A stretch of DNA of 57,036 bases from Pseudonocardiaceae bacterium. GTDB taxonomy: Bacteria; Actinomycetota; Actinomycetes; Mycobacteriales; Pseudonocardiaceae. A program made the position numbers and the translations under genes. Below, one piece after another: positions 1-57,036 of this stretch. Where the stretch lies: NCBI GenBank assembly GCA_050701375.1, contig JBOHFC010000266.1, positions 1 to 57,036 of the forward strand. The letters run 5' to 3'. The notes below the pieces were generated by a model. The model ran no database searches, was not told the origin of the DNA, and saw only the letters and a list, made by a program, of their open reading frames with translations. Numbering within the stretch: the first letter of the stretch is position 1; each line of letters opens with the position of its first letter.

Positions 1-672
1 ACCCTGCGCTCGGCCTACATCCTCACCGCCCCACTGTGGGAGTTGGGGCAATATGAGCTTGCTCGCCAGCTCGCTGAGGACACCCTCACCCGATGCCGCC
101 GGGTCCTGGGCGACGACCACCCACACAGCCTGGTTTCGGCTTCTGCCCTCGCGATCGACCTGCGGGAGTTGGGGCAGTACGAGCCGGCTCGCCAGCTCGG
201 CGAGGACACCCTCACCCGATGCCGCCGGATCCTGGGCGACGACCACCCACACACCCTGATCCCGGCCGACGTCCTCGCCGCCGTCCTTCGGGAGGTGGGC
301 CAGCGTGAGCCGGCTCGCCAGCTCGGCGAGGACACCCTCACCCGCTGCCGCCGGATCCTGGGCGACGATCATCTCTTCACCCTGCGCGCGGCGCGCAATC
401 TTGCCACCACCCTGCGGGAAGTCGGGCAGCATGAGCCGGCTCGCCAGCTCGGCGAGGACACCCTCACCCGCTGCCACAGGGTTCTGGGCCACGACCACCC
501 CGACACCCTGCGCTCGGCCCACAACCTCGCCACCACCCTGCGCGAGATAGGGCAGCATGAGCCGGCTCGCCAGCTTGCCGAGGACACCCTCACCCGCTGC
601 CACAGGGTCCTGGGCCACGACCACCCCGACACCCTGCGCTCAGCCGCTAGCCTCGCCACCACCTTGGGCTGA
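1..672 (+). CDS. TPR-repeat protein, C-terminal fragment (5' end lies upstream of the window)
   Basis: Frame 1 is open from nt 1 to the stop at 670-672. It contains five consecutive 42-aa units (e.g. LGQYEPARQLGEDTLTRCRRILGDDHPHTL...) of the TPR_10/TPR_12 type, common at C-termini of actinobacterial STAND/NB-ARC regulators. Confidence 0.8.
   Translation, partial: TLRSAYILTAPLWELGQYELARQLAEDTLTRCRRVLGDDHPHSLVSASALAIDLRELGQYEPARQLGEDTLTRCRRILGDDHPHTLIPADVLAAVLREVGQREPARQLGEDTLTRCRRILGDDHLFTLRAARNLATTLREVGQHEPARQLGEDTLTRCHRVLGHDHPDTLRSAHNLATTLREIGQHEPARQLAEDTLTRCHRVLGHDHPDTLRSAASLATTLG
43..669 (+). repeat. Five tandem ~126-bp DNA repeats, each encoding one TPR unit
   Basis: Units begin near 43, 169, 295, 421 and 547. 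They share long near-identical runs (cgccagctcggcgaggacaccctcacccg.tgcc.c.gg.tcctgggc.acgaccaccc). Confidence 0.85.
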
Positions 673-734
673 GAACCCCGACGGGCCGCCGACCCCGGAG
701 CTGTGCACTGGGGTCTGTTGCGTAGGCGGAAGCT

Positions 735-1052
735 GGGACGTGCTACATCGATCAGCAGCGGGATGAACCGCTGCGCCCACCGGTAGATCGTCACATGATC
801 GACGGCGATTCGCCGCTCGCCAAAGGCTCTTCCACATCACGATAGGAGAGTCCGAAACGCAGATACCAACGCACCGTCAAGGTGATCATCTCCGGTGGGA
901 ACCGGAACCCGGCGACGGTCGAGGATGGGGCGAGACGGCAAACGGCTCTCATGCACCAAGCAGGACCACGGTTGCTCCCATCGCCGGACACAACAGAGCC
1001 GTCCCGGATGGTTGTTGCGTGGGTTACTGAAGGCGACGTTTGCAGTGTTCTC
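735..1052 (-). pseudogene. IS6-family transposase N-terminal remnant (frameshifted and truncated)
   Basis: Two adjacent minus-strand frames read ...RFPPEMITLTVRWYLRFGLSYRDVEE... (ending at 791) and ...TIYRWAQRFIPLLIDVARP (794 down to about 735). This is the conserved HTH N-terminus of IS26/IS6100-type transposases, split by a frameshift and cut off after about 60 residues. tttgcagtgttctc at 1039-1052 weakly resembles an IS6 terminal repeat (..TGCAAA end), so that part is tentative. Confidence 0.6.
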
Positions 1053-1214
1053 ACACGTCAGGTAGTGTGTACTAATCCGGTGTTGATCGGGGTCGGTGAT
1101 CTCGGGGGGATGTGTGAATTCGATGCGTCCGCCGTCGTCCGCCGTGGATGGTGATGTCCAGCCTTGGCGGTGCACCTGATGGTGATGAGCTTGGCATAAT
1201 ATGAAGCAGTTGCG

Positions 1215-1679
1215 CTATCTCCTTGTGCTATCGGAGTTCGGCGTAGCCGCCCCGGCAGGTTCCCGTCGATCCGAGATCGTTCTCCGAAGCCAGAAAAGGC
1301 CCAGCATCGGGAGCACCACCGGCACGAAGAAATAACCGCTGCCGAACACCGACCACACCGTGGCGTCCGGAAAGGCTTGAGGCGCCACGAGACTGACTGT
1401 TCCTATTGTGACGACACCAGTCAGTTCGATGACGCATGAGATCGCAGCGATCCGGCGGGAGGTCCGACTACCGTGCGTAAGCGTGACGGTGGCGACAATG
1501 TAGATCACTGCTGCCACGGCGGAGAGGAGGTAGGCCACCGGAGCCCGGTCGAACCGGGTCGCGATCTGCACTGCCGACCTGGCGGACGCGGCCATGGCGA
1601 AGATCGCATACACAGTGATCAGGATCCGGCCAGGTCCGGATCGGGTCACCGGATTGGTGGTCAGTTGACGCTCAGACAT
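1215..1679 (-). CDS. small integral membrane protein, unknown function
   Basis: 154-aa ORF with good GC3 and about 4 hydrophobic segments. It overlaps the upstream membrane-protein gene by 8 nt. Confidence 0.6.
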   Translation of the reverse strand: MSERQLTTNPVTRSGPGRILITVYAIFAMAASARSAVQIATRFDRAPVAYLLSAVAAVIYIVATVTLTHGSRTSRRIAAISCVIELTGVVTIGTVSLVAPQAFPDATVWSVFGSGYFFVPVVLPMLGLFWLRRTISDRREPAGAATPNSDSTRR

Positions 1680-2052
1680 GGCCAGTCCACACCTGGTGCA
1701 GTCGAACGATCATCACGGGAACGGCCAGACAGCCGACGACCAGCACCCCTGAGCCCCACCGACTCCGTTCCGCCAATGCCCACACCGCGGCCAACGGAAC
1801 GATCAGCAGCGGCCCGACCAGGTAGCCGACGAACGCGAACCGGTCGAGCTGTCGGCTAGTGAAGAGCATGTTGCCAACACCGCTCACCGCCTGCACCAGT
1901 AGCCCGAGCTCGAGCATCGCGAGGACTCCGAGCAGCACCCGGGTGAGCGGCCGTCCGAGGAGTAACGCTTGGTTGAGCAGGATCATGACCAGCGACCCAG
2001 CGGCGGCTCCGAGGGCTACGAAGGTGAGAATGGTGGCAAGAACATCGATCAT
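1672..2052 (-). CDS. small integral membrane protein, unknown function
   Basis: 126-aa ORF with 4 predicted TM segments. It lies immediately downstream of a tandem TACTAC/GTAGTA operator region. Confidence 0.6.
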   Translation of the reverse strand: MIDVLATILTFVALGAAAGSLVMILLNQALLLGRPLTRVLLGVLAMLELGLLVQAVSGVGNMLFTSRQLDRFAFVGYLVGPLLIVPLAAVWALAERSRWGSGVLVVGCLAVPVMIVRLHQVWTGHV

Positions 2053-2084
2053 CGTGCCGGGTCCCTAGGGTTGCGGGCAGGTTA

Positions 2085-2122
2085 ATCTACTACGATAGAT
2101 AGTATTACGTCGAGTAGTAGAT
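2085..2122. promoter_or_regulatory. Tandem dyad operators of type TACTAC-N5-GTAGTA
   Basis: The sequence is atCTACTACgatagATAGTATTACgtcgaGTAGTAGat. It gives two overlapping 17-bp dyads (2088-2104 and 2103-2119), each with one perfect half-site, plus 9-bp outer arms atctactac/gtagtagat. It sits 33 nt upstream of the start at 2052 and downstream of the blaI/blaR1-like pair. Confidence 0.6.
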
Positions 2123-2358
2123 ATCGTTACCCACGCCGTCAGGTCGATCGCGGGTCCGGGGCCGACAGCGGCCGGCGACCGCTAAGCGCGCTGGCCGCCG
2201 TGATCGTGGCGAATGCCGGTAATCGCGGTCACATCCGCGGCAGTGCGGGTGAGCGAGTCCAGACTCGGCGGTCCGAAGTGGCTGCAGCGCGTTGCCGGGT
2301 CACCGTGACCGCCGCTCTGAAGTGCATCGTCCGATCAGCACGTAGGACTGACTGCAGA

Positions 2359-3264
2359 CTAGACGAGAAGAAACGTCAGGGGAGTTGAGATCAGCACCAG
2401 CCCGGTCAGCAGCGCCAACCAGCGCAGCGTCACCGGCAGCGGGACAGTGGCACTGCTGATCCGCAGCAACCGAGCGGCCACTGCCGCGTCGCCCATGCCC
2501 AGGGTGCCAACCGGAGGGCTGGCAGCGTTCTCGTGGAACCAGCTCAATGCGCTCGCCAGCGATCGGGGGCACTGGTGTCGGCAGGCGCTCTCGTCCGCGC
2601 GCATCTCCACTAACAATGCCAAAGACTCGGCGGCCAGCGCGACGAGCCGACTCCGTGGAACGAGCCGGCGCAGCGCGGCAAACGGTAGAAGTACGAGATC
2701 GTGGCGTTCGCGGGCATGCGTTCGTTCGTGTGCGAGGACGGCCGCGATCTGATCCGGCGTGAGTGTCCGCACCGCTCCGGCGCTGAGCACAACCTGAGCT
2801 CGCAGCCCTGGAAGGCAGTAGGCTACCGCCACCGGATAATCGACGATCAGCGCACCCGGCGCGGCGGGGTCCTCGTGTGCGACCAGGGCGAGGAGCCTGC
2901 GATGCCGATGGCGCGTTCGCCAGACCGCGACCCACGTCGACACCGCCGCGAGCAGCACCACCACAGCGAGCGCGAAACCTAGTGCGGTGACAACGCCGTG
3001 GAAACCGCTGTGGCTGGCGAGCTGATCGCGTTCGAAGATGTCCCCGCCCCAGCTGGAAAGTGCGGTCGGGATGTCCGAGCCGTAAACCGACAACCCGATC
3101 GCAAGCAGCGTGCCCACGGCGCAGAGCACCCAACTTGCCGCGAGCATCTGCCACAGCGCGATGCTGATTCGCGGTGCTCGCCACACCCAACGTGCTCTCG
3201 CCAGCGGGCTAACCACACCGGTGCAGATCACGAGGGTCACCAGCATGTGAAGCGTCGGGCTCAT
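2359..3264 (-). CDS. M56-family (BlaR1/MecR1-like) membrane zinc metallopeptidase
   Basis: HEXXH in LAHERTHARERHD, with multiple TM segments. The start ATG overlaps the stop of the upstream blaI-like gene (ATGA at 3261-3264). Confidence 0.85.
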   Translation of the reverse strand: MSPTLHMLVTLVICTGVVSPLARARWVWRAPRISIALWQMLAASWVLCAVGTLLAIGLSVYGSDIPTALSSWGGDIFERDQLASHSGFHGVVTALGFALAVVVLLAAVSTWVAVWRTRHRHRRLLALVAHEDPAAPGALIVDYPVAVAYCLPGLRAQVVLSAGAVRTLTPDQIAAVLAHERTHARERHDLVLLPFAALRRLVPRSRLVALAAESLALLVEMRADESACRHQCPRSLASALSWFHENAASPPVGTLGMGDAAVAARLLRISSATVPLPVTLRWLALLTGLVLISTPLTFLLV

Positions 3265-3635
3265 CGGGACTTGCTGCTGTCCGGCTTCTTGCTGGCTGCC
3301 GCGAGCGCCCGGCTGAGCACCGTGGCATCCGGAGTGCCGACCGAAAGCGCAAAGTGCGTCAGGGCAGCCGGGCGGTCACCGGTGAGCGAGAGCGCATCCA
3401 GCATGAGCTGCGCTATAAAGGCTTCCCGACTGGCCGCAGCGACGTAGCGCCAGCTCCTTCCGTCGCGGTTGCGTTGGACCACCCCCTTCTTCGCCAACCT
3501 ATCCAGCACGGTCATCACCGTGGTGTATGCCAGGTCGCGATCGACGAGGGCGCGCGCAACATCACGCACGACTGTAGGTTCGCCGCGCTCCCACAGCACG
3601 TCCATTACCGCCCGTTCCAACTCGCCGAGCTTCAC
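3261..3635 (-). CDS. blaI: BlaI/MecI/CopY-family winged-helix transcriptional repressor
   Basis: MKLGELERAVMDVLWERGEPTVVRDVARAL..YTTVMTVLDRLAKKGVVQR..GRSWRY is the canonical Penicillinase_R signature. It is paired with an M56 peptidase. Confidence 0.9.
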   Translation of the reverse strand: MKLGELERAVMDVLWERGEPTVVRDVARALVDRDLAYTTVMTVLDRLAKKGVVQRNRDGRSWRYVAAASREAFIAQLMLDALSLTGDRPAALTHFALSVGTPDATVLSRALAAASKKPDSSKSR

Positions 3636-3742
3636 CGCGGACGGCCCCGAAACTCACGGCGCATGGGCCGATGATACCTCGGCCAGGGCGGCCGTGGCGT
3701 GCTCCGCCGAGGAGAGACGGAACACGCCACTTGGGGGGCGCC

Positions 3743-4345
3743 TTACCGAGCGGCCGGCTTTGCGCCGTACCATCGGTGGACGTCCTCGACCGACCCGATC
3801 GGTACGTCGAGCACCTCGCCCGGCCGCTCGTCGTCGCCAACGGCGAGCACGAACCGGCACGGAGCTCGCCCGGATACCGACAGCGTGTAGGTTCCAGCCT
3901 CACCAGGGAAGCGGCCGGCGAGATAGCTCAAGTACGAGGTGTCCGTGTATGGCTCGTCAAAGGTCTCCCGGCGAGACGGCCGGAGCACACGCCCCTCTCC
4001 GGAAGGGGAAACGATCGTCAGGACGGGTAAGTCGTCGTCCGGAAGGTCCTGCTCGGGACTCAGCTTGGGAACGAGCAGCTCCACGAACAGGTTCTGGTCG
4101 GCGCGCAGCTCGGCACGCACGGTGCGGGTGTCCGCCGAGTCCTCGATAGCGCCGTAGAAGGCGAACGAGATGTTCCCGTCCGGCAGCGTCGGAGCCTTGC
4201 CCCGACTCGAGTTCGTCCTGGTGAGCACTACCGGGATGTGCATCAGGAGAAACCCAGTGAGTGCAAGGACGAAGCGGGTGTGCCCGGCCGTGTCCGCCAA
4301 CGCCATGCGTGCCGAGGGCAGCCAGCGCAATTGCTTCTTGATCAT
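3743..4345 (-). CDS. hypothetical protein with N-terminal membrane anchor
   Basis: 200-aa ORF with high GC3. It has one N-terminal hydrophobic segment (FVLALTGFLLMHIPVVL). No family was recognised. Confidence 0.5.
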   Translation of the reverse strand: MIKKQLRWLPSARMALADTAGHTRFVLALTGFLLMHIPVVLTRTNSSRGKAPTLPDGNISFAFYGAIEDSADTRTVRAELRADQNLFVELLVPKLSPEQDLPDDDLPVLTIVSPSGEGRVLRPSRRETFDEPYTDTSYLSYLAGRFPGEAGTYTLSVSGRAPCRFVLAVGDDERPGEVLDVPIGSVEDVHRWYGAKPAAR

Positions 4346-4354
4346 CTCTTTTCC

Positions 4355-4861
4355 TTATCCTTCCTCGCCAGTTGTGCGCATCCCGTCGCGTTCGGCTCTG
4401 GAAAAGCGAAAGACGCACACCTTCTTCTGGTCGGTCTGCCGAGCTAGCACTCTGGTGCTCAGGCCGGGAATGGCACGTTCGGTGGCTGCCAGGTCCAGCT
4501 CACACACGATCGGCTCCGGTGGCGTGAGGCCTAGCCGTTCGGCGGCTGCAAGGCAGCTGCAGGTCAGCATCACCTCCAGCGCCGCGTCCTCGCCAGGCCT
4601 CGAGTCGTCGACGAACTCGGCCGCGATGCCGATCGCGGCCAAACCGGGCACCGCTGTGGCCAGGCCCTCGGCCAGCCGATGGTGGTCGATCAAGGGGCCG
4701 ATTCGGGCGGCCTGCCGCGGCACCAGTTCCTCCAGGGTGACCTGCCGGGCATGTTCGGCGCCGTGTTCGGCTCTGAGATCTAGATAGCGGCCTGCCTGCT
4801 CGCATAGGGATCTGGTCGCGCGTTCAGCGGGCGTAGGGTGGGCAGTCTGGGATTCGGACAT
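4355..4861 (-). CDS. hypothetical protein
   Basis: 168-aa ORF with coding-like codon usage and no recognisable motif. Its 5' end overlaps the tail of the IS701 transposase ORF by 82 nt. Confidence 0.4.
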   Translation of the reverse strand: MSESQTAHPTPAERATRSLCEQAGRYLDLRAEHGAEHARQVTLEELVPRQAARIGPLIDHHRLAEGLATAVPGLAAIGIAAEFVDDSRPGEDAALEVMLTCSCLAAAERLGLTPPEPIVCELDLAATERAIPGLSTRVLARQTDQKKVCVFRFSRAERDGMRTTGEEG

Positions 4862-6090
4862 AGCTGCTCCTTCGCAGGATCGGTAGGTGAATTCCGGCGC
4901 TGGGAGTTGCCTGCGCCTGGGGATAGGGATGTGGCGCTCGACACGTGTGCCGTTGACCCGTCCGCGCCGCCGGCTAAAACCAGGCAGCTATGGGCGGCAA
5001 GCGCGAGAGTCGTGTACCGGTACCAGCTCATCCACTGACGCACCTCATACTCGTTCAGCCCGACGTTTTCGCAAGCGGAGGCGAGCACACTGGTGTTGCC
5101 ATCGATCACCGAGGTGACCTCTGCGAGCTCTACGAGCGAGGTCCCACGGCCTGCATAGCAGAGGTAGCCGCGTAGGTTCTCGGCGACGGTATTGACGCCT
5201 CGCCGCAGCAGTAACGAGCGCGCCATCCAGGCTCGCTCGGGCGAGGAAAGCGGTAGCTGGGTCCACCGATAGCGGCGACTCGGGTTGGGCGCCTCGATCT
5301 GTTGTGGTTGCGGCGTCCACGCGTCCGGTGGGACGAGCGCCGCGGCGACCTCGGCAGTGCACCTGTGCACCCGACCGTCGACGAGAAGCGGCAACCGCGC
5401 AGCTAGCGGGATACCGAGGACAAACGGTACCCGGTGGCGTTCCAGGAACGCGCGTAATCGTTGGTCGTTGCCCCATGGGGTGCTCGCCCCCACCCAGCCC
5501 ACCGGGACTCGTGCGGCGAGCGCTCGTGCCACCATAGACGCGCCGAGTTCGGCCGTGGACCGATATACGACGCTCTCCGGTATCCTGCCGATTCGGCGCA
5601 GTGAGTGGTCGTTCGCCCACGACGGCGGTAGGTACAGTTCCCGGTCGATGAGAAAACGCCCCGTGCGCGTCGCATAGGTCAGGAAGAGACCGGTCTGGAC
5701 GTTCTCGGACCGTCGATTGTCGGCTGATCTCTGGAGATCCACACCCACCGATCGATTGCCTTTCTTGTGAAACCGCCATTCGTCGATCACGAGCACGGAA
5801 TTATTGTCCGCCGCATAGCCGACGATGAAGGCACAGAGATCGTCCCGCACCTTTTCTGCGTTCCAGTGCGCTGAACTCAGCAGACGTTGCATACCGTCCG
5901 GATATTTTTCGCCGCTAACTGCGGCCAATTGCCAACCGTTCCGACGTTCCACCGAGCTGAGCAGGCCGCGTAAGTATAGTCGTACCCGTTCACGTGGCTC
6001 CGCCCGTGCGAATCGTTGACCAATAAGGAGGTGCAAGGCGTCGAGGTAGTCAAGCTGCTCGTACAGGCCAGGATAAAGTGGCATGGCCAC
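4780..6090 (-). mobile_element. IS701-family (DDE) transposase gene
   Basis: 436-aa ORF. LIGQRFARAEPRERVRLYLRGLL..ERRNGWQLA......DGMQRLLSSAHWN...VRDDL...VLVIDEWRFHKKGNRSVGV...YEVRQW..WYRYTTLALAA matches the IS701/ISL3-like DDE_5 layout. Element ends were not identified. Confidence 0.8.
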
Positions 6091-6856
6091 GCCCTCCCTC
6101 CGCCGGCCACATCTGATATGCCTTTATCTAAAGATAGCCCGCCTCGCGGTATTCGTCATGAGTAAGTGCGGCTTGGGTCACATCTTGACCCAAGCCATCC
6201 GCCTGACGTATAACCCTGCTGTTCTACTTCATTTGATGTAGCCAACTGCATCACATGGAGTACGACGAAGGTGGACCTGCGCAGAGGACGACAGACCGTT
6301 CATCAACATCATCCCTTCCGCAATTTATTAGCAGCAGCAAGTTGGCGCTAATAGTTCCCGGTCCGGCGGCGCACATCCAATTTTTTAGTCGGTGTCGCTG
6401 GCTGTTTGTTCGCTGAACTCGTCGGTTAATCGAACGTCCTGCGAAGGTGCAAGAAGGATGGAAGGATGCAATCTATATTGGTGTTCATCCGCAGTGTCGC
6501 ATCGGCGCTTCTGGATCTCCCTGATAGGCCGCCTCAGTCAGCGCACTGCGAACCTTCGCCCCATCCCGCACCGATGTTCGTCGCCCTGGAACGGCTGCGC
6601 GCCAGGGCGGCGAACATGGATCACGACTCCAGCTGCTACACCGCGGCTCCAGTCACACTGTGGACTGGACCCCGGGCTGGGTGAACTTGGAGTGGCCTCG
6701 ACCCGGTTTGGGGCGTCCCACGACCGCTACGCCACGATGGAGATGGGGACTGTTCCGTGATGAGTGGAAGGGGGATGATCGGCACTCGTCGCACGGTAGG
6801 TCCGTCAGCCGGGCAGGGCGGCGCCACGCAGAGAACTGAGGTCGTTACGGCGACGC

Positions 6857-8221
6857 CTACGAAGGCGACGCACAAGAACCCCCGTGATCCGGGTGTGAGG
6901 CACATGCTGCAGCGGTCGCAGCGGCCGGCAGCGCGTCGAGGACGCGAGACAGGGCATCCTCGTCCAGCGCCGCAGACACGAACCATGCCTCGAACGCGGA
7001 CGGGGGCAGATAAACGCCGTGCGCCAGCATCGCGTGGAAGAAGGCGCGGTAGACCGTGGTGTCCTGGGCCAACGCCGCGGCCTGGTCGGGCACCGCCTCG
7101 TCGTAGAAGAAGACCGAGAACAGGTTGCCGCAGTGCTGCACGCGGTGTGGCACTGCGGCGCGGGCGAGCGCCGTGGATACCTCCGTGCACAGCACATCGG
7201 CCACTCTGTTGAGATGCTGGTACACGCAATCGTCCGCGTGGCGCAGCGTGGCGAGGCCTGCGGCGGTGGCCAGCGGGTTACCGGACAGGGTACCCGCCTG
7301 GTACACGGGTCCGACCGGAGCGAGTTGCTCCATCAGATCTGCCCGGCCACCGAATGCGGCGGCGGGCAGGCCGCCGCTCATGGCCTTGCCGAAAGTCAGG
7401 AGATCGGGTTGCAGACCCTCACGGACCGACCAACCACCAGGACCGAGCCGGAACCCGGTGATCACCTCGTCGATCACCAGCAGCGCGCCGTGCTCGCGGC
7501 AAGTCTCGGCCAGCATGGCCGAGAAGCCGGGTGCCGGTGGGATCACGCCCATGTTCGCCGGCACCGCCTCTGTGATGAGGCAGGCGATGCGTTCACCATG
7601 TCGGTCGAACGCCGCCCTTACCGCGGTGTCGTCGTTGTAGGGCAACACGATCGTGTCGTTCACTTGGTTGATACCGACACCGCGGCTGTCCGGCAGCCCC
7701 AAGGTGAGCAGCCCGGAGCCGGCTGCGGCGAGCAACGCGTCGACGTGACCGTGGTAACAGCCGGCGAACTTCACCACCTTGGGTCGGCCCGTGTGCGCTC
7801 GGGCCAGTCGCACCGCCGACATTGTCGCCTCGGTGCCAGAGTTCACCAGGCGCAGCCGTTCCACTGCCGGCACCCGTGCCGCAATCTCCTCGGCGAGCAG
7901 CACCTCCCCTTCGGTCGGCGCGCCGAACGAGGTGCCTCGGGCAGCAGCGGCGGCAACCGCGTCGACCACTGCAGGGTGAGCGTGCCCGAGCAACAGGGCG
8001 CCCCAGGAATTGACCAAATCTACGTACTCGCGTCCGTCCACGTCGGTCAGGTACGGACCAGCGCCGCTCGCCGCGAACCTGGGCGTGCCACCGACCGCAC
8101 GGTACGCCCGGACCGGAGAGTTGACGCCGCCCGGGATGACCGCGCTGGCCCGTTCGAACAGCGCCTCGGAGCGGGGGACGTCAGGCGGGTAGTTCTTCAT
8201 GGCAGGGAAGTCCAGACTCAT
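6857..8221 (-). CDS. hemL: glutamate-1-semialdehyde 2,1-aminomutase
   Basis: [25 protein letters not shown]......[19 protein letters not shown]...LGHAHP, with an aminotransferase class III body. A perfect AGGAGG lies 7 nt upstream of ATG 8221. Confidence 0.95.
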
Positions 8222-9146
8222 CGGACCACCTCCTGGGCTGAGGGAGATCGGCGTTAACCCAGTCGCGGGGCTGAAGGAAACGGCGCACGTCGTCCTCCGG
8301 CGTGCCGGGCTCTGGCTGAAGGCGGTAGCCCCACCGCGCCAGCGGAGGCATGGAGATCAGAATTGCCTCGATGTTGCCGTTAGTCTGCAGGCCGAACAGG
8401 GTGCCCCGGTCGTAGACGAGGTTGAATTCCGCGTACCGGCTGCGCCTGAGCAGTTGCCACTGCCGTTCCCGGTCGCCGTAGGGCAACGAGCACCGCCGGT
8501 CCAGTATGGGCAGATAGGTTGGGAGGATAGTGGTCAATCCGTCCTTCACGAAGGATCGATATGCGCTGAAGGCGGAAGGGTCAGGATCGTTGAGCTGGTC
8601 GAAGAAGACGCCGCCGATGCCGCGCATCTCGCCACGGTGGCGGATCGTGAAGTATTCGTCACATGTTGCCTTCCATTGTGGATAGTTTGCCCGCGGATGT
8701 CGGGAACACCAATCCCGTAGGGTGCAGTGGAAGTGCACGGCGTCCTCGTCGAAGCCGTACATCGGGGTGAGATCGACCCCGCCGCCGAACCACCAGTGGC
8801 CGCCAGCCTCGAAGTACCGGAAGTTCGCGTGGAAGGAAGGTGCGTAAGGGTTGAGCGGGTGCAGCACCATCGAGATTCCGGTCGCCTGGAACGGCTGACC
8901 GGCCAGGTGCGGCAGGGTCTTGGTGATCGACGGCGGGGTACTCGTACCGGCGACGTGGGAGACGTTCACCCCGGCCCGCTCGAAGACACGTCCTCCCTCC
9001 ATTGTGCACACTCGTCCGCCGCCAAGTTCGCTATTCTGCCAAGGCTCTCGTCGAAAGGGCACATCGCCGTCATACCGGTCGAATGCGTCAACCAGCCTGG
9101 TCTGCTCCTCGTAGAGCAGTTCGGCCATGGCATTGGTGAGATTCAC
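8181..9146 (-). CDS. hemF: oxygen-dependent coproporphyrinogen III oxidase
   Basis: [42 protein letters not shown]...RGIGG.FFD.L...[30 protein letters not shown] is collinear with E. coli HemF as I remember it. The start is called at GTG 9146 (GTGA overlap with the hemE stop, AAGGAGG 9 nt upstream). The longer ORF reaching 9578 is rejected. Confidence 0.9.
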
Positions 9147-10177
9147 TGCTCTTGTCCTCCTTCGGTCACATCGCGTCGGAACTCGTGCACCGCATCCACC
9201 AGTCGAGCGACGGTGTCCGGCGGCGTCTGCGGGAGTACCCCGTGTCCAAGGTTGAAGATGTGTGCACCACCCATGCCGGATCGCAACACCGTGGCGGCCG
9301 CGGAGACGGCGAGCTCCGGAGTGCTGAGCAGCAGACCGGGATCGAGGTTTCCCTGTAGCACCTTGTCCGGCAATTGTTGACGGCTGCGTGCCAACGAGCA
9401 TCGCCAGTCCACGCTGACCACCTCGGCGGGCAGCGTGGCGATCTGCGGGTAGAGGTGGGAGGCTCCGACCGCGAGGTAGATCCGTGGCACACCGAGCCCG
9501 CCAAGCGCGTCCAAGACGCGGTACGCGTATGGCAGACCGTAGCTGGCGTAACCCGCTTCGTCGAGGACGCCGGCCCAACTGTCGAACAGTTGCACCGCCT
9601 GCACACCGGAAAGAACCTGGGTTCGCAGGTATCGGATGGTCACCTCGGTCAACTTGTCCAGCAGGGCATGCGCGGTCGCGGATTCACGCCAGAGCCAGCC
9701 ACGCAACTCACCGTGATCGCTCGTGCCGGTACCCTGTACCAGGTAGGTCAGCAGCGTCAGCGGACCGCCTGCGAAGCCGATCAACGGTACCGGGCACTCG
9801 GCCCGCAGCAGCCTGCAGGCCTCTGCGACGAACGGCGCGATCTCCTCGGCCTCCGGCACACCTAGACTGTCCACATCGGACTGTGAGCGCACCGGCTGGC
9901 TGATCACCGGACCGGGTTGGAACTCGACCCGTACGCCCATCGATGGCAGCGGTGTCATGATGTCACTGAAGAGGATCGCGGCATCCAGCGGGAACCGGCG
10001 CACTGGATGTAGGGTGACCTCGGCGGCGAGGTCGGGGTGCCGGACCATCGTCCAGAATCCGTACCGCTGCTTCAGATCGCGGTACTCCGGTAAGTACCGA
10101 CCTGCCTGTCGCATCAACCACACTGGAGCGGTCGGTGTCGAGGCACCCCACGCAGCGTCCAGGAACAAGGTACTCAC
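9143..10177 (-). CDS. hemE: uroporphyrinogen decarboxylase
   Basis: [16 protein letters not shown] signature. The GTG start overlaps the hemB stop (GTGA at 10174-10177). Confidence 0.95.
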
Positions 10178-11181
10178 CGCAGACGCTCCGCGGCTTCTGT
10201 TGCCCAGTAGCTGAGGATCACCGACGCACCAGCCCTGCGGATCGAGGTGAGTGTCTCCACGATCGCGCGGTCGCGGTCGAGCCAGCCGCGTGCTGCCGCA
10301 GCCTCCACCATCGCGTACTCACCGGAGACCTGGTACGCGGCTACTGGTACGGGCGCCAACTCCGCCGCCCTGCGCACGATGTCCAGGTAGGACATGGCGG
10401 GCTTGACCATGACGAGGTCGGCGCCCTCGGCCACGTCCAGCGCGACTTCTCGGTCCGCTTCGATCGCGTTGGCCGGATTCATCTGATAAGTGTTGCGGTC
10501 ACCGGTGAGTTGCGAGTCCACGGCATCCCGGAACGGCCCGTAGAAGGCGGACGCGTACTTGGCCGCGTAGGCAAGCAGGGCGACATTGGTGTGTCCGGCG
10601 TGATCCAGCGCGCTCCGGATCGCCGTGACCTGGCCGTCCATCATGCCGCTGGGCCCGAGCACGTGCGCGCCAGCCTCGGCCAGCACCACCGCCATCTCCG
10701 CGTAGCGGGCCAGCGTCGCATCATTGTCCACCGTGTGCTCGCCCCACTCGTCCGGTGATCCAAGGACACCGCAGTGGCCATGGTCGGTGAACTCGTCGAG
10801 ACACAGGTCCGCCATGACCACACTTGCGTTGCCGACCTCCGCGACGACGTCCCGCACCGCATCGTTCAGGATGCCCTTCGGGTCGACGGCAGCCGAGCCG
10901 AGCGGGTCGCGGTGGGCCGGTACGGCGAACAGCATCAGCCCGCCGACTCCGGCGGTCACCGCGTCGAGTGCCGCTTTGCGCAAGGAGTCTCTGGTGTGCT
11001 GAAGCACGCGGGGCAGCGATGGAATTGGCATCGGCTCAGGTATGTCCTCCTTGACGAACACCGGTAGCACCAGGTCCTCCGGTCGCACGTGGGTTTCCGC
11101 GGCTAAGCGGCGCAACGCCGGGGTGCGCCGTAGCCGACGTGGCCGGAGCACTGGTTGCGGTGGTCGAAATCCGGTGGTCAT
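10174..11181 (-). CDS. hemB: porphobilinogen synthase (ALA dehydratase)
   Basis: [28 protein letters not shown]..., ...[13 protein letters not shown]... The start is set at ATG 11181, with AAGGAGG 6 nt upstream. The 438-aa ORF reaching 11490 would run through hemC. Confidence 0.93.
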
Positions 11182-11209
11182 GCGAAGCCTCCTTGGGCGG
11201 ATCATTGGG

Positions 11210-12196
11210 TCAGCGAGGATGGGGTGCGGTACGCGGATCCGCGACGGACACCGGAGTGCGTAACAACGGGCCGGCGCCTGCGGCGAGCAGAGCGTCGGCC
11301 ACGCTCTGGCCGAGCTCCAAGGCATCGTCGGGGTGACCGATCGCACGCCGGTGCACGATCGTGGATCCATCGAGTGCCGCGACGATTCCGTCCAGTCGCA
11401 GCATCCGCGCGCTACGTCGGTCCAATACCAGCTCAGCGTGCGCGCCGACCGGTGCGGTACAGCCGGCATTGAGCGCGCGCAGCACCGCACGCTCGGCCTC
11501 GACCCGCACCCTGCTCGGCTCGTGATCTACTGTCGACAATATGTCGAGCGTGGCGATGTCGCCGGCCCGGCACTCCACTGCAAGCGCGCCTTGCGCCGGG
11601 GCCGGGACGAGCTTGTCAAATGGGATCGGCGTGACGTCGGTCCGGCACAGGCAGAGTCGGCACAGACCGGCCATGGCGAGCACGACACCGTCCACTTCTC
11701 CATGCACGATCTTGGCCAACCGGCTGTCCACATTGCCGCGCAGGGGAATCACGCGTACTTCCGGTGCGAGCGCGCGCAGTTGGGCTGCTCGCCTGGGTGA
11801 GCCGGTGCCGATCCGCGCACCAGCGGGCAGGTCATTCGGTCGCATCGTGCCGTCGCGCCACACGAGTGCGTCCCGAGGGTCCTCCCGGACTGGCACGGCC
11901 GCTACGTGCAGCCGTGGATCAGGTGTCGTCGGCAGATCCTTGAAGGAGTGCACCACGAAGTCGACTTCGCCTCGCAGCAGGGCTTCCCGAAGTGCGGTAA
12001 CGAACACTCCGGTGCTACCGAACGCGGCGATGGGTTCACTGCTCGCGTCGCCGTCAGAGGACATCGGCGAGATCTGCACCGTATGACCGGCGGTAGTGGA
12101 TAGCGCGTCAGCGACCCACCTTGCCTGCGTCAAGGCCAACTTGCTGCGCCGGGTGCCCAGACGCAGCGGCGGCGCGGAGGTTGTCGGGCTGCTCAT
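11210..12196 (-). CDS. hemC: hydroxymethylbilane synthase (porphobilinogen deaminase)
   Basis: [17 protein letters not shown] signature and C-terminal dipyrromethane domain. ATGA overlap with the hemA stop at 12193-12196. Confidence 0.95.
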
Positions 12197-13491
12197 GGTC
12201 GGCTCATCTCGGTAGTGTCCACAGTGGCTTGGGGTTCCAAGTCGAACAGGCGGGACATCGCCTCCGCATAGCGGTTTCCGTCGACGGCGGTAGTCAGTTC
12301 CTTGATGCGGGTGATTGGCGTATGTAGTAGCTTGCTGGCCACCCGGTTAAGCGCAGCCTCCGTCTCCGCCCGCTCCCGTGGACTGAGCGTCGGCAGGCGG
12401 GAGTGCAGGCGGCTCACCTCGTCGCAGACCAGGCTCGTCGCGCGCGAGTGCAGTGCGCTGATCAGCGGAATGGCTGCGGCCATACGATGCGAGCGGGCGA
12501 AGCTCGCGGCCTCGTCGGCGACGATCTTCCATGCCGCTCTCAGGTCGGATCCCGCACTGTGATCAGACAGCACGCCGCCGAGTACGTCGAGGGCAACGAG
12601 AGTCACCCCATCGATATCGCGGCAAGCTGGCTCGACGTCCCGGGGCATCGCGAGGTCGAGGCAGAACAGCGGGCGTTGGTCAGCCCCGCTGCGCGCCGCA
12701 CGTAGCAGCTCTGCGGTGACCACTGGCACCGGCGATCCGGTGGAGCAGACGAGTACGTCACACCCGGCCAGGCCTTGGGCCAGTTCGTCGGGGGCGAGCG
12801 CCGTGCCACCCACGGCTTCGGCCAGCCGTCGCGCGTTCGCCGGGGTCCGGTTGACCACCAAGAGATCTTCGATGCCCTCCTTGCGCAGTGCCCTCGCGGC
12901 GAGCGTGCCGATGGCACCTGAGCCGACCAGGAGCGCACGGCGGCCGGCCAGGTCGCCCAGCGCTGCGCGACCCAGCTCTAGGCCGGCCGAAAGCAGCGAT
13001 GGGGCGGCGCTGCCGATGTTTGTCTCAGTCCTGGCCCGTTTGCTTGCCCGGAAGGCGGCGTCGACCACCGAGCTGAGCATCCCACCTGCAGTGCCAGCGG
13101 CGCGCGCGGTTCGGAGTGCGGAGCGAAGTTGGGCGACGATGTGTTCCTCGCCGGTCGCCATCGAATCCAATCCGCAGGCCACGGCGCACAGGTGGGCCAC
13201 GGCCTCAGATTCATAACGCGACCGGACGAATCCGCAGACCTGTGATATGGACATTCCTGCGCGTTGCGCGAAGAAATGGTTGATCACGTGCGCGGCCTGG
13301 TGCGTCGGCCCGCTTATAATCGCGTAGACCTCAGTCCGGTTGCATGTGGACAGCAACATGGTCTCGCCGATCGCCGGGCTGCCGCACAGCCGGTGCAGCG
13401 CCGCGTCGAGCTCGGCTCTCGGCACCGCCAGCAGTTCGAGGACCTCGGTGGCGGTGGTCTTGTAACTCGCACCGACAGCAAGAGTCGTCAT
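12193..13491 (-). CDS. hemA: glutamyl-tRNA reductase
   Basis: LLSTCNRTEVYA catalytic-Cys motif and LVGSGAIG Rossmann motif. 432 aa. Confidence 0.95.
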   Translation of the reverse strand: MTTLAVGASYKTTATEVLELLAVPRAELDAALHRLCGSPAIGETMLLSTCNRTEVYAIISGPTHQAAHVINHFFAQRAGMSISQVCGFVRSRYESEAVAHLCAVACGLDSMATGEEHIVAQLRSALRTARAAGTAGGMLSSVVDAAFRASKRARTETNIGSAAPSLLSAGLELGRAALGDLAGRRALLVGSGAIGTLAARALRKEGIEDLLVVNRTPANARRLAEAVGGTALAPDELAQGLAGCDVLVCSTGSPVPVVTAELLRAARSGADQRPLFCLDLAMPRDVEPACRDIDGVTLVALDVLGGVLSDHSAGSDLRAAWKIVADEAASFARSHRMAAAIPLISALHSRATSLVCDEVSRLHSRLPTLSPRERAETEAALNRVASKLLHTPITRIKELTTAVDGNRYAEAMSRLFDLEPQATVDTTEMSRP

Positions 13492-13683
13492 GGGTTATTT
13501 CACCGTTCTCGTCAGTGGTGTTCGAGTAACGGTAGACGCGGGAACCCTTGCCGCTCAACGACTCGTTACCACTACGGCACTTGTTCCATCCCATCGACCG
13601 TCAACCGCACTTATCCGTCGCAGCCCGAGATTTTGCTGCTAGTGTCCACGGCGATCTTGGTTCGCGAGAGAAAAGGTGAAACC

Positions 13684-15087
13684 GTGCCAAACGAATCGGA
13701 CGTGCTCATTATCGGCGGCGGAATCAGCGGATTGACCGTGGCGCAGCAGCTCGCCAGTCGGGCACCTGGGTCCAGTTTCGTCTTGATCGAGGCCTCGGAC
13801 CGGGTCGGCGGCATCGTGGGTTCCTATCGGCATGCCGGCTACACGGTCGACACCGGCCCGCACGGGTTCGTTGTCTACGGCCCCGGCGGGGTCGCGGATC
13901 TGGCCAAGGAACTGGAACTGGACACGGAGATGATGGCTGCCGAGGACGCGGCCCAGCGGCTGTTCCTCCTCAGCGATGACCGTCAGCTGGTGCCGATGCC
14001 CACCTCGGTTCCCAGCTTCTTGCGCAGCCCGTTACTGACCTGGCGGGGCAAGCTGCGGTTCGCCGCGGAGATCGCGGTTCCCCGGCAACTCGAGGAGGAG
14101 CCATTCTTTCATTTCGCCGCGCGCCGCTTCGGGCAGGAGACCGCCAGGGCTCTGGCCGTTCCAGCGGTGCTCGGGGTGACCGGCGGTGACTCGCGCAACC
14201 TGAGCGTCGATGCGAAATTCCCGTATATCCGATACCTGGAGCGCACCAGTCGAAGCATCCTGATCGGCGCCTTGAAGGCAGAGTGGGAACACCAGCGTGC
14301 GGCGGGCCGCCGCATGCCGAGACTGCCCAGGTTCGAGGAGTTCGGAATGCGCCTCTACAGCTTCCGAGGACAGGGTATGCAAAGGCTCATTGACGCGCTG
14401 GAAAAGACTGTGGCACAACATCTTGTCCTGGGCAGCTCGGTGGACCGTATCGAGCGTGACGGCCGATCATGGCGGGCACTGACGTCGGACGGTCAGGTAT
14501 TCGTTGCCAGGCACGTCGTGCTGGCGCTGCCCGCGTATCGTGGTGCCCATCTGCTCCAACCGCATCTGCCGCGCTTTGCCGCGACGCTCACTGAGATCCC
14601 GCATCCGGACGTGCGAGTGGTCGGCATCGGTTACCGGCATAGCGACCTGAGCATCCAGCCGGACGGCATCGGATTTCTGACCATTCCCACCGAGCACACA
14701 CACATTCTGGGCACCATCCACACGTCCACGATCTTTCCCGAGCAAGCCCCATCGGGCACTGTACTGATCCGCACGCTGGCCGGCGGTGTCCAGGACCGCG
14801 GGTTCGCCGAGCTCACGACGCAGGAGGCGGTCGAGACGATCCACACCGACCTGGCGCGGATCTTCGGCATCCGGGGCCGACCGATCTTCTCCTTCGACCA
14901 CCTCTGGCGTCGGGCCATCCCCGAGTACCAAGTCGGCCACCGGGACCGTATCGACGCCGGCTGGGCCGCGGTCGCCCGGCTCGGCGGGATGCATCTGGCC
15001 GGGAACACCTACTACGGCGTGGGCATCAACGACTGCGTTCGAACCGCGCGCCGGGTGGCAGACGAGATCATCGGCGTCACCCGATGA
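13684..15087 (+). CDS. hemY: HemY-type FAD-dependent protoporphyrinogen/coproporphyrinogen oxidase
   Basis: VLIIGGGISGL......LIEASDRVGG dinucleotide fold and C-terminal WRRAIPEYQVGH motif. The start is placed at GTG 13684, in frame with the longer 13264 ORF, whose N-terminal 140 aa would overlap the hemA start. Confidence 0.8.
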   Translation: MPNESDVLIIGGGISGLTVAQQLASRAPGSSFVLIEASDRVGGIVGSYRHAGYTVDTGPHGFVVYGPGGVADLAKELELDTEMMAAEDAAQRLFLLSDDRQLVPMPTSVPSFLRSPLLTWRGKLRFAAEIAVPRQLEEEPFFHFAARRFGQETARALAVPAVLGVTGGDSRNLSVDAKFPYIRYLERTSRSILIGALKAEWEHQRAAGRRMPRLPRFEEFGMRLYSFRGQGMQRLIDALEKTVAQHLVLGSSVDRIERDGRSWRALTSDGQVFVARHVVLALPAYRGAHLLQPHLPRFAATLTEIPHPDVRVVGIGYRHSDLSIQPDGIGFLTIPTEHTHILGTIHTSTIFPEQAPSGTVLIRTLAGGVQDRGFAELTTQEAVETIHTDLARIFGIRGRPIFSFDHLWRRAIPEYQVGHRDRIDAGWAAVARLGGMHLAGNTYYGVGINDCVRTARRVADEIIGVTR

Positions 15088-15216
15088 GTGTCGGCGGCTC
15101 CGCTGGACGGTCTACAGCCGACGATCCTGCTCCCGGCCCGGCGATCGCGGTGGACCGCATGGTGGTGCACGGCCGCCACCCTCCGGTGGTTCCGATGGCA
15201 GTAGAGCCCGTCATAT

Positions 15217-15235
15217 ATACTACTGTTTGTAGTAT
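15217..15235. promoter_or_regulatory. Dyad operator ATACTAC-N5-GTAGTAT
   Basis: atactacTGTTTgtagtat is a perfect 7-bp inverted repeat overlapping the candidate ATG (15234) of the MFS gene. It is AT-rich in a GC-rich context. Confidence 0.55.
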
Positions 15236-16436
15236 GACGACTCGTAGTAAATCACTGGTGGGACGTGGAACCACCTCGAGTAGCCGAGTCCTTCGGGCGC
15301 TGTGCGCCACGGTGTTCGTCGACCTGCTCGGATTCACCCTCGTCTTGCCATCGCTACCTTTCTACGTTGCCCGGCTCGGCGGTGGCGGGGTGTGGCTCGG
15401 TGTGCTATTGACTGGCTACTCGCTGGCGCAGAGCTTGGCGGCACCGCTGCTCGGCCGGTTGGCCGACCGGCACGGTCGACGCCTGTTGTTGTTGCTCAGC
15501 TTGGCCGGATCGACCGTGTCGCTGCTGGTGATGGGGCTGGCCGGCTCGCTGTTGCTCTTGCTCGGCGCGCGGCTGGTCGCGGGCGTGTGCGGCGGGAGCA
15601 TTGGTGTGTCCCAGGCATTCGCCGCCGACGTCACGGCGCCGGCGGAATGCACCAAGGTCATGGGGTGGATCGGTGCTGCGACCGGGTTGGCATTTACTAT
15701 CGGCCCGGCGCTTGGCGCGCTTGCGGCCCCGTTGGGGTTCGGCACCGTGGCATCCGTCGCAGCCGGGCTCGCCGCCGTCAATTTCGTGTTCGCCTGGGTG
15801 ACATTGCCCGGCGCTGGCCCCGGGCGGACTCGACCCTCCGGGAATGGCGCCTCCCGACGACTGGTCGCACCGTGGCCGCTGCTCGTCGTCGGGTTCACCG
15901 GCATGGTCGCGTTCGTCAGCATGGAGACCACGGTGGCCTTGCTCGCCGGACACCGGTTCGGGGCCGGGCCGGGATTCGTCGGGTTGATGCTCTGCCTGGC
16001 CGGCCTGGCATTGGTGGTGGTGCAGGGCGTCGGCATCGGCGCCGCGGCCCGTCGATGGGGTGAGACGCGGGTTGCCGCGAGCGGTGCGATGCTGATGACT
16101 CTGGGCTTGCTGGTATTGCCGGTGGTTCCTGTGCCGGTATTCGTGGCCGCCGTCGTACTGCTGTCCGTGGGCTACGGCCTGACCACCGCGATCGTCGCCG
16201 GCATGCTGGCGACCTCAGGACCTGCCGAGCAGCGCGGCGCTCGGATGGGTCAGGGTCAGTCCGCCGCCGCCGTGGCCCGGGCAGTGGGCCCGCTCAGCGC
16301 CGGAGCACTGTTCGACCTCACGGCCTGGCTGCCCTATGTGATCGGCGCCGGACTGGGAGCGGCCGCCGCGATCGTCCTCAGTCTCCAATCAACAACTGTC
16401 CACAATAGGGTGTCGGCCGACGATGCGCGGTCCTGA
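15234..16436 (+). CDS. MFS transporter (drug:H+ antiporter-like)
   Basis: About 12 TM segments and motif A LGRLADRHGRR. The start is uncertain: ATG 15234, or an in-frame GTG shortly after. Confidence 0.8.
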   Translation: MTTRSKSLVGRGTTSSSRVLRALCATVFVDLLGFTLVLPSLPFYVARLGGGGVWLGVLLTGYSLAQSLAAPLLGRLADRHGRRLLLLLSLAGSTVSLLVMGLAGSLLLLLGARLVAGVCGGSIGVSQAFAADVTAPAECTKVMGWIGAATGLAFTIGPALGALAAPLGFGTVASVAAGLAAVNFVFAWVTLPGAGPGRTRPSGNGASRRLVAPWPLLVVGFTGMVAFVSMETTVALLAGHRFGAGPGFVGLMLCLAGLALVVVQGVGIGAAARRWGETRVAASGAMLMTLGLLVLPVVPVPVFVAAVVLLSVGYGLTTAIVAGMLATSGPAEQRGARMGQGQSAAAVARAVGPLSAGALFDLTAWLPYVIGAGLGAAAAIVLSLQSTTVHNRVSADDARS

Positions 16437-16534
16437 CGAAGGCAACCATCACAACACCGGTCCATCGCGGCCACATTGGTCGGCATGCTTTTCGCGCAGC
16501 GTGAACTCCCACCCGACTGGAGGGGTGATGTGAC

Positions 16535-17758
16535 ATGGCCGCCACACCGTGCGTCGTGGTTGGGGGAGGCCCGGGCGGGATGATGTTGACCTACCTCTTG
16601 GCGCGTAGCGGGGTGAACGTCACGCTGCTGGAGGCGCACCAGGATTTCGACCGTGACTTCCGAGGTGACTCACTTCATCCCTACACACTGGAACTACTCG
16701 ATACACTCGGCCTTGCGGGAGCGTTGCTAGCCCTACCGCACCACCGCGCTCGCTGGTTCCGGTTGCACACCCCGTCCGGCGAGGTGACGCTCGCCGACTA
16801 CGGCAAGCTGGCCACACCCTTCAACTATGTGGCGTTGATGCCGCAAGCTCGGTTTCTGAACTTTCTCGCCGAAGCGGCCGGTGCGCTGCCCGGATGCACA
16901 GTGCGGACCGGTGCCAAGGTCACGAGCCTCTTACCCGACGCCACCGGCACCGTACGCGGGGTAATATATCGGGACTCGGCCGGCGAGCACGAACTGACAG
17001 CCGAACTGGTGGTTGCCGCAGACGGCCGCTTCTCCCGGATACGGCGGTTGAGCGGGTTGCCGGCCCGACCGATGGGCGTTGGCAGTGACGTGCTGTGGTT
17101 CCGGTTGCCCCGCCGCGCCACCGACCCGCCGGAAGCCGATCTCGACCTGTACGTCGCCACTGGTCACTACATCGGCGTGCTTGGCGGCGTGGAGCACTGG
17201 CAGATCGGCTACTCGCTAGCCAAGGGCGGATACCCGGCGGCACGCGATGCTGGCGTTGGCCCGATTCGGGCGTTCGTGGCCGAGCATGTGCCGTGGCTGG
17301 CCGACCGCGCCGAGCTACTGACGGAGTTCAGTCAGACGACGCTGCTGTCCGTGGAGATCTCCTATGTCGACACCTGGTATCGCCCCGGGGTGCTGCTGAT
17401 CGGTGACGCCGCACATGTGATCTCGCCGGTCGGTGGCAACGGGATCCTGATGGCCATCCAGGATGCGGTGGCGGCGGCGAACCGGCTCGTTCCCGTACTG
17501 CGTGCGGGAACGGTGAGTGAGCTGGACCTCGCCGCGGTACAATCGGCGCGAGAATCGGCGATTCAGGCGGTTCAGGCACGGCAGGTGCGGGCCGAGCATC
17601 GTGTCGCCCGGACCCGACGCTCCGGTCCGCCCATATCGTTGCTGCGACTGGTCACCGGCGTGCCGGGGGCGAAGGCACGCGCGGCACGCACCAACGCATA
17701 CGGACCCCAATCGCCCCAACTGGACATCACCCTCCTCACGGCCAGCCCGCCCACCTGA
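16535..17758 (+). CDS. FAD-dependent monooxygenase/oxidoreductase (UbiH/PHBH-like)
   Basis: VVVGGGPGGMMLTYLLARSG.NVTLLE GxGxxG fold. LIGDAAHVISPVGGNGILMAIQDA matches the class A flavoprotein signature. Confidence 0.8.
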   Translation: MAATPCVVVGGGPGGMMLTYLLARSGVNVTLLEAHQDFDRDFRGDSLHPYTLELLDTLGLAGALLALPHHRARWFRLHTPSGEVTLADYGKLATPFNYVALMPQARFLNFLAEAAGALPGCTVRTGAKVTSLLPDATGTVRGVIYRDSAGEHELTAELVVAADGRFSRIRRLSGLPARPMGVGSDVLWFRLPRRATDPPEADLDLYVATGHYIGVLGGVEHWQIGYSLAKGGYPAARDAGVGPIRAFVAEHVPWLADRAELLTEFSQTTLLSVEISYVDTWYRPGVLLIGDAAHVISPVGGNGILMAIQDAVAAANRLVPVLRAGTVSELDLAAVQSARESAIQAVQARQVRAEHRVARTRRSGPPISLLRLVTGVPGAKARAARTNAYGPQSPQLDITLLTASPPT

Positions 17759-17866
17759 GCATTCCTCAAGATGCATCGCGTCCTCGTCAGTCGCTCGAGC
17801 ACGGGTCAACACGGTGGCGTAGCCCATTAGTCGGCTGGACGATAACCGACCTGACGCGTCGCCATC

Positions 17867-17889
17867 TAGTACTACATGATGTAGTACTA
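17867..17889. promoter_or_regulatory. Perfect 23-bp palindrome containing TACTAC-N5-GTAGTA
   Basis: tagtactacatGatgtagtacta has 11-bp arms and ends 4 nt before the ATG (17893) of the GT39 gene. Confidence 0.6.
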
Positions 17890-17892
17890 CGC

Positions 17893-19797
17893 ATGAACGA
17901 AGAAGTGATCCACTCACCAAGGGGCGCCGCGGGTACCGACGATGTCGGTCGCTCGGCACGGGGGGACCGATGGACGATGGTCGCACTGACCACCGCAGCG
18001 GCAGCTCTATACGGCTGGGGCATCGCGCACGGCGCGGTGCACTACTACTACGGCGCCGCGGTGCGCAGTATGAGCGCTAGTTGGCACAACATGGCGTTCG
18101 GCGCCTTCGATCCAGGTGGATTCATCAGCGTCGACAAGCTGCCAGGGGCGTTCTGGATCCAGGCGCTGTTCGTGCGAACGCTCGGTTTCCACCGCTGGGT
18201 GGTGCTGTTGCCACAGGCGCTGGCCGCCACGGTGACTGTGCAGCTACTCTACGCCACCGTGCGCCGCTGGCGCGGACATCGCGCAGCCGTGCTTGCCGCG
18301 CTCACACTGCTGGCCACCCCGGTGACCTACGCTGTCGTTCGAGTGAACCTGCCGGACACGCTGCTGGTGCTGTGCCTGGTCGCAGCCGCGTACACGACCA
18401 CCCGAGCGGTTGCCGACGGTAGTCGGCGCTGGCTGGTCGGCAGTGGTGTGCTGCTCGGACTGGGGTTCCAGGTGAAGATGTTGGAAGCACTGCTGGTGCT
18501 CCCGGCGGTGCTCACCGCCTCTCTTGTCGCGGTCGCAGGGCCGACGCGAACGAAGTGGGCGCGGGCCGCGCTGCTCGTCGTCGTCACCGTCGGAGTGTCG
18601 CTGTCGTGGATGCTCGTCGTGACCGCTGTGCCGGCCAACGACCGGCCGCACGTCGACGGCAGCGCCACCAACTCGGTGTGGGACATGGTGTTCGGCTTCA
18701 ACGGCATCCACCGCGTGACCGGCAGCACGCCGCTGCCGTTCGGCGGTCCGCCCGACCCGCTACGGTTGCTCATCAACCCGGTGGGCGGCCAAATCGGCTG
18801 GTTACTTCCGTTGGCGCTGCTATCACTCGCCTTTGCCTTCCCCGGCTGCCGCGGTGCTGGCCGCGCGGCGATCGCCGGGTGGGTGCTGTGGGGTGGGTGG
18901 CTTGTCACCGCGGTGTTGGTCTTCAGCGCCGCACCAGGAATCCATCCTTATTACACCGTTCTACTCGCCCCCGCGGTGGCCGCCGTGTCGGGCGCCGGAC
19001 TCGATCAGCTGCTTACCGGGGCACGGCGTGGAACGGCGCTGCGGTGGTGCTTGCCGATCGCGGTCACCGGCACGGTCATCTGGGGGCTCGTGCTGGGCGC
19101 CCGCGCACCCGGAGCCATCGACTGGCTGGCGCCGCTGCTGATCATGTTCAGCACGCTGCTGATGCTGTCGCTGGCGCGAGCGACACCCAGGTTTCGAGCA
19201 GTAATGACAACGGTCGCCGTACTGGCGGCACCGGCCGCATGGATCACCCTTACCCCACCGCTCACCGCCAACTCGATGTCCACGGTCAACCCGGCTGCCG
19301 GGCCCGCAGCGCCCGAGGTCGTCTTCGGCTCACCCAACCCAGCCGTCGCACTGACCCTGATGTTTGGCATGCCGCCGGGCGGGCCGCCACCCACTGCATC
19401 GACGCCCCTCCCCGGCACCCGCATCGATCACCTCCTGTTGCACTACCTCCGCAGCCATCAGAACGACGAGCGTTACCTGTTCGCTACCGCAGACGCCAGT
19501 AGCGCCGCACCATACGTCGCAGCGGGTATTCCGGTGCTCCCCATGGGTGGATTCACCGCGTCCACGCCCGCGCCCACCCTGTTCGAGCTGGCGACCCTCG
19601 TCCGCTCTGGAGACCTACGGTTCGTCTGGATGGTTGTTACGCCGGGCGCGCCCGGCCCCCTCGGTGCGCGATCACGATGGGTTCTCAATCACTGCGCCGT
19701 CGTCGCGCCAGGGCGCTATCGCGAATTCGCAGAACCCGCAGCAGCTCGCTGGGCGCCCGCCCTGTACGACTGCCAGGTCACTCCCTCAGGCGAGTGA
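17893..19797 (+). CDS. glycosyltransferase family 39 (ArnT/PMT-like) integral membrane protein
   Basis: 634 aa and many TM segments. The N-terminal region YGWGIAHG.VHYYYGAAVRSMSASWHNM.FGAFDPGGFISVDKLPGAFWIQAL is typical of actinobacterial GT39/DUF2029-like mannosyltransferases. Confidence 0.75.
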   Translation: MNEEVIHSPRGAAGTDDVGRSARGDRWTMVALTTAAAALYGWGIAHGAVHYYYGAAVRSMSASWHNMAFGAFDPGGFISVDKLPGAFWIQALFVRTLGFHRWVVLLPQALAATVTVQLLYATVRRWRGHRAAVLAALTLLATPVTYAVVRVNLPDTLLVLCLVAAAYTTTRAVADGSRRWLVGSGVLLGLGFQVKMLEALLVLPAVLTASLVAVAGPTRTKWARAALLVVVTVGVSLSWMLVVTAVPANDRPHVDGSATNSVWDMVFGFNGIHRVTGSTPLPFGGPPDPLRLLINPVGGQIGWLLPLALLSLAFAFPGCRGAGRAAIAGWVLWGGWLVTAVLVFSAAPGIHPYYTVLLAPAVAAVSGAGLDQLLTGARRGTALRWCLPIAVTGTVIWGLVLGARAPGAIDWLAPLLIMFSTLLMLSLARATPRFRAVMTTVAVLAAPAAWITLTPPLTANSMSTVNPAAGPAAPEVVFGSPNPAVALTLMFGMPPGGPPPTASTPLPGTRIDHLLLHYLRSHQNDERYLFATADASSAAPYVAAGIPVLPMGGFTASTPAPTLFELATLVRSGDLRFVWMVVTPGAPGPLGARSRWVLNHCAVVAPGRYREFAEPAAARWAPALYDCQVTPSGE

Positions 19798-20252
19798 TCA
19801 CAAGGTGGGCAGACCCGAGGCCCGAAACGAACACTGGGCGCACGAATGATCAAGGCTAGTACCGCACCGGTCACCGCGAGGCTGCCGATAAACGCGGCCG
19901 TAGCGCGGCGGCGGCCAAGGCTGACGTCCCGATTCGTCGAAGCCAGCACGGTGTGCACCAGGTCAATCCCGACTCCCGCCCACAACCAGCCTACCAACCG
20001 GCGCGGGGACTTTCGTGATCGGTGCAATCCGGATCCGAGTGCCGCATCCGTTCCGGCGAAGAGCAGACCGAGTATCGTGGCACCTGGGCCGTCGAAGCGA
20101 GATCCGAACAGCTCGGTCATCAGCTTTCGCGGGTACAGGCCGCACGCCACGGCGAAGAGGCCACGGGTACCGACCGCGGTGGTCACCAAGGCCGTGACGA
20201 GCTTTTGTACCGCTGCACCGTGACGACGGTCCGACGAAAATGTGTCTGCCAT
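19716..20252 (-). CDS. hypothetical small membrane protein
   Basis: 178-aa ORF with moderate coding signal and 3-4 hydrophobic segments. Its 3' end overlaps the convergent GT39 gene by 82 nt. Confidence 0.4.
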   Translation of the reverse strand: MADTFSSDRRHGAAVQKLVTALVTTAVGTRGLFAVACGLYPRKLMTELFGSRFDGPGATILGLLFAGTDAALGSGLHRSRKSPRRLVGWLWAGVGIDLVHTVLASTNRDVSLGRRRATAAFIGSLAVTGAVLALIIRAPSVRFGPRVCPPCDHSPEGVTWQSYRAGAQRAAAGSANSR

Positions 20253-20294
20253 CTCACTCCGCTCGTAATTGACAGCGATGCGGGCGCTATTGAA

Positions 20295-21422
20295 CTAAGA
20301 ACGGCGGCGTTCCCGGACCCATTCCGCCAATCCAATCCGCGCGCATGCCGCCCGCAGCTCGTCGAGGCCGAAAGCCTCGACCGGGCCCAGCGCACCGGTC
20401 CCTCGCAGACCCTCGTGGGCCGCCCGCGCACTGCCCCAGGCCAGCAAGGCGCCGGTGATTGAGTATCCGTTCGGCCCGCGTAAATGGCTTTCCGCGAGCT
20501 GACGCCCGGATCGGTCATATGCGAGGCCCACGACATGCGAGCGGATCGTGTCGACCGCGATCGGGTCGGGCCCGATCGACGACGAACCGGCGAGTCGCTC
20601 GCTGAGCCGCCGGAACGCCGGCCTGACGCCCGGAATCCTTGCCAGGAAAGGGAAAACAGCCGCCATCATGCTGAGCGGCCTGGTCGTCTCGCCGAACCAG
20701 CCGAGAAAGACGTTGACATCACGCAGCCCCGGATAACTACGTGGTAGGGCCAGGTGTTCGGACGCACCCAGCGACATTGCGAGCGCACGGCCGGTGGGCA
20801 GCGGAAACCGGCGGGTCCGGCCGCCAGCGGGCTCCTCCCGCAGGACACCATCCCGCCAGGCAAAGCCGGATTCCAGCAGGCAACCGACCAGCGAAGCGGC
20901 GGTACCGGGGGTCATCAGCTTCGGCCCCGGCTTTCCACCGGTGACGAAATAGCCGGTGTCTACGCGCACCGCGCCCGGCCCCGCGGCCTCCAGCGCCAGC
21001 GCGCCGGCCAGGTTGCCGGGCACGTAGTCATAGCCGAAGCCTGACACGAGCCCGGTACCGGCCCGCTCGGCGGCCGCCCCATAATGCTCAAAGACCCGGC
21101 GGATGAACGGCGCCTCGCCGCAGGAGTCGAAGTACCAGGCTCCGGCGTCTATCGCCGCCGTCACCGCTGCGTGCCCAAGCCGGTTGAACGGACCGACTGT
21201 GGAGACCAGCACGTCACCCCGGTTGAGCACAGATCGGAGCACGCCGGGTTCGATGACGTCGGCCCGCCGCGTTTCTAGATCGCCGAGCCGTTCGGCAAGA
21301 TCACCGAGCCGGGCGGTATCACGGCCCAGCAGGAGCGGACGTTCGCCTTGGCGCACCAACTGCTCGGCCGTGAGGCTGCCGGTGAACCCGGTGGCGCCGA
21401 GCAGCAGGATCCGTCCGGTCAC
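20295..21422 (-). CDS. saccharopine dehydrogenase-like NAD(P)-binding oxidoreductase
   Basis: ILLLGATGFTGSLTAEQLV N-terminal Rossmann motif with the Sacchrp_dh_NADP-like layout. GTG start at 21422. Confidence 0.75.
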   Translation of the reverse strand: MTGRILLLGATGFTGSLTAEQLVRQGERPLLLGRDTARLGDLAERLGDLETRRADVIEPGVLRSVLNRGDVLVSTVGPFNRLGHAAVTAAIDAGAWYFDSCGEAPFIRRVFEHYGAAAERAGTGLVSGFGYDYVPGNLAGALALEAAGPGAVRVDTGYFVTGGKPGPKLMTPGTAASLVGCLLESGFAWRDGVLREEPAGGRTRRFPLPTGRALAMSLGASEHLALPRSYPGLRDVNVFLGWFGETTRPLSMMAAVFPFLARIPGVRPAFRRLSERLAGSSSIGPDPIAVDTIRSHVVGLAYDRSGRQLAESHLRGPNGYSITGALLAWGSARAAHEGLRGTGALGPVEAFGLDELRAACARIGLAEWVRERRRS

Positions 21423-21597
21423 TGCTCCGTCCGCGAGACGTCAGTGAAAACAGCCTGTCCGACCCGTTGCCTGTTCTCCGCCACTTGCAAAAAATACTCC
21501 TCCTGGTCGTTGAGCAGTCGCCACCACTTGCCTGGCGGGGCACCAGATCCGCACTTGCGGGTCGATTTCCGGCACGGCGCAGGTTAGTTTTCCACAG

Positions 21598-22584
21598 GTG
21601 CGGTTCGGCATCAACATAGACGGTGGAGCCGGTTTCGACGAGTTCTTGGCCAAGATCCGGCAGGCACGGGAGGCCGGATTCCACAGTGCCTGGCTGCCCC
21701 AGAGCCCGGGAGGTGGTCCGCGAAACCACGGCAGAAACCGCGGAAACCCGCGACAGCGGCACATGCTGTTCGGCTACGACAGCCTGACCGCGCTGGCCAT
21801 CGCCGGCCAGCACGTCGATGGCATCGAACTGGGCACCAATATTGTGCCAATTTTTCCCCGCCACCCGATGGCGCTCGCCGAGCAGGCGCTCACCCTGCGC
21901 ACCGCCTACTCCGGACCAATGGTGCTCGGGGTCGGGGTGTCGCACCGACACGTCGTCGAGGATCAGTGGGGCTACCGCTACGACCGCACCGCACTGCGAA
22001 TGCGCGAATATCTGCACGTGCTCAACGAACTATTCAGCACCGGAGCGGTCGCCTTCGACGGCGAAACGGTCATCGCGCGGGGCTCGCTGACCATCCCGCC
22101 GACCGACCCGTTTCCGGTGCTGGTGGCCGCGCTTGGCCCGCGCATGATCGACGCGGCTGGAGAGCTCTCCGACGGCGCGATCACCTGGATGACCGGACAC
22201 CGCACGCTGGCCAGCCATGTGACCCCACGCTTGACCGCGGCGGCCACCCGTGCCGGACGCCCGGCACCACGGCTGATGGCGATGATGCCGGTCTGCGTGA
22301 CCAGCGAAGTGACGGCGGCCAGGAAACGTGCCCAGCGAGTTTACCTGATCTACCGGCTACTGCCCAACTATCGGGCGGTGCTCGACCGAGAGGGTGCCCA
22401 GGATAGCGCCGACATCGCCCTGATTGGCGACGAGGACGCGGTGGCCGCACAGGTGAAACGGCTAGCCGAGTCCGGGGTCACCGACTTAGCCGGCATGCTC
22501 TTTGGTCCGGAAGAGGACCAGGCCAGGACCCGCGCGCTACTGGCAGATCTGTCCGGGTCCTCAGATCGGGGGACATCGGGTTGA
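21598..22584 (+). CDS. LLM-class (luciferase-like) F420-dependent oxidoreductase
   Basis: MRFGINI....FDEF...I..A.EAGFHSAW......GYDSLTALAIAG....IELGTNIVPIFPRHPMALAEQA is typical of the F420-dependent LLM family. It carries a low-complexity insertion (see findings). Confidence 0.85.
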   Translation: MRFGINIDGGAGFDEFLAKIRQAREAGFHSAWLPQSPGGGPRNHGRNRGNPRQRHMLFGYDSLTALAIAGQHVDGIELGTNIVPIFPRHPMALAEQALTLRTAYSGPMVLGVGVSHRHVVEDQWGYRYDRTALRMREYLHVLNELFSTGAVAFDGETVIARGSLTIPPTDPFPVLVAALGPRMIDAAGELSDGAITWMTGHRTLASHVTPRLTAAATRAGRPAPRLMAMMPVCVTSEVTAARKRAQRVYLIYRLLPNYRAVLDREGAQDSADIALIGDEDAVAAQVKRLAESGVTDLAGMLFGPEEDQARTRALLADLSGSSDRGTSG

Positions 22585-22764
22585 AGAGAGCGAGGAATGG
22601 TTGCTGTCGGGCTCGAACGTGACGGATCGGTCTACGGGGGACTCGCCTTCGTGATCGCCTTCCACCCAGATGGAGGAAGTGCCGGTAGGCGCGGAGGACG
22701 GCACTGTCGAGGTTGCGGCGGGAAGTGCGCTGAATAACTAGCCGATCAGGAAGGTTGCGAGGCA

Positions 22765-23487
22765 ATGATATCCAAGATCGCCGCGCCGTCGTCGATGTGT
22801 TGCGCGGAAAGGGCTGGTTTGAGCGATCCTTCGAAGTTTGCTCGACTTGCCACGTCTGGGGACTCTCCTCCCATGAGCTCGATGCTTGACTTCGATGAAG
22901 CCAGGACGGGGGTGCACGTTCGGAAGGATCGGTTGCTCCTACCGGATGAGATGCCGTTCGAGGCATGGCGTGAGCTCGGGTCCCGGGTCGCCTTGATCGC
23001 GAATTGCTCCGCCTGGTGGCTCGGCGACTGGCTCCTCTACGGCGAGCAGAACTACGGTGCTCGTTACGAGCAGGCAGTCGCCGATACCTCGTTGAGCTAT
23101 CAGACCTTACGGAACTACGCCTGGGTGGCGAGGACATTTCCCGTGTCTCGTCGACGGGACACGCTACGCTTCGGTCACCACGTCGAAGTGGCCGCGTTGC
23201 CCGAGGACGAGCAGGACATATGGTTAGCCCGGGCTGAACAGTTGGCTTGGTCTTGCAACAAGCTACGGCGAGCATTGCGGGCGGCCAAGCTGGCCAACCA
23301 GCGAGCATCCATCGACGACGGGACAACCCAGATCAGGGTAGTGAAGATTGACGTGCCGGCCGAGCGACACGACCGTTGGCGGTCCGCTGCCGCGCAGCAA
23401 CATCGTTCTGTGGCAGACTGGGTCATCGAGACACTCGACCATGTAGCAAGCGAGGAATTGAGTACACGAGACAACATGGCGCGATAA
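22765..23487 (+). CDS. LmbU-like cluster-situated transcriptional regulator
   Basis: AWWLGDWLLYGEQNYGARYEQA.....LSYQTLRNYAWVARTFPVSRRR..LRFGHHVEVAAL....Q..WL.RAEQ..WS.NKLR resembles the LmbU/NovE/HmtD regulator family as I remember it. It contains two TTA codons. Confidence 0.65.
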   Translation: MISKIAAPSSMCCAERAGLSDPSKFARLATSGDSPPMSSMLDFDEARTGVHVRKDRLLLPDEMPFEAWRELGSRVALIANCSAWWLGDWLLYGEQNYGARYEQAVADTSLSYQTLRNYAWVARTFPVSRRRDTLRFGHHVEVAALPEDEQDIWLARAEQLAWSCNKLRRALRAAKLANQRASIDDGTTQIRVVKIDVPAERHDRWRSAAAQQHRSVADWVIETLDHVASEELSTRDNMAR

Positions 23488-24081
23488 GCCTTGCCTGACA
23501 ATTGATATCTCAGGCACCGCTGGTGCTGGAACCGACCGGGATCAATGAAGATCTCCCACACAGCTCGTTATTGTCGGTCACGATACCGTCCGCTGGCGTA
23601 GACGGGAAGCCTGCGTGCTGTGACTTGCGGACAAAATGCACGCGCCTCGGCTGGTCGACCTCTCCGGTGCGATCGGCAACGATATGAGTAATTGGCCAAT
23701 CCAGTTGGTGCAGTCTGTCCATAGCATCTCCTCGCTGTATGAACCACCCAAGATCCTTGATTGACAGGCCGAGGATGACAGCGCCGCACTCGGGTCTTTG
23801 CTTCGGCAAACTTCATGTCAGCGTTGACACATTGGTCAGGGTCGATTATGTTCGAGCCTGCTCGATATGTGTTCCTATCGTGTAAGTGAAGAAGGTTGAC
23901 GGTGAACATTCTCATCCGATGACCGAGCTGCTCATCTTATGTGAGTTTACGCTGCCCGTGCAAGCATCGTTGAGCCTCGACAATCAGGTAATAACCGTGA
24001 GTCGACAAAGTTGATCTTGAATCGTCAGGAACTGAAGCGGCCCATTTCTCTGGCATCGCGGCCACTGAGGGTTCGAGGATG

Positions 24082-24119
24082 CGTATGTCGTCGGCGCAGC
24101 TGTGCAGCTGCGACATACG
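24082..24119. promoter_or_regulatory. Imperfect stem-loop / dyad in the AT-rich P450 upstream region
   Basis: cgtatgtcg-tcgg-CGCAGCTG-tg-CAGCTGCG-acatacg has an 8-bp inner stem, a 6-bp outer stem and one bulge. It sits about 105 nt upstream of ATG 24226. Confidence 0.3.
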
Positions 24120-24225
24120 TCATCGACACGCCAAGAAAACATGCTGTAACGGTTCCAGAGCGAAACCAGCTGTGACTTAAGAGGGGTCGCCGACATCCAG
24201 CAAACGATCATTAAGGAGGGGACAT

Positions 24226-25455
24226 ATGCCTGACTCGACCGCCACGACTAGCCGGCCCGGTTTCCACTTCGACCCGAGCGCGGCGGGATTCGATGTCGAC
24301 CCATTTCCGACCTATGCCTACATGCGGGAGCACGAACCGGTTTACTGGTGGCCGCAGCAACAGGGCTGGATCGTGACCCGGTACGACGACGTGGTCATGC
24401 TGCTCAAGGACCCCCGGTTCAGTGTCGAGTTCCGGTATTACGGCCCGGACGAGCTGCCCGATGACCAGCTCAACCCGCACCAGTTGCTGACCAGGTACGG
24501 CATGTTCTGGATGTCCGACGAGAACCACGACCGGGTCCGCGCGACCGCCGCGCCCCTCTTCGGGGCCAGATCCGTCGCGGCATTGCGGCCACAGGTCCAG
24601 AGCGTCGTCGACGACATTCTGCACGATGCGGAGGGACGCGCGGACTTCGATATCGTCATGGATTTCATTCTCGGCTATCCGGCGCAGGCCATCACCACAC
24701 TGCTGGGCATTTCGGGCGAACGGCGTAAGGAGTTCCTGCGGTTCGCCAGCTCGATACTCGACGCGTTCTACCCGCCGATCGACCTGGCCGGCTACGACGA
24801 GAGGATCTCGTACCTGCCGCAGGGCGTGGCGCTGGTCGACGAGCTGATCGAGCAGGACTGCCTGCGCCCGCGCGGCGGCCTGCTGACCAGGCTGATCGAC
24901 GCCGGGCGCGACGATCGCGGGCTCAGCCGCAAGGAACTGCTGGGCATGGTCGCGGTCATCATCTCGGCGGGCAGCGAGCCGACCCGTCACCTGGCGAGCT
25001 TCACCCTGTACAACCTGCTGCGCCATCCCGACCAGCTGCGCATCCTACGTGCCGAGCCGCGCCTGCTGGGCAACGCGGTAAACGAGGTTGGCCGGTACGA
25101 CAGCATGGGCAAGCTGAACTTTCCCCGGTTCCCTCGGCAGGACGTCGAGATCCGCGGAGTGACCGTCCGGGCGGAGCAGCCAGTGTACGGCGTGTTCGCC
25201 AGTGCGCAGCGTGATCCGGCGGTCTTCCCCGACCCGGACCGCTTCGACATCCGTCGCGACCTTCGGCGCAGCCTGCTATGGAGCCAGGGACCGCACAACT
25301 GCCTTGGCCACGCGCTGGCGCAGCTGATCGTCGAGGTGGCGGTAGAGACCTTCCTGCGCCGGTTCCCCCGCGCCCGGCTGCGCGGTGGCCCCGTCTACAC
25401 GCGGGACACCTTTTTCCGCAAGATGATCTCGCTGCCGGTCGACTTGGCGGGATGA
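24226..25455 (+). CDS. cytochrome P450
   Basis: ExxR and Cys pocket WSQGPHNCLGHALA. An AAGGAGGGG RBS lies 5 nt upstream of the ATG. Confidence 0.95.
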   Translation: MPDSTATTSRPGFHFDPSAAGFDVDPFPTYAYMREHEPVYWWPQQQGWIVTRYDDVVMLLKDPRFSVEFRYYGPDELPDDQLNPHQLLTRYGMFWMSDENHDRVRATAAPLFGARSVAALRPQVQSVVDDILHDAEGRADFDIVMDFILGYPAQAITTLLGISGERRKEFLRFASSILDAFYPPIDLAGYDERISYLPQGVALVDELIEQDCLRPRGGLLTRLIDAGRDDRGLSRKELLGMVAVIISAGSEPTRHLASFTLYNLLRHPDQLRILRAEPRLLGNAVNEVGRYDSMGKLNFPRFPRQDVEIRGVTVRAEQPVYGVFASAQRDPAVFPDPDRFDIRRDLRRSLLWSQGPHNCLGHALAQLIVEVAVETFLRRFPRARLRGGPVYTRDTFFRKMISLPVDLAG

Positions 25456-27983
25456 CCGGCATGCCTGAGAACGAGTCCCCGGGTCGAAAGTCGAGCCGCA
25501 AGGCCGTTGTCGTGGGCGCTGGCCCGGTCGGATGCCTCACGGCCCTCGTGCTGAGCAGGCGTAGCTATACCGTCGAGGTGTACGAGAAGCGGCCGCACTT
25601 CCTCCGCCGAGGCATCGTGGAGCAAGGCCGCACTGTCAACCTGTCTCTGTCCCCCAGGGGTCTGCACGCGCTGGCCGCGTACGGTCTGGATGCCGAGTTC
25701 GCTGGGGCCGCCGTCCCGATGGACAGGCGTGCGTTCCACGGCGTCGACGGCCGACCGCTGACAACGAGGTACGGCGCCCCGGACTGGCACACGTACTCGA
25801 TCGGCCGTAACGACCTCAACCTGATGCTCATGCGCGCGGCGGAACGGGTACCTTCGGTCCGGTTCACGTTCGACGCGAAGTGCACGGACGTCGGTTTCAT
25901 GGACCGCACAGCCACATTCGACATCGCCGACCGAGGCCGGAGACGGGTCGGTTACGACCTGCTCGCCGGAGCAGACGGCGCCTATTCGGCGGTGCGCCGG
26001 CGAATGGCCGCCGCCGGGCTGACCACCTTCACGGTACGGGAGCTGGAATCCACCTACCGCGAACTTGTGCTCCGCCCGGCGGCGGACGACGCGGACCTGA
26101 CCCGCTCAGCGATCCATGTCTGGCCACGCGGCAGGTTCTTCATGGTCGCACTGCCCAACCGCGACGGTTCCCTGCGCGCCACACTCGTACTGCCGTCTGA
26201 GGCCCCGGACAGCAATATCCAGCTGCGCCACCGTGATGACCTCGATCGGTTCTTCCAACGGTATTTCCCGGACGCCGCAGGGATCCTGGACAACGTCGGG
26301 GACGGACTGCCCCCGGTCAACCGCATCTCCGTCGTGTCCTGCAGCCAGCTTTCCCATGCGGACTCCGTGCTGCTGCTGGGCGACGCCGCACACACCCTGG
26401 CTCCGTTCCTGGGACAGGGCGTCAACGTCGGGCTGGAGGACTGCCTCTCTCTCGGTGTGCTGCTGGAGAAGTACCGCGACGACCAGCGCCTGGCGATGGC
26501 GGAGTACGAGCGGGAGCGACGCGCCGAGGGCGAGGCGGCAGCCACTCTCTCGCTGTCCAACTACGTAGAACTCAGTGGCACGGCCGGTGAGCATGCCCTG
26601 CCGTCCGATTCCCCGGCCACCGCGGACCACGGCTTGCCCGCGGCAACGTGGATCGAATTCCCCCTCGCCGTGATGGTGAACTTCCTCGGCCTGTCCTACC
26701 GGGAAGTCCTCGACAGGGGCCGCGCTGCGGCGCACCACCCTCCGGTCGAAGGCGGCAGAAAGGTAGGGGCTGTGACCGACGACCGTACCCCCGCCCAAAT
26801 CATGCACTGGCAAGACGACCGGACCGACGCACGCGGGTGGCTGGTCATCGACCGCCTTCTCAACGGTGTCTCCGGCGGCGGGCTGTTCATGCACCCGGGG
26901 GCGACCTACGAGGAGGTCGCGGATCTGGCCACCACTATGTCATTAAAGAACACCATCCAGGAGCCGCAGTTCGGCGGCGGCAAGGGCGGGATCCGGTTCG
27001 ATCCGCACTCACCGGCCGCGGTCGGGGTGCTGCGCCGGTTCATGCTGGCACACCGGGAGGTGATCGAGCACCAGTGGAGCACCGGTGGGGACCTCTACAC
27101 CAGCAACGAGGTGATCGAACGGATCGCCCGCGAGGACCTGGGGCTGCCGTCCGCATTCGTGGCACTCGCCACCATGCTCAGCCGGCGCTATGACATCCCC
27201 TCCCAGGCGGTGACCATGTCCAACCGGATCGCCACGCCGTGGAACGAGTACTTCTCCCTGGGGGAGGCAGCAACCGGGCACTCCGTCGCCGAGTCCGTCC
27301 GGGTGGTAGCGGCGGACCGGCCGCGGGTCGTCGTCCAGGGCTTCGGGACCGTCGGCTCCAGCCTGGCGCACTTCCTCACCGTGTCGGGCATCGGCACTGT
27401 CGCCGGGATCTGTGAGCAGGACGGCTGGCTGTATTGCCCGGACGGCATCGACGTGGCGAAGCTGCTGCGGCGCAGGGCATCAGTCCGACACAAGCAGCCC
27501 GCGTTCGCCCGGCTGCTCGGGACTGACCTGCCCCGGGGTTGGCACTGGACACCTCGCCGCCCAGGACAGACCGATGAGGACATGCTGACCGAGCTTACCG
27601 CGGCGACCCGCGCGGACGTTATCAGTCCTTGCGCAACAAGGTATGCGCTGACCCGTACGGTGCTGGAGGCGTTCGCCGACAGCGGCGGCAGGTACGTCGT
27701 CTGCGGCGCGAACAACGCACTGGCCTCGGCCGCGCTCGCCGAGGAGTTCGGCCGACGTGGTGTGATCGTCGTACCCGACTGGGTCTCCAACGCCGGCACC
27801 GCCATCCTCTTCGCCGAGATCCTCAAGACCCCGGTCTGGCAGGACGGGACCAAGGACCGGATCTTCGCCACGATCACCGAACGCATCACACGGTTTCTCA
27901 GCAACAACGGGCCGGCCGTCGGTTTCGACGTGCCCGCGGCGGCCGGCCGCGGCGAACACACCGGGAGTGGGGTAGGACCTTGA
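25452..27983 (+). CDS. Fusion protein: KMO/VioC-like FAD monooxygenase (N) joined to Glu/Leu/Phe/Val-type amino-acid dehydrogenase (C)
   Basis: ATG 25452 overlaps the P450 stop (ATGA). N-domain: VVVGAGPVGC, DLLAGADGAYSAVR, LLLGDAAHTLAPFLGQGVNVGLED. C-domain: QFGGGKGGIRFD catalytic-Lys loop and VVVQGFGTVGS NAD(P) fold. The frame is continuous. Confidence 0.85.
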   Translation: MTGMPENESPGRKSSRKAVVVGAGPVGCLTALVLSRRSYTVEVYEKRPHFLRRGIVEQGRTVNLSLSPRGLHALAAYGLDAEFAGAAVPMDRRAFHGVDGRPLTTRYGAPDWHTYSIGRNDLNLMLMRAAERVPSVRFTFDAKCTDVGFMDRTATFDIADRGRRRVGYDLLAGADGAYSAVRRRMAAAGLTTFTVRELESTYRELVLRPAADDADLTRSAIHVWPRGRFFMVALPNRDGSLRATLVLPSEAPDSNIQLRHRDDLDRFFQRYFPDAAGILDNVGDGLPPVNRISVVSCSQLSHADSVLLLGDAAHTLAPFLGQGVNVGLEDCLSLGVLLEKYRDDQRLAMAEYERERRAEGEAAATLSLSNYVELSGTAGEHALPSDSPATADHGLPAATWIEFPLAVMVNFLGLSYREVLDRGRAAAHHPPVEGGRKVGAVTDDRTPAQIMHWQDDRTDARGWLVIDRLLNGVSGGGLFMHPGATYEEVADLATTMSLKNTIQEPQFGGGKGGIRFDPHSPAAVGVLRRFMLAHREVIEHQWSTGGDLYTSNEVIERIAREDLGLPSAFVALATMLSRRYDIPSQAVTMSNRIATPWNEYFSLGEAATGHSVAESVRVVAADRPRVVVQGFGTVGSSLAHFLTVSGIGTVAGICEQDGWLYCPDGIDVAKLLRRRASVRHKQPAFARLLGTDLPRGWHWTPRRPGQTDEDMLTELTAATRADVISPCATRYALTRTVLEAFADSGGRYVVCGANNALASAALAEEFGRRGVIVVPDWVSNAGTAILFAEILKTPVWQDGTKDRIFATITERITRFLSNNGPAVGFDVPAAAGRGEHTGSGVGP

Positions 27984-28840
27984 TCCGCAAGAACAGGACG
28001 CTGGAACTGATCAGGTGCGGCGAGCCCGCGGTCGGTACCTGGCTGCAGCTGCACAGCGTGCACGCCGCGCGGCTGCTGGTGGCACAGGGCTTTCACCGGT
28101 GGATGCTGGTTGACTTCGAGCACACACCGGTCGACCACACCACCGCCACGCACATCTTTGCCACCATCTCCGACCTCAGCCGCGGCGAGATCACCCCGCT
28201 GGCGCGGGTGGCGGCCGGTTCGATCGAGCACATCAAGCAGGCGCTGGACGCGGGTAGCCAGGGCGTTATCGTGCCCATGGTCAACACCGCGCGGGAGGCG
28301 GAGGCCGCCGTCCGGTACGCCCGGTTCCCACCTATCGGGGTGCGCGGAGCCGGCGGACTGGCGCCGCACCTGGGATTCGGCGTCAACCGGCCGACCTACC
28401 TGGCCGAGGTGAACCGGGAGACCCTGGTCGGTGTGCAGATCGAGGCGGTGGAAGGGTTGGCCAACGTCCGCGAGATCGCCGCGGTCGACGGCGTCGACCT
28501 GGTCTTCGTGGGGCCGTTCGATCTGCACATGGCACTCGAGCTGCCATCAAGGGTATGGAGCACCGATCCGGACTTCCTGCGGGCGGTGCAGGAGATCACC
28601 CTCGCGGCCAAGGAAGCCGGCAAACCGCTGGGCACCCTGTGCGCCGAGGCGAAGGGCGCGCGGGAACGGCTCAGCGAGGGATTCACCTTCGTCGGGATGG
28701 CCAGCGACGCGCACGTGATGCTGACCTATGCCGGCCGCCAGTACGGCGAGTTGTACGGGATCAATGAGCCGGAGGAGACCTGGTGCAACGTGTCCAACCT
28801 GGACCGTCTGTCGGACTCACTCCGCGGTCTGCCGCGCTAG
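27980..28840 (+). CDS. HpcH/HpaI-family class II (divalent-metal) 2-oxo-acid aldolase
   Basis: G.W......HAARLLVAQGF.WMLVDFEH.P.D......I......G.ITPLARV......IKQALDAGSQGVIVPMVNT..EA.AAVRYARFPP.G.RG. The start is called at TTG 27980 (TTGA overlap with the upstream stop), so the exact start is uncertain. Confidence 0.85.
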   Translation: MIRKNRTLELIRCGEPAVGTWLQLHSVHAARLLVAQGFHRWMLVDFEHTPVDHTTATHIFATISDLSRGEITPLARVAAGSIEHIKQALDAGSQGVIVPMVNTAREAEAAVRYARFPPIGVRGAGGLAPHLGFGVNRPTYLAEVNRETLVGVQIEAVEGLANVREIAAVDGVDLVFVGPFDLHMALELPSRVWSTDPDFLRAVQEITLAAKEAGKPLGTLCAEAKGARERLSEGFTFVGMASDAHVMLTYAGRQYGELYGINEPEETWCNVSNLDRLSDSLRGLPR

Positions 28841-30424
<1,584 letters not shown>

Positions 30425-30483
30425 GCCGGCGGTGCCGGGCTCGTGCTTGGTCCGGCACCCAGACCACGCAGGGAAGGGGTCGC

Positions 30484-31080
30484 ATGACGACGAACCCGCG
30501 CTCCGGACAGTCCGTCACCAGGTGCAGTCCATCGCAGATGCGGGCCATGATGGCGGGCTTCCCGACCGGCGTCAGCATCGTGACGGCGATGGAGCCCGCC
30601 GGACCGCCCAGAGGCATGACGTGCTCCTCGCTGTGCAGCGTCACGCTGACGCCGCCCACGCTCCTGATCTGTCTACGGGGGCAGAGCCCCACCCTGTATG
30701 CCATCCGGACCAGCGGGACGTTCGCCGTGAACCTCCTTCACGCCGAGGCCCGCGCGACAGCCCAGCTGTTCGCCTCCAGTGCGGTAGACAGGTTCGACCG
30801 GGTGCTGTGGCATGCGGACCCGGACAGTGCGGGCCCGCACCTCCCGCAGGACGCGCACCTCGTCGGCGACTGCCGTGTCATCGACGTCCAGTTCGTCGGT
30901 GACCACGCCGTCGTGTTCGGCGAGGTCGTGCGGGTCATCCAAGGACAGACACAACCGCCGCTGCTCTACGGACTTCGGCACTACGCGACCTGGCACGCAT
31001 CCGTCATGCACGACGACGTCGACTCGAGCGAGCGAGCCGCATCCACCTGCCCTGCCGCAGCACTCCGCCTGGAACGTTGA
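30484..31080 (+). CDS. NAD(P)H:flavin reductase (halogenase partner, RebF/PrnF-like)
   Basis: MAGFPTGVSIVTA....GPPRGMTCSSLCSVTL.PPTLLICL is a flavin_reduct domain signature. Confidence 0.9.
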   Translation: MTTNPRSGQSVTRCSPSQMRAMMAGFPTGVSIVTAMEPAGPPRGMTCSSLCSVTLTPPTLLICLRGQSPTLYAIRTSGTFAVNLLHAEARATAQLFASSAVDRFDRVLWHADPDSAGPHLPQDAHLVGDCRVIDVQFVGDHAVVFGEVVRVIQGQTQPPLLYGLRHYATWHASVMHDDVDSSERAASTCPAAALRLER

Positions 31081-31090
31081 GGAGCAGACG

Positions 31091-32275
31091 GTGTCATTAC
31101 CCCAGCTCGAAGTAAACGCGCCCGGTTTCCTGGACGACCAGGACCAGCTGCTCGACGCGGCACGCGCACGTCATCCGTTCGCCGTCAGCGAGCGGGGTGT
31201 GGAGATCCTCGGCTACCCCGAGTGCCAGGCCCTGTTGCGCGACCGGCGGGCACAGAAGGACCACATGGCCCTCGTCGAGCGGCTCGGCATCACCGATCCG
31301 GAGGTCATCGCGTACAAGCGCAGGATACTGGTAGGGCAACGGCTGGACGCCAACCGCGACCGGATGCGGTCGGTACTCTCACGTGCGATGTCGGCCAGGC
31401 GGATGGACCGACTGCGGGCCGAGACCCGGTCGGCGGTCCACCGGATACTGGATGGAATCCCGGCGCGGCGCCCGGTCGACTTCGTCACCGAGGTCGCCTC
31501 CCTGGTGCCGTCCACGTTCTTCTGCCGGTGGGTTGGCCTACCGGAGGAGGACGCCCGCTTCGTCAGCGCCCTGTCGGACGTCATGCTCAAGATCTTCTGG
31601 ATGGACCCGGCCTACACCGAGCGCATCGAGGCCGCCTACAGCCGGCTCTTCGCCTACATGGACCGCCAGCTGGACACCCTCCGGTCCGACCGGGAGGAGG
31701 GCTTCCTCGCCCACCTGGCACGGGAGCAGCGGGACGGCAACGTCAACCCGACGGAGGTGCGCGACTGGGTGATCTTCGCTCTCGAGGGGAGCACGGACAA
31801 CACCGTCCACCAAATCGCCCTGCTGCTGGGCCGCCTGCTGGAGACACCCAGCCTGTGGGACCAGGTCCGGCGGGACCCCGCCCTGGTCGACATTGTCACC
31901 GACGAGAGCATGCGGCTGGACGCGAGAACCCGGGCCATCCATCGGCTGGCGGCCGACGACATCGAGGTACCGGGCGGCGTGATCAGGACCGGAACGGACA
32001 TGTTCTTCTGGGTGCGGGCGGCCCACCTCGATCCCCGGGCGTTCCCGCAGCCGCACAGGTTCGACATCCACCGGCAGCGGACGCCCGGGCACCTGATGTT
32101 CGGCCGCGGTCCGTACTCCTGCTTGGGGCGGTGGATGGCCCGGATGGAGGTGCAGGAGACCCTACGCGCCGTGCTCGAGCGTTTCCCGGGCGTCCGGCTG
32201 GCCGGTGTTCCCCGACGGTCGGTCGACATGTTCTCGCTCGCCGCCGAGTACCTTCCGGTCGTGCTCGAGCCGTGA
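31091..32275 (+). CDS. cytochrome P450
   Basis: GTG 31091 with a GAGGAG RBS, 10 nt after the reductase stop. Cys pocket FGRGPYSCLGRWMA. The 487-aa ORF from 30812 is an upstream extension overlapping the reductase gene. Confidence 0.9.
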   Translation: MSLPQLEVNAPGFLDDQDQLLDAARARHPFAVSERGVEILGYPECQALLRDRRAQKDHMALVERLGITDPEVIAYKRRILVGQRLDANRDRMRSVLSRAMSARRMDRLRAETRSAVHRILDGIPARRPVDFVTEVASLVPSTFFCRWVGLPEEDARFVSALSDVMLKIFWMDPAYTERIEAAYSRLFAYMDRQLDTLRSDREEGFLAHLAREQRDGNVNPTEVRDWVIFALEGSTDNTVHQIALLLGRLLETPSLWDQVRRDPALVDIVTDESMRLDARTRAIHRLAADDIEVPGGVIRTGTDMFFWVRAAHLDPRAFPQPHRFDIHRQRTPGHLMFGRGPYSCLGRWMARMEVQETLRAVLERFPGVRLAGVPRRSVDMFSLAAEYLPVVLEP

Positions 32276-32417
32276 TCCATTCCGGTGCACGGCACATCCC
32301 TCCATCAGGAGCTCTTTCCGGGCGGTCGGTTCGCCAATCAGATCGACCGTTGGACGGCGTGCACGAGAACGAGAACGCTGCGTTTGAGCCAGCGACAGGA
32401 TCTGGAGGCGGTCACGC

Positions 32418-32891
32418 ATGAACATCCTCATTCACCTACTCCCCGGCGTCGCCGTGCTTGCCTGCTCGGCCGTGTACGGCGCCGACCTGTTCGCGGCGAT
32501 CGTCCTACGTTCAGCTTTGTCCGAAGTAGACGACCAGACGCTCACGCACACCATGGGCCACGTGCACAGGTACGGTGACCGGCGGATGCCCGTCCCGTTC
32601 GTCCTCAGTGTCGCCGCCAGCCTGCTGAGCATGGTGGCAGCGGCACTGGCCGGACGTACGGCGGTCGCGGTGGCCAGTGCAGTCGCAGTCGCCGCTCTCC
32701 TCTGCTGGATCACGGTCTACCTTCGAGTCAGCGGGCCGATCAACCGTAAGCTCACCGCTGCGGCCGTCAACGGAACCCCTCTCCCCGAGGCACGCGCTAT
32801 GCAACACCGCTGGGACAGCGTGGTTCCGTTCCGCCTCATTCTGCAGGGTATCGCCGTCGCCGCGTTGTGCACGGCGCTCGCATTGGCCTGA
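32418..32891 (+). CDS. DUF1772-like (anthrone-oxygenase-like) small membrane protein
   Basis: 157 aa, 4 TM segments, and pattern ..AVYGADLFAA.V...AL......H.YGDRRMP....PIN..L...............RW...V..R. A GGAGG RBS is present. Confidence 0.55.
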   Translation: MNILIHLLPGVAVLACSAVYGADLFAAIVLRSALSEVDDQTLTHTMGHVHRYGDRRMPVPFVLSVAASLLSMVAAALAGRTAVAVASAVAVAALLCWITVYLRVSGPINRKLTAAAVNGTPLPEARAMQHRWDSVVPFRLILQGIAVAALCTALALA

Positions 32892-32931
32892 CAGCCCTAC
32901 GAACTCTGTGTCTTGGTAGCAGGATTGGTGG

Positions 32932-34461
32932 TCATGACGAGGCCGCTCCCTCCTCGTTATGCAACGGCCGTGCCGGGTCGAGGGTATGCGTCACGGCCAG
33001 CGCATTGGCCGCGCCGGCACCGGCCCGCCCATCCGCACTGCCTGCCCAGGCGTCACCGTCCACCTTGGTCCGCGAGGCACCACCGGCGGGCTTGGGCAGC
33101 TCGCCGAACTTGGGCCAGTACTGCCGGTACTTCCGGACCGCCTCCTTCCCTACCCGGTCCGCGAGCAGCTTGGCCACCTCGCTGGCCGAGCACTGTCCGC
33201 TTCGGACCAGACGAATAGCGGCGCGGGCAATTCTGGGTGGTGTGAGTACCCGGTAGGGCGAAAGTCGGTGTGACATCACCCGATCGATCAACAGGATCTT
33301 GGCCTTCGGATCGTCCCCGATTATCCGCAGCATCTCGCGCTCCAGCGGGCCGAGCGCACCGGCCTGGGCAAAGTCGTAGGCCAGCCAGTACATTGGGGTG
33401 GCATCTGCATCTCGCCACTTCCACCACCGCTTCGTCACGCGGTCGACTGCGGCTTGGTCCCGGGCCGGCACCAAAGTGATGTCGGTGGCGAACCGCTTGG
33501 CTTGGCGCAGCGCATCCGAGATGCCCTGCGCGATGGTGGGGTCCTTGAAATGCCCGGCGTCCCCGATCAGCGCCCAGCCTGGGCCGGCCGACTCGCGGAA
33601 ATAGCCAGGTAGATAGGCGGTGCCGACCGGCCTGGTCACCCGCCGCGCCGCGCTCAGCACCGGCTGCAACTGCGGGCACTCCGCGACTAGCGCATCATAG
33701 CTTTCCGGAAGGTTCCGTTTGAACTCGGCGAATTCCTCCATCCCGGGGGCCACCACCACGGTGAAGCGGTCATTGTCCGAACGGAAGGCGATAGTCAGCT
33801 TCGCGCCGTCCCGGTACTGATGGCCGGGCGGCAGCCCGTCGTCCTGCACGTCGACGAAGTCTGCCCAGAACGCGAAACGCTGGTTGGCCGTCGTGTTGTA
33901 GGTACGCGAACCGGCTAGTTCGGCAACCCGCGAGTTGCGGCCGTCCGCCCCAACCACTAACGCCGCGCGCATTTCATACTGCTTTTCCTTGCTGCGTACC
34001 ACCACGCCCTCGACACGGCCACCAGCGTCTCGGATCAGCTCCACCAAGGACGTGTGCTGGCGGACGTCGACCCCTTCCGCGATGGCCCGATCTAGCAGGA
34101 AACCGTCTAGCAGCTTGCGGCTGACACTGATGCCGCCCGGCGGCTGGCCGACATCCGGATACACCGGGGCGTCGAGATTCACATTGTCGTAGTCGACCCG
34201 CACCGCATCGACGAACGGCGCACCGGTGCTCCTGAGCTGGTTGAGCAGACCGAGTTCAGCCAGGACGCTCACCCCAGACACCTGCAACAGATGTGTGGAC
34301 AACGTATCGCTGGGAAAACCGGCGCGATCAACCAGTACTACCCGGCGGCCCGCCCTGGCCAGGTGAATCGCAAGCGACGCTCCGGAGATCCGGGCGCCGA
34401 CCACAACCACATCAGCGCTGTCGGGAAAAGGCTCAGGGTAGGGCTGCTCAGGAAAAGACAT
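32932..34461 (-). CDS. FAD-dependent oxidoreductase (geranylgeranyl-reductase / PHBH-like fold)
   Basis: DVVVVGARISGASLAIHLARAGRRVVLVDR dinucleotide fold and LIGDAGHFKDPTIAQGISDA. No WxWxIP halogenase motif. The start is ATG 34461, overlapping the UbiA stop by 14 nt. Confidence 0.8.
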   Translation of the reverse strand: MSFPEQPYPEPFPDSADVVVVGARISGASLAIHLARAGRRVVLVDRAGFPSDTLSTHLLQVSGVSVLAELGLLNQLRSTGAPFVDAVRVDYDNVNLDAPVYPDVGQPPGGISVSRKLLDGFLLDRAIAEGVDVRQHTSLVELIRDAGGRVEGVVVRSKEKQYEMRAALVVGADGRNSRVAELAGSRTYNTTANQRFAFWADFVDVQDDGLPPGHQYRDGAKLTIAFRSDNDRFTVVVAPGMEEFAEFKRNLPESYDALVAECPQLQPVLSAARRVTRPVGTAYLPGYFRESAGPGWALIGDAGHFKDPTIAQGISDALRQAKRFATDITLVPARDQAAVDRVTKRWWKWRDADATPMYWLAYDFAQAGALGPLEREMLRIIGDDPKAKILLIDRVMSHRLSPYRVLTPPRIARAAIRLVRSGQCSASEVAKLLADRVGKEAVRKYRQYWPKFGELPKPAGGASRTKVDGDAWAGSADGRAGAGAANALAVTHTLDPARPLHNEEGAASS

Positions 34462-35392
34462 TGACGACCACCAACCCGAGGACGGCGACTCGGAGGGCCA
34501 AGAATCCGTAGTTGCGACGATTGCGCCAATAACCATGCAACCCGTTACGCAGCACGTAGAACTGCATCAGCCAGGCCGGCAGCAGGCCCAGCGGCGTCCA
34601 GGGGCTAAGCACAGCGAACGCGGTGCCGGCGATGGCCAGCGCCCATGAGGTAACGAACATGACAACGACGAAGGCCAGATTGGTACGCTGCGAGGTACGG
34701 GCAGCCACGGTGCGCCGGCCCACGCTGTGATCGTCTGCGGCGTCGGCCGTATTGGAACAGATCAGCACTTGCACCAACCACATACCGAAGAGCACACCCT
34801 GGATCAGAGCGGCTGCGCTGACCTCGCCGACCGCGGCGCCGAAAGGCAGCCATATACTGGCCGCCAGGGTGATCCCGGTGAGCGCCTCACCGCCACCGAA
34901 AATGCGATAGCTGAAGTTGATCCCAGCGGAGTACTGCGCGCCGAAGATCGTCACCAACAGCCCGCCGACCAGTGCCCACCAGGGACGGAAACCAGCGACC
35001 GCCCAGAACACCATCACGCAGGCCGAAGCCACAACCACCGAACTGTAGGCGAAAACCCTCGCGGTGGCGACGGTGACCGTGCCCTGCACCAGTGGTTTAA
35101 CCTGGCTGCGTTTGCGTTCCGGCGCGTAATTGCGGATATCACTGCCATCCAGGAAACCGGTGATGTCGTCGAAGGCATGGCTTGCGCACACTGTAAAGCC
35201 GATGGCGATCAGGAAGAGCAGGCACAGCATGGTCGAACGAATATGCGGCACGCCTTGGCCGACCAGCAGCGACCAGGCTACAATCGGCCCTGTCCAGATG
35301 TCGTACAGTTTGAGTTTGCCCAGCTGCGCCAGTGCGGTCACAGTCTCGATCAAACGGCCTGACGGCGCCTGCACTGCATGCGTTTCGGACAT
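34448..35392 (-). CDS. UbiA-family integral membrane aromatic prenyl/alkyl transferase
   Basis: About 8-9 TM segments and an Asp-rich motif SHAFDDITGFLDGSDIRN (NDxxDxxxD-like). The start is set at ATG 35392. The upstream 88 codons of the ORF are non-coding-like. Confidence 0.75.
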   Translation of the reverse strand: MSETHAVQAPSGRLIETVTALAQLGKLKLYDIWTGPIVAWSLLVGQGVPHIRSTMLCLLFLIAIGFTVCASHAFDDITGFLDGSDIRNYAPERKRSQVKPLVQGTVTVATARVFAYSSVVVASACVMVFWAVAGFRPWWALVGGLLVTIFGAQYSAGINFSYRIFGGGEALTGITLAASIWLPFGAAVGEVSAAALIQGVLFGMWLVQVLICSNTADAADDHSVGRRTVAARTSQRTNLAFVVVMFVTSWALAIAGTAFAVLSPWTPLGLLPAWLMQFYVLRNGLHGYWRNRRNYGFLALRVAVLGLVVVNVFS

Positions 35393-35453
35393 CACCACCG
35401 CCTTTTCCGGAATCGAGCAACGTCCGGGTCGGCAATTAATTTCGTTCTGGGGA

Positions 35454-35930
35454 ATGGAGTTCACCGTGGACGAGCGAACCAGCGGGATTGTGCGCGGAGT
35501 TGTGTCGGGAGCCGCGGCCACCGCCGTCTTCACCTGGACGAGCGCACGGTTGAAGAAACACACTGCCACGCACGGTGCGGTGCAGCCGATCCAGGTCTCC
35601 TCCGCGCTCACCGGCGGCGCGCCGCAGGCCGATCCCGGGCGACGCCCGCTCACCAACGCCGTACTGCACTGGGGCTACGGCGGCTGGGGCGGTGTGCTCC
35701 GCGTGCTGTTGATGCGCAGGGGGCTCACCGGCTGGCGAGCCGACCTCACCCAACTCGCCGTGTTCTGGCTGCCGTGGCGGCTGCTGGCGCGGGCGCACCC
35801 GTCCGCCGAACGGCCATCCCGCAGAGAAGAAAACGTCGCACTGTACACGGATCTCGGCAAGCATGTGGTATACGTGCTGACCGATCGCTTGGTACACGCC
35901 CTGCTGGCCAGACGAGCCGGGCGACGCTGA
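35454..35930 (+). CDS. hypothetical small protein, divergent from the UbiA gene
   Basis: 158 codons from ATG 35454 with very high GC3. This is preferred over the overlapping minus-strand ORF 35436-35951. No family was recognised. Confidence 0.5.
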   Translation: MEFTVDERTSGIVRGVVSGAAATAVFTWTSARLKKHTATHGAVQPIQVSSALTGGAPQADPGRRPLTNAVLHWGYGGWGGVLRVLLMRRGLTGWRADLTQLAVFWLPWRLLARAHPSAERPSRREENVALYTDLGKHVVYVLTDRLVHALLARRAGRR

Positions 35931-35947
35931 AAGTTGCATCGTCGCCA

Positions 35948-37429
35948 TCAAACCCCTGCCCTCAGCGTGACCGTGCCGTTCCAGCCGTCCACCACCGCCT
36001 GCTGTCCTATTTGCTCGTCCGGAATGGACAGTCCGGCGACGAACGGGATGCCCAGTTCGCGGCAGACTATCGCGACGTGGGAGAGCACGCTGCCGTACCG
36101 GCTCACTACGCCGTCCGGAAGCACGGCGAGCACGTAGTTGCCGTCCACCCGGTCGCCGACCACAATCCGGCCTTCCTCGCCGTGGCTTGCGCGGACCAGC
36201 ACGCCTTCCGCCCAGCCAGGGGCCAGCGCAGTAGCCACGCCTGTGCTGCCGGCCGGGGTCGGTCGAATGACCCCGGCCAGCCCGCGGCGGCGCTGCTGGA
36301 GATCGACCGGATATTCGGTCACGGCGGCCTGCTCCAGCTCCTCGCTGCGCTGGTCGGTCAGCCTCCGCCGGGCGCTGGCGCTCAGCTCGCGAAGCTCACC
36401 GACGCCGAGCAACGCGGCTTCATCGGCTTTCGCTGAGAATGCGCCTATGTCCAGCAGCACCCGGGTGCAATGCAGGGCACGCAGACCGATCTCCTTGGAC
36501 CTCTCCCGTTCACCGAGTGCCAGACCGAGCATCTTCATCGCCTGCTCGTAGATCGGGCCAAGCGCGGTGCCCAGCGGAACCGACGCCTCATCCGCGACGA
36601 GTTCGGTGCCCACCTTTTCACGGTTGCCCAGGATCGACGCGGCTGCGAACAACCTGGCCTGGGAGAACCGGCCGAACACCTCGCCGGCGTCAGCGACCTC
36701 GTAATTGTTCAACCGGTCCACGTCTATGGTCAGTGCGCCGGCCCGCGAGCTGGCTCCCTGCCCGTCGTCTTTGCGGTGCGCACTGGCCCGCAACAGTTCA
36801 AGCGCGGTCGCATCGTCGTACTGCATCCGCAGCAGCCGCCTCGTCAGCGCGGCCGCCGCATACACGACGGTGGTGGTGCGGATATGCAGCGCCCAGGCGG
36901 CGCGACCGGCCTCGATGGCCGCATCACACGCGGTTCCAGCCTGCCAGCTGCTGCCGGTCTCCACCGCCGCCAGCACGCCGGCCTCGGCGCGTGCCAGCGC
37001 CGCGTGCGCGGTGCCGAAGGCGGCCGCGTTGTCGAACACCAGCCGCAGCGTCCGCGGCAGGCGCAACGCCGCCATGGTCCGGCTCGGTTTCGGCCGCCGG
37101 GCCACCTCTGGGCCCGGCCCCCCGAGTAGCAAGTCCCAGATCCCGGCCGGGTCGATCACCCGCAGCTCGTCGACCAGCCGTTCGGTGGTGGTCATATTGA
37201 AGTACGGCCGGAACCCGAAGTAGCTGACGTACTGCGGGCGAGGACCGCTCGGCTGCTCGCGGGCAAACTTCCGCGCCGCGGCACGGAACCCCTGTTCCAT
37301 GCCGGCACCGATAATCGACCAGCTCAGCGGGGACAGCAGCTCCGGGCAGACCTCGCGGAAGTTGTAACCGCTGTGCACCGCGTCCACGACGGTGCTGGGC
37401 GTGTCGAGGGAAAACATGGGCAGGCTCAT
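35948..37429 (-). CDS. PEP-utilising-enzyme mobile (swivel His) domain protein with a large N-terminal non-ATP-grasp domain
   Basis: C-terminus ...YGSVLSHVAIVCRELGIPFVAG... (PEP-utilizers domain). The N-terminus begins ..NFREVCPELLSPLSWSI.., reminiscent of the substrate domain of rifampin-phosphotransferase-like PpsA homologues. ATG 37429 overlaps the upstream stop (ATGA). Confidence 0.75.
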   Translation of the reverse strand: MSLPMFSLDTPSTVVDAVHSGYNFREVCPELLSPLSWSIIGAGMEQGFRAAARKFAREQPSGPRPQYVSYFGFRPYFNMTTTERLVDELRVIDPAGIWDLLLGGPGPEVARRPKPSRTMAALRLPRTLRLVFDNAAAFGTAHAALARAEAGVLAAVETGSSWQAGTACDAAIEAGRAAWALHIRTTTVVYAAAALTRRLLRMQYDDATALELLRASAHRKDDGQGASSRAGALTIDVDRLNNYEVADAGEVFGRFSQARLFAAASILGNREKVGTELVADEASVPLGTALGPIYEQAMKMLGLALGERERSKEIGLRALHCTRVLLDIGAFSAKADEAALLGVGELRELSASARRRLTDQRSEELEQAAVTEYPVDLQQRRRGLAGVIRPTPAGSTGVATALAPGWAEGVLVRASHGEEGRIVVGDRVDGNYVLAVLPDGVVSRYGSVLSHVAIVCRELGIPFVAGLSIPDEQIGQQAVVDGWNGTVTLRAGV

Positions 37430-38424
37430 GAGGGCAGTTCTCGCAGTCGGGCTATCTCGTGATCGAGGGTGCGGATCAGGTATCCGCGGTCGGCCGGTAC
37501 GGCAACCCGCCCGGCGTCCACAAGTTCGCGCAAGCAGCCGAGCTCGAGATCCCAGTGCGCGGTGCAGTAGTCGAAGACCGCACGCTCCATCGGCAGGTCC
37601 AGCCAGCGCGGCTGGACGACCGCGGCCAGCAACCTCGCCAACCCGTGGTGTCGGATGCGCTTCGCGCGCGCCCCATATTTGACGTTCACCAGGTCGAGGA
37701 CCTCGGCGAGGGTGGGCGACGCAGGATCGACCGCCCATACCGACGATCCGCCGGTACCGTACCTGACCCGGTCCAACACCACCTGTGCGCAGAAATCCGA
37801 CGGCAGGCACCAGTACCGGTTCGAGCCCAGCACCGGCAGCGGCCAGCCGGCGAACAGGAGGCGCAGCAGTTCGAACACCGCCTGCGGTTTGGCCGGGCGC
37901 CCCAGCTCGTCCGAACCGGCGAGCACATGTCCGGCTCGCACGATGTCGATCGGCAGGCCGGAGCCACGGGCCATCCGTTCCCCCTGGATTTTGGCCCACT
38001 CGTAGAAGTTCCGGTGCCTGCCCTGGGGTTGGTAGTCGCTGCGCATCCGCTGCCGCACGTCGCCGGTGGCCAGCAGGCTGGACACCAGCACCACGTTCCG
38101 AAGCCGTTCACAGCTCTTGGCGAACCGCAGCGCACCGCGCAGCGGCACCAGGTGCTCGGACTGCGCCTTGGACAGCGGCACCGACAGATCGAAACTGCCG
38201 ACGCTCACCACCACCGAGGTCACCTCCGCCGCGAGCTGGTCGGCTTTGTCCTCGTCGAGTCCGAGGAAATTCCGCCGGGCGTCGCCGACGTGCACCCTCA
38301 CCTGCGCGCCCAGGTGCGGGGCGGGACGCCGGGTCAGGCCGTGCACTTCGAGGCCGCCTGCCGACGCCGACGCACAGACCGCCGAGCCGACCCAGCCGCC
38401 GGCACCGATCACAAGAACACTCAT
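37426..38424 (-). CDS. NAD(P)-dependent SDR (epimerase/thioester-reductase-like, NAD_binding_4 type)
   Basis: MSVLVIGAGGWVGSAV Rossmann N-terminus. ATG 38424 abuts the upstream stop; an alternative GTG lies at 38433. Confidence 0.7.
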   Translation of the reverse strand: MSVLVIGAGGWVGSAVCASASAGGLEVHGLTRRPAPHLGAQVRVHVGDARRNFLGLDEDKADQLAAEVTSVVVSVGSFDLSVPLSKAQSEHLVPLRGALRFAKSCERLRNVVLVSSLLATGDVRQRMRSDYQPQGRHRNFYEWAKIQGERMARGSGLPIDIVRAGHVLAGSDELGRPAKPQAVFELLRLLFAGWPLPVLGSNRYWCLPSDFCAQVVLDRVRYGTGGSSVWAVDPASPTLAEVLDLVNVKYGARAKRIRHHGLARLLAAVVQPRWLDLPMERAVFDYCTAHWDLELGCLRELVDAGRVAVPADRGYLIRTLDHEIARLRELPS

Positions 38425-39470
38425 GCCGGCCACCCCGCATAGTAAGAGTTGATTACCGGTAGTTGCGGCCGGTGGGGCATGCCGAGCGTGCGCACGAGGC
38501 TGCGGACGGATACGTCACAACCCAGCCCGGAGCTGGCGAACACGGTCTTCGAGGCGAAGTACCGCAGGCCGATTACCGCGGAATTCTTGGGGCTCTCGTT
38601 CAGCCGGTCGGCCTGCTGCGAGACCGCGCGTAGCCACCGGGCCGGCATCCGGACCGGGCGGGGGAACAACCGGGTGTCGCCGTGCGTGGCCGCGGCGGCC
38701 TCCTTCGCAAACGCTTCCACTAGCGGCGCGGCCGCGCCTTGGCTGATATTGCGCACGACGACGTCCCGCGGCACCTCGTCCAGCGCACTGAGCAACTTGG
38801 CTGCCACCAGGTCGCGTGGACAGATGTCCAGCCTGGCGCCGGAGGCAAACGGCAGCACCGGCCACATCCCGGTCTGGATGATCCGAGCGAATGGCACCTT
38901 GGTCGCCCCAGAGCGCACGCCTGGCACCGGCTCGAAGTCGCCGGACAGCGCCGGGATACGGGCGATCACCGCAGGCACCCCGTGTGCCCGGCAGATCCGC
39001 GCCACCGCCCATTCGCCGCGGAGTTTGGTGCGTTCGTATTTGGTGAGCTTCGGCCGCTCTTCCAGCAGGACTTCGTACACTTCCTCGCCGTGGTCGTAAC
39101 CGGCGTACAGCGAGCTGGCGTGCACCAGGGTGGCGCCCAACGTGCTGGCTAGTTCCGCGGAGTTGGTGGCGCCTTCGACATTGATTTCCACCAACCGCGA
39201 CCACGGCGCCGACCAGGACACGTCACCGGCCAGATTGATCACTGCGTTGACTTCGCCCCGCAACTCGGCCACCAGGTCGTCGGGCAGGCCCCAGTTCGGC
39301 CGGCGCACATCGCCGGGCACACCGCGCACCTGAGCACCGGTGCGGCGTTGCACGGTCTTGGCGCGGTTGGGCCAGTCACCGCCGCGCAACAAGGCCACCA
39401 CTGGCTGATCGATCTTGCGAAGGAGTGCGGTGCCGAGGAATCCGGTCGCCCCGGAAACAAGGACGGTCAT
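38421..39470 (-). CDS. thioester-reductase / fatty-acyl-reductase-like SDR (NAD_binding_4)
   Basis: MTVLVSGATGFLGTALL....VVALLRG........V...........V.GDV..PNWGL.......L..EV.AVINLAG.V is typical of terminal reductase domains. ATG 39470 overlaps the malonyltransferase stop (ATGA). Confidence 0.8.
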   Translation of the reverse strand: MTVLVSGATGFLGTALLRKIDQPVVALLRGGDWPNRAKTVQRRTGAQVRGVPGDVRRPNWGLPDDLVAELRGEVNAVINLAGDVSWSAPWSRLVEINVEGATNSAELASTLGATLVHASSLYAGYDHGEEVYEVLLEERPKLTKYERTKLRGEWAVARICRAHGVPAVIARIPALSGDFEPVPGVRSGATKVPFARIIQTGMWPVLPFASGARLDICPRDLVAAKLLSALDEVPRDVVVRNISQGAAAPLVEAFAKEAAAATHGDTRLFPRPVRMPARWLRAVSQQADRLNESPKNSAVIGLRYFASKTVFASSGLGCDVSVRSLVRTLGMPHRPQLPVINSYYAGWPA

Positions 39471-40393
39471 GCGTCTACCTCCAGCCGTGTCCCAGCAAGG
39501 CAGACGAACTTCACGATGTGCTCGCGCCGGCCAAGTTTGTGCAACGTCTCGCCGGGACCGGCGTCCCACACCCGCTCGACGCCGAGGTCACGGACCGCCT
39601 TGGTGGCGTCCAACCAGCGGACCGGCAGCAGCAGAGCCCGGATCAGCAATTCACGGAGTTCGCCCGGAGCGGTGTGCGGGCCGGCGTCGATAGTGGACAC
39701 CACGGTGGTACTGGCCGGTTTGAACGGCACAGCCTCCACGGCTTCGCGCCACAGCACGATGGCGTCAGCCATCAGCGGCGAATGAAAACTGCCGCCGACC
39801 GGCAGCACCTCGGCCAGTACCCCGAGCTCCCCTGCGATGGTCATGGCCTGCTGCGCGGTGTGGGTGTCACCCGAGAGCACGGTCTGCCGCCTGCCGTTGA
39901 GCCCGGCTAGTTCCAGCACGCCGCCGGAGCGGGCGATGGCCTGACGGCGGATCCATTCGATTCCGACCAGATCAGCGCCCATCACCGCGATCATGGAACC
40001 GGACCGCGCCTTCTGCTGTACGTAACAGATCTGGCCCCGGCGCTCGGCCAGTGCCAGCCCGTCCCACGGGTCGAGGACACCGGCCTGTGCCAGTGCGGTC
40101 AGCTCGCCGAGGCTGTGGCCGAGCACCGCAGCCGGGGAGGCGTCCTGGCCGAACATCTCCTCGACCGAGGCCAATCCGCACACGTAGGTCGCGGGTTGCG
40201 CCATCCTGGTGTCGTGAAGGTTCAATTCGGACGGATCGAGTGCGAAGTGGTCCAGGAACGCAGCCGCCAGCGGATGCTCGCGGTAGCGGGTCAGCGCGTC
40301 GATGGTGGCATCCAGCTTATTGCCCTGACCGGGAAACGCGATGGCCAGACCGTCCGCTGCGGACAGTTTCCGGGCGGGTTCGGCAGTGCTCAT
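39467..40393 (-). CDS. ACP S-malonyltransferase (FabD-like)
   Basis: AFPGQGN and LGHSLGELTALAQAG (GHSxG nucleophile elbow). ATGA overlap with the KR stop. Confidence 0.9.
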   Translation of the reverse strand: MSTAEPARKLSAADGLAIAFPGQGNKLDATIDALTRYREHPLAAAFLDHFALDPSELNLHDTRMAQPATYVCGLASVEEMFGQDASPAAVLGHSLGELTALAQAGVLDPWDGLALAERRGQICYVQQKARSGSMIAVMGADLVGIEWIRRQAIARSGGVLELAGLNGRRQTVLSGDTHTAQQAMTIAGELGVLAEVLPVGGSFHSPLMADAIVLWREAVEAVPFKPASTTVVSTIDAGPHTAPGELRELLIRALLLPVRWLDATKAVRDLGVERVWDAGPGETLHKLGRREHIVKFVCLAGTRLEVDA

Positions 40394-41130
40394 GAGATGG
40401 AGATCCCACCGTCGATGGAGAGCACCTGGCCGGTCATGTAGTCCGCGTCCAGCAGCAGCTCGACGCCTTTGGCGATTTCGTCCGGGGTGCCGAGGCGGCG
40501 GAACGCGGTGCGGTCCACAAGGGCCTTCCGCACCTCGTCAGGAACCTCCTCGGTGAGTTCAGTTGCCATCAGCCCCGGTGAAAGCGCGTTTACCGTCACT
40601 TTCCGCTTGCCGCATTCCAAGGCCAGCGAGCGGGTGAGCCCCATTACCCCAGCCTTGGACGCCGAGTAAGCGGTCTGGCCCTTGCTGCCGATCAGCCCGG
40701 CCGGCGAGACCACGTTGATGATCCGGCCCCAGCGCTGACGGAGCATGCTCGGCAGTACGGCCCGGCAAGTGTGAAAGGTGCCGATCAGGTTGACGTTGAT
40801 GGTGCGGGTCCAGTCGTCGACTGACTGGGTTGCCATCAAGCCGTCCATCCGCACTGCGCCGGAGTTGACCAGTACCGAGACCACGTCGAGCTCTTCGTGC
40901 ACCTGCTCGACCATCGCCTTTGCCGATGCCCAGTCCGCAATGTCGGCCTGGACCACCGCGCTCGGCAGGCTTAGCTCGGCGGCGACCTTCTTGGCACGGT
41001 CCAGGCCGCTGGTGTAGTGCAGCGCGAGCCGCAACCCGCGCCGATCCAATACCTTGGCCACCGCGGCACCGAACGCGCCGGACGCGCCGATGACCAGCGC
41101 GATCCTGTTCTCCTTGGGGTCGCCGATCAC
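40390..41130 (-). CDS. 3-oxoacyl-ACP reductase (FabG-like SDR)
   Basis: ALVIGASGAFGAAVA, NSGA, and YSASKAG catalytic Tyr/Lys. GTGA overlap with the upstream stop. Confidence 0.9.
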   Translation of the reverse strand: MIGDPKENRIALVIGASGAFGAAVAKVLDRRGLRLALHYTSGLDRAKKVAAELSLPSAVVQADIADWASAKAMVEQVHEELDVVSVLVNSGAVRMDGLMATQSVDDWTRTINVNLIGTFHTCRAVLPSMLRQRWGRIINVVSPAGLIGSKGQTAYSASKAGVMGLTRSLALECGKRKVTVNALSPGLMATELTEEVPDEVRKALVDRTAFRRLGTPDEIAKGVELLLDADYMTGQVLSIDGGISIS

Positions 41131-41828
41131 TGCGTCCTCGCAGTGGCTCGCGCGGCGGACAGCCAGGACTGCAAGGCGGCGACCGCACCTGCCGGGCGCG
41201 GCACCGCAGCCAGCGCCGCCAGCAGTTCGGACACGCCACCCAGGTCGTCCGGGCTTGCCCCGGCCGGGGCAAGCAGCACCGCGGCCGCGGTGGAGTCCAC
41301 GGTGTCCGGCAGCAAGTGCCGGTGCTCGTCGGCCACGTCGAAGGCGACTAGTAGGGCGCAGTCGGCGTTGCCGTCCACCAGATGACTCGCGGCGACCACG
41401 GTCATCAACGCGAGGCTGTCCACCTCGCCGGTGTAGTGCACATTGGGGCCGCGGAAACCACCCGCGATGGACAGCTGGCAGATCGGGTTGTTCGGCATCC
41501 GCTGGAGATAGTCGCCGACCCCTTTGGGGTGCAGGTAGAAGCTGCTGAGCTCGGCCTCGGACGGCTGGGCCGCGACCGGCTCAGGCTCCGGGGTGTCCGG
41601 GTCCCAACTGCTGACCGTCAGCAACGCTACCCGGTCCAGCTCGCCGATGGGCTGGTGCCGGTACAGGCTCAGCCCGGCCGCGAACGGTGCGAGGGAGACC
41701 CGTTCGAGCAGCCGGTTGACCTTACGATGGGCGTTTTCCCTGGCGTAGCGGCGCAAATCGTCCGGCAGCTCGCCGGCTCCGAGGGCGCCGACCACCCGGA
41801 TTTCATCGTTAGCTGCGGGTTTCGTCAT
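41127..41828 (-). CDS. short ketosynthase-like partner (CLF-like, no catalytic Cys)
   Basis: 233 aa, resembling only the N-terminal half of a thiolase fold. It has NNPICQLSIAGGFRGPNVHYTGE where a KS would carry the active-site Cys. It lies directly downstream of a KS and is a paralogue of 45343-46050. Confidence 0.7.
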   Translation of the reverse strand: MTKPAANDEIRVVGALGAGELPDDLRRYARENAHRKVNRLLERVSLAPFAAGLSLYRHQPIGELDRVALLTVSSWDPDTPEPEPVAAQPSEAELSSFYLHPKGVGDYLQRMPNNPICQLSIAGGFRGPNVHYTGEVDSLALMTVVAASHLVDGNADCALLVAFDVADEHRHLLPDTVDSTAAAVLLAPAGASPDDLGGVSELLAALAAVPRPAGAVAALQSWLSAARATARTQ

Positions 41829-41834
41829 CGCGTG

Positions 41835-42995
41835 TTAGACCTTCCCGAGAATCAGCGAGGCGTTGTGGCCGCCAAAACCGAAACTGTTGGTGATGACGTA
41901 GTTCAGTTCGAGTTCGCGCGCCTTTGGGATGTAGTCGAGGTCGCAAGCCGGGTCCGGCTCCTCGAAATTCGCCGTGGGCGGGACGACCCCGTCACGCAGC
42001 GCCTTCACGCAGATGATCGTTTCGATGGTTCCGGCGGGTGCCATGGTATGGCCGAGTACACCCTTGGAGGAACTGATCGGCACTTCTTCGGCGGCTTGGC
42101 CGAGCGCCTTACGGATGGCCAGCGTCTCGCACCAGTCGTTGTCCCTGGTGCTGGTGCCGTGCGCGTTGATGTAGTCGACGTCGGCTGGGCACAACCTCGC
42201 GTCGGCCAGTGCCCGGCTTATCGCATAGGACGGTCCGAGTGCGTCCGGTGGGGAGGCCACCGAGTGGTAGGCGTTCTGCGCGGAGCCGAAACCCCTGATC
42301 ACGGCCAGCGGATCGACACCCCGGGCGCGGGCGTGCCGTTCGGATTCCAGCACCACGAAACCGGCTCCTTCGGCCATCAAGAAACCGTCGCGGCGGGCGT
42401 CGAATGGGCAGCATGCCTCCGCTGGATCGCAGTCGCGCACGGTCATTGCATATAGCGAGCAGAAGGAGAAGAAGTCGACCTCGCGGAGCATCGAATCGGC
42501 GCCACCGGCCACCACCACGTCGGCTTGGCCGGACTGGATCAGTTTCACGCCGGAGCCGACCACGAGCGCACCGCTCGCGCAGGCTCCGTAGACTGAAGAC
42601 GCGCGCGCCGCACCGGACGCCTCGCGCATAGCGTCAACCACGTCCTGCACGTACGCGAGCAGCGGTCCGCGGCCGGGTCGCGGGAGCTGGCGTTCTCCGT
42701 GCGTGGCGACCAATGCGATGTCGATGGCGTCGGTATGTGGGGTCAGTCCGGCGTCGGCCAGCGCCTCAGCCAGCGCCGATTCGCCGAACTTGATTGCCAG
42801 TGAGGTGTCGGCCGGCGCCTCGTGCTCGTAGCCGGGCACCGGGGCGCCGAACTTGGCGGGGGCTTCGTACAGCGGGAACCGCTCGATCGGTCGACCGCAT
42901 GGGATGCCGTCGACCACGCGCTGCCAGGTGTCTTCGGCGGTCCAGCCGGCGGGGCTCACCACCCCGACGCCGGTGATCCAGACACCGTCAGACAC
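41835..42995 (-). CDS. beta-ketoacyl-ACP synthase (KS, FabF/type II PKS-like)
   Basis: YGACASGA (Cys), INAHGTSTRDND and LGHTMAPAG (His/His). The start is placed at GTG 42995 (VSDGVWITGVG) by analogy with paralogue KS2 (MSDGVWITGLG). An alternative GTG lies at 43013. Confidence 0.9.
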   Translation of the reverse strand: MSDGVWITGVGVVSPAGWTAEDTWQRVVDGIPCGRPIERFPLYEAPAKFGAPVPGYEHEAPADTSLAIKFGESALAEALADAGLTPHTDAIDIALVATHGERQLPRPGRGPLLAYVQDVVDAMREASGAARASSVYGACASGALVVGSGVKLIQSGQADVVVAGGADSMLREVDFFSFCSLYAMTVRDCDPAEACCPFDARRDGFLMAEGAGFVVLESERHARARGVDPLAVIRGFGSAQNAYHSVASPPDALGPSYAISRALADARLCPADVDYINAHGTSTRDNDWCETLAIRKALGQAAEEVPISSSKGVLGHTMAPAGTIETIICVKALRDGVVPPTANFEEPDPACDLDYIPKARELELNYVITNSFGFGGHNASLILGKV

Positions 42996-43138
42996 CGGCA
43001 ACCACCCCGTCACTCACCGAAATACCGACTTCACCCTCCAATGGAAGAATAAGCTTTAGCAAATCCGGTGAATTCACATTCCAGTGATCCCCCAGCAACC
43101 CTCGACCCAACGCCACTACCGCCCCCTTGTTGGTTCAG

Positions 43139-43225
43139 CGCAACCACATTTACGGAGCCGATTTAACCAGCAGCCTCGCCGGGCCCACAACCGAACGCAT
43201 CCACCGGCGACCCACAACCGCACAT
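43139..43225. promoter_or_regulatory. Conserved leader/promoter element A (paralogue of 47578-47665)
   Basis: caaccacatttacgg ... CCACAACCG (43185) ... CCACAACCG (43212) cacatacg. It has the same order and spacing as the element upstream of the ACP gene. An extra GAATTCACATT copy lies at 43070-43080. Confidence 0.5.
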
Positions 43226-43378
43226 ACGAATGTACGCCCAGCATTACGTGACGGCCGAGTCACGAAACGTGAGCCTCGATAACCAGGCACCAACCACACG
43301 ATCAAGAAATTCGCACCGAACCTGACGTAGTATGTCCGCGTAGTGTGTCCGCCCGGTTTGATGGATAAACGGGACCGC

Positions 43379-44080
43379 TCAGGCGGTGAGCACGACCGCC
43401 AAATGCGCACTGGGATGGGGCAGTGAGTGCACCCGCCACAAGCGGCCCGACGCGGTCAGCCGGTCCGGAAGTGGATGCAGGGGGCGGGCGAGGCCTTCTC
43501 CGGTCGCCTTGGTCAGCGCTTCCCAGCGCACCCAGGCAGCCAGAATGTTCGCGTCAGCCCGGTTCGCTCCCGACGGCAGCACCATCGCAGCGAGCTCGTC
43601 GGCATGGTGGATCGCTCGCGGACGCTCGATGTCCACCCCGAGTCGGCGGTTTGCCGCCGCAGCGACGGCGGTGTAGCGCCCGGAATGACTGAGACTGTGA
43701 AACCACTGGTCATTCCCGTCCGCGATCGGACTCGGATAACCCGTACTGTCCGCCGAGAAGGTCAGCTCACGCGGATCCGCGCCGAGACAGGCTGCCAGCA
43801 GCGACCGCCGCAGCGCGTGCGCCAGCACGTAGGACTCTCGTTTGCCGTCGCGATACCGAAGAGCCTTGTCCTTTTCCCTGCCGTCGAGCAACTCCAGCAG
43901 CTCGCCGACCTTTTCCCGGCTGACGCCGACTTCCGCGGTCCAGACCCACACCTGCGACGGCAGCCCCGCACCCTCGAACTCGAGCAACTCCCGGCAGCTC
44001 GCCTCCCACCGCTTTGGCCATTCCCCCACGCCCAAGGCCTCCGCCGGTATTCGTCGGCCTGGTCGGTTACCTGGCTTCAC
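43379..44080 (-). CDS. 4'-phosphopantetheinyl transferase (Sfp-type)
   Basis: LGVDIERP and WVRWEALTKATG motifs. 233 aa. Confidence 0.85.
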   Translation of the reverse strand: MKPGNRPGRRIPAEALGVGEWPKRWEASCRELLEFEGAGLPSQVWVWTAEVGVSREKVGELLELLDGREKDKALRYRDGKRESYVLAHALRRSLLAACLGADPRELTFSADSTGYPSPIADGNDQWFHSLSHSGRYTAVAAAANRRLGVDIERPRAIHHADELAAMVLPSGANRADANILAAWVRWEALTKATGEGLARPLHPLPDRLTASGRLWRVHSLPHPSAHLAVVLTA

Positions 44081-44089
44081 GGCGCGTTA

Positions 44090-44581
44090 CTACCCGTGTT
44101 TGCCGGCTTCCAGGTACTCCTTGGCATTGGCCAGTTCTTCAGGGACAGCCTTGTCGAGCCAACGGGTGAACAGAGGGTCGAACAGCCAGGCGAAAGGCTT
44201 CCTGAAGTCGAAGTTCAGCGCTCGAGTGACCAGGGTACCGTCCTCGGTCTCTTCGCAGGAGAAGAACCCGGTGAACGTCATCAGTGCGTCGGTCCAGGCG
44301 GGCACGCCGGAAATGTCGATGCGGTTACCCTTCCGCACCACGCGCTGGGTAGTACTGGGGCCGGGCAGGCCAAGCACCTTAGGGGAGAAGTGCAGGAGCA
44401 CACCTTCGCCGTCCTCGGCGTCTTTGATCGAGTGAATTTTGCCGAGTTTCTCGTCAACCTTGCGATATTCACGCAGGTCCATGACGAAATCAAGGATTTC
44501 TTTGGACGGTCGATGAACAACTATCTTGGCCTCACCGTAAGCCATTTCCGCTTCACCTTTCTGTGGCTGGATCAGTGCCAT
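44090..44581 (-). CDS. SRPBCC-fold protein (polyketide cyclase/dehydrase or lipid-binding family)
   Basis: 163 aa. Size and pattern (VVHRP..EILDFVMDL..Y...D........) fit Polyketide_cyc2-like proteins. This is family-level only. Confidence 0.6.
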   Translation of the reverse strand: MALIQPQKGEAEMAYGEAKIVVHRPSKEILDFVMDLREYRKVDEKLGKIHSIKDAEDGEGVLLHFSPKVLGLPGPSTTQRVVRKGNRIDISGVPAWTDALMTFTGFFSCEETEDGTLVTRALNFDFRKPFAWLFDPLFTRWLDKAVPEELANAKEYLEAGKHG

Positions 44582-44644
44582 TAAAGTAATTCTGGCCCTG
44601 TCGTCAATAGCGTTGACCGGTCGATTCGGCTACGGACCGGCGGA

Positions 44645-45346
44645 TCAGGCGGACACCACCCGGTAGATATTAACCCGGTCGTCCAATCCCAGTGGCGCTG
44701 GGTTCATACGACCGGTGGCCGCTAGCAGGAAATCCCGCGGATCGCCATCGACCAGGTCACCGCCGCCCCGGATATCGAGTGTCTCGATCCCGTCCAGTGC
44801 CAGTGTCGCCGGCCCCCAGCCCCACAGGCCCAGCGTCTCGGCCACATGCACCACACTCGCTCGCAGCCCGCCGCCCCGGTCTGGTTCGCGACCGATCGCG
44901 CTGAGCACATCGTCGCCGTGTACGTACAGTTCATACCAAAGTACGAGCACGGCCCGGCGGAGCGGGCCGGGGAATCCGCCGGGCGCCCTGCCGAGCCACG
45001 CCTCGTCGGTGAACCCGTCCAGCAATGTCCCGCACAACCGGCCGGCACGCTCAAGTTCCTTCGCCACCTTCCCCGGCGGCCGGCCCCGGCGGTCGGTGGC
45101 CTGCCCGGCGGTGACCTCGGGCAGCCCCTGGCCCTCCATCCGGCCCACCGCGACATCGCTGAACAACCCGGCGACGTGACCGCACACGTCCCTCACCTGC
45201 CAGCCCGTGCACCGGCTCGGTGTGGTCCACTCGGCGTCGCCCAGTGAACGTAGCAGGCGCACGAAATGGCCGCAGGACTCGGCGATCCCGGCAATCACCT
45301 CGGTACGCGGAAGCACTAGCGGCGGCTCGATCTGCCTGGCTCTCAC
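44645..45346 (-). CDS. DinB/mycothiol-dependent maleylpyruvate-isomerase-N-terminal-domain family protein
   Basis: F..LLRSLGDAEWTTPSRCTGWQVRDVCGHV is typical of the TIGR03083 family. The start is placed at GTG 45346 (GTGA overlap with the upstream stop). Confidence 0.65.
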   Translation of the reverse strand: MRARQIEPPLVLPRTEVIAGIAESCGHFVRLLRSLGDAEWTTPSRCTGWQVRDVCGHVAGLFSDVAVGRMEGQGLPEVTAGQATDRRGRPPGKVAKELERAGRLCGTLLDGFTDEAWLGRAPGGFPGPLRRAVLVLWYELYVHGDDVLSAIGREPDRGGGLRASVVHVAETLGLWGWGPATLALDGIETLDIRGGGDLVDGDPRDFLLAATGRMNPAPLGLDDRVNIYRVVSA

Positions 45347-46050
45347 CGGGCACCACCGGCGGCCAGGGTCGGCGGGTCGCCGCCAAATTTGGCCAGACAT
45401 TCCTCCAACGCGGTGAGTGCGGTCTTTCCAGCCTGTCCGGCCACGTCGGCGGTCGCGATTATCGCGGGCAGCACGTCCGGTTCCGCGCCCGTGGTGAGCG
45501 CCAGTGCGGCGGCCCGGCTGCTGGTCCGTCGGGAAGGGTTGCGCTGCTCATCCTCCGGCGGATCGTAGGCGACCACCAGCGCGAGCTTCGCGGCGCCGCT
45601 CGCCAGGTCCGCGCCCGCGGTGACCAGTGCCTGCCACAACGCTTGCGCATCACCGACCAGATGCACGTTCGGACCGCGGAATCCCTCCACAATGGACACC
45701 TGGCAGAGCGCGTTATTGGCCAGCATCCGGAGCCAGCCGGTGGGGTTGGCGTCCTCCAAGATATGCCGGCCAAGCCGGGCGTCGTCCTCGGCAGACCCGT
45801 TCGGGGTGAACGGCGGATCCGGCTGCGCGCCGTCCCAGCCGCTCACCGTGTACAGCGCGACATCCGCCGGATCGCAGCACGGATTCCGGCGGTAGGCGGT
45901 CGCAGCGGCGACGAACGGTGCCAGTGAAGCGCCGTCGAGGAAACGTAGCACCTTGCGGGGAGCGAACTCCTTGGCCAGCGCCCGCAGATCCTGCTCGTCA
46001 TGCTCGATGGTCGAATAGCTGGCGGCGATCATCATATTGTCGATACTCAT
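45343..46050 (-). CDS. short ketosynthase-like partner (CLF-like, no catalytic Cys)
   Basis: 235 aa with NNALCQVSIVEGFRGPNVHLVGD, a paralogue of 41127-41828. ATGA overlap with the KS2 stop. Confidence 0.7.
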   Translation of the reverse strand: MSIDNMMIAASYSTIEHDEQDLRALAKEFAPRKVLRFLDGASLAPFVAAATAYRRNPCCDPADVALYTVSGWDGAQPDPPFTPNGSAEDDARLGRHILEDANPTGWLRMLANNALCQVSIVEGFRGPNVHLVGDAQALWQALVTAGADLASGAAKLALVVAYDPPEDEQRNPSRRTSSRAAALALTTGAEPDVLPAIIATADVAGQAGKTALTALEECLAKFGGDPPTLAAGGAR

Positions 46051-47213
46051 GCCACCCGCCCGAATATTAGAGACGCGCTGTGCCCGCCGAAACCGAAACT
46101 ATTGCTGAGCACGTGGTGCAGCTCTTTTTCGCGGGAGCCCGACGCCACATAGTCCAGGTCGCACAACGGATCGGGGTGCTTCAGATTGGACGTCGGTGGC
46201 ACCACCGAATTCCGTAGCGCCTGCACCGACAAAGCGGCTTCGATGGCACCGCAGGCGCCCATGGTGTGCCCGAGCTGGCTTTTCGTCGAACTCACCGGCA
46301 CGTCGTCGGCCGCCGCACCGAGCACCGTCCGGATCGCCAGCGTCTCCGACGAGTCGTTGTCCTTGGTACTGGTGCCGTGCGCGTTGATCCAGTCGACGTC
46401 GGTCGCGTCCAGGCGGGCGTCGTCCAGCGCGCCGCGCATGGCGTACTCCAGGCCGAGGCCGTCCGGCGGCGGAGCGAACATGTGATAGGCGTTTTGCCGT
46501 AGTCCGAAACCCTCGGCTACCGCCAGCGGATCGGCGCCGCGCGCCTCGGCGTGCCGTCTGGATTCCAGCACCAGGAAGGCCGCACCCTCAGCGAGCACGA
46601 ACCCGTCCCGGTGGGCGTCGAAGGGACAGGATGCCTCCTCCGGTGGGCACTCCCGGGTGCTCATCACGTATAGGCTGGAAAAGGACATGTACTCGAACGG
46701 CACGATCAACGCGTCACAGCCGCCGGCGAGCACCACCTCCACCTGCCCGGTCTGGATCAGCCGCATGCCGACGCCGATCGCCTGTGCGCTCCCGGCGCAG
46801 GCGCCATACGGGGCACTGTATCGGCCGGTGCCGGCCACTTCGGCGACCTGCTCGGCAATATCCCGGATGCCGATCAGCTTGCCGGTGTCACCGCCGCGCG
46901 GCAGCCGGTTCTCACCGTGGTTGGCCACCAGCGAGACATCGACACTACCGGCTTCCCCAGCGGGGAGCTCGGCGTTGTTCAGTGCGGCACGAACCGCGTG
47001 CAGCCCGTATTCGAGCGACAGCGAGTAGTCCGGTAGCGGACCTTCCCGGCCGGGCACCATCCCGGCGACCCGACTGGACGACGAGTAGGTGGGAAACCGT
47101 TCTAGCTTGCGCACGCGAGAACTGCCGTCGGCCACGCATCGCCAAGTATCTTCGACGGTCCAGCCGCCGGGGCTGACCACCCCGAGGCCGGTGATCCAGA
47201 CGCCGTCAGACAT
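46047..47213 (-). CDS. beta-ketoacyl-ACP synthase (KS)
   Basis: YGACAGSA (Cys), INAHGTSTKDND and LGHTMGACG. It overlaps the ACP 3' end by 8 nt. Confidence 0.9.
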   Translation of the reverse strand: MSDGVWITGLGVVSPGGWTVEDTWRCVADGSSRVRKLERFPTYSSSSRVAGMVPGREGPLPDYSLSLEYGLHAVRAALNNAELPAGEAGSVDVSLVANHGENRLPRGGDTGKLIGIRDIAEQVAEVAGTGRYSAPYGACAGSAQAIGVGMRLIQTGQVEVVLAGGCDALIVPFEYMSFSSLYVMSTRECPPEEASCPFDAHRDGFVLAEGAAFLVLESRRHAEARGADPLAVAEGFGLRQNAYHMFAPPPDGLGLEYAMRGALDDARLDATDVDWINAHGTSTKDNDSSETLAIRTVLGAAADDVPVSSTKSQLGHTMGACGAIEAALSVQALRNSVVPPTSNLKHPDPLCDLDYVASGSREKELHHVLSNSFGFGGHSASLIFGRVA

Positions 47214-47550
47214 CGGCCACCGTCCGTTCCGCGATGAAGTCCACCACGTTGCCTACCGAAAGCCGCCGACTCACCTCGGCCAATTGGGAATCCGACAGCA
47301 CACCGTCCGAACTGACCTTCTCCGGCAGGAACCGCGCAAGCTCGGTCAGTAGCTGCTTGACTTCACCGTCATTCACCGAAATTCCGAATTCGCCCTTCAG
47401 TGAAAGGATAAGCTCCAGTAAGTCCAGCGAGTCCGCATCCAAGTCATCCACCAGCAATGAATCCAACTCGATCGTATCGGCGTCGATTTCCAGATGTTTC
47501 GCCATCTGTACTCGCAGCCGCTCGAAAATCTGCCCGCGATCCAGTGTCAT
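47206..47550 (-). CDS. acyl carrier protein with C-terminal extension
   Basis: LDADSLDLLELI phosphopantetheine-attachment DSL motif. 114 aa, against about 80-90 for typical ACPs. A GGGAGCGG RBS is present. Confidence 0.85.
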   Translation of the reverse strand: MTLDRGQIFERLRVQMAKHLEIDADTIELDSLLVDDLDADSLDLLELILSLKGEFGISVNDGEVKQLLTELARFLPEKVSSDGVLSDSQLAEVSRRLSVGNVVDFIAERTVADV

Positions 47551-47577
47551 CGGCCGCCGCTCCCTACCGGTCTTGTA

Positions 47578-47665
47578 GAATTCACATTTACGTCACACCG
47601 AGCCAACCACCACGACCGCCGCAGCCACAACCGCATCCCGCACCGCGCGCCCACAACCGCAGATA
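47578..47665. promoter_or_regulatory. Conserved leader/promoter element B (paralogue of 43139-43225) in the ACP / MaoC divergent region
   Basis: GAATTCACATTTACG (47578-47592) ... CCACAACCG (47625) ... CCACAACCG (47651) cagatacc. Confidence 0.5.
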
Positions 47666-47806
47666 CCCCGGCCATGCCGCGCTGCCGGAGGAGTACCGGG
47701 CCCGGGACCGACTCATTGCACCGGGTGATGGAGGCGATGGTGTTCGTGATCGACACCGACGCGCGGAGCGCCGCAGGAAAAGCGGGTTAAGTGGCCAGAC
47801 CCGCAC

Positions 47807-48751
47807 TTGTCCGGCCGGTACGCGCGAAAACCGGGGTATCGTCGGCGCCGAATCAACGGCACCGGAGACGTTGGGGAACAGCAGTTGTCCACACGCGCGT
47901 CACTGATCGGCAAGAAATACTTCCTGCCCGCGCAGGAAGTGGCCGAGAGAGACGCCGCCGCCTATGCCGAGGCGACCGGCGACGACCCCGCGCGTTCAAT
48001 CGACCGGGGTTTCGCGCCGCCAATGTACGCAGTCCGGCTGATCGCCGGAGTGTGGCGCTCGGTGTACCAGGACCCCCAACTGGAGACCGCCGATCAACTC
48101 GTCCTGCATGCCGAGCAACGCATGCTGTTCGTGGACGACCTACGGCTCGGTACGCAGGTACACGTCAAAGGTTGGGTCAAGGCCATGATCAGTTTCGGCT
48201 TCGGTGACGCCGCCCTGATCCGCACCGTTGTCGCCGACGAGGCCGGACGGGCACTGGTTTCCATGGAATGCACGCTAGTGATCCAGGGCAGTAGCAACTG
48301 CCCACCCGACCGCCGTCGCGCCAGGGTGCTCAGCCGTGCCGAGCCGGTGTGCACAGAATCCCGGCTGCTCGACGAAAACGCACCCCAACGCTACGCCGAC
48401 GCCGCCGACGATCACAATCCGCTGCACCTCGACGACGAAATCGCCCGCACGGCGGGCCATCCCTCGCGCATCGTGCATGGAATGTGCACGCTCGCTACTG
48501 GTTTCGCGGCACTGAGCGGACAGCTGCTGCACGATCCCGACGAGCGAGTGCGATACCTGCGCACCCGATTCACCCGGCCGGTCCTGCCGGGCAGCGAGGT
48601 GACATTCTCGGCGCACACCACCGGCGCGGCACGGACCTACGCGATTTCCGCCGGCTGCCACGGGCGCCCCGTGCTGAAGAACACCTGGCTTCGGCTGGCC
48701 GATCGAGCCCCATGGCGGCAGGCAATCCGCTGCACCCCGAAGTGTCCGTAA
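47807..48751 (+). CDS. double hot-dog MaoC-like (R)-hydratase/dehydratase
   Basis: The C-terminal half has YADAADDHNPLHLD.E.A...G...RIVHGMCT (MaoC dehydratase motif). The N-terminal half is a hot-dog-like pseudo-repeat. The start codon is uncertain. Confidence 0.8.
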   Translation: MSGRYARKPGYRRRRINGTGDVGEQQLSTRASLIGKKYFLPAQEVAERDAAAYAEATGDDPARSIDRGFAPPMYAVRLIAGVWRSVYQDPQLETADQLVLHAEQRMLFVDDLRLGTQVHVKGWVKAMISFGFGDAALIRTVVADEAGRALVSMECTLVIQGSSNCPPDRRRARVLSRAEPVCTESRLLDENAPQRYADAADDHNPLHLDDEIARTAGHPSRIVHGMCTLATGFAALSGQLLHDPDERVRYLRTRFTRPVLPGSEVTFSAHTTGAARTYAISAGCHGRPVLKNTWLRLADRAPWRQAIRCTPKCP

Positions 48752-50244
48752 CAGGCTCGAACCGGCCGCTGGTGGTAGCTCTGGACAGCGCGCTCGAAGC
48801 GGACCGGGAACTACTGGGCGGCAAGGGAAGTGGCCTGGTCCGGATGGCCAGACTCGGAATCCCGGTGCCGCCCGCCTTTACGCTCACCACCGCGGCCTGC
48901 CGCCGATACCAGGACGACGGTCGACGACTCTCCGACGCGCTGTGGTCCGAGGTGCTGGAGGCGCTCGGCGCCTTGGAGGACAAGACCGGCCAACGGTTCG
49001 GTGGCGTCCCGCCGTTGCTGGTCTCGGTACGGTCCGGTGCCCCGGTGAGCATGCCCGGCATGATGGACACCCTGCTCAACGTTGGGCTGAACCAGCCTGC
49101 CTTGACCTGGCTTGGTCTCGGCGAGCCGACTGAGTCGGGCACTGGCTGGCTCTACGAACTGGCCTCCGGGATCCGGCAGTCGTTCGCCGACGCACCGTTC
49201 GCCGTGCTGAACGCCGAGCGCGGGACCGACGCCGGCGCCGAAGCGATGGCCCAGTTGCGCTGGGCCATAGCGCGGATCATAGACTACTGGCAAAACCGGC
49301 GCGCTGAGGCCTACCGCCGGGCCAATGGCATTTCCGTGGAGCTTGGCACCGCGGTCACCGTGCAGGCTATGGTGTTCGGCAATCGCGACGACGAATCCGG
49401 CACCGGCGTGTACATCACCCGCAATCCGGTGACCGGCGCCAACGAGCCTTATGGAGAGTGGCTGCCGCAGGCGCAGGGCGAAAGCCTGGTCTCTGGCGAG
49501 CAGAGCCCACTCGACCTGGGCATGCTCGGCGCGACTATGCCGGGGGTACACCGTGAACTCCTCGCCGCCGGCCGGCGGCTGGAAACCTGCGAGCGGCATC
49601 CGGTGGAGATCGAATTCACTGTGGAGTCCGGCCGGCTGTACCTCCTGCAGTCAAGGTGCTCCACCCGCACCCCTGTCGCGGCCGTCCGCTGGGCCGTCGC
49701 TCTGGTCGACGAGAAACTGATCGGGATCACGGACGCGGTGCGCCGAGTGGACGACGACACGCTGCGCAAGCTCACCGAGGTGGGTGAGCTGGTCGAGGCC
49801 ACCGGCCGCATACTCGCGCGGGGCACCGGGGTGGTGCCCGGCTGGTGTTCTGGGCTGGTGGTCGACGACGCGGACAAGGCGGACCGGCTGGTCGAAGCGG
49901 GTCAACAGGTGATCCTGGCGCGGCCGAGTACCAGCCCGCGTGACATCCACGGCTTCCTCGCCGCGGCCGGCGTGATCACCGAACGCGGTGGCAGCACCTC
50001 GCATGCTGCGGTGGTAGCCCGGCAGATCGGCGTGCCGTGTGTGGTCGGCTGTGACGATGGCGCCGTCGCCGCGGTAACCGGCCGGGTGGTCACCATCGAC
50101 GGGACCCACGGCGTCATCTACGACGGTGCGGTGCCGGACGAAGCCGCCGAGAAACAGTCAGCGCAGCTCCCCGAGTTGGCCCGGCTGCTGCGATGGAAAT
50201 ATGCCACGGCCCGTTTGCCCACGACCAGGAGTAGGAAATTATGA
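48712..50244 (+). CDS. PPDK/PEP-synthase N-terminal ATP-grasp plus swivel His domain protein, lacking the PEP/pyruvate-binding TIM barrel
   Basis: LLGGKGSGLVRMARLGIPVPPAFTLTT, SVRSGAPVSMPGMMDTLLNVGLN, and ERGGSTSHAAVVARQIGVPCVVGC. The ORF ends about 40 aa after the His domain. The start is ATG 48712, or GTG 48742. Confidence 0.85.
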   Translation: MAAGNPLHPEVSVTGSNRPLVVALDSALEADRELLGGKGSGLVRMARLGIPVPPAFTLTTAACRRYQDDGRRLSDALWSEVLEALGALEDKTGQRFGGVPPLLVSVRSGAPVSMPGMMDTLLNVGLNQPALTWLGLGEPTESGTGWLYELASGIRQSFADAPFAVLNAERGTDAGAEAMAQLRWAIARIIDYWQNRRAEAYRRANGISVELGTAVTVQAMVFGNRDDESGTGVYITRNPVTGANEPYGEWLPQAQGESLVSGEQSPLDLGMLGATMPGVHRELLAAGRRLETCERHPVEIEFTVESGRLYLLQSRCSTRTPVAAVRWAVALVDEKLIGITDAVRRVDDDTLRKLTEVGELVEATGRILARGTGVVPGWCSGLVVDDADKADRLVEAGQQVILARPSTSPRDIHGFLAAAGVITERGGSTSHAAVVARQIGVPCVVGCDDGAVAAVTGRVVTIDGTHGVIYDGAVPDEAAEKQSAQLPELARLLRWKYATARLPTTRSRKL

Positions 50245-50828
50245 TCACGACCAGGGAAGTGCTGCGCAGTCTCCGGCTAAAGGGGCGGGCCGGCACCGCC
50301 GACATCGCCGCGGCCAGCGGGATAGATGAGTCGGCCACGCAGGAGATCCTGGACCGCGGCACCGAGAACGGCTTGGTGAATCACCGCAGCGGCCGGCGTG
50401 GTGGTTGGATGCTGACCGCGCAGGGGAACGAAGAGGTCATCAGGCTGCTGGCGGAGGAACGTGCCGGGCTCGCCATCACCGACGCTGCCACCGCTTACGA
50501 CGGTCCCTTCCTGAAACTCAACGCTGAGTTCAAGGAACTGTGCACGCGCTGGCAGCTAGCCGGCGGGGACGCCACGGCCGCCGTGGAGGTCACCGGCGAG
50601 TTCGCGAGGATTCACGACCGCAACCGGGAACTGCTGGGCCAGTTCGCCAGCTCTATCCCCCGGTTTGATCGGTATTGTGCCCGGTTCGAGGCGGCTTACC
50701 AGCGGTTCCTAGACGGCGAGACATCCGCCTTGGTCCAGCCGCTTTCCGGCTCCTATCACGACGTGTGGATCGAGCTGCACGAGGATTTGCTGCTGCTGCT
50801 GGACCGCGCGCGCATAGAAGATGACTAA
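50241..50828 (+). CDS. hypothetical protein with N-terminal winged-helix-like segment
   Basis: 195 aa with ATGA overlap to the preceding gene. The N-terminus ..LRLKGRAGTADIAAASGIDESATQEILDRGTENGLV looks MarR/wHTH-like. No family was recognised. Confidence 0.45.
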   Translation: MITTREVLRSLRLKGRAGTADIAAASGIDESATQEILDRGTENGLVNHRSGRRGGWMLTAQGNEEVIRLLAEERAGLAITDAATAYDGPFLKLNAEFKELCTRWQLAGGDATAAVEVTGEFARIHDRNRELLGQFASSIPRFDRYCARFEAAYQRFLDGETSALVQPLSGSYHDVWIELHEDLLLLLDRARIEDD

Positions 50829-50875
50829 GCCACAGAAGTGAGGGATCCGCCGGTGGGGTCACAGCGCTTGGCGTT

Positions 50876-51943
50876 TCAGCCGCACCTGCCTGGCACCTGT
50901 CTGGCCAGCTCCATGGCAGTCTGCACGGCCATGGCAAGAGTCATATGCCGATGCCAGCCGCGCCAGCTGCGGACCTCATAACGGTCTAGCCTGATCTCCA
51001 ACCGTATGGCTCGCCAGCGCGCCTCCATGCGTTTCAGTTCGATGATCAGCTGGCTCAGCTCGCCGTTCGAGATGAGCCGGCGGGTACCCGCACAGTAGTA
51101 CGCCGAATGCGAGGAGCAACGGCCGGACGGCGAGTGCGCCGCGTATTGTTCCACCAGCTGCGGACGGCCGTGGTAGTAGCTCCGCGGTGTCCGTCCGGTC
51201 AAGGTCATGACGTCCAACCTCGGATCTTTGGTCTCCATCCCGCTGAGACTCTCGAACTCGCCCAAAGTGAGCGGGATCAGATACGGAATGCCCCTTTCCT
51301 GCAGGGTTCTCCGGAGGGTGATCTTGTCCGAGCACAGCAGTGAGAACGACGACATACGCGGTTCCAGGCCCGCGTCCATCGCACGTTTGATCATACCGAT
51401 CACGATCTGCGACTTGGTACGATAACCGAGGTCGGACGGAATCGACGCCTTACGCCGCCGATTAGCATCCCCCAGCCAGCTCGAGGGGAGATAGGGCTCG
51501 GCGTCGATCAGGACGAGCGCGCCACCAGGTGTCGAGTAGAACATCAGCAAAGCGATCTGACAGTTCTCCAGCCGACGATTGTCGACGCTGAACTGCCGAT
51601 CGACGGCGACCGCATCCGAACCCTTCTTGGCGAAAGTCCCCTCTGTCATGTACAGCCCGCCGTTTGCCAGACCGAAGTATCTTTTAACCACTTCAAGGAG
51701 GTTCCTGCGGACCTCGTTCTCATCCCATTGCGCCATCGTCAGCAGGCGTTGCGCACCGTCCGCCCGGCGTTCATTCGCATAAGATGCGATGTTCCGGCGC
51801 CCCCCGGGCGCGGTCTGCTCGGCGAGCCCACACATGTAATTCCACGCCCGCTGCCGGGGCTCGGCCCTGGTGAAATTCGGCGAAATAAGTTCGTGAAGTT
51901 CCTTCAACCAGTAAGCGATGTCCGCATCACCAACGGCTGCCAT
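50876..51943 (-). mobile_element. IS701-like (DDE) transposase gene, second and divergent copy
   Basis: LISPNFTRAEPRQRAWNYMCGL.........N.....ERRADGAQRLLTMAQWDENEVRRNL ... YEVRSWRGWHRHMTLAMA has the same family layout as 4780-6090, but I estimate only about 30% identity by eye. Confidence 0.75.
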
Positions 51944-52012
51944 GTCCCACCCCCGTGTATTGTTTGTATTGCCTTTAGTGCGTAGGCTTGCTTGATATAA
52001 TGTGGGTCGCGT

Positions 52013-52504
52013 CTACGCGCCACAGCTTCGGCTCCGCGGTGCTGGAGCAGCCGTGGTGGAGAGATTCATGCCCGGAACCGGCTCGGCACCAGCACACCAA
52101 ACACCATGCCGGCGGGCCAGCAGGTACAGCTTGGTGGCTGCGGCCAGTTTCAGGACAAGTGCGCGGACGACATCACCGAGAGTTTGCTCACGCGGCGGCT
52201 GCACGATGCCGTTTTCCAGCGCCTGGTGAGACGTCAACGACAGATTCGCCAGGGCAGCGACGCCTTGGCCCAAGCCGTCCTCGGGGTGGAAGTCATCGGA
52301 CGAGCCCACCTTCGCGCGGATCAGCTGGAGCTGGTAGGTGAGCAGGAACTCGCCCAACTCAGTCCAGCGTGCCTCACCGGTGGACATCGCCGCCACCGCG
52401 GACACCAGTGTTGGGAAGGCGCTGACGCGGGGATCTCCCGACTGAGGCCAGCCCACGTGTTGACGCGGCAGACGGAGTGCCGCGTCGGTATCTGGTCCGC
52501 TCAA
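52013..52504 (-). CDS. hypothetical protein
   Basis: 163-aa ORF whose central part (ELGEFLLTYQLQLIRAKVG...) looks protein-like. No family was recognised. It competes with the plus-strand ORF 52106-52558. Confidence 0.3.
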   Translation of the reverse strand: MSGPDTDAALRLPRQHVGWPQSGDPRVSAFPTLVSAVAAMSTGEARWTELGEFLLTYQLQLIRAKVGSSDDFHPEDGLGQGVAALANLSLTSHQALENGIVQPPREQTLGDVVRALVLKLAAATKLYLLARRHGVWCAGAEPVPGMNLSTTAAPAPRSRSCGA

Positions 52505-52719
52505 GTCACCACCTCCAGGGGCGTCCCCATCGCCAGAGTGTCGAGTCAGCGGGCTTGACAGGACTCCTCATCCTCATCGTCGTATCCACGATGGTGTGTC
52601 CGCAAGTAATTTATAGTTAACCAAGTCGCTACAGTAGCGGTCAAGAGCCGCGCGATGGTATCCTTAGCTACACGTTACGATTGCGAGAGCACCCGCGCTG
52701 AGCGCGATGACGAAGGAGT

Positions 52720-53187
52720 GTGCGCGTGGCCTGCGACGATGCCCGATCTTCGTCCCGCACGTCCTTGGCGGAGCGGCTCAACGAGCTGTTCGCGACCGTG
52801 ACCTACGTCGATGCCCATGGCCGCCGCCGGGAATACTCCACCCCGTACGTGGCCGACGCGATCACCGCGGACCACTCCCACGACACGCACCTGTCCCGGG
52901 TCTACCTCGCCACGCTCCGCGGCGGGACCAACACCAACCCGACGCTGGGGATGCTCCACGCCATTGCGAAGTTCTTCAACGACCACCGCCCTGAGGGCAT
53001 GACCTCGATCACCGCATCCCGCCTGCTACCCGAGGAGGAAACCCGCGAAGCGCAGGAATTACGCAGGAAACTGGATGACGCCGATGTACGAGTCATTGCC
53101 TCCCGCGCCGGCGACATGGATCCCACCGCCCGCCAGCAGCTCTTACGTATCATCGACGCGCTGGACACGCCGCCCACGCGGTCCTAA
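52720..53187 (+). CDS. EspR-like HTH (XRE-type) nucleoid-associated/transcriptional regulator
   Basis: LAERLNELFATV........YS...VA.AI........LS..YLATLRGG..TNP....L.AIAKFF ... D.DVR.IASRA..M....RQQLL.IIDAL is collinear with M. tuberculosis EspR as I remember it. The likely real start is GTG 52726, 8 nt after GGAG. Confidence 0.7.
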   Translation: MRVACDDARSSSRTSLAERLNELFATVTYVDAHGRRREYSTPYVADAITADHSHDTHLSRVYLATLRGGTNTNPTLGMLHAIAKFFNDHRPEGMTSITASRLLPEEETREAQELRRKLDDADVRVIASRAGDMDPTARQQLLRIIDALDTPPTRS

Positions 53188-53199
53188 CCTCGACGTTTC

Positions 53200-53470
53200 G
53201 TGTCGCGGATTCGGATCTTGTTTCGGTCGTGATCAGCCGGTTCGGTGGTGATGGTGTTGTGGGGGGTGTGACAGGTCGTAGCGGGAGGTTGGTCAGGCCG
53301 CTGTCTTTGGCGCACCGGATCCGGTTCTCGGCGCGGGCTCGGCGTCATTGTCGTAATTCGAGTTCGGATAGTTGGGTGCCGGAGCCGCCGGTGGCGGGTG
53401 TTGGTGGCGAACGCGCTGATGCGGTGACCCGTCGATGTCGGTGATGCGCACCACAACCATACGGCCAGTA
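53200..53470 (-). pseudogene. IS1380-family transposase C-terminal remnant (stop plus frameshifts)
   Basis: On the minus strand, frames read ..HRISAFATNT.. (53426-53397) and ..ELELRQ*RRARAENRIRCAKDSGLTNLPL (53338-53279). These are hallmark IS1380 C-terminal motifs, interrupted by an in-frame TGA and frame changes. Confidence 0.55.
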
Positions 53471-53579
53471 CGCCCGCGACCTGCGCGGATACCTCCGTTG
53501 TTCAGTCAACGGTTATAGGTGGCAGCGGCGGACGCCGTGACCGAATACGCCGTGACCAAGGTGGCGTCGATGTCGATCG

Positions 53580-54815
53580 CTAGCGTGCGAGCAGCGGAAC
53601 AATCGCGCGGGACAGCCCGACCAGCCATGCCGCATCCTCTTCAAAACTGAGCAGTGGAGGTGCGGGGATCGGGTACGGTGGCGATGCGGTAACCGCCGCG
53701 TGGCCTGCGACCTTCGCGCGAAGCGCGGTCGCGACCCGCGCCGCTGCTGCTGCTGCCGACTCGTTCCTGGCATCGATGGGCGAGTAGTAAGGTCCGAGCC
53801 ATACCAGCCCGTCCCGGATCTCGATCACGCGACGGTAGACGCGTCGACGGACGCGCCACGGTCGCAGCCCATCTCGCCACCCTGAGTTCCGGGACAGCTC
53901 CAGGGTGGGGAAGGCGTGGTTGAGTTCGGTCCACAGCGGAGCCAGCGCCCGGTAAGTGGCCCAGCGCCGCCACCACACCGGGATCGCGACACATGTCGCG
54001 GCCAAGGCGGGGTAAGACAAGCCAGCAAGAAAACCCAGCGTCCCCACAATCAATCCACCGAGATATACCTTGAGCAGGTATCCCAGGACAGGGGCACCGA
54101 GCGGCGCCCACCAGCCGACGACCCGGATCACCAGCCCCGTGCCGTCGAGGATGAGGAACCCGACCAAGCCCACGGTGAGGATATGCAGACCGCGCCGCAG
54201 CGCGCCGTGCGCGTCGCGCGCATACCGCAGCGACCACACCAACGAGACGGCAAACGCGTAGCAATTATAGAAGCCGCTCACGAATTCGATGAAAAAAGCG
54301 TGCCCATCGTGGATAGTGGTCAACGCGTTGGGGGCGAAACGCACCATCGGGGGTGCCAGTGCCCAAGCGGCGGCGACCATCGACACCGCGCTGGCTAGCA
54401 CGAGGGCTTGGCGACGGACGTAGCCCACGGCGTCATCCCGGCGTACCCCGTAGGCAAAAAAAGCCAATAGAGAAAGCGTAGTCACCATGACCATGACGTC
54501 GGTGACCAGTTTGGGAAGCCCATAAACCAACCCGTCGATGGTATACCGGATCGGGGTCGGCAAGCCCACTGTCCAGCCCACAGCGAAGGCAATAAGCCCG
54601 GCAGTCAGAGCAGCGAGCGGAAGATCCCCCGGATCACGCCACAGATGCCACGCCCGATTGGCGGCACCACACCATAGCGCGAGGCCGATGACCTCAAGAG
54701 CGGGAAGGATGGTTACCTCACGCTCTGATGGCGGCCTAACGACATCGCGATTTCGGCAACCAGGGCGGGCTGGGTAGCGGGTTGGGTATCCAGGATATTG
54801 AGCGTGTTTACCCAT
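53580..54815 (-). CDS. multi-pass membrane protein (MAB_1171c-like putative transporter family)
   Basis: About 10 TM segments, with a cytoplasmic C-terminal tail. It is typically found downstream of an ImmA-like peptidase gene. The start is uncertain because ATG 54815 overlaps the upstream gene by 103 nt. Confidence 0.55.
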   Translation of the reverse strand: MGKHAQYPGYPTRYPARPGCRNRDVVRPPSEREVTILPALEVIGLALWCGAANRAWHLWRDPGDLPLAALTAGLIAFAVGWTVGLPTPIRYTIDGLVYGLPKLVTDVMVMVTTLSLLAFFAYGVRRDDAVGYVRRQALVLASAVSMVAAAWALAPPMVRFAPNALTTIHDGHAFFIEFVSGFYNCYAFAVSLVWSLRYARDAHGALRRGLHILTVGLVGFLILDGTGLVIRVVGWWAPLGAPVLGYLLKVYLGGLIVGTLGFLAGLSYPALAATCVAIPVWWRRWATYRALAPLWTELNHAFPTLELSRNSGWRDGLRPWRVRRRVYRRVIEIRDGLVWLGPYYSPIDARNESAAAAAARVATALRAKVAGHAAVTASPPYPIPAPPLLSFEEDAAWLVGLSRAIVPLLAR

Positions 54816-55201
54816 TCCAAAATAATCGTGGCGACTAGTTCGGCTTCCCGTTCGTACGCTTCCTCATAGCAGGTCCGTCGGTAGGCGCGAATCGGTACAC
54901 CTTCGTCACTCATCACGTCAAGATCGGTCTCATCCGAGGGATGATCCGCGATCACATGGCCCACTTCGTGCAGGATGATGTGAGCTTGATGAACAGGAGT
55001 GGTCTCCTGCTGGTAGAAGATGTGATCTTCGTTGCTGCGTCCGATCCACAACCCGAACGGCCCAGGAACGATCAACGGCCACGGCCGCAGATAGATCGGC
55101 CGCCCACGGGAGACGGCCAATCGGCGGCACAGCTCCGGCACATCCAGCGGCGGACGGATGCCCAACTCCCGAAGCAACCTGTTGCTCCGCCGTCGGAGCA
55201 T
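54713..55201 (-). CDS. ImmA/IrrE-like (DUF955) zinc metallopeptidase
   Basis: HEXXH in IILHEVGHVIADH. The start is placed at the internal ATG 55201 (MLRRRSNRLL..); the ORF extends to 55291. Confidence 0.6.
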   Translation of the reverse strand: MLRRRSNRLLRELGIRPPLDVPELCRRLAVSRGRPIYLRPWPLIVPGPFGLWIGRSNEDHIFYQQETTPVHQAHIILHEVGHVIADHPSDETDLDVMSDEGVPIRAYRRTCYEEAYEREAELVATIILEWVNTLNILDTQPATQPALVAEIAMSLGRHQSVR

Positions 55202-55499
55202 ACGTTCGTACAACACGGCCTCCCGAGATCCGTACCACCCGTATAATATAATTACAAACTGGTCGCAGCATAGGGGTAAACTGCAACTCACCAGTCAGCG
55301 AGGCTTCCCCTTCCCCAAGGAGTGTCCCCGTGAAGCCGCTGATCGCTGCAGGTCGTCTGCTGCCCACTCCCCGACCGGGATCTCGGCGACCGGAACGGTC
55401 TCGCCGCTCACCCCGCGACGACATCACGGCAAGGCCACTTACCGTACCCAGGATCCTCGCCGCCACCGTGCTCCTGACCATCCCCGGGGACAAGTTTTC

Positions 55500-56576
55500 T
55501 CACCGGCCAGTGTGCTCCTTGTGCTCTGTGGGTTCGTCGTGCTCTGTGGGATCAGGGGCCGACACCGAACCTGTCCCCGTCAGATCGAGTTCGTCGGCCG
55601 TGACGGAGACAGGGCGCTGGCCGGGGGTGGGGCGATACATCGCATTGGCAATCGGACACCGACTGGCGGTGAAAGATTCGAGGGCCGCAGGAACGCCGCA
55701 GGCACACTCGCGGAGGTGTCTGGCCAAGATGATCGCGTCTTCGATCGCTGAGGTTGCGCCTCGGCCGGCCGCCGGGGAGAGGGCGTGGGCGGCATCGCCG
55801 ATCACGACCGTGTGGCCGAGGTGCCACGCGCCTTTCGGCACGAGGTCGTACAGCGCGATCGGGCGGCTCACCCAGGAGGTGTCGAGCACGGCTTGGACGG
55901 GCGTGTCCCGTAGCGCAGCGATCGCGGTCTCCTGGTCGATCACGTCGGTCGGGGCGCCGCTGTTGTGACGAGTGAACCAGAACGAGCCATCCCGGAGGTC
56001 TCCGACGTAACCGGCAACACCCTCGGAGTGGCGCCAAAAGTGCAGCACGCCGGTCGGTAAGTGCGGTGCGGGGCGTGGATGGTGCCCGTAGCGAATGATC
56101 TGCCCGGTGTAGGTGGGTTCGGCGAGGTTACCGATCGATCGCCGGGTCGCAGATCGGGCTCCGTCAGCCCCCACGATCAAGTCGGCATCAAGATCCCCAA
56201 TAGTTGCGGTGCTGCCGTAGTGACACGTGACGCCCGCCGCATCGAGCCGCTCCCGCAGGATGCCCAGCAGCTCGCAACGCCACACATGAGTACTCGGGAA
56301 GCGATGGGTGGCTTCGTAACGGGGAAAATCGGTTACGCCGCCCGTGGCGGTGTCGACAGCGCGGACGCTCACCACGGGGAAGCCGGCCGCCCAGACGTCG
56401 TCCGCGACACCGACCCGATCGAGCCCGGTCATCGCGGCGGGACCGAGGGTGACCCAGCCGGCGCGGTCCACGGACCGCGCCGCAGCTTCGTAGACCTCCA
56501 CTGATACCCCGATCTCGGCAAGCGCGAGCGCGGCAGTCGCGCCGCCGATACCGCATCCGATCACTACCGCGCGCAT
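55500..56576 (-). CDS. FAD-dependent aromatic-ring monooxygenase (salicylate-hydroxylase-like)
   Basis: MRAVVIGCGIGGATAALAL GxGxxG fold and VIGDAAHALSPAAGRGATSAIEDA. The start is at the internal ATG 56576. Confidence 0.85.
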   Translation of the reverse strand: MRAVVIGCGIGGATAALALAEIGVSVEVYEAAARSVDRAGWVTLGPAAMTGLDRVGVADDVWAAGFPVVSVRAVDTATGGVTDFPRYEATHRFPSTHVWRCELLGILRERLDAAGVTCHYGSTATIGDLDADLIVGADGARSATRRSIGNLAEPTYTGQIIRYGHHPRPAPHLPTGVLHFWRHSEGVAGYVGDLRDGSFWFTRHNSGAPTDVIDQETAIAALRDTPVQAVLDTSWVSRPIALYDLVPKGAWHLGHTVVIGDAAHALSPAAGRGATSAIEDAIILARHLRECACGVPAALESFTASRCPIANAMYRPTPGQRPVSVTADELDLTGTGSVSAPDPTEHDEPTEHKEHTGR

Positions 56577-56654
56577 GCTCGCCCCACTCTCCCGCCGCCG
56601 GTCCAATGATGCTGACTCGCGCCCGGCCCCTTCAGGCTCCTGTACCAATCCTCG

Positions 56655-56783
56655 TCACAGGCCAACCAAGCCTGGATCCAGGCTTAGTGCCCGCAACAGA
56701 TACACCTGGCGCCGCGACACTCCCAGCTCCGCCGCCGCGGCATCGACGGCCACATGCCCGACGACCATGCCCTGTGCCAGCAT
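56655..56783 (-). pseudogene. orphan 42-codon HTH fragment (possible transposase/integrase N-terminal remnant)
   Basis: The minus-strand ORF MLAQGMVVGHVAVDAAAAELGVSRRQVYLLRALSLDPGLVGL contains the ..LGVSRRQVY.L. helix-turn-helix typical of IS481/IS3-type N-termini. It is too short to be a full gene. Confidence 0.3.
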
Positions 56784-56815
56784 GCCCGATCACCTCCGCG
56801 TAACGGACGAGCAGC

Positions 56816-57036
<221 letters not shown>

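Follow-up and report, generated by a model that had tools for sequence, protein, structure and literature searches.

A halo-tryptophan operon adjoining a conserved polyketide-UbiA-dikinase gene cluster in a Pseudonocardiaceae bacterium: a probable composite of two modules

Introduction

Do genes for tryptophan halogenation that lie next to genes for a reducing type II polyketide synthase (PKS) and a membrane transferase belong to one biosynthetic pathway? The question is raised by a region of ~28 kb in the window, a 57,036-nucleotide stretch from a Pseudonocardiaceae bacterium (GCA_050701375.1, contig JBOHFC010000266.1, positions 1 to 57,036), which an earlier note had read as a single hybrid cluster. 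The gene inventory behind that reading largely stands, and the one-cluster reading itself is weakened because the two halves occur apart in other genomes. The region probably consists of two modules, each with an evolutionary history of its own (Table 1): module B, a halo-tryptophan operon, and its host cluster, module A, which comprises the PKS, two reductases, a split kinase and the membrane transferase and is the more interesting part.

Table 1. Features of the region and its borders
Feature	Module	Position	Strand	Evidence
Saccharopine-DH-like (-) and luciferase-like monooxygenase (+), left flank	A (possible)	20295..22584		Synteny
LmbU-family transcriptional regulator	B	22765..23487	+	NCBIfam NF038070, 6.7e-63, 211.7 bits vs cutoff 125
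Cytochrome P450 (P450a)	B	24226..25455	+	Pfam p450
KMO-like FAD monooxygenase-ELFV-type amino-acid dehydrogenase fusion	B	25452..27983	+	FAD_binding_3, ELFV_dehydrog_N, ELFV_dehydrog
HpcH/HpaI class II aldolase	B	27980..28840	+	Pfam 1.2e-30
Flavin-dependent tryptophan 5-/6-halogenase	B	28883..30424	+	Pfam 3e-138
Flavin reductase, 3' end fused to ferredoxin remnant	B	30484..31080	+	Flavin_Reduct 8e-35
Cytochrome P450 (P450b)	B	31091..32275	+	Pfam p450
4-TM membrane protein, weakly Anthrone_oxy/DUF1772-like	B	32418..32891	+	Four hydrophobic segments; PF08592 E 0.009, below threshold
Flavoprotein translationally coupled to UbiA	A	32932..34461	-	FAD_binding_3
UbiA-family intramembrane transferase	A	34448..35392	-	Pfam UbiA 58.5 bits vs cutoff 34.2
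Small conserved protein, 154 aa	A	35466..35930	+	60% identical to A. nigrescens counterpart
Dikinase component PEPut: RPH-like substrate-binding domain + His swivel	A	35948..37429	-	C-terminal PEP-utilizers domain
Second NAD_binding_4 reductase R2	A	37426..38424	-	Pfam; GAGGWVG, YEWAK motifs
NAD_binding_4 thioester reductase R1	A	38421..39470	-	Pfam 2.2e-26; GATGFLG, YERTK motifs
Malonyl-CoA:ACP acyltransferase (MAT)	A	39467..40393	-	Acyl_transf_1
Ketoreductase (KR), SDR	A	40390..41130	-	adh_short + KR domains; YSASK motif
Short KS partner CLF2, 233 aa	A	41127..41828	-	Alignment: KS N-subdomain-like region
Ketosynthase KS2	A	41835..43013	-	Ketoacyl-synt N + C domains; Cys-His-His triad
Phosphopantetheinyl transferase (PPTase)	A, accessory	43379..44080	-	Weak AASDHPPT_N + ACPS matches
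SRPBCC / Polyketide_cyc2 protein	A, accessory	44090..44545	-	Pfam 5e-09
DinB / MDMPI_N protein	A, accessory	44645..45346	-	Pfam 1.7e-16
Short KS partner CLF1, 235 aa	A, accessory	45343..46050	-	Weak Ketoacyl-synt_2, 1.5e-4, below cutoff; alignment
Ketosynthase KS1	A, accessory	46047..47213	-	Pfam; Cys-His-His triad present
Acyl carrier protein (ACP)	A	47206..47550	-	PP-binding; DSL motif
MaoC-type dehydratase	A	47939..48751	+	MaoC_dehydratas 1.1e-21; DHNPLH motif
Dikinase component: PPDK-type ATP-grasp + own His swivel	A	48712..50244	+	PPDK_N 1.2e-34, PEP-utilizers 1.4e-23
Putative wHTH regulator coupled to PPDK_N gene	A	50241..50828	+	Weak Rrf2, IclR-HTH, HTH_24 matches only
DDE_5 transposase, likely right border		50876..51943	-	Pfam 2e-22

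Gene content of the region

Gene families were assigned by Pfam, NCBIfam and PDB searches, which agree with most of the names given in the earlier note; they also bear out its gene order for the 13-gene minus-strand block, and many 4-nt start/stop overlaps support the translational coupling that it described. The NRPS, type I PKS, ThDP and StaD/VioB families that it reported missing turned up in no scan, and the catalytic motifs are intact in the ketosynthases, reductases, halogenase and MaoC dehydratase. Some calls had to be amended. The protein described as a PPDK-N-like ATP-grasp enzyme does belong to the PPDK_N family but also has its own His swivel domain (GGSTSH), whereas the "PEP-utiliser His-domain protein" was an incomplete description of a 493-aa protein in which an RPH-like substrate-binding domain precedes the swivel. 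The short "CLF-like" proteins matched nothing significantly in Pfam or PDB and resemble their namesakes at the level of motifs, the "DUF1772" call was a sub-threshold match, and the conserved 154-aa gene had been overlooked.

The whole combination had been described as one with no counterpart that could be named, and none was found in the literature searched. It is very improbable that the region is an already characterised cluster, such as an aurachin-type quinoline, carbazole or indole alkaloid pathway, given that no description was found in the full-text literature searched and that the homologues bear generic names only. Aurachin assembly does join a type II PKS and a UbiA enzyme to a tryptophan- or anthranilate-derived unit, a likeness that favors such a pathway, but here the anthranilate-activating ligase is missing, the KS partners are truncated, and the KR, dehydratase, reductases and dikinase would have no role.

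Module A, a conserved actinomycete cluster

Module A (32932-50828, perhaps plus 20295-22584) is a member of a conserved, uncharacterised actinomycete cluster family; its gene combination appears to be new, with no characterised counterpart in the literature searched. Among related loci, compared over 10 kb on either side of the query gene, 12 close loci of the UbiA clade from 10 other actinomycete genomes all carry ACP-KS-CLF-KR-MAT-R1-R2-PEPut-UbiA-flavoprotein, with the flavoprotein gene following UbiA in every case. Tryptophan 2,3-dioxygenase (TDO) is present in 10 of the 12, and the halogenase, KMO-ELFV, HpcH, P450b, DUF1772 and LmbU genes in none (within 10 kb). The cassette ACP-KS-CLF-KR-MAT-R-R-PEPut, with the MaoC gene as a conserved partner and R2 invariably paired with R1, recurs in three further, differing contexts (L024-L026), one of which has an unrelated UbiA, and no PPDK_N gene lies within 10 kb of these distant cassettes.

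Conservation extends to the smaller genes. The ACP is 92% identical to that of Amycolatopsis nigrescens, which also has a 60% ortholog of the PPTase; the DinB gene accompanies KS1/CLF1 in L003, L010 and L026, and the SRPBCC gene is found in part of the related loci. The 154-aa gene, which has no match in Pfam or NCBIfam, is detected by tblastn in 10 of the 12 close loci and is called at the matching position in L003. On the left, the flanking genes are collinear with A. nigrescens beyond the indel (81% identical), and a luciferase-like gene is again present in L010 and L026; on the right, the related loci compared stop short of the wHTH gene.

The PDB matches of KS2 are FabF (1e-77), the actinorhodin KS (1e-61) and the 6kxd ketosynthase (2e-43), and its partner CLF2, which has no match in Pfam or PDB, lacks the nucleophilic Cys in the alignment. 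The UbiA protein belongs to a tight clade of ~39 proteins with 55-77% identity, beyond which identity drops to 35%; it has invariant Asp residues (D75, D76, D82, D85, D217 and D221), and the folds nearest to its AF2 model (pLDDT 85.6) are DGGGP synthase, ApUbiA and UBIAD1. The coupled flavoprotein has a geranylgeranyl-reductase family as its top NCBIfam match and the halogenases CndH and Bmp2 as its top PDB matches, with no WxWxIP motif.

PEPut and the PPDK_N protein are a predicted two-component dikinase of the RPH/HpeHI type. The best six Foldseek matches of the PEPut AF2 model (pLDDT 85.9) are all rifampin phosphotransferase across the whole protein (E 8e-12, TMq 0.55), and the remaining ones span the swivel only, in which H450 is invariant; the protein is rare, a search of 1.84 billion representatives giving only 41 clusters at E<=1e-30. 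The PPDK_N protein aligns to PPDK residues 1-515 at 1e-89 and lacks the PEP/pyruvate barrel; in relatives, it is sometimes fused N-terminally to TDO. Two-component dikinases of the same design phosphorylate small-molecule hydroxyls (PMC12167813).

A predicted pathway for module A

These families suggest a pathway that is fairly probable as a whole, with the step order, the allylic alcohol and the use of the chain as the UbiA donor inferred. A highly reducing type II PKS, consisting of ACP, KS with a truncated, Cys-less partner, KR, MaoC dehydratase and MAT, and here including a second KS/partner pair with the DinB, SRPBCC and PPTase genes, would build an unsaturated (polyenoyl) acyl-ACP. The two NAD_binding_4 reductases would free the chain, first as an aldehyde and next as an alcohol, expected to be allylic because the PKS set of module A has no enoyl reductase gene. 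The dikinase would phosphorylate the hydroxyl of this alcohol, the UbiA enzyme would transfer the alkyl chain so activated, much like a prenyl group, to an aromatic acceptor, derived in relatives from tryptophan via the TDO of the cluster, and the UbiA-coupled flavoprotein would tailor the product. UbiA enzymes use diphosphate donors, and dikinases of this type make monophosphates, which counts against the proposed transfer; no second kinase is evident. The lack of a nearby PPDK_N gene in the cassettes L024-L026 also speaks against the scheme, as it leaves them with no obvious source of the phosphoryl group.

The mismatch between monophosphate and diphosphate would disappear if the dikinase phosphorylated the carbonyl of the polyketide aldehyde, rather than an alcohol, for attack by an electron-rich indole- or pyrrole-type nucleophile, with UbiA afterwards adding an ordinary isoprenoid taken from primary metabolism. 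PigC and RedH perform such carbonyl activation and condensation in prodiginine synthesis. The PEPut C-terminus matches the NCBIfam PigC and RedH models (9.6e-08 and 1.1e-04), far under their cutoffs, TDO implies a tryptophan-derived partner, and the enzymes concerned are of one superfamily (PMC13534948). This condensation is nevertheless unlikely: the cassette always includes both reductases, which fits reduction to the alcohol, the modelled PEPut structure points to RPH, a hydroxyl kinase, and no polyprenyl diphosphate synthase gene was found among the loci examined.

The product of the dikinase could instead be the acceptor, if UbiA resembled decaprenyl-phosphate phosphoribosyltransferase and joined a polyketide alkyl monophosphate to PRPP or another diphosphate donor, yielding a lipid-phospho-sugar. 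Dikinases of this kind give monophosphates (PMC12167813), sugar-nucleotide and glycosyltransferase genes follow the distant cassette L024, and MMPL lipid exporters adjoin several clade members. We consider this quite improbable, given that phosphoribosyltransferase structures (8j8j, 8j8k) rank 14th-15th (E 0.03-0.05), below DGGGP synthase, ApUbiA and UBIAD1, that a profile search of PDB sequences yields only UBIAD1, and that the conserved TDO is left unexplained.

Module B, a portable halo-tryptophan operon

The halo-tryptophan operon that makes up module B (about 22727-32898) is portable and LmbU-regulated, with a regulator of its own, and it likewise has no characterised counterpart in the literature searched. 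Two further contexts, neither with any module A genes, contain it at 84-94% nucleotide identity. In L027, its neighbors are integrase fragments and a Tn3-type transposase; in L028, where the operon is again preceded by the regulator gene (84% ortholog), they are a terpene synthase and a GMC oxidoreductase. These contigs are short (19.5 and 16.4 kb, respectively), and module A could lie just past their ends; L020 and L027 are probably from one organism, hence only two independent outside contexts.

The halogenase matches PDB Trp 5-/6-halogenases (8fov, 5hy5, 5lv9, 6nsd and 2wet) with E-values of 1e-215 to 1e-252, and [12 protein letters not shown] and K75 are both present. The top NCBIfam match of the fusion protein is VioC, below cutoff; its N-terminal half is 37% identical to KMO from a canonical kynurenine operon, its ELFV half is only distantly GDH-like, and in L028 each half has a gene to itself. 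The aldolase matches HpaI, GarL and related NCBIfam models (1e-40 to 1e-43), all under equivalog cutoffs. P450a has the heme-ligand Cys motif WSQGPHNCLG, and among PDB entries it comes closest to the epothilone epoxidase EpoK (5e-81; runner-up 1e-50). Free L-tryptophan would be chlorinated at C5 or C6 and then processed by the KMO-like hydroxylase, the amino-acid dehydrogenase, the class II aldolase and the P450s.

The 3' part of the operon varies. The closing 27 codons of the flavin reductase ORF are those that end a ferredoxin gene, the outcome of a ~108-bp deletion by comparison with L020 and L027, both of which have an intact 63-aa Fer4 gene. P450b (top PDB match 3p3l, 2e-40) is a called gene of 394 aa in L023, is frameshifted in L020 and L027, and in L028 is 62% identical and relocated; the 4-TM protein gene is not in L028.

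Junction and history of the two modules

The earlier note had reasoned that halves always found apart would be two unrelated adjacent clusters, and apart is how they were largely found, the PKS/UbiA half in 12 loci of 10 genomes with no halo-tryptophan gene within 10 kb, and the halo-tryptophan operon alone twice. Their adjacency is seen in this organism only, with the junction reproduced in an independent assembly, L023. In the comparison with A. nigrescens, module B takes the exact place of a 2.4-kb TDO-SDR-TetR segment (window 22551-32986 standing in for L001 12386-14752), between collinear flanks with 76-92% amino acid identity. The adjacency is most simply, and probably, the result of an insertion or replacement event rather than an ancestral hybrid pathway. 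Module B would have replaced the segment recently, given that its identity between contexts (84-94%) exceeds that of module A to its nearest relative (~80% nt).

Whether module B now feeds module A is a separate matter, and we regard this as possible, if on balance doubtful. TDO in nearly all module A relatives, sometimes fused to the ATP-grasp protein, indicates that tryptophan chemistry is part of the core pathway, and with this link real in the relatives, a functional hybrid is still conceivable. Module B would then have been recruited to take over the function of the TDO route, supplying a chlorinated, oxygenated tryptophan-derived acceptor or 2-oxo acid. UbiA, or the HpcH aldolase with the polyketide aldehyde as its substrate, would couple this unit to the reduced polyketide, and the outcome would be a halogenated version of what the family normally makes. 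Class II pyruvate aldolases do take aldehydes as electrophiles, P450a has a polyketide olefin epoxidase as its nearest match, the TDO-containing segment is precisely the one replaced, leaving the window without any TDO, and module B is flanked on one side by module A genes and on the other by the syntenic luciferase-like gene that recurs with the cassette elsewhere. Such recruitment is nonetheless somewhat unlikely. Each module occurs without the other, and module B has its own regulator and shows decay or variation in its P450b/ferredoxin part. The LmbU palindrome shows no enrichment and does not occur in module A promoters, and the similarity of module B between contexts is the higher one. 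Of the join proposed in the earlier note, UbiA and reductive release belong to the conserved core, but the aldolase is unlikely as an ancestral coupling step because it belongs to the portable module B.

The replacement event also exchanged precisely the tryptophan-metabolising gene of module A for a tryptophan-modifying operon, which counts against chance insertion and could reflect selection for a functional swap.

Two modules with separate distributions

The region 22765-50828, which the earlier note presented as a single hybrid cluster, consists of two modules, and a check of their co-occurrence found module A without module B at 12 loci and module B without module A in two contexts. Module A combines a PKS, two NAD_binding_4 reductases (R1 and R2), a dikinase split between the proteins PEPut and PPDK_N, a UbiA transferase and a flavoprotein. 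Module B is a putative halogenated-tryptophan (halo-Trp) operon with an LmbU-family regulator. The coordinates are collected in the table; the G+C content of the window is about 66%.

Searches against Pfam, NCBIfam and the PDB bear out the named gene families almost throughout. Module B indeed encodes an LmbU-family regulator (NCBIfam NF038070, 211.7 bits against a cutoff of 125), two P450s, a kynurenine monooxygenase (KMO)-like FAD monooxygenase fused to an ELFV dehydrogenase, an HpcH/HpaI aldolase and a Trp halogenase with its catalytic motifs and K75, followed by a flavin reductase (Fre); DUF1772 is matched only below threshold. The flavoprotein and UbiA genes of module A are present, its minus-strand block contains the 13 genes in the order claimed, and the divergent MaoC and PPDK_N pair is in place, with the wHTH protein only weakly matched. 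Four-base start/stop overlaps are frequent, as expected under the proposed translational coupling. Some descriptions have to be amended: the "His-domain protein" (PEPut) does contain a swivel domain but is a 493-aa two-domain protein; the PPDK_N protein is an ATP-grasp protein but also carries a His swivel domain of its own; and the two short "CLF-like" proteins resemble CLFs at the motif level only, without a significant database match. The gene list had also overlooked a conserved 154-aa gene.

Features of the window and of related loci discussed in the text
Locus	Feature	Position	Strand
Window	Module A	32932-50828	
Window	Module B	about 22727-32898	
Window	Segment in place of L001 12386-14752	22551-32986	
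Window	KMO-ELFV, one ORF	25452-27983	
Window	Ferredoxin deletion	30995-31080	
Window	UbiA	34448-35392	-
Window	154-aa gene	35466-35930	+
Window	PEPut	35948-37429	-
Window	Short KS partners	41127-41828, 45343-46050	
Window	Gap before KS2	43014-43378	
Window	ACP	47206-47550	
Window	PPDK_N protein	48712-50244	+
Window	DDE_5 transposases	4780-6090, 50876-51943	-, -
Window	Heme-biosynthesis run	6857-15087	
L001 (A. nigrescens)	ACP	1866-2210	
L001 (A. nigrescens)	TDO, SDR, TetR	12386-14752	
L002	TDO-dikinase fusion	1-1093	
L003	TDO-dikinase fusion	1-817	
L020	Intact ferredoxin	5617-5810	
L027	Intact ferredoxin	7360-7551	
L028	KMO and ELFV, two genes	5996-8514	
L024	Distant cassette and neighbours	2097-3884, 12398-17679	

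Conserved wiring of module A

About 39 proteins, among them this UbiA, form a compact clade (55-77% identity), beyond which the next match falls to 35%. Members were placed in context in Amycolatopsis nigrescens, Saccharothrix sp. S26 and Nocardiopsis alborubida, and a genome scan added Amycolatopsis xylanica, Lentzea alba, two Streptomyces and three MAGs. In a tblastn matrix, the series ACP-KS-short CLF-KR-MAT-R1-R2-PEPut-UbiA-flavoprotein is present in all 12 close loci, from 10 genomes, and the 154-aa gene in 10 of them (33-60% identity). The halogenase, KMO-ELFV, HpcH, P450b, DUF1772 and LmbU genes are found by tblastn within 10 kb of UbiA in none of the 12. Ten of the 12 encode Trp 2,3-dioxygenase (TDO), which either has its own gene behind that of the flavoprotein or forms an N-terminal fusion with the PPDK_N-swivel protein; tblastn detects no TDO anywhere in the window. 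The SRPBCC protein, present as a single copy in the window, is an accessory limited to a subset of loci.

The enzyme families are all known; what appears new is the conserved wiring of module A, that is, a type II PKS with two thioester/aldehyde reductases, a two-component small-molecule dikinase, UbiA and a TDO that is often fused to the kinase. At least five genera of actinomycetes share this wiring, which is undescribed in the literature searched; full-text searches returned no description of either module, of the gene combinations or of the A. nigrescens clusters. The closest known counterparts of the individual parts are polyene-type type II PKSs, RPH/HpeHI dikinases, MenA/UBIAD1-like UbiA proteins and PyrH/SttH/Tar14-type halogenases.

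PEPut belongs to a small family: a search of 1.84 billion representatives yields 41 clusters at E<=1e-30. Three distant members (L024-L026) keep an ACP-KS-CLF-KR-MAT-R-R-PEPut(+MaoC) cassette in differing surroundings: sugar-nucleotide and glycosyltransferase genes adjoin it in L024, an unrelated 389-aa UbiA and an AMP-ligase in the second, and a P450, an FMO and a second KS/CLF/DinB set in the third. Within 10 kb of these three cassettes the PPDK_N gene is absent. From the neighbourhood in L024, the cassette may contribute to more than one kind of lipid-like end product. There, a 595-aa halogenase-like flavoprotein, an amidase and a heme-oxygenase-like protein lie beside the cassette, followed by the sugar-nucleotide/glycosyltransferase block.

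Several details of module A deserve mention in their own right. The TDO-dikinase fusion, an unusual arrangement, is found in most relatives (L002, L003, L005, L006, L007 and L011). The 154-aa gene product, encoded between PEPut and UbiA, is Trp-rich and has neither a Pfam/NCBIfam family nor a predicted TM helix. The ACP gene lies directly upstream of KS2 in A. nigrescens; the window ACP is 92% identical but lies upstream of KS1, and a 365-bp gap without a gene precedes KS2, which indicates a local rearrangement.

Module B outside the window

Module B recurs in two contexts. In L020 and L027, Pseudonocardiaceae MAG loci that probably represent one organism, the operon P450a-fusion-HpcH-halogenase-Fre-ferredoxin-P450b (frameshifted)-DUF1772 shows 94% nucleotide identity to module B; homology with the window ends at 32898, beyond which lie fragments of a phage integrase and a transposase of the Tn3-type DUF4158 family. 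The metagenome contig L028 is 90% identical over 6.8 kb and carries LmbU, P450a, separate KMO and ELFV genes, HpcH, halogenase and Fre, with a divergent P450b and ferredoxin inverted upstream and a terpene synthase and a GMC oxidoreductase downstream. The copies of module B in its several contexts resemble one another more closely than module A resembles its nearest relative. Because none of the L020/L027 and L028 contigs contains a module A gene, the halo-Trp operon, which has its own regulator, appears as a self-contained, recently moved unit.

Among 5.8 billion clustered proteins, the KMO-ELFV fusion has hardly any counterpart: there is one relative at 91% identity, and the next, at 37% and over the KMO half only, is a genuine KMO within a TDO/3-HAO/ACMSD/kynureninase operon. 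The two halves share a single ORF in the window, L020 and L027, whereas L028 has two genes because of a frame difference in the linker; the cause is a fusion of recent date or else an error of sequencing. The supposedly plain flavin reductase gene of the window is an ORF that includes, in frame, the last 27 codons of a ferredoxin gene after a deletion of about 108 bp; this gene is intact (63 aa) in L020 and L027.

A replacement at the junction of the two modules

The blastn alignment with A. nigrescens (L001) is collinear on both sides of an indel, at which 10.4 kb of the window, comprising LmbU and the halo-Trp operon, replaces 2.4 kb encoding TDO, an SDR and TetR. The window proteins are 76-92% identical to those of A. 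nigrescens, which places the source of the window in the Pseudonocardiaceae, and luciferase-like and saccharopine-DH-like genes extend the synteny (81% amino acid identity). An independent assembly (L023, from one sequencing run) repeats the junction R2-PEPut-small gene-UbiA-flavoprotein-DUF1772-P450-Fre-halogenase exactly. The locus records a very recent module swap, from TDO to the halo-Trp operon, a natural experiment in cluster diversification.

The insertion junctions share no common 10-mers, direct or inverted, and have no flanking repeats or att-like sites; the window contains no tRNA genes or Rfam families. The two DDE_5 transposases that bracket the region are only 31% identical and therefore represent different IS elements, which rules out a composite transposon.

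We rank independent adjacency of modules A and B first and hold it, with modest confidence, to be the likelier account of the locus. Functional integration, under which the two modules would serve one pathway, draws on the nature of the swap: the core pathway elsewhere uses TDO, exactly TDO was taken out and Trp-modifying enzymes were put in its place, at a site flanked on one side by core genes and on the other by a luciferase-like gene, which accompanies the cassette elsewhere too. We nevertheless consider integration rather unlikely, given that the modules are distributed separately, that module B carries its own regulator and is accompanied by mobile elements elsewhere, that its P450b/ferredoxin part is variable or decaying, and that an LmbU motif is not common to the two. 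The search for the LmbU-type palindrome CGCCGGCG was in itself uninformative, with 6 matches in the window against 9.7 expected and none in promoters. For unusual "hybrids" of this kind, a composite origin deserves testing ahead of joint-pathway proposals.

The polyketide synthase and reductases of module A

Both ketosynthases consist of Ketoacyl-synt N and C domains and retain the Cys-His-His triad, in the motifs GACAG, HGTST and GHT in KS1 and GACAS, HGTST and GHT in KS2. The ACP (PP-binding, DSL), the SDR-type KR and the MaoC dehydratase (with DHNPLH) are discrete proteins, and family scans of module A found neither an ER family nor an aromatase/cyclase set. These features are shared with the highly reducing, polyene-type ishigamide PKS Iga11/Iga12 (PDB 6kxd), in which a discrete triad KS with a Cys-less partner and a discrete ACP work with an iterative KR and a dehydratase, likewise without an aromatase/cyclase set or an ER. 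However, KS2 of module A is nearer to FabF than to Iga11 (1e-77 and 2e-43, respectively, the latter against the 6kxd ketosynthase), and the KS partners, at about 230 aa, are roughly half the size of a normal CLF and lack a detectable Pfam or PDB match. Moreover, the chain appears to be released not as an amide or ester but by reduction, through two NAD_binding_4 enzymes, each with intact Rossmann and YxxxK motifs. Given what is established for these families, module A probably encodes a reducing type II PKS whose unsaturated chain leaves by reductive release.

Judging by their sequences, the short KS partners (CLF1 and CLF2) may form a distinct truncated CLF class. They are 233-235 aa long, their alignment resembles the KS N-subdomain with the TAC motif replaced, Ketoacyl-synt_2 is matched below threshold for one of them, and a profile search gave no significant PDB match (best E 0.84). 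Residues N113, N114, C117, H131 and G134 (CLF2 numbering) are invariant.

The split dikinase, UbiA and the proposed pathway

The structure model of PEPut, built from 42 homologues (pLDDT 85.9, pTM 0.88), gives six top Foldseek matches that are all rifampin phosphotransferase (RPH), a single-chain enzyme, and that extend across the swivel as well as the substrate-binding domain (E 8e-12, TMq 0.55); matches below these span the swivel only. H450 is invariant in the 42 sequences, and an exhaustive search recovered RPH-length proteins that align with both halves of PEPut. The PPDK_N protein (PPDK_N domain, 1.2e-34) corresponds to residues 1-515 of PPDK, that is, ATP-grasp plus swivel (1e-89). The two-component dikinases HpeHI, CreHI and PpsAB phosphorylate small-molecule hydroxyls at the expense of ATP (PMC12167813). 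Module A resembles them in placing an RPH-type substrate-binding domain and a His swivel in one protein and the ATP-grasp domain in another, with the catalytic His kept. A dikinase of this type would be expected to form AMP and Pi as it phosphorylates a hydroxyl. The known HpeHI-type and RPH enzymes are catabolic or confer resistance, acting on phenols or rifampin, whereas PEPut sits in a PKS operon, and the ATP-grasp partner in module A is PPDK-like, keeps its own swivel and is TDO-fused in relatives. PigC/RedH of prodiginine biosynthesis, which share the PPDK_N/substrate-domain/swivel superfamily, reportedly serve secondary metabolism by activating a carbonyl or a hydroxyl so that a C-C bond can form. 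PigC is a single chain acting on a bipyrrole aldehyde, whereas the module A dikinase is split; no prodiginine genes were found here, and the NCBIfam PigC/RedH models score 30 bits against a cutoff of 1300. Without a single-chain PigC or bipyrrole genes, prodiginine-type membership is ruled out.

The UbiA protein exceeds its Pfam cutoff (58.5 against 34.2 bits), and its AF2 model (pLDDT 85.6) is all-helical with the canonical fold, at TMq 0.58-0.64 to DGGGPS, ApUbiA and UBIAD1. The two Asp-rich motifs, which in this superfamily bind Mg2+ and diphosphate, are invariant (D75 D76 ... D82 ... D85, an NDxxDxxxD variant, and D217xxxD221). UBIAD1 is the sole match of the profile to PDB sequences (E 0.0017), and the PRPP-using Rv3806c-type enzyme ranks below DGGGP synthase, ApUbiA and UBIAD1 by fold, although by a small margin. 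The flavoprotein coupled to UbiA has CndH and Bmp2 as its best PDB matches but lacks the WxWxIP motif, which rules it out as a second halogenase.

The aurachin route combines a type II PKS with a UbiA-type farnesyltransferase, AuaA, that acts on a quinoline. Common to both systems are the type II KS system, the membrane UbiA transferase, flavoprotein tailoring and an anthranilate- or Trp-related aromatic. Here, in contrast, the PKS apparently builds the chain and not the ring, the reductases and the dikinase have no aurachin counterpart, and the UbiA clade is only distantly MenA/UBIAD1-like. Family scans found no AMP-binding protein or anthranilate ligase in the region, and an aurachin-type cluster is ruled out by this absence of an anthranilate-activating ligase and by KS partners that are truncated instead of a full-length KS/CLF.

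For module A, we infer a sequence in which the PKS would produce a polyenoyl-ACP, the reductases would convert it to an aldehyde and then to an allylic alcohol, and the split RPH-type dikinase would turn the alcohol into a phosphate ester. UbiA would then transfer the chain, a non-isoprenoid, polyketide-derived donor, to a Trp-derived aromatic, and the flavoprotein would tailor the product. The main chemical gap in this sequence is the choice between monophosphate and diphosphate. The full reading, in which a two-swivel split dikinase phosphorylates or pyrophosphorylates the polyene alcohol for a "pseudo-prenyl" transfer by UbiA and the halo-Trp operon turns the choice of acceptor here towards a chlorinated one, strikes us as quite unlikely to hold in its entirety. 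If the chain is indeed activated as a phosphate ester for UbiA, this would widen the donor scope of intramembrane prenyltransferases past isoprenoids, give RPH-type dikinases a biosynthetic role and imply a family of lipid-like Trp-polyketide metabolites.

Chemistry of module B and flanking genes

The halogenase has GxGxxG, WxWxIP and K75, with a Flavin_Reduct gene downstream, and its matches to structures of free-Trp 5-/6-halogenases reach E 1e-215 to 1e-252. The first product of module B can therefore safely be predicted to be 5- or 6-chloro-L-Trp. Later enzymes are a KMO/VioC-like hydroxylase, a class II aldolase, an EpoK-like P450, a second P450 and an ELFV dehydrogenase that is only distantly GDH-like. 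As in the PyrH, SttH, Th-Hal and Tar14 systems, a halogenase with all catalytic motifs adjoins a flavin reductase; unlike in those systems, it is coupled to the KMO-like/ELFV pair, the HpcH aldolase and two P450s, without an NRPS, TDO or formamidase. No pathway described in the literature searched matches this downstream set. Family scans of the window found no kynureninase or formamidase, and a canonical kynurenine route is unsupported because TDO, formamidase and kynureninase are missing from the operon in each of its three contexts.

A run of heme-biosynthesis genes, near this heme-enzyme-rich cluster, encodes a HemL-like class III aminotransferase, uroporphyrinogen decarboxylase, an ALA dehydratase with an N-terminal extension, porphobilinogen deaminase, glutamyl-tRNA reductase and a protoporphyrinogen-oxidase-like amine oxidase; these are probably housekeeping genes.

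Follow-up and report, generated by a model that had tools for sequence, protein, structure and literature searches.

A reading frame in a 57,036-nucleotide stretch of DNA from a Pseudonocardiaceae bacterium (the window, meaning the whole of JBOHFC010000266.1:1-57036) is a real fusion, young in evolutionary terms, of two neighboring genes with coupled translation, one for a flavin monooxygenase (FMO) of the kynurenine 3-monooxygenase (KMO) type and one for an amino-acid dehydrogenase of the Glu/Leu/Phe/Val (ELFV) type. The two fused genes are part of a conserved, so far uncharacterised five-gene cassette. We give an even chance to a scheme in which the two domains would convert chlorinated tryptophan (Cl-Trp) to an oxygenated chloro-indolepyruvate on which the neighboring aldolase would then act.

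One frame encodes two complete enzymes

The ORF listing of the window gives a single open frame at 25278-27983 with a probable ATG start at 25452; this codon and the stop codon of the preceding P450 gene overlap as ATGA. The 843-codon ORF that an earlier note had described as joining two complete enzymes was borne out: the predicted product is one polypeptide in which both enzymes are complete and keep their catalytic residues. Three Pfam domains score above their curated cut-offs: FAD_binding_3 (residues 18-364, E 7.5e-23), ELFV_dehydrog_N (residues 460-560, E 8e-12), and ELFV_dehydrog (residues 606-783, E 2.5e-18). The motifs quoted in that note all occur in the translation as described (VVVGAGPVGC, DLLAGADGAYSAVR, LLLGDAAHTLAPFLGQGVNVGLED, QFGGGKGGIRFD, and VVVQGFGTVGS). 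In a PDB sequence search, residues 14-423 matched human KMO (5x68, E 5e-64) and Pseudomonas fluorescens KMO (E 4e-52), while the C-terminal half matched glutamate dehydrogenases (GDHs) at about 1e-15. An AlphaFold2 model aligned with KMO structures over ∼435 columns (TM 0.79-0.85, normalised to target); its pTM of 0.53 gave no confident inter-domain arrangement, and pLDDT fell below 50 at the junction (residues 425-445).

Table 1. Features of the fused gene and its surroundings, in window coordinates
Feature	Position	Strand	Evidence
240-aa protein, function not assigned	22765..23487	+	No Pfam match; 84% identical to JGI contig 240-aa product (3101-3823), same relative position
Cytochrome P450 'a'	24226..25455	+	Pfam p450; closest structure epothilone epoxidase EpoK, E 5e-81
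FMO::ELFV fused ORF, 843 aa	25452..27983	+	Translation, Pfam, PDB sequence search, AlphaFold2 model; frame common to MAG/Logan contigs
KMO-type class A flavin monooxygenase domain, residues 1-440	25452..26771	+	Pfam, KMO structure alignments
Fusion junction: native FMO tail, deletion point 26749/26750, ancestral ELFV start GTG 26772-26774	26722..26774	+	Alignments with unfused relatives
ELFV-type amino-acid dehydrogenase domain, residues 441-843	26772..27983	+	Two Pfam domains, kept catalytic residues
HpcH/HpaI class II (metal-dependent) pyruvate aldolase	27980..28840	+	Pfam HpcH_HpaI, E 4e-31; HpaI structures, E 1e-36
Flavin-dependent tryptophan halogenase, PyrH/SttH clade, 5- or 6-position	28883..30424	+	Pfam Trp_halogenase, E 3e-138
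Flavin reductase fused to ferredoxin-gene remnant	30484..31080	+	Pfam Flavin_Reduct, E 9e-35
Cytochrome P450 'b', start approximate	31091..32275	+	Pfam p450
157-aa all-helical, probably membrane protein	32418..32891	+	Last gene of MAG-shared block; AlphaFold2 all-helical, low confidence

The fusion arose by a small deletion

KMO homology stops at residue 423, and the ancestral ELFV start codon is residue 441 of the fusion. Judged by alignment, the junction is the FMO's own C-terminal tail of ∼17 aa, with no inserted linker; the 45-aa linker proposed earlier is replaced by this native tail. All the other relatives found, with identities of up to 84-87%, carry separate FMO and ELFV genes. The FMO stop overlaps the ELFV start as GTGA in Saccharothrix obliqua, the JGI contig, and an Egibacteraceae MAG, where it was read directly, and three Streptomyces contexts have separate gene calls. 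At the junction, the window and a Pseudonocardiaceae MAG contig are 11 nt shorter than the JGI contig, equivalent to +7 nt versus S. obliqua, which places GTG ACC in frame. Comparison with these unfused relatives shows that an 11-bp deletion, 22 nt 5' of the ancestral GTGA stop/start overlap, merged the FMO and dehydrogenase frames.

A trivial origin for the long frame would be an assembly indel, or a decaying gene in which only an internally initiated dehydrogenase still functions. A single small indel does separate the junction from the unfused relatives, and the ancestral GTG persists together with an ATG ten codons later and a purine-rich stretch upstream. The window's operon has also suffered a second deletion, a 113-nt gap relative to the MAG contig that removes the reductase stop and ∼34 ferredoxin codons and so destroyed a ferredoxin gene that is intact in the Logan and JGI contigs. 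Against this explanation, the independently assembled MAG contig carries the same 11-bp state and also reads through in one frame, over 840 codons that differ from the window at 181 nucleotides and contain no indel (dN/dS 0.27). The fused gene shows no further indels or stops between window and MAG, purifying selection acts on each half (dN/dS 0.25 for FMO and 0.29 for ELFV), and the N-terminal half retains every FAD/NADPH motif. The MAG and Logan contigs are identical across the fused gene and were counted as one independent sequence. Because that sequence keeps the frame despite so many differences, we reject an assembly frameshift, in agreement with the earlier reading that no stop or frame change interrupts the junction, and we regard artefact or decay as very improbable.

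The architecture is very rare, and, in line with the earlier note, no characterised enzyme with it was found. No further protein combining FAD_binding_3 and ELFV was found among the matches of three word-indexed searches (5.8 billion proteins; a junction-spanning query was included) or among 20 long proteins that were domain-scanned out of the 150 best matches when 1.84 billion representatives were searched exhaustively with HMMER. The one fused copy besides the window is a lower bound, as the word-indexed search missed the protein P0001 in two runs.

The fused genes belong to a conserved cassette

The cassette has the order [P450]-FMO-ELFV-HpcH aldolase-Trp 5/6-halogenase-flavin reductase and occurs in Pseudonocardiaceae, the Egibacteraceae MAG, and several Streptomyces; a literature search found no publication on it. 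The FMO-ELFV-HpcH order is identical in all eight cassette contexts, and halogenase and flavin reductase then follow in each except the Egibacteraceae MAG, whose contig ends after the aldolase. Stand-alone homologs in S. obliqua (JAHXGQ010000008.1), JGI Ga0604444_0000329, Streptomyces sp. JV176, S. tubercidicus, and Streptomyces sp. AS58 contain these genes in an identical order (protein identity to the window: FMO 48-84%, ELFV 59-87%, aldolase 65-86%, halogenase 68-79%) but keep FMO and ELFV as two genes. The Streptomyces cassettes lack the P450 and are set among glycosyltransferase, deoxy-aminosugar, and methyltransferase genes.

The aldolase, whose TTG start overlaps the fusion stop as TTGA, shows the highest conservation of any cassette protein (86% identical to S. 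obliqua, 65-68% to Streptomyces), and equivalents of the catalytic and metal-binding HpaI residues H45, R70, E149, and D175 are conserved. The earlier note overlooked this gene, for which its xanthurenate scheme has no role. The halogenase is closest in the PDB to 8fov, a Trp 5-halogenase (E 1e-252), the 6-halogenase SttH (E 1e-250), and PyrH (E 3e-215).

Synteny with the MAG contig covers window positions 24192-32898 and with the JGI contig 22727-30995, plus a relocated homolog of P450 'b'. P450 'a' shares 91% identity with the cassette P450 of the JGI contig and 74% with that of S. obliqua. P450 'b' is present in the MAG and Logan contigs and absent from S. obliqua; its 62%-identical JGI homolog lies elsewhere in that contig, with a ferredoxin. 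The 157-aa protein is 74% identical to an S. obliqua product (contig 14406-14879) and has a weak Anthrone_oxy match (E 0.008) that falls below the cut-off. In the JGI contig, a terpene synthase adjoins the cassette.

The monooxygenase is KMO-like with a remodelled pocket

The FMO domain shares with KMO (P. fluorescens 5NAK/6FOX, human 5X68) the full-length class A fold, including the C-terminal helical part, the GxGxxG, DG, and GD motifs, and 30-33% sequence identity. The carboxylate triad is kept as R93/Y107/N370, equivalent to KMO Arg84/Tyr98/Asn369. The aromatic pocket, which we take to be lined by the residues known from P. fluorescens structures, is remodelled in each of the 13 unfused cassette-type FMOs (identities 44-84%) and in the window and MAG fusions. 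The substitutions, numbered as in P. fluorescens KMO, are L213I, M222F, I224V, F238V, H320L, M373L, Y404A/P, and T408N. This eight-position pattern occurs in no canonical KMO examined; the 11 in the same alignment retain L-M-I-F-(H/F/Y)-M-Y. The earlier description of the N-terminal part as KMO-like thus holds for fold, motifs, and triad but does not extend to a canonical KMO. Also unlike KMO, the cassette FMO gene has no kynurenine-pathway neighbors and lies together with genes for a Trp halogenase, an ELFV dehydrogenase, and an aldolase, and in the window its product is fused to the dehydrogenase.

The dehydrogenase belongs to a separate ELFV subfamily

In common with ELFV dehydrogenases such as Thermotoga maritima GDH (1B26), the C-terminal half has both Pfam domains, the Rossmann motif GFGTVG, and the catalytic Lys in GGGKGG. 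Equivalents of GDH K113, K125, and D165 are kept as K499, K511, and the Asp of TGGDL. The glutamate-binding GDH residue K89 is replaced by G475 and GDH R93 by F479, as throughout the subfamily, which is further marked by the hallmark GVSGGGLFMH. The window domain reaches at best 56 bits with NCBIfam ELFV models whose cut-offs are 620-750. It shares 73% identity with the unfused S. obliqua protein and is nearer to hexameric GDHs than to known Phe, Leu, or Trp dehydrogenases. Unlike known ELFV enzymes, relatives sharing 36-45% identity repeatedly carry a fused TyrRS-type tRNA ligase domain (NF006330, scoring above its cut-off) or VOC/HPPD-like domain, and others adjoin VOC dioxygenases or a 'Beta_methylindole_red_C' protein; taken together, these associations suggest a link with aromatic amino acids and arylpyruvates. 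ScyB, the Trp dehydrogenase of scytonemin biosynthesis, is an ELFV precedent for making indolepyruvate.

Chlorinated tryptophan is the most likely substrate

The cassette substrate is most likely Cl-Trp rather than kynurenine. We assign it because a Trp halogenase and reductase are always attached (the Egibacteraceae contig end apart), the context of the ELFV relatives is aromatic, the FMO keeps the carboxylate triad with a distinct pocket, and neither tryptophan 2,3-dioxygenase (TDO/IDO) nor kynurenine formamidase was found anywhere in the 57-kb window or in the eight contexts of the cassette that were examined.

The route favored by the earlier note was different: a true KMO would act on (halo)kynurenine, the ELFV domain would deaminate 3-hydroxykynurenine, spontaneous cyclisation would give a xanthurenate-type hydroxyquinoline-2-carboxylate, and a UbiA enzyme encoded 6.5 kb downstream would prenylate it. 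In quinolobactin biosynthesis, the KMO QbsG and the aminotransferase QbsB do yield xanthurenate; KMOs are the closest solved structures to the FMO domain, the triad is retained, and a UbiA gene lies nearby in the window, as the terpene synthase does beside the JGI cassette. The quinolobactin route, however, also requires TDO and formamidase, which were not found with the cassette; at L213, M222, I224, F238, M373, and Y404 the pocket departs from all canonical KMOs examined, and the invariant aldolase is left without a role. The UbiA gene (34448-35656) lies outside both syntenic blocks and was not found in any cassette relative examined, and its product matches only UbiA/MenA models (E 1e-6 to 1e-7). 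The UbiA link is not supported by these observations, and we consider the kynurenine scheme distinctly improbable.

A quinoline could also arise without TDO, consistent with its absence here: indolepyruvate would be oxygenated at C2=C3, the pyrrole ring would open, and the aniline nitrogen would condense with the 2-oxo group to give a chlorinated quinoline-2-carboxylate with no kynurenine intermediate. In the thiostrepton quinaldate pathway, the aminotransferase TsrA and the flavoprotein TsrE follow this logic, deaminating 2-methyl-Trp and then oxygenating the indolepyruvate. Like the cassette, the quinolobactin and thiostrepton pathways combine a flavoprotein oxygenase directed at Trp or kynurenine with an enzyme converting an alpha-amino to a 2-oxo group, but they use PLP aminotransferases, have no aldolase, and employ separate proteins. 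The likeness to TsrE is one of enzyme logic; the cassette conserves no quinoline-handling enzymes, and its aldolase would be unexplained unless it intercepted a ring-opened 4-hydroxy-2-oxo acid. We judge such a ring expansion improbable. The tsr genes are listed in PMC5682303.

Proposed pathway

In the Cl-Trp scheme that we prefer, halogenase and reductase would supply 5- or 6-chloro-L-tryptophan, and the ELFV domain would deaminate it oxidatively to chloro-indole-3-pyruvate and NAD(P)H. The KMO-like domain would bind this oxo acid by its Arg/Tyr/Asn triad and oxygenate the indole with the NAD(P)H just made, for a net conversion of Cl-Trp and O2 to oxygenated chloro-indolepyruvate and NH3. ELFV equilibria favor reductive amination, and removal of both dehydrogenase products would pull the unfavorable deamination forward. 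The earlier fallback, in which Trp would yield a hydroxylated indolepyruvate, agrees with this scheme. The earlier proposal of redox coupling is reasonable: the dehydrogenase would make NAD(P)H for the monooxygenase to use, and the idea gains some weight because FMO and ELFV are translationally coupled (GTGA) where they are separate. Engineered redox-self-sufficient fusions, on which reviews exist, likewise tether an NAD(P)H-producing dehydrogenase to an NAD(P)H-consuming flavoprotein monooxygenase. Those are man-made for biocatalysis and usually regenerate cofactor with a sacrificial substrate, whereas the window fusion is natural and a single pathway intermediate would be handled by both its domains.

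The site of oxygenation is open to a competing reading, as by analogy KMO regiochemistry would be expected to predict indole C7 rather than C3. The Cl-Trp or Cl-indolepyruvate benzene ring would then be hydroxylated at C7, and aldol addition, with indolepyruvate as donor or acceptor, would give a side-chain-extended, hydroxylated, chlorinated Trp analogue; the ELFV domain may run both ways, deaminating first and re-aminating later. Trp and kynurenine share side-chain topology, so that with the triad kept the same pose would present C7, the equivalent of kynurenine C3, although with eight pocket positions remodelled the KMO pose need not hold. Class II HpcH aldolases are reversible, and the cassette enzyme, with all catalytic residues kept, might build a C-C bond rather than break one. 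The ELFV preference for amination also speaks for this reading, and beta-methyl-Trp formation offers a precedent for deaminating, modifying the oxo acid, and re-aminating. However, the cassette conserves no enzyme that would supply an aldehyde, and the Streptomyces versions lie with glycosyltransferases and have no NRPS within 10 kb to use an amino acid. We hold this alternative to be unlikely, though worth serious consideration.

The rest of the Cl-Trp scheme is less certain. We favor oxygenation at indole C3, which would give a 3-hydroxyindolenine; in formal terms this is a 4-hydroxy-2-oxo acid, as HpcH/HpaI aldolases take for their substrates. The downstream aldolase would act on this oxygenated 2-oxo acid, and retro-aldol cleavage would give pyruvate and a chlorinated 3-oxoindole (indoxyl/isatin-type) unit. 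That unit would then be elaborated by P450s in Pseudonocardiaceae or by glycosyltransferases in Streptomyces.

A single reading frame joins a KMO-type monooxygenase to an ELFV dehydrogenase

The ORF listing of the window contains an open frame from 25278 to 27983, within which the fusion probably starts at the ATG at 25452. This start forms an ATGA overlap with the stop (TGA) of the upstream P450 gene and gives 843 codons, and the fusion stop (TGA, 27981-27983) in turn overlaps the TTG at which the next gene starts. The earlier note had described 25452-27983 as one 843-codon ORF joining two enzymes; this was confirmed, in that all five motifs it quoted are present in the translation and Pfam domains of both enzymes score above curated cut-offs. 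FAD_binding_3 (PF01494; residues 18 to 364) scored 81.7 bits against a cut-off of 22, identifying a class A flavoprotein monooxygenase (FMO), whose fingerprints GxGxxG, DG, and GD are present as VVVGAGPVGC, GADGAYS, and GDAAH...GQGVNVGLED. ELFV_dehydrog_N (residues 460 to 560) and ELFV_dehydrog (residues 606 to 783) scored 45.4 and 67.1 bits (cut-offs, 25.3 and 23.4), placing the C-terminal half in the ELFV superfamily of amino acid dehydrogenases.

Searched against solved structures, residues 14 to 423 matched human kynurenine 3-monooxygenase (KMO; 5x68, E 5e-64) and Pseudomonas fluorescens KMO (PfKMO; E 4e-52), and the C-terminal half matched hexameric glutamate dehydrogenases (GDHs; E about 1e-15 to 1e-17). 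An AlphaFold2 model (alignment A4) was of high confidence in both halves, with pLDDT below 50 at residues 377 to 412 and 425 to 445; its inter-domain geometry is not interpretable (pTM 0.53). Foldseek aligned about 435 columns of this model with KMO structures at target-normalised TM scores of 0.79 to 0.85. A linker of about 45 residues, as first proposed, was not borne out, because KMO homology reaches residue 423 and the dehydrogenase starts at residue 441.

The fusion is very probably real and recent

A scan of genome collections recovered one related fused locus, on the Pseudonocardiaceae MAG contig JBOHFJ010000038.1 (L001), and a protein search found the same fused gene in a Logan assembly (L002). 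The two are identical over the gene and therefore represent one independent sequence. Relative to it, the window gene carries 181 substitutions (about 99 synonymous and about 82 non-synonymous) with zero indels over 840 codons, so an assembly frameshift in the window is excluded; the reported absence of a stop or frame change at the junction thus holds in an independent sequence with the same continuous frame. The dN/dS ratio was 0.27 overall (0.25 in the FMO half and 0.29 in the ELFV half), which indicates purifying selection on both halves since the window and MAG lineages split. That the fusion is an artefact or a decaying gene appears extremely improbable.

All other relatives found encode FMO and ELFV as two separate genes. 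These are a JGI metagenome contig (L013; FMO 84% and ELFV 87% identical to the window), Saccharothrix obliqua (L003/L004), an Egibacteraceae MAG (L014), Streptomyces sp. JV176 (L005), S. tubercidicus (L006), and Streptomyces sp. AS58 (L011). At the S. obliqua boundary the FMO stop TGA and the ELFV start GTG overlap as GTGA, and GTGACC is also kept at this position in L013 and L014. Just upstream of the GTGACC site, L013 and L014 have 11 nt that are missing from the window and the MAG, whereas relative to S. obliqua the window and the MAG show a net gain of 7 nt; either comparison gives a one-base shift of the FMO frame, which lets translation run on through GTG ACC. Because the frame is the same in all three unfused loci whose sequence was read here, the fused state is derived and recent. 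The event is mechanistically trivial and restricted to one lineage, and we regard it with high confidence as a true, recent fusion within the gene cassette described below.

A second deletion fusion in the same operon occurs in the window only. Comparison of 30990-31080 with L001 7356-7470 revealed a 113-nt gap through which the flavin reductase gene loses its end and the ferredoxin about 34 codons, including the Cys motif; the window reductase ORF is thereby left fused to a C-terminal ferredoxin remnant. Since the gap destroys the ferredoxin, the downstream P450 (P450b) is without a dedicated ferredoxin in the window.

The architecture is exceptional among sequenced proteins

A word-indexed search of 5.8 billion proteins with the full-length query found both domain sets in P0001, the fusion protein of the MAG and Logan assemblies, only; this search also missed stand-alone FMOs 48 to 84% identical to the query, and its negatives need care. 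The C-terminal query gave 249 matches in the word-indexed search, all ELFV-only, and a junction query (residues 300 to 600) gave 86, each ELFV-only or FAD_binding_3-only. P0001, at 91% identity to the query, was missed by both of these, which makes the rarity estimate a lower bound. With the C-terminal domain as query, an exhaustive HMMER search over 1.84 billion representatives returned 1,642 matches. FAD_binding_3 was present in none of the 20 long proteins domain-scanned from the best 150 of these; the extra domains in those 20 ELFV proteins were TyrRS-type tRNA-ligase, VOC/glyoxalase, AMP-binding, or CO-dehydrogenase-flavoprotein domains. No natural fusion of a class A FMO with an amino acid dehydrogenase came up in the literature searches. 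Engineered dehydrogenase-monooxygenase fusions exist, but these are man-made, whereas the window fusion is natural. The FMO::ELFV architecture is clearly exceptional.

The FMO half retains the KMO anchor with a remodelled pocket

The earlier note had likened the FMO half to KMO, VioC, and VioD. The KMO fold and carboxylate anchor were upheld, but the KMO aromatic pocket was not, and VioC/VioD membership was dropped on score (VioC model NF053548, 149.8 bits against a cut-off of 760). For residue comparison, the PfKMO sequence was taken from the structure-search alignment, in which chain numbering equals native numbering. The anchor residues R84, Y98, and N369 of PfKMO correspond to R93, Y107, and N370 in the window. 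At the positions that we take to line the pocket in PfKMO-kynurenine structures, the window differs by L213I, M222F, I224V, F238V, H320L, M373L, Y404A, and T408N; a bona fide KMO pocket (L213, M222, I224, F238, M373, and Y404) was thus rejected, the window having I, F, V, V, L, and A.

The remodelled pocket recurred in 13 of 13 stand-alone cassette-type FMOs (44 to 84% identical), with A or P at position 404. The 11 canonical KMOs in the same alignment (30 to 36% identical to the window) keep L-M-I-F-(H/F/Y)-M-Y, and one protein 39% identical to the window has an intermediate pocket. This pattern argues that the FMO half belongs to a KMO-derived subfamily predicted still to bind an aryl amino or oxo acid in a reshaped aromatic site, a site that would suit chloro-indole better than kynurenine. 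Literature searches did not find a KMO-derived subfamily with this remodelled pocket.

The ELFV half belongs to a clade of putative aromatic amino acid dehydrogenases

Alignment to Thermotoga maritima GDH and the family showed that the equivalents of GDH K113, K125, and D165 are kept as K499, K511 (catalytic, in GGGKGG), and the D of TGGDL. The Rossmann motif GFGTVG is kept across the ELFV subfamily, to the whole of which the signature GVSGGGLFMH is common; literature searches did not find this subfamily. The acidic residue following the Rossmann β2 strand is not diagnostic of NAD or NADP in GDH-like enzymes. Glutamate dehydrogenase identity was rejected: the lysine that contacts the glutamate side chain (K89 in Clostridium symbiosum GDH) is replaced by Gly475 and the following Arg by Phe479, and no NCBIfam equivalog was approached, the best GDH models reaching 56 bits against cut-offs of 620 to 750. 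The ScyB tryptophan dehydrogenase equivalog NF035922 was not one of the 25 best-scoring families of the window protein and scored 26.8 bits (cut-off, 600) in its relative P0185. We favour a function like that of a tryptophan dehydrogenase.

Among ELFV relatives at 36 to 45% identity, fusion to a tyrosine-tRNA-ligase-type domain (NF006330, 273 to 298 bits; cut-off, 220) recurs, and others in this identity range are fused to VOC/HPPD-like domains. Further relatives adjoin VOC dioxygenases or a protein with the Pfam domain Beta_methylindole_red_C. Such contexts suggest that the clade consists of aromatic amino acid dehydrogenases supplying arylpyruvates. The TyrRS-type domain is complete and C-terminal in P0177, P0185, P0187, P0191, P0192, P0200, P0202, and P0204, and a VOC (glyoxalase/HPPD-like) domain is C-terminal in P0190, P0201, P0203, P0205, and P0207. 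The ELFV-aminoacyl-tRNA synthetase fusions look unusual.

The fusion lies in a conserved five-gene cassette

The fusion sits in a tightly packed block of genes that all run in the same direction.

Features of the window around the FMO::ELFV fusion
Feature	Position	Strand	Basis or remark
Two DDE_5 transposase genes	4780-6090; 50876-51943	-; -	Bracket the central 45 kb
Tetrapyrrole genes	6857-13491	-	Class III aminotransferase (HemL-like), coproporphyrinogen oxidase, uroporphyrinogen decarboxylase, ALA dehydratase, glutamyl-tRNA reductase
Upstream genes	13264-19797	+	Flavin amine oxidase, MFS transporter, second FAD_binding_3 monooxygenase, PMT_2-type glycosyltransferase
240-aa conserved protein	22765-23487	+	Without Pfam match; 84% identical in L013; flanks cassette
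P450a	24226-25455	+	Pfam; closest solved structure EpoK, E 5e-81
FMO::ELFV fusion	25452-27983	+	ORF and Pfam
Deletion point	26749/26750	+	
Ancestral ELFV GTG start	26772-26774	+	Residue 441
HpcH/HpaI aldolase	27980-28840	+	PF03328
Trp halogenase	28883-30424	+	Pfam, PDB matches
Flavin reductase	30484-31080	+	Pfam
P450b	about 31091-32275	+	Pfam
157-aa helical, probably membrane protein	32418-32891	+	Sub-threshold Anthrone_oxy (DUF1772) match; 74% identical in S. obliqua; flanks cassette
FAD enzyme and UbiA pair	32932-35656	-	Geranylgeranyl-reductase-family FAD enzyme (534 aa) overlapping divergent UbiA-type prenyltransferase (402 aa); just outside cassette
Separate-looking lipid/polyketide-type set	35948-50244		Two PEP-utilising enzymes weakly similar to prodigiosin ligases PigC/RedH, two stand-alone ketosynthases, acyltransferase, ketoreductase, MaoC dehydratase, two NAD_binding_4 reductases, PPTase-like gene

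We defined the cassette as five genes in the same order and on the same strand, adjacent or overlapping. By this definition, window 25452-31080 agrees gene for gene with L013, L003, L005, L006, and L011, in which the order FMO-ELFV-HpcH-halogenase-reductase is identical; the L014 contig stops after the aldolase. Conservation within the cassette is highest for the aldolase (86% identical to S. obliqua and 65 to 68% to Streptomyces). This enzyme scored 108 bits against PF03328 (cut-off, 25), as a class II pyruvate aldolase, and matched HpaI structures (E 1e-36) with the equivalents of H45, R70, E149, and D175 all kept in the alignment to 4b5s; no NCBIfam equivalog was reached (HpaI, 149 against a cut-off of 369). 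Catalytic residues are thus intact in the FMO, ELFV, and aldolase, the three core enzymes. The halogenase falls in the PyrH/SttH clade. A Trp 5-halogenase (E 1e-252) and SttH, a 6-halogenase (E 1e-250), match it best, so its most likely target is position 5 or 6 of free Trp. A single-sequence structure model of the 157-aa protein was of low confidence.

Around the cassette in Streptomyces (three loci) lie two glycosyltransferases, two DegT-type aminotransferases, a methyltransferase, a second FAD enzyme, an FAD_binding_4 oxidase, and a NovG-like regulator. Synteny with the MAG (94% nucleotide identity) covers window 24192-32898 only, and synteny with L013 covers 22727-30995 plus a relocated P450b homologue. 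The cassette may be mobile. In the MAG, the shared block is followed downstream by an HTH regulator and an integrase; the phage-type integrase adjoining the MAG cassette is at L001 13565-14290.

Searches of the literature that combined halogenase, KMO, aldolase, dehydrogenase, and indolepyruvate did not find the cassette as a unit. A candidate cluster for akashin, a chlorinated indigo glycoside, was proposed in Streptomyces sp. F001 (PMC9946207); its text and supplements show no ELFV or HpcH gene for that cluster, and no Streptomyces sp. F001 protein was among the ELFV homologues found. A chlorinated carbazole cluster (PMC10100901) was rejected as a counterpart, being aminotransferase based and without an aldolase.

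The earlier note had suggested, for a (halo)kynurenine substrate, a route to a xanthurenate-type product that might serve a UbiA enzyme encoded 6.5 kb downstream. Tryptophan 2,3-dioxygenase (TDO) or IDO, kynurenine formamidase, and kynureninase were not found by Pfam among the approximately 50 window ORFs scanned, nor in seven related loci (L002, L003, L005, L006, L011, L013, and L014). Such a route is further opposed by the non-KMO pocket, and it leaves the aldolase without a role. The UbiA protein gave weak matches, to UbiA/MenA models only, and its gene lies beyond the end of MAG synteny, where the MAG has its regulator and integrase; the minus-strand pair and everything beyond it are shared with neither the MAG nor L013. 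Both the kynurenine step and the UbiA link are thus unsupported, and the combined scheme is highly unlikely. In L013, the closest unfused relative, a terpene synthase gene (11712-12881) stands beside the cassette on the side equivalent to the window UbiA pair, and therefore a terpenoid connection may exist in some strains.

A proposed route for chlorinated tryptophan

In the scheme that we propose, the halogenase and reductase would produce 5- or 6-chloro-Trp, the ELFV domain would deaminate it to chloro-indolepyruvate with formation of NAD(P)H, and the FMO domain would oxygenate chloro-indolepyruvate and use up the NAD(P)H. Chloro-Trp or chloro-indolepyruvate is, in our judgement, the probable substrate of the FMO/ELFV pair. 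ELFV equilibria favour amination; a partner that consumes both oxo acid and reduced cofactor would pull deamination forward, and such a pull by the FMO would explain in functional terms why the genes are translationally coupled and why their fusion is tolerated.

The aldolase would have to use the FMO product next. The substrates of HpcH/HpaI enzymes are 4-hydroxy-2-oxo acids, and C3-hydroxylated indolepyruvate would be one, because the C4 of that oxo acid is indole C3. Pyruvate and a chlorinated 3-oxoindole would then be the products of a retro-aldol cleavage, an outcome that we put forward tentatively. The scheme would assign a role to every conserved enzyme, explain the absence of TDO, and supply an OH- or NH-bearing aglycone for the Streptomyces glycosyltransferases. 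The FMO might instead hydroxylate C7, the position equivalent to that used by KMO, with the aldolase forming a C-C bond and re-amination possibly following; this we consider rather unlikely. TsrA/TsrE-like ring expansion to a quinoline-2-carboxylate seems improbable.

Carried through to its end, the retro-aldol scheme would amount to an undescribed tryptophanase- and TDO-independent route, a speculative proposal in which a natural, redox-self-sufficient deaminating monooxygenase and an aldolase take the Trp side chain off as pyruvate. The deaminating monooxygenase would be the fusion in the window and, elsewhere, the translationally coupled pair; it would turn chloro-Trp and O2 into C3-oxygenated indolepyruvate with NAD(P)+ in catalytic amounts only. 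The class II aldolase would release pyruvate and a chlorinated indoxyl- or isatin-type building block, which may be tailored further by P450s in Pseudonocardiaceae or glycosylated in Streptomyces.

Both domain families are already well known. As a Rosetta stone, the fusion is valuable evidence for cooperation between a KMO-derived monooxygenase and an unusual dehydrogenase of aromatic amino acids. It also flags a conserved cassette of five genes, apparently unstudied, that would serve the metabolism of halogenated tryptophan; the cassette is present in several actinomycete genera and in Streptomyces lies inside glycoside gene clusters. If true, our proposal would reveal a new Trp-processing logic (dehydrogenase to KMO-like oxygenase to class II aldolase), a substrate class new to KMO-type enzymes, and a natural closed-loop, cofactor-neutral dehydrogenase-monooxygenase pair of the kind that biocatalysis groups now build by hand. 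The cassette also offers a handle for finding its chlorinated products.

What the first reader, a model, noticed from the sequence alone, without database searches (positions are those of the whole stretch)
32932..39470. Reductase - kinase - UbiA gene order suggests a non-isoprenoid (polyketide-derived) phosphate/diphosphate donor for a UbiA transferase
Reading the minus strand, the gene order is:
- Two NAD_binding_4 thioester/fatty-acyl-reductase-like SDRs (38421-39470 and 37426-38424).
- The His-domain kinase component (35948-37429).
- After a small divergent gene, a UbiA-family membrane transferase (34448-35392), overlapping by 14 nt with a GGR/PHBH-like FAD oxidoreductase (32932-34461).
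No polyprenyl-diphosphate synthase, MEP or mevalonate gene is present in the window.
Speculative model: the KS/KR/MaoC system makes a 2-enoyl or polyenoyl-ACP. The two reductases take it to the allylic alcohol. The split dikinase phosphorylates it. The UbiA enzyme then uses this prenyl-diphosphate mimic to alkylate the Trp-derived aromatic acceptor. The FAD enzyme modifies the chain.
This is inference from gene content only. It would be a new way to feed a UbiA transferase.
Basis: inference. Interest (0 to 1): 0.7.

Follow-up and report, generated by a model that had tools for sequence, protein, structure and literature searches.

The report
Polyketide-alcohol kinase cassette beside UbiA transferase
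An uncharacterised actinomycete gene cluster appears to build an unsaturated fatty chain, reduce it to an alcohol and phosphorylate it right beside a membrane "prenyl" transferase, so the transferase may be fed a home-made mimic of an isoprenoid; this is plausible but unproven.

Summary
All genes sit at the stated coordinates with the stated domains, and the window holds no isoprenoid-supply gene.

New evidence:
- The "His-domain kinase" (B) folds like the substrate-binding plus swivel-His domains of rifampin phosphotransferase. This is the H-component architecture of two-component small-molecule dikinases. Its ATP-grasp partner (A) is a truncated true PPDK.
- ACP-KS-CLF-KR-AT-Red1-Red2-B is a conserved cassette. 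It is invariably followed by small ORF-UbiA-FAD in 13 related loci across at least five genera.
- More distant cassettes also sit beside UbiA genes, from at least two unrelated UbiA subfamilies.
- In Antrihabitans the PKS is replaced by fatty-acid ligase, ACP and an MbtN-like acyl-ACP dehydrogenase. That route also gives a 2-enoyl-ACP.

Production of an allylic alcohol phosphate, functionally tied to UbiA, is therefore fairly well supported.

That this ester is the UbiA donor remains inference (about 0.37):
- Relatives of the kinase make monophosphates, not diphosphates.
- One relative carries DXS.
- Two cassettes lack a nearby UbiA.
- The FAD enzyme is not a clear geranylgeranyl reductase.

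No publication on this system was found.

The parts
47206..47550 (-). Acyl carrier protein, first gene of the PKS-reductase-kinase operon
   Evidence: PP-binding 27.9 bits. 68-92% identical in related loci.
46047..47213 (-). Ketosynthase KS1
   Evidence: ketoacyl-synt and Ketoacyl-synt_C.
45343..46050 (-). Short chain-length-factor-like partner CLF1
   Evidence: Weak Ketoacyl-synt_2 (PF13723) hit, E 1.5e-4, below cutoff. A short partner of this kind is conserved next to the KS in all cassettes.
44645..45400 (-). MDMPI_N/DinB-family protein; start codon uncertain
   Evidence: MDMPI_N 61.6 bits and TIGR03083 76 bits.
44090..44581 (-). SRPBCC (Polyketide_cyc2) protein
43379..44080 (-). Phosphopantetheinyl-transferase-like protein
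   Evidence: Weak AASDHPPT_N and ACPS hits, both below cutoff.
41835..43013 (-). Ketosynthase KS2, the one syntenic with the minimal cassette
   Evidence: ketoacyl-synt and Ketoacyl-synt_C. 61-89% identical in the 13 related loci and 51-55% in the distant cassettes.
41127..41828 (-). Short CLF-like partner CLF2
   Evidence: No Pfam hit. Conserved position and 43-81% identity in the 13 related loci.
40390..41130 (-). Ketoreductase (SDR)
   Evidence: adh_short 174 bits and KR domain.
39467..40393 (-). FabD-like malonyl-CoA:ACP acyltransferase
   Evidence: Acyl_transf_1 64 bits. TIGR00128 fabD 138 bits.
38421..39470 (-). Red1, stand-alone thioester-reductase-like SDR
   Evidence: NAD_binding_4 93 bits. 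GATGFLG and YERTK motifs, invariant in 13 lineages.
37426..38424 (-). Red2, second thioester/aldehyde-reductase-like SDR, 30% identical to Red1
   Evidence: NAD_binding_4 53 bits. GAGGWVG and YEWAK motifs, invariant in 13 lineages.
35948..37429 (-). B: substrate-binding domain plus swivel phospho-His domain of a small-molecule dikinase, with no ATP-grasp domain
   Evidence: PEP-utilizers domain at residues 420-486. AlphaFold model with pLDDT 84. It matches rifampin phosphotransferase 5fbu/5fbt/5hv1 at E 1e-12, TMq 0.56. His451 aligns with the phospho-accepting His of that enzyme.
35454..35930 (+). Small conserved ORF of unknown function, opposite strand, between B and UbiA
   Evidence: Present at this position in 11 of the 13 related loci, elsewhere in L012, not detected in L027; also next to the FAD homologue in L049. 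No Pfam or NCBIfam hit. Helical model with no PDB fold match.
34448..35392 (-). UbiA-superfamily membrane transferase, MenA/UBIAD1-like
   Evidence: PF01040 58.5 bits. Best solved relative is UBIAD1 8djk, E 5e-12. Asp motifs D75/D76/D82/D85 and N214/D217/D221 are conserved.
32932..34461 (-). FAD-dependent oxidoreductase, translationally coupled to UbiA
   Evidence: FAD_binding_3 81 bits. Best PDB sequence hits are flavin halogenases (CndH 3e1t, 1e-17), but there is no WxWxIP motif. GG-red-SF scores below cutoff.
47807..48751 (+). MaoC-type double hot-dog dehydratase, divergent from the ACP gene; start uncertain
   Evidence: MaoC_dehydratas 77 bits.
48748..50244 (+). A: PPDK-type ATP-grasp plus phospho-His domain protein lacking the PEP/pyruvate domain
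   Evidence: PPDK_N 120 bits and PEP-utilizers 83 bits. NCBIfam PRK05878 520 bits. Matches PPDK 1kbl at E 1e-89, up to residue ~515 of 873. GGSTSH motif present.
50235..50828 (+). Winged-helix regulator, conserved next to A in relatives
   Evidence: Weak Rrf2, IclR and HTH_24 hits, all below cutoff. Syntenic in L008-L011, L013, L014 and L016.
24226..32891 (+). Trp-modifying operon, convergent on UbiA-FAD: P450 (24226-25455), VioC-like FAD monooxygenase fused to an ELFV amino-acid dehydrogenase (25278-27983), Trp halogenase (28883-30424), P450 (30812-32275), weak Anthrone_oxy (PF08592)-like membrane protein (32418-32891)
   Evidence: Trp_halogenase 462 bits; the P450s; FAD_binding_3 plus ELFV_dehydrog. 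VioC 150 bits. The operon occupies the place taken by Trp 2,3-dioxygenase in Amycolatopsis nigrescens.

Best explanation
The window carries an orphan biosynthetic gene cluster, probably from a Pseudonocardiaceae organism. The reading below gives my confidence for each step.

1. A type II, enoyl-reductase-less synthase builds a 2-enoyl or polyenoyl-ACP. Its parts are ACP, two KS/short-CLF pairs, KR, FabD-like AT and a MaoC dehydratase. This is inferred from domain content.

2. Red1 and then Red2 release the chain reductively as the allylic (poly)enol (about 0.6).

3. B, an H-component of the rifampin-phosphotransferase / two-component small-molecule dikinase family, binds the alcohol. B phosphorylates it through its swivel His451. 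That His is charged by the PPDK-type ATP-grasp protein A (about 0.6 that an alcohol phosphate ester is the cassette's product).

4. The allylic (poly)enyl phosphate is passed to the MenA/UBIAD1-like UbiA enzyme as the electrophilic alkyl donor. It may first be raised to the diphosphate, possibly by A's own phospho-His domain. UbiA attaches the chain to a Trp-derived aromatic acceptor. In this window that acceptor would come from the halogenase, VioC-ELFV and P450 operon. In most relatives it would come from Trp 2,3-dioxygenase.

5. The coupled FAD enzyme then tailors the lipidated aromatic, as UbiH does after UbiA.

It is inference only, and the overall confidence given here refers to it.
For: B's identity:
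- B's AlphaFold model matches the rifampin phosphotransferase RIF-binding plus His domains. The catalytic His aligns.
- Two-component relatives HpeHI, CreHI and PpsAB phosphorylate hydroxyl groups, releasing AMP (PMC12167813).
- A is a true PPDK N-terminal half.

Coupling inside the cassette:
- AT/Red1, Red1/Red2 and Red2/B each overlap by 4 nt.
- The reductase catalytic motifs are invariant in 13 lineages.

Association with UbiA:
- The cassette is followed by small ORF-UbiA-FAD in all 13 related loci.
- Distant cassettes, with B only 27-44% identical, again sit next to UbiA genes: L016, L005, L046, L047 and probably L048.
- These UbiAs belong to at least two subfamilies with no significant mutual similarity. 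That implies independent recruitment.

The Antrihabitans locus (L016):
- The PKS is replaced by AMP-ligase, ACP and an acyl-ACP dehydrogenase whose best match is MbtN, at 257 bits, below that model's 700-bit cutoff. This route also gives a 2-enoyl-ACP.
- An allylic alcohol therefore looks like the shared requirement, as expected for an ionising UbiA-type donor.

Isoprenoid supply:
- No MEP or polyprenyl-synthase gene lies in the window or in any cassette locus except L046.
- The nearest cassette-free UbiA relative (P0041, L003) sits with DXS and GcpE. This looks like a complementary distribution.
- A typical actinomycete Trp/UbiA meroterpenoid cluster carries its own polyprenyl synthase (zig cluster, PMC13307353).

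Acceptor side:
- The genes that vary between clusters are plausible acceptor makers. They are Trp dioxygenase, a TrpE/G-like enzyme, or sugar genes. The cassette and UbiA stay constant.
Against: - All characterised relatives of B make monophosphate esters (PMC12167813). UbiA here keeps both Asp-rich diphosphate/Mg motifs. No monophosphate donor is known for the UbiA superfamily (own knowledge). No dedicated second kinase was identified.
- A is absent within 10 kb of B in L005, L006, L045, L046, L047, L048 and L049.
- L046 has a genuine DXS in the same operon as the cassette. That points to an isoprenoid donor there.
- L045 and L006 have the cassette but no UbiA within 10 kb, so the alcohol phosphate has uses that do not need UbiA.
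- Every actinomycete already makes prenyl diphosphates, so the lack of a clustered synthase is weak evidence.
- UbiA-FAD is a separate transcription unit from the cassette.
- In most relatives A is fused or adjacent to Trp dioxygenase. That could mean A serves the aromatic branch.
- No known natural product matches the prediction.
Confidence: 0.37

Rival explanations
1. Ordinary prenyl donor. UbiA uses DMAPP, GPP, FPP or a longer prenyl diphosphate from primary metabolism. It prenylates the Trp-derived aromatic, or an aromatic starter acid, or the polyene or its phosphate. The last case would resemble lycopene elongase adding C5 to a polyene (own knowledge). The polyketide alcohol phosphate would then be the acceptor, a binding handle or a separate moiety.
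For: - A genuine DXS lies in the cassette operon of L046.
- The closest cassette-free UbiA relative sits beside DXS, GcpE and CrtI-like amine oxidases.
- The UbiA keeps a standard diphosphate site. Its best solved relative is the prenyltransferase UBIAD1.
- UbiA recurs next to AMP-ligases (L003, L005, L016, L046), which suggests an aromatic-acid acceptor.
- The kinase family makes only monophosphates (PMC12167813).
Against: - It does not explain why two unrelated UbiA subfamilies were recruited to the Red1-Red2-B cassette.
- It does not explain why L016 replaces the PKS with another route to a 2-enoyl-ACP.
- About 20 cassette loci hold no prenyl synthase or MEP gene apart from L046.
- In the minimal cluster (L004) no enzyme other than UbiA is obvious for joining the chain to the aromatic.
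Confidence: 0.3
2. Transient handle or leaving group, independent of UbiA. The phosphate is put on the alcohol, or on an aldehyde or enol oxygen, to direct a P450 or other tailoring step. It is later removed, as in the CreHI/CreJ/CreD logic of cresol catabolism (own knowledge). Alternatively it activates carbon for direct attack by the Trp-derived nucleophile, as proposed for the PigC/RedH condensing enzymes (own knowledge). UbiA would then act on something else.
For: - B gives weak NCBIfam hits to PigC and RedH (30 and 20 bits).
- CreHI belongs to the same two-component family (PMC12167813).
- P450 genes follow UbiA-FAD in most relatives.
- An alpha/beta hydrolase follows B in L005, L045 and L046, and an inositol-monophosphatase-like gene lies nearby in L050.
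- Cassettes without a nearby UbiA exist.
Against: - The PigC and RedH hits cover only the shared His domain.
- Two conserved reductases argue for an alcohol rather than an aldehyde substrate.
- The repeated UbiA association is left unexplained.
Confidence: 0.15
3. Lipid-phosphate acceptor or carrier. The cassette makes a polyketide-derived lipid monophosphate that mimics polyprenyl phosphate. Mycoketide phosphate from Pks12 in mycobacteria is a precedent (own knowledge). The UbiA enzyme would use this lipid phosphate as the nucleophile towards a diphosphate-activated donor. That is how decaprenyl-phosphate phosphoribosyltransferase uses PRPP (own knowledge). Sugars could then be built on it.
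For: - The predicted kinase product is a monophosphate (PMC12167813).
- L006 and L047 join the cassette, and in L047 a subfamily-1 UbiA, to UDP-glucose dehydrogenase, epimerase/dehydratase, aminotransferase, GT4 and nucleotidyltransferase genes.
- MMPL or ABC exporters lie in many clusters.
Against: - The UbiA profile finds UBIAD1, chlorophyll synthase and AfUbiA among solved structures. NCBIfam returns only MenA, UbiA and other prenyltransferase models. No phosphoribosyltransferase model or structure appears in either list.
- The related clusters hold aromatic-forming genes and no sugar genes.
- A need for 2,3-unsaturation is not expected for a mere carrier.
Confidence: 0.1

Closest known systems
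Rifampin phosphotransferase (RPH-Lm; PDB 5fbs/5fbt/5fbu/5hv1)
   Same: B matches its rifampin-binding and swivel-His domains (E 1e-12, TMq 0.56). The catalytic His aligns. RPH phosphorylates a hydroxyl of a lipophilic polyketide using ATP via phospho-His.
   Different: RPH is one chain with an N-terminal ATP-grasp domain, which B lacks. Sequence identity is only ~14%. RPH is a resistance enzyme, whereas B is embedded in a biosynthetic operon.
Two-component small-molecule dikinases HpeHI, CreHI and PpsAB (PMC12167813)
   Same: The enzyme is split into a substrate-binding plus swivel-His component (HpeH, like B) and a separate ATP-grasp component. They phosphorylate OH groups and release AMP.
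   Different: Known members act on phenols in catabolism. Their ATP-grasp partner (HpeI) has no His domain, whereas A here is a PPDK N-terminal half with its own GGSTSH His domain. Several relatives of B have no partner gene nearby.
MenA / UBIAD1 aromatic prenyltransferases (UbiA superfamily)
   Same: Pfam UbiA hit, two Asp-rich motifs, polytopic membrane protein. UBIAD1 is the best solved relative.
   Different: It scores far below the MenA and UbiA equivalog cutoffs (24-29 bits against 264-277). The first motif is DDxxGxxDGSD rather than NDxxDxxxD. It is clustered with a polyketide-alcohol kinase cassette and not with quinone or isoprenoid genes.
Aryl-polyene and other highly reducing type II polyketide synthases (own knowledge)
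   Same: Discrete ACP, KS with a short CLF-like partner (weak PF13723 hit), KR, dehydratase, no enoyl reductase.
   Different: The dehydratase is MaoC-type. Release here is reductive, by two stand-alone reductases followed by a kinase. I know of no characterised system of this kind that does so.
MbtM/MbtL/MbtN of mycobactin biosynthesis (own knowledge; NCBIfam model NF037942)
   Same: In L016 an AMP-ligase, an ACP and an acyl-ACP dehydrogenase (best match MbtN, 257 bits) stand where the PKS stands elsewhere. They would give a 2-enoyl-ACP.
   Different: The score is below the equivalog cutoff (700). In mycobactin the enoyl chain is transferred to lysine, not reduced and phosphorylated.
Mannosyl phosphomycoketide (Pks12) and phytol/farnesol salvage kinases VTE5/VTE6 (own knowledge)
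   Same: Both are precedents for a lipid alcohol that becomes a phosphate or diphosphate and then enters isoprenoid-type chemistry. Mycoketide is a polyketide mimic of a polyprenol.
   Different: The enzyme families are unrelated. Mycoketide phosphate is a glycosyl carrier, not an alkyl donor. The salvage kinases act on true isoprenoids.

Membership tests
UbiA superfamily (PF01040) | Pfam model above the gathering score | tested here: met
   58.5 bits against 34.2.
UbiA superfamily (PF01040) | Two Asp-rich Mg/diphosphate motifs | tested here: met
   D75, D76, D82, D85 and N214, D217, D221 are invariant or nearly so in 15 sequences.
UbiA superfamily (PF01040) | Polytopic membrane protein | tested here: met
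   At least 7 hydrophobic 19-residue segments by Kyte-Doolittle.
MenA / UbiA orthologues (quinone prenyltransferases) | Reaches the NCBIfam equivalog cutoff | tested here: not met
   ubiA_proteo 28.8 against 275. MenA models 24-27 against 264-277.
UbiA superfamily | Uses an isoprenyl diphosphate donor | not testable with these tools
   Needs a membrane assay with prenyl diphosphates against synthetic alkenyl phosphate or diphosphate.
RPH-type / two-component small-molecule dikinase, H component | Swivel domain with the phospho-accepting His | tested here: met
   PEP-utilizers 37.5 bits. His451 in GSVLSH is invariant. It aligns with the phospho-accepting His of RPH-Lm in GGLMTH.
RPH-type / two-component small-molecule dikinase, H component | RIF-binding-like helical substrate domain N-terminal to the swivel domain | tested here: met
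   Foldseek against 5fbu, 5fbt and 5hv1: E 1e-12 to 7e-11, TMq 0.56, ~600 aligned columns. A sequence profile alone reaches only residues 333-489.
RPH-type / two-component small-molecule dikinase | ATP-grasp partner that charges the His | tested here: inconclusive
   A (48748-50244) supplies a PPDK-type ATP-grasp domain. It also carries its own His domain. It is missing within 10 kb of B in seven distant loci.
RPH-type / two-component small-molecule dikinase | ATP gives AMP plus Pi plus a monophosphate ester of a hydroxyl group | not testable with these tools
   Needs an assay with 31P-NMR or LC-MS. It is decisive for the mono- versus diphosphate question.
Thioester reductase / fatty acyl reductase SDRs (NAD_binding_4) | Pfam model above cutoff, plus GxxGxxG and YxxxK | tested here: met
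   Red1 93 bits and Red2 53 bits against 20.1. The motifs are invariant in 13 lineages each.
NRPS/PKS terminal thioester-reductase domain (TIGR01746) | Reaches the model cutoff | tested here: not met
   67.3 and 35.1 bits against 213. The best solved relative is a PKS reductase domain, 8v1x, at only E 4e-6 and 7e-3.
Geranylgeranyl reductase family (TIGR02032), for the FAD enzyme | Reaches the subfamily cutoff | tested here: not met
   84.7 bits against 158.8. UbiH/UbiF-type models score similarly, at 63-68 bits.
Flavin-dependent halogenases, for the FAD enzyme | WxWxIP motif | tested here: not met
   The best PDB hits are CndH, CmlS and PltA. No WxWxIP is present; the sequence reads FAFWADF.
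Decaprenyl-phosphate phosphoribosyltransferase-like UbiA enzymes | Closer to that branch than to aromatic prenyltransferases | tested here: not met
   The PDB profile search returns UBIAD1, chlorophyll synthase and AfUbiA only. The NCBIfam lists contain prenyltransferase models only. I did not verify whether either library holds a model for this branch.

The most novel reading that the evidence does not exclude
A polyketide- or fatty-acid-derived allylic alcohol is phosphorylated by a split dikinase. Both the beta and gamma phosphates of one ATP might be placed on the same oxygen through the two phospho-His domains of A and B, giving a diphosphate. The resulting non-isoprenoid 'pseudo-prenyl' (di)phosphate would be the natural donor of a UbiA-superfamily transferase. 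That enzyme would alkylate a Trp-derived aromatic, or sugars in other clusters, or might even cyclise the chain. This would be an isoprenoid-independent way to feed prenyltransferase-type chemistry.
Probability: 0.35. Interest if true: 0.85.

Novelty: new variant of a known kind. Interest (0 to 1): 0.66.

Why it matters
To my knowledge and in six literature searches, UbiA-superfamily enzymes use only isoprenoid diphosphates or PRPP as diphosphate substrates. A natural polyketide-derived donor would break that rule. It would link polyketide and "prenyl" transfer chemistry and give a route to unbranched alkenyl-aromatic lipids.

Whatever UbiA does, the cassette itself has no characterised precedent that I could find. 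It combines a type II synthase, two reductases and a rifampin-phosphotransferase-like kinase. It would extend the newly recognised two-component small-molecule dikinases from catabolism and resistance into biosynthesis.

The family is small. Only 41 clusters at 50% identity reach E 1e-30 among 1.84 billion representatives. It is compact, and it occurs in culturable strains: Amycolatopsis nigrescens, Saccharothrix sp. S26, Lentzea alba, Nocardiopsis alborubida and Antrihabitans spumae. The question is therefore directly testable.

Tried and rejected
- **PigC/RedH-type condensing enzyme as the identity of B.** The NCBIfam hits (30 and 20 bits) cover only the shared His domain. The fold match is to rifampin phosphotransferase. 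I kept this only as part of a rival.
- **FAD enzyme as geranylgeranyl reductase.** It scores below the cutoff.
- **FAD enzyme as halogenase.** The motif is absent.
- **Phosphoribosyltransferase-type UbiA.** There was no hit.
- **Small ORF 35454-35930 as a second lipid kinase or phosphatase.** It has only 8 hypothetical homologues. It has no hydrophobic segments. Its confident helical model has no PDB fold match below E 0.6. This was a dead end.
- **Trp 2,3-dioxygenase in the window.** It is absent by tblastn.
- **Plasmid-borne copies of B.** None were found.
- **tRNA and Rfam features.** None were found.
- **Literature.** Six searches found no description of the system.
- **Polyprenyl-synthase detection.** This rested on Pfam listings and a crude second-Asp-motif regex, not on a proper profile search of every locus.
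- **Wider context sampling.** The look-up caps stopped further sampling. The second tier of B relatives (P0108-P0133) was not examined.

Full report
**Observation**

- Red1 (38421-39470) hits NAD_binding_4 at 93 bits, and Red2 (37426-38424) at 53 bits. The cutoff is 20.1.
- The 493-aa protein B (35948-37429) has a PEP-utilizers swivel domain only at its C-terminus.
- The UbiA protein (34448-35392) scores 58.5 bits on PF01040.
- The FAD protein (32932-34461) scores 81 bits on FAD_binding_3.

Start codons and overlaps were read from the sequence. AT/Red1, Red1/Red2 and Red2/B each overlap by 4 nt. UbiA and FAD overlap by 14 nt. A small ORF on the other strand (35454-35930) separates B from UbiA.

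The rest of the system lies around these genes.
- Upstream are ACP, two KS/short-CLF pairs, KR and a FabD-like AT.
- Divergent from the ACP gene are a MaoC dehydratase and a PPDK_N plus His-domain protein, A (48748-50244).
- Convergent on UbiA-FAD is a Trp-related operon. It holds a P450, a VioC-like FAD enzyme fused to an ELFV dehydrogenase, a Trp halogenase (462 bits), a second P450 and a small membrane protein with a weak Anthrone_oxy hit.

No polyprenyl synthase, MEP or mevalonate gene was found in the window.

**What the kinase is**

B's N-terminal ~400 residues have no Pfam hit. An AlphaFold model built on 16 homologues has pLDDT 84. It matches rifampin phosphotransferase of Listeria (5fbu, 5fbt, 5hv1) over ~600 columns, at E 1e-12 and TMq 0.56. 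His451 of B, in GSVLSH, is invariant in the family. It aligns with the phospho-accepting His of that enzyme.

B is therefore the rifampin-binding-like substrate domain plus the swivel His domain, without the ATP-grasp domain. This is the architecture of HpeH, CreH and PpsA, the H-components of the two-component small-molecule dikinases. Those enzymes phosphorylate hydroxyl groups and release AMP (PMC12167813).

A is different from their partner HpeI. A is a genuine PPDK N-terminal half. It scores 520 bits on PRK05878. It matches PPDK 1kbl at E 1e-89 up to residue ~515 of 873. It carries its own GGSTSH His domain and lacks the PEP/pyruvate barrel.

"Split dikinase" is thus a fair description. 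The known chemistry of B's relatives gives a monophosphate ester.

**The reductases and the synthase**

Red1 and Red2 are 30% identical paralogues. GxxGxxG and YxxxK are invariant in each across 13 lineages. Both are far from canonical terminal reductase domains: they score 67 and 35 bits on TIGR01746 against a cutoff of 213.

The synthase has KS, a short CLF-like partner, KR and a MaoC dehydratase. No enoyl reductase was seen. A 2-enoyl or conjugated polyenoyl-ACP is therefore expected, by inference from domain content.

**Comparative genomics**

The UbiA protein has 55-77% identical homologues in Amycolatopsis nigrescens, Saccharothrix, Nocardiopsis, Streptomyces and metagenomes.

I examined 13 related loci. 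The order ACP-KS-CLF-KR-AT-Red1-Red2-B-(small ORF)-UbiA-FAD is kept in them, except that the small ORF lies elsewhere in L012 and was not detected in L027. The pair MaoC and A is divergent from the ACP gene wherever that flank is in view. Most loci continue with a P450, DUF4386, SnoaL and an MMPL exporter.

Trp 2,3-dioxygenase is present in 11 of the 13. It is fused to A in L002 and L004, and it lies colinear with A in seven more. The window is the exception: it lacks that gene and carries the Trp-halogenase operon instead.

More distant homologues of B (27-52% identical) show that Red1-Red2-B, with an ACP-based chain-forming system, is a mobile cassette.
- L005: UbiA, an AMP-ligase, the cassette, a hydrolase and MaoC.
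- L046: the same type, plus a genuine DXS and a UbiA.
- L047: a UbiA, an ABC exporter, the cassette and aminosugar-type genes. Its sister locus L006 has no UbiA within 10 kb.
- L048: the cassette beside a divergent UbiA-like membrane protein.
- L045: the cassette with no UbiA in view.
- L049 and L050 are truncated contigs.
- L016 (Antrihabitans spumae): no KS at all. It has AMP-ligases, an ACP and an acyl-ACP dehydrogenase whose best NCBIfam match is MbtN, at 257 bits (below that model's 700-bit cutoff). Then come Red1, Red2, B and A, with a divergent AMP-ligase-UbiA-ADH operon and a fused TrpE/G-like enzyme.

The UbiAs next to the cassette fall into at least two groups with no significant mutual similarity. 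One group is the window clade with L016 and L047. The other is L005 with L046.

The B family is small. Only 41 representative clusters reach E 1e-30 among 1.84 billion.

**What this supports**

First, the cassette ends in an alcohol that B phosphorylates. This rests on translational coupling, the intact reductases and the fold of B.

Second, the alcohol is allylic. Two unrelated upstream routes both deliver a 2-enoyl-ACP: a synthase without an enoyl reductase, and a saturated fatty acid plus an MbtN-like dehydrogenase.

Third, the cassette and UbiA enzymes work together. A UbiA gene within 10 kb in five or six independent lineages, drawn from two UbiA subfamilies, is far beyond chance. I estimate a few UbiA genes per genome of several thousand genes (own estimate, not computed).

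Fourth, isoprenoid-supply genes are absent from the window and from all cassette loci except L046. The nearest cassette-free UbiA relative (P0041, L003) sits beside DXS and GcpE. A typical Trp/UbiA meroterpenoid cluster brings its own polyprenyl synthase (PMC13307353).

The allylic (poly)enyl phosphate ester is the electrophile that UbiA transfers to an acceptor, and the acceptor varies between clusters.

**What speaks against it**

- The UbiA protein keeps a complete two-motif diphosphate/Mg site. Its best solved relative is the ordinary prenyltransferase UBIAD1. The relatives of B make only monophosphates (PMC12167813).
- A second phosphorylation has to be assumed. A's own His domain is a candidate, but that is pure inference. 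A is also missing near B in seven distant loci.
- The conserved small ORF gave no clue. It has no family hit and no fold match.
- DXS in L046 points to a real isoprenoid there.
- L045 and L006 show that the cassette can exist without a nearby UbiA.
- The fusion of A to Trp dioxygenase might tie A to the aromatic branch instead.
- UbiA-FAD is its own transcription unit.
- The FAD enzyme is not a demonstrable chain reductase. It is below the geranylgeranyl-reductase cutoff and scores similarly with UbiH-type hydroxylases. Its best solved relatives are flavin halogenases, whose WxWxIP motif it lacks. A ring-tailoring role after lipidation is at least as likely.

**Rivals**

- Ordinary prenyl donor, with the polyketide part as acceptor, handle or separate moiety (0.30).
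- Phosphate as a transient handle or leaving group, unrelated to UbiA, in the manner of CreHI or PigC (0.15).
- The alkenyl phosphate as a lipid-phosphate acceptor or carrier, in the manner of mycoketide phosphate or decaprenyl phosphate (0.10).
- The donor model (0.37).

Only biochemistry or product structure can decide between them.

**Comparison with what is known, and novelty**

The parts belong to known families: the UbiA superfamily, RPH-type dikinases, PPDK, NAD_binding_4 reductases and aryl-polyene-like type II synthases. The UbiA, Red1, Red2 and the FAD enzyme each fail the curated cutoffs of the specific named families (MenA, UbiA, TIGR01746, GG-red-SF). They are therefore not orthologues of characterised enzymes.

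Six full-text searches found no description of the cassette or of a non-isoprenoid donor for a UbiA enzyme. I rate it a new variant of known kinds. There is a substantial chance, about one in three, that it hides a categorically new way of feeding prenyltransferase-type chemistry.

Noticed in passing
window 24226-32891 (+), compared with L001 12428-13219: The window lacks the Trp 2,3-dioxygenase found in 11 of 13 related clusters. In the same place, after UbiA-FAD, it has an operon of P450, a 901-aa VioC-like FAD monooxygenase fused to an ELFV amino-acid dehydrogenase, Trp halogenase, a second P450 and a small membrane protein with a weak Anthrone_oxy hit. The acceptor-making module seems to have been swapped. 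The start of the fusion ORF overlaps the first P450 and is uncertain.
   Followed up: partly
L002 1-817 and L004 1-1093; colinear hits in L008-L011, L013, L014 and L027: In most relatives the PPDK-type protein A is fused at its N-terminus to a Trp 2,3-dioxygenase domain. The products are 692 and 719 aa, with Trp_dioxygenase, PPDK_N and PEP-utilizers domains. I know of no described fusion of these domains.
   Followed up: partly
window 35454-35930 (+): A small conserved ORF sits between the kinase and UbiA in 11 of the 13 related loci (elsewhere in L012, not detected in L027) and next to the FAD homologue in L049. Its motifs HWGYGxWGG and FWLPWR are invariant. It has no hydrophobic segments and no family or fold match.
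   Followed up: yes
L016 (Antrihabitans spumae NZ_JBIMSN010000020.1) 2355-21399: A variant cluster without any ketosynthase. It has three AMP-ligases, an ACP, an MbtN-like acyl-ACP dehydrogenase, Red1, Red2, B, A, a UbiA, a Zn-ADH and a fused TrpE/G-like chorismate enzyme.
   Followed up: partly
L047 12348-21488 and L006 12398-21533: In forest-soil metagenome contigs the cassette is followed by UDP-glucose dehydrogenase, an epimerase/dehydratase, GT4, a nucleotidyltransferase, a DegT aminotransferase, a ~620-aa glycoside-hydrolase-like protein, an ADH and an aldehyde dehydrogenase. The first genes resemble an aminopentose pathway. This suggests a glycosylated or sugar-linked product.
   Followed up: partly
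window 32932-34461 (-): The FAD enzyme coupled to UbiA is closest in sequence to flavin-dependent halogenases (CndH, 1e-17). It lacks the WxWxIP motif, and the halogenase-type FPRxxIGES region (recalled from memory) reads FPSDTLSTH here. It may be a halogenase-derived oxygenase or reductase.
   Followed up: partly
window 4780-6123 (-) and 50876-52012 (-); also L004 18194-19300: DDE_5 transposase genes flank the region. One lies directly after the regulator at the cluster edge, and one sits at the edge of the Saccharothrix cluster. This is consistent with the cluster being mobile.
   Followed up: no
L046 14774-16657: A full-length, apparently genuine DXS (46% identical to a Streptomyces DXS) lies in the same operon as a distant copy of the cassette. 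It is the only isoprenoid-supply gene seen in about 20 cassette loci.
   Followed up: partly

Follow-up and report, generated by a model that had tools for sequence, protein, structure and literature searches.

The ORF map of the window, by which we mean the whole stretch of 57,036 nucleotides from a Pseudonocardiaceae bacterium that was analysed, showed that the two ORFs put forward in a preliminary description of this DNA, here called P1 and P2, are present as described. They lie in two divergent operons of a biosynthetic cluster together with a large set of FAS-like type II PKS genes. The features on which the analysis relies are the following.

32932..34410, minus strand: FAD-dependent mono-oxygenase, next after the UbiA gene (Pfam)
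34448..35380, minus strand: UbiA-family aromatic prenyltransferase-like membrane enzyme (Pfam, E 8e-16)
35466..35930, plus strand: small conserved ORF of ~154 aa, antisense between P1 and UbiA, with no Pfam match
35948..37429, minus strand: P1, 493 aa, predicted RPH-like acceptor component
37426..38433, minus strand: TR2, 335 aa, NAD_binding_4 thioester-reductase-like SDR (Pfam and NCBIfam)
38421..39470, minus strand: TR1, 349 aa, NAD_binding_4 thioester reductase (Pfam, E 1.5e-26; TIGR01746)
39467..47550, minus strand: FAS-like highly reducing type II PKS genes (Pfam; synteny with loci L001-L016)
47551..47884, no strand: intergenic region from which the ACP...P1 and MaoC-P2-wHTH operons diverge (gene map)
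47885..48751, plus strand: MaoC-type dehydratase, which opens the P2 operon (Pfam, E 8e-22)
48712..50244, plus strand: P2, 510 aa, predicted short PPDK (Pfam, NF004531, alignment to PPDK 1kbl)
50241..50828, plus strand: 195-aa winged-helix (wHTH) protein with a helical bundle (ATGA overlap, AF2, Foldseek)

The PKS genes run upstream of TR1 on the same strand and comprise AT, KR, CLF-like, KS, second ACP, PPTase-like, SRPBCC, DinB, CLF-like, KS and ACP genes. An ORF at 43427-44584 on the plus strand was rejected as spurious, since the minus strand carries the real genes there (SRPBCC, PPTase-like and second ACP). TR1 carries GATGFLG and YxxxK motifs and, among PDB sequences, is closest to a type I PKS chain (8v1x), while TR2 keeps the Rossmann motif and YxxxK; the stop codon of TR2 overlaps the start codon of P1 in an ATGA. 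The divergent layout of the two operons was also found in L001-L003, and the MaoC gene is kept beside P2 or P1 in all loci. On the far side of P1, the UbiA-like protein gave weak NCBIfam matches to 4HB/DHNA prenyltransferases; tblastn located its gene in the window, L001-3 and L007-16, the annotations of L004 and L006 list a UbiA-family gene, and the mono-oxygenase next to UbiA is conserved in type A loci. The small antisense ORF shares 40-60% identity with its orthologues in L007, L001, L002 and L003 (tblastn). The window also holds a halogenase and other tryptophan- or indole-handling genes, and sister clusters carry a tryptophan 2,3-dioxygenase (TDO) and an MMPL exporter. A composite transposon was ruled out, as the two DDE_5 transposases are 31% identical and show no match at the DNA level.

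A Pfam search of the P1 protein returned PEP-utilizers as the sole match (residues 419-485, E 1e-9), with no PPDK_N or other ATP-grasp match. P1 comprises a helical substrate-binding domain (residues 1 to ~395), in which a NFREVCPELLSPLSWSI motif begins at residue 23, followed by a swivel phospho-His domain (residues ~396-493), in which the GSVLSHVAIVCRELGIPFVAG motif holds His451 (nt 36077-36079). The AF2 model of P1 (pLDDT 86, pTM 0.89) is made up mostly of long helices with small sheets, and its only whole-length Foldseek match was RPH-Lm (5fbu/5fbt/5hv1; E 7e-12, TMq 0.56-0.59), at a sequence identity of ~14-16%. The model and the Foldseek match to the RPH substrate domain thus ruled out a degenerate ATP-grasp at the N-terminus, which the preliminary description had named as an outcome that would overturn its reading. 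In an exhaustive profile search, P1 residues 8-208 aligned to residues ~330-540, and P1 residues 260-490 to residues ~640-890, of RPH/PEP-synthase-like proteins of 800-900 aa, a placement on the post-ATP-grasp portion of RPH-like proteins. In a profile alignment to RPH residues 627-864, Arg666, Glu667, Lys670 and His825 of RPH, which are needed for or implicated in the second phosphotransfer (PMC4844700), fell on Arg308, Glu309, Lys312 and His451 of P1. These four P1 residues are invariant among 32 family members, and the first three lie in G-E-R308-E309-R-S-K312, encoded at nt 36494-36514. Together, the model and the profile placement support the assignment of the N-terminal ~400 aa of P1 as a putative RPH-type substrate-binding domain without an ATP-grasp. 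An identical architecture was found in 54 P1 homologues of the full-length type (~480-520 aa), for all of which PF00391 is the only domain in precomputed annotations, and the features of P1 and P2 are therefore not due to chance. The P1 family comprised 41 clusters (50% identity) with E up to 1e-30 among 1.84 billion representatives.

P2 gave Pfam matches to PPDK_N (E 5e-35) and PEP-utilizers (E 1e-23), and neither P1 nor P2 had a Pfam match to the PEP/pyruvate TIM barrel (PEP-utilizers_C). P2 aligned to residues ~14-515 of Clostridium symbiosum PPDK (1kbl, E 1e-89), at which point it ends. It scored 521.7 bits against the NCBIfam short PPDK model NF004531 (cut-off 456; profile positions 6-483 of 534) and 411 against TIGR01828, which is below the cut-off of 843. 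The GGKG, VRSGA, EIEFT, LLQSR and GGSTSH431 segments of P2 line up with PPDK motifs, including the T-S-H of the catalytic His; the ATP-grasp residues are Lys38 (in GGKG), Arg107, Glu301, Gln313 and Arg315, and the catalytic His431 sits in GGSTSHAAVVARQIG (nt 50002-50004). Against the RPH model NF041857 the swivel region of P2 alone scored (68 bits, cut-off 999), P2 has no substrate-binding domain, and the three-domain single chain of RPH is found in neither protein. Judged by its sequence, P2 is a member of the short PPDK family (NF004531) and not an RPH/PpsB-type ATP-grasp-only subunit, and these data support the prediction that neither P1 nor P2 can be a PEP synthase or PPDK. This family (NF004531/PRK05878) is presumably that of M. 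tuberculosis VadK (Rv1127c), an assignment made through PRK05878. Most of the sister clusters encode P2 as a fusion with a bona fide TDO; tblastn with the L001 TDO domain found neither a TDO gene nor a remnant of one in the window.

The P2 stop codon overlaps the start of the 195-aa gene in the ATGA at 50241-50244, indicating translational coupling. The AF2 model of the 195-aa protein had a pLDDT of 94.8, and its Foldseek matches were MarR-type wHTH proteins over the N-terminal ~75-110 residues. Its family has an invariant SYHDVWxELHEDL motif, and in L017 and L018 homologues (32-35% identity, E 1e-24 to 1e-31) adjoin unrelated short PPDKs. Short PPDKs have in the wHTH protein a conserved companion, which may be an adaptor, regulator or carrier. 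The preliminary description was thus borne out on the makeup of the proteins: it had read P1 as a C-terminal swivel His domain preceded by ~400 aa without an ATP-grasp and opening on an RPH-like substrate-binding domain, P2 as a PPDK-type ATP-grasp with its own His domain that ends before any TIM barrel, neither of them as a real PEP synthase or PPDK, and the P2 gene as translationally coupled to a wHTH-like gene.

The gene order reductase-P1 was found in all eight gene tables, one of which belongs to a second-tier relative in a different cluster type, and stop and start codons overlap in seven; P1-reductase pairs also occur in clusters without any tryptophan-related gene. The upstream reductase, and not P2, is the most constant partner of P1. 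Wherever P1 identity was 57% or more and the flank was long enough, P1 and P2 were co-clustered, and these loci come from at least six genera, Amycolatopsis, Saccharothrix, Lentzea, Streptomyces and Nocardiopsis among them, plus MAGs. The nearest P2 relatives are exactly the cluster-linked proteins, several of which share a contig with a P1 homologue. P2 and the conserved wHTH protein share a cluster only with the closer P1 relatives. In L004, L005, L006 and L020 (P1 identity 36-46%) the PKS-TR-TR-P1 cassette is whole and the available sequence contains no P2 or wHTH gene, and P2 is therefore not an obligatory neighbour of P1; no P2 occurs within 10 kb in the more distant P1 clusters. In the window itself, P1 and P2 are the only swivel-domain proteins found, 11 kb apart and on opposite strands, and a search for a second ATP-grasp/PPDK_N in the window or the type B loci (L004-L006) returned swivel-to-swivel cross-matches only.

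Unrelated short PPDKs also adjoin ‘Rph_4th + PEP-utilizers’ proteins, which carry Pfam PF27448 (Rph_4th) in precomputed annotations, in two pairs in Nocardia (L018) and with a 4-nt overlap on a metagenome contig (L027). These ATP-grasp-less acceptors (~545-580 aa) are full-length P1 homologues (hhalign, A1 versus A3, probability 100%, E 6e-41, 490 columns), the full length being seen by profile-profile comparison alone, since single-sequence hhalign of A1 against the L018 acceptor covered the C-terminal third only. The genome and metagenome pattern scans returned 9 and 6 loci, so that the co-occurrence statistics are small. Two swivel domains in one system are a recurrent arrangement in unrelated actinobacterial loci; the preliminary description had called this odd, which holds in comparison with the characterised systems but not across these loci. 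We know of no case of swivel-to-swivel phosphotransfer, and the characterised split dikinases have no swivel on the ATP-grasp subunit.

We propose, with about even confidence, that P1 and P2 constitute an RPH-type dikinase with a histidine relay, split in two and dedicated to the polyketide pathway; we infer both its substrate and its relay route. The earlier suggestion of a split phosphotransferase pair is retained in so far as the two proteins are complementary halves found in one cluster in at least six genera, but P2 departs from it in being a short PPDK and not of the RPH/PpsB type. Under the proposed scheme, the ATP-grasp of P2 would bind ATP and generate a phospho-His, as has been shown for its homologue VadK, and the phosphoryl group would be passed to His451 of P1, either from the P2 ATP-grasp in trans or through His431 of P2. 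The P1 swivel would dock on its own helical domain, where Arg308-Glu309...Lys312 would catalyse transfer to the hydroxyl of a small molecule. Because all the relatives examined have P1 coupled to a gene of the thioester-reductase-like kind, the most likely substrate would be the primary alcohol freed by TR1 and TR2 from the ACP-bound chain of the FAS-like type II PKS. The resulting phosphate ester would probably be an activated leaving group, and the UbiA-type transferase is a possible user of the phosphorylated chain that would join it to a tryptophan-derived aromatic; this is the weakest and a purely inferential step of the scheme. A point against it is that RPH-type chemistry yields a monophosphate, while the donors that UbiA enzymes normally require are diphosphates. 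The 195-aa wHTH protein would accompany the relay in one of the roles named above. It is also conceivable, though quite improbable, that VadK-type short PPDKs are general phospho-His loaders for separate RPH-like acceptors, and that here one ATP loads two histidines, the gamma-phosphate included, to yield an alkyl or polyenyl diphosphate for the UbiA-type enzyme. If so, the P1 His would capture the gamma-phosphate, which in PEP synthase and RPH is normally lost to water, the TR1/TR2 alcohol would be converted to a diphosphate serving as a non-isoprenoid ‘prenyl-like’ donor for the adjacent transferase, and this would hint at the class of target still missing for M. tuberculosis VadK.

Several observations stand against the split dikinase, namely the swivel His that P2 itself carries, the 11 kb and opposite strands that separate the two genes, the TDO fusion that ties P2 physically to another enzyme, the interpretation of VadK as a regulatory kinase on enzymes and not a small-molecule kinase, and the type B clusters that lack P2. 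The last three speak for a rather unlikely alternative, a regulatory module like that of VadK, made up of P2 and the wHTH protein and unrelated to P1; P2 would autophosphorylate and control enzymes (e.g., the fused or neighbouring TDO) or, via the wHTH protein, cluster transcription, and the donor of P1 would be encoded elsewhere. [quoted passage not shown] However, P1, lacking an ATP-binding domain, depends on a donor, and P2 is the only candidate in the window. Regulation alone does not readily account for short PPDKs elsewhere that overlap, or lie next to, full-length homologues of P1. In addition, the VadK study saw transcription of methylcitrate-cycle and central-carbon genes unchanged in the mutant under the conditions that it tested.

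The remaining alternatives concern what P1 phosphorylates. That P1 acts like PigC, HapC or RedH on the carbonyl oxygen of the TR1 aldehyde instead of on an alcohol, leading to C-C condensation with a tryptophan-derived pyrrole or indole, appears unlikely. PigC-type enzymes are RPH homologues in biosynthesis that form a phosphorylated aldehyde intermediate and have an Arg equivalent to RPH Arg666 (PMC13534948), and the cluster makes aldehydes through its TRs and handles tryptophan or indole. P1 did match the NCBIfam models of PigC (30.4 bits) and RedH (20.3 bits), but only weakly, in the C-terminal swivel region and far under the cut-offs of 1300 and 1350; moreover, two active-looking tandem reductases suggest reduction to the alcohol, and P1 is paired with a reductase also where tryptophan-related genes are missing. 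We regard as very unlikely a kinase step placed before reduction, in which P1 would phosphorylate a carboxylate and TR2 would reduce the acyl phosphate in the manner of ArgB/ArgC, or in a succinyl-CoA-synthetase-like manner. The tight coupling of reductase and P1, including the translational overlap, would suit it, and transfer from phospho-His to a carboxylate has a precedent in succinyl-CoA synthetase, yet NAD_binding_4 reductases are thioester and aldehyde reductases, the ACP and the first thioester reductase already make activation as an acyl phosphate unneeded, and the characterised RPH-type acceptors found here all use hydroxyl-type oxygens (phenols, rifampin C21-OH, MBC carbonyl). A role in self-protection or in making a pro-drug, raised in the preliminary description, is not favoured and seems highly improbable: P1 and P2 would phosphorylate the finished metabolite and keep it inactive inside the producer, as RPH does with rifampin. 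RPH is indeed a resistance enzyme, and sister clusters have an MMPL exporter, but the early PKS-reductase cassette, into which P1 is built and to which it is translationally coupled, is conserved across clusters with differing tailoring genes and hence end products.

With the split dikinase as the preferred reading, P1 would represent a rare, uncharacterised enzyme family hard-wired to the reductive release of a FAS-like type II PKS, and phosphorylated polyketide alcohols are predicted as pathway intermediates; no report of such phosphate activation for this PKS class was found in the open-access literature. The gene neighbourhood links VadK-family truncated PPDKs to RPH-like acceptors and so provides a concrete, testable hypothesis for what VadK-type kinases load. 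Two swivel histidines in one system, a feature absent from characterised dikinases, could reveal a new relay step. The UbiA transferase and the tryptophan-modifying enzymes suggest an undescribed hybrid metabolite family in Pseudonocardiaceae, Streptomyces and Nocardiopsis.

Beyond RPH, HpeHI, HapC and VadK, no described cluster or enzyme pair of this type was found in the open-access literature. HpeHI, CreHI and the phenylphosphate synthase PpsAB are split dikinases, and HpeHI has been established biochemically as a two-component system that works in trans and releases mainly AMP as its nucleotide product (PMC12167813). As proposed for P1 and P2, these systems distribute the RPH architecture over two polypeptides, and their acceptor component, like P1, combines a substrate-binding domain with a swivel His and lacks an ATP-grasp; the T/SxxGGxxxH motif of the two-component dikinases appears in P1 as S-R-Y-G-S-V-L-S-H. 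They differ in that HpeH has ~640 aa as against 493 aa for P1, and in that their ATP-grasp subunit (~40 kDa, ~350 aa) is of the RPH type without a swivel, whereas P2 is of the PPDK type with a swivel His of its own. Their genes are reportedly adjacent, and they are catabolic and act on phenols, in contrast to P1 and P2, which are encoded in divergent operons of a biosynthetic cluster with a conserved third, wHTH protein. RPH-Lm (PDB 5FBS/5FBT/5FBU/5HV1), the only solved structure that covers P1 over its whole length, shares with P1 a C-terminal catalytic His and the Arg-Glu...Lys motif for phosphotransfer; in contrast to P1, however, it carries an ATP-grasp at the N-terminus of its single chain of 867 aa, and it is a resistance enzyme with an ansamycin substrate. 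[quoted passage not shown] It is tied to regulation of the methylcitrate cycle, in contrast to P2, whose PKS cluster also encodes an RPH-like acceptor; the small operonic partner of VadK, Rv1126c, resembles the 195-aa partner of P2 by gene position. Finally, PigC, HapC, RedH, TamQ and TalE, all dikinase-type enzymes of biosynthetic clusters, are RPH/PEP-synthase-like histidine-relay phosphotransferases recruited to natural-product biosynthesis, where they activate the oxygen or nitrogen of an intermediate; unlike P1, all of these are single chains with their own ATP-grasp.

The window (G+C ~66%) was mapped with GC3 guidance and then scanned with Pfam and NCBIfam profiles, and the resulting map shows a biosynthetic gene cluster. 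It places P1, a relative of rifampin phosphotransferase (RPH), and P2, a short pyruvate phosphate dikinase (PPDK), in divergent operons:

from 47550 downward, minus strand: ACP, KS, CLF-like, DinB, SRPBCC, PPTase-like, ACP, KS and CLF-like genes, the first of a run to 32932
after the second CLF-like gene, minus strand: KR, AT, TR1 and TR2 (tandem NAD_binding_4 thioester-reductase-like genes), P1 (gene map and Pfam)
35948-37429, minus strand: P1, 493 aa, sole Pfam domain PEP-utilizers
past P1 and a small antisense ORF, to 32932, minus strand: UbiA-type prenyltransferase, FAD mono-oxygenase (gene map and Pfam)
diverging from intergenic 47551-47884, plus strand: MaoC dehydratase, P2, 195-aa protein (gene map and Pfam)
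48712-50244, plus strand: P2, 510 aa, PPDK_N + PEP-utilizers (Pfam)
24226-32275, plus strand: operon of P450, 843-aa fusion, HpcH/HpaI aldolase, tryptophan halogenase, flavin reductase and second P450

The start of P1 overlaps the stop of TR2 as ATGA, and P2 overlaps the 195-aa gene in the same manner at 50241-50244. The small ORF between P1 and the UbiA gene (35466-35930, plus strand, ~154 aa, no Pfam match) has a hydrophobic N-terminal stretch and orthologues of 40-60% identity at L001, L002, L003 and L007, with an HWGYG motif conserved in all four. The second KS/CLF-like/ACP set (43150-47550, minus strand), with SRPBCC (Polyketide_cyc2), DinB/MDMPI and a weak PPTase-like ORF, is common only to the Amycolatopsis nigrescens-type loci L007 and L008; compact clusters of other genera are without it. 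A 385-aa high-GC3 ORF at 43427-44584 (plus strand) was rejected as an artefact antisense to real genes, with an Arg-rich translation and no family matches. A near-complete tetrapyrrole/heme gene set (6857-13491, minus strand: hemL-like class-III aminotransferase, coproporphyrinogen oxidase, uroporphyrinogen decarboxylase, ALA dehydratase, porphobilinogen deaminase, glutamyl-tRNA reductase) adjoins this cluster rich in heme enzymes, and a PMT_2/YkcB-type (GT-C) glycosyltransferase (18037-19797, plus strand) and an MFS transporter (15312-16436, plus strand) separate the heme genes from the tryptophan-modifying operon. DDE_5 transposase genes lie directly after the P2 operon (50876-51907, minus strand) and, ~40 kb upstream, close to the heme genes (4780-6090, minus strand), sharing 31% protein identity and no DNA similarity; the cluster edge at L001 likewise has a DDE_5 gene.

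The PEP-utilizers swivel (phospho-His) domain of P1 was located at residues 419-485 (E 1e-9, Pfam scan), and no other Pfam domain was found in the protein even when matches up to E 10 were admitted. P1 carries the motifs NFREV..., starting at residue 23, and ...GSVLSH451VAIVCRELGIPFVAG. Its 54 homologues, the closest from A. nigrescens (89% identity), are nearly all of 480-522 aa, the few shorter ones resembling fragments, and PF00391 is their sole Pfam domain on record. An AlphaFold2 model built with 32 of them was confident (pLDDT 86, pTM 0.89) and consisted, for the most part, of long helices plus two small sheets at residues 1 to ~395 and the swivel domain at ~396-493, which ruled out ATP-grasp as the N-terminal fold. 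The only full-length PDB matches of this model in Foldseek were to RPH of Listeria (5FBU, 5FBT, 5FBS, 5HV1; E 7e-12 to 1e-9, query TM-score 0.53-0.59), while PPDK, enzyme I and pyruvate kinase matched the swivel domain only. HMMER, run exhaustively against 1.84 billion representatives, gave 41 clusters at E up to 1e-30 (~14 close and a second tier of ~25, of equal length), past which the matches were RPH/PEP-synthase-like proteins of 800-900 aa, where P1 residues 8-208 fall on ~330-540 and 260-490 on ~640-890, stretches that lie after the ATP-grasp. The family profile aligned P1 269-489 with RPH 627-864; counted along this alignment, RPH Arg666/Glu667/Lys670 correspond to P1 Arg308/Glu309/Lys312 and RPH His825 to P1 His451, all four being invariant across the P1 family. 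The second phosphotransfer of RPH requires Arg666 and Glu667, which share a hydrogen-bond network with Lys670 (PMC4844700). Together, the Foldseek matches, the profile alignment and the conserved catalytic residues argue that P1 is an RPH-type acceptor module, in which a predicted substrate-binding domain and phosphocarrier retain an intact catalytic apparatus and the ATP-binding domain is absent. Identification as RPH itself was rejected because there is no ATP-grasp, and as PigC/RedH because scores were far under the cut-off.

P2, without a TIM barrel in the Pfam scan, aligns with Clostridium PPDK residues ~14-515 (E 1e-89) and keeps the nucleotide-site motifs GGKG, VRSGA, ExEFT and LLQSR together with the catalytic histidine of T-S-H, His431. 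Its nearest relatives (49-76% identity) are sister-cluster proteins, several sharing contigs with P1 homologues, followed by thousands of PPDK_N + PEP-utilizers proteins of 500-600 or ~780 aa at ~47% identity. P2 scored 521.7 bits, against a cut-off of 456, with the curated 534-position NCBIfam profile NF004531 (PRK05878, 'pyruvate, phosphate dikinase'), which we take to be the model for truncated actinobacterial PPDKs of the M. tuberculosis Rv1127c type, and by its profile match is assigned to this short PPDK family. Rv1127c, renamed VadK in 2026, has ATP-binding and His domains only; its His422 is autophosphorylated with ATP and Mg, its operonic partner Rv1126c co-purifies with it, and no phospho-acceptor for it was identified (PMC13400623). 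The 195-aa protein was modelled (AlphaFold2, pLDDT 94.8) with a winged helix-turn-helix (wHTH) at residues 1 to ~75 and a C-terminal four-helix bundle, and Foldseek matched the wHTH part only, to MarR-type regulators (E ~1e-3). In its family (78 matches, commonly annotated as MarR-family or hypothetical) the motif SYHDVWxELHEDL, with two histidines, is invariant, and the protein may be a regulator, adaptor or phosphocarrier.

The preliminary description had read P1 as ~400 aa without ATP-grasp ahead of a swivel His domain, with an N-terminus recalling the substrate-binding middle domain of RPH-like PpsA homologues, and P2 as an ATP-grasp with its own His domain and no TIM barrel, translationally coupled to a wHTH-like protein. 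Given the confirmed domains, quoted motifs and ATGA overlap, this observation was borne out in every detail; the comparison with RPH by structure prediction, which it had proposed, gave the full-length match, and its interpretation was largely sound.

Gene-neighbourhood look-ups and tblastn tables separated two kinds of related locus. Type A loci, with P1 at least 57% identical (Amycolatopsis, Saccharothrix, Lentzea, Streptomyces, Nocardiopsis and Pseudonocardiaceae MAGs), have divergent MaoC-P2-~195 aa and ACP-KS-CLF-KR-AT-TR1-TR2-P1 operons, followed by a small ORF, UbiA, an FAD mono-oxygenase and variable tailoring genes. Type B loci (L004, L005, L006, L020; P1 36-46% identical) keep the ACP-to-P1 cassette with MaoC just downstream, and neither P2 nor the ~195-aa gene was found within the available flanks. 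At L025, where the cluster is of another type (with ACP, GFO/IDH/MocA and two DegT aminotransferases), the P1 relative belongs to the second tier, and its gene again overlaps an NAD_binding_4 reductase gene at the stop codon. Since a reductase lies immediately upstream of P1 in 8/8 gene tables, L025 included, it is P1's most constant partner, and P2 is a constant partner only inside the closer clade.

In most type A loci the P2 orthologue carries a tryptophan 2,3-dioxygenase (TDO) fused to its N-terminus, giving proteins of ~700-750 aa in Saccharothrix, Lentzea, Streptomyces, Nocardiopsis and A. xylanica, for example:

L001, 957-3116, minus strand: TDO-short PPDK fusion
L002, 623-2875, minus strand: TDO-short PPDK fusion
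L003, 851-2929, minus strand: TDO-short PPDK fusion

The TDO part is genuine (E 5e-35 to solved Cupriavidus/Xanthomonas TDOs), and its aligned motifs are presumably those carrying the distal and proximal histidines; we found no published account of this domain fusion. TDO is a separate gene in A. nigrescens, and a search of the window found none. The 24226-32275 operon, whose tryptophan halogenase scored 462 bits, occupies the position where sister clusters have TDO, which suggests that the tryptophan-derived partner in this strain differs from theirs. Its 843-aa protein is an unusual fusion of a VioC-like FAD mono-oxygenase to a Glu/Leu/Phe/Val-type amino-acid dehydrogenase.

In a small sample of four short PPDK loci unrelated to the cluster (L017, L018, L026, L027), two contained similar arrangements:

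L018 (Nocardia), 5780-9524 and 15743-17524: 536-aa Rph_4th + PEP-utilizers protein, 204-aa protein and short PPDK, in this order; second pair 6 kb off, 541-aa Rph_4th + PEP-utilizers and PPDK_N + PEP-utilizers
L027 (metagenome contig), 7001-10185: short PPDK in 4-nt overlap with a 545-aa Rph_4th + PEP-utilizers gene

A further Rph_4th + PEP-utilizers gene lies near the overlapping pair of L027; the short PPDK of L017 (Actinomadura) is accompanied by a ~205-aa gene only, and near that of L026 lie a swivel protein of 235 aa and a protein of 520 aa without annotation. A profile of 20 Rph_4th + PEP-utilizers acceptors (~545-580 aa) aligned full-length with the P1 family (hhalign probability 100%, E 6e-41, 490 columns), with the N-terminal N-x-x-E-V-x-P...PL-x-W-S and RER(S/T)K motifs inside the alignment, and the window's 195-aa protein is 35% and 32% identical to the 204- and 205-aa proteins (E 1e-31 and 7e-24). 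Two such uncommon architectures are unlikely to have become neighbours by chance three separate times. The neighbouring genes at L018 and L027 and their homology to P1 and the 195-aa protein suggest, within this small sample of four loci, a recurrent and perhaps general dikinase module of up to three genes, in which an ATP-grasp-less RPH-like acceptor is combined with a short PPDK and in part with a ~200-aa wHTH protein; the window would carry a specialised instance of it. We found no published description of this association, and the VadK study does not mention RPH-like proteins (PMC13400623).

By sequence and model, P1 retains all that an RPH-type dikinase needs for its second half-reaction and lacks the first half, and P2 retains all that is needed for the first, without an acceptor domain. 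HpeH and HpeI act in trans, and HpeH alone moves phosphate between substrates (PMC12167813); from their co-occurrence, P2 would load P1. Translational coupling and universal synteny suggest that the substrate of P1 would come from the reductases, both of which keep Rossmann and YxxxK motifs. The polyketide chain is probably unsaturated, because KS/CLF, KR and a MaoC dehydratase occur without an enoyl reductase; it would leave as an aldehyde, whose reduction would give a primary and perhaps allylic alcohol for P1 to phosphorylate. More speculatively, the phosphate ester could be the leaving group that the adjacent UbiA-type transferase displaces, or one that is lost in an elimination or substitution. 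The main objections to this mechanism are the type B cassettes without P2 nearby, the swivel domain that P2 itself carries, the fusion of TDO to P2 in sister clusters, the regulatory interpretation given to VadK, and the fact that diphosphates are the normal substrates of UbiA enzymes.

The P1/P2 pair predicts that type II PKS pathways can include an activation step not described so far, and its association offers a concrete lead on the acceptor of VadK-type kinases. To the preliminary description the analysis adds the family identity of P2, the tight reductase-P1 link, the recurrent two-swivel module and the limits of the pairing. As an enzyme pair P1/P2 is not categorically new, its functionally closest counterparts being the two-component dikinases PpsAB, CreHI and HpeHI (PMC12167813). 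Two swivel domains in one system, which had been called odd, are so against such characterised dikinases but recur at L018 and L027. In contrast to PpsAB, CreHI and HpeHI, the ATP-grasp partner here is of PPDK type with its own swivel domain, the acceptor P1 is shorter, a third, wHTH protein is conserved, and the context is biosynthetic.
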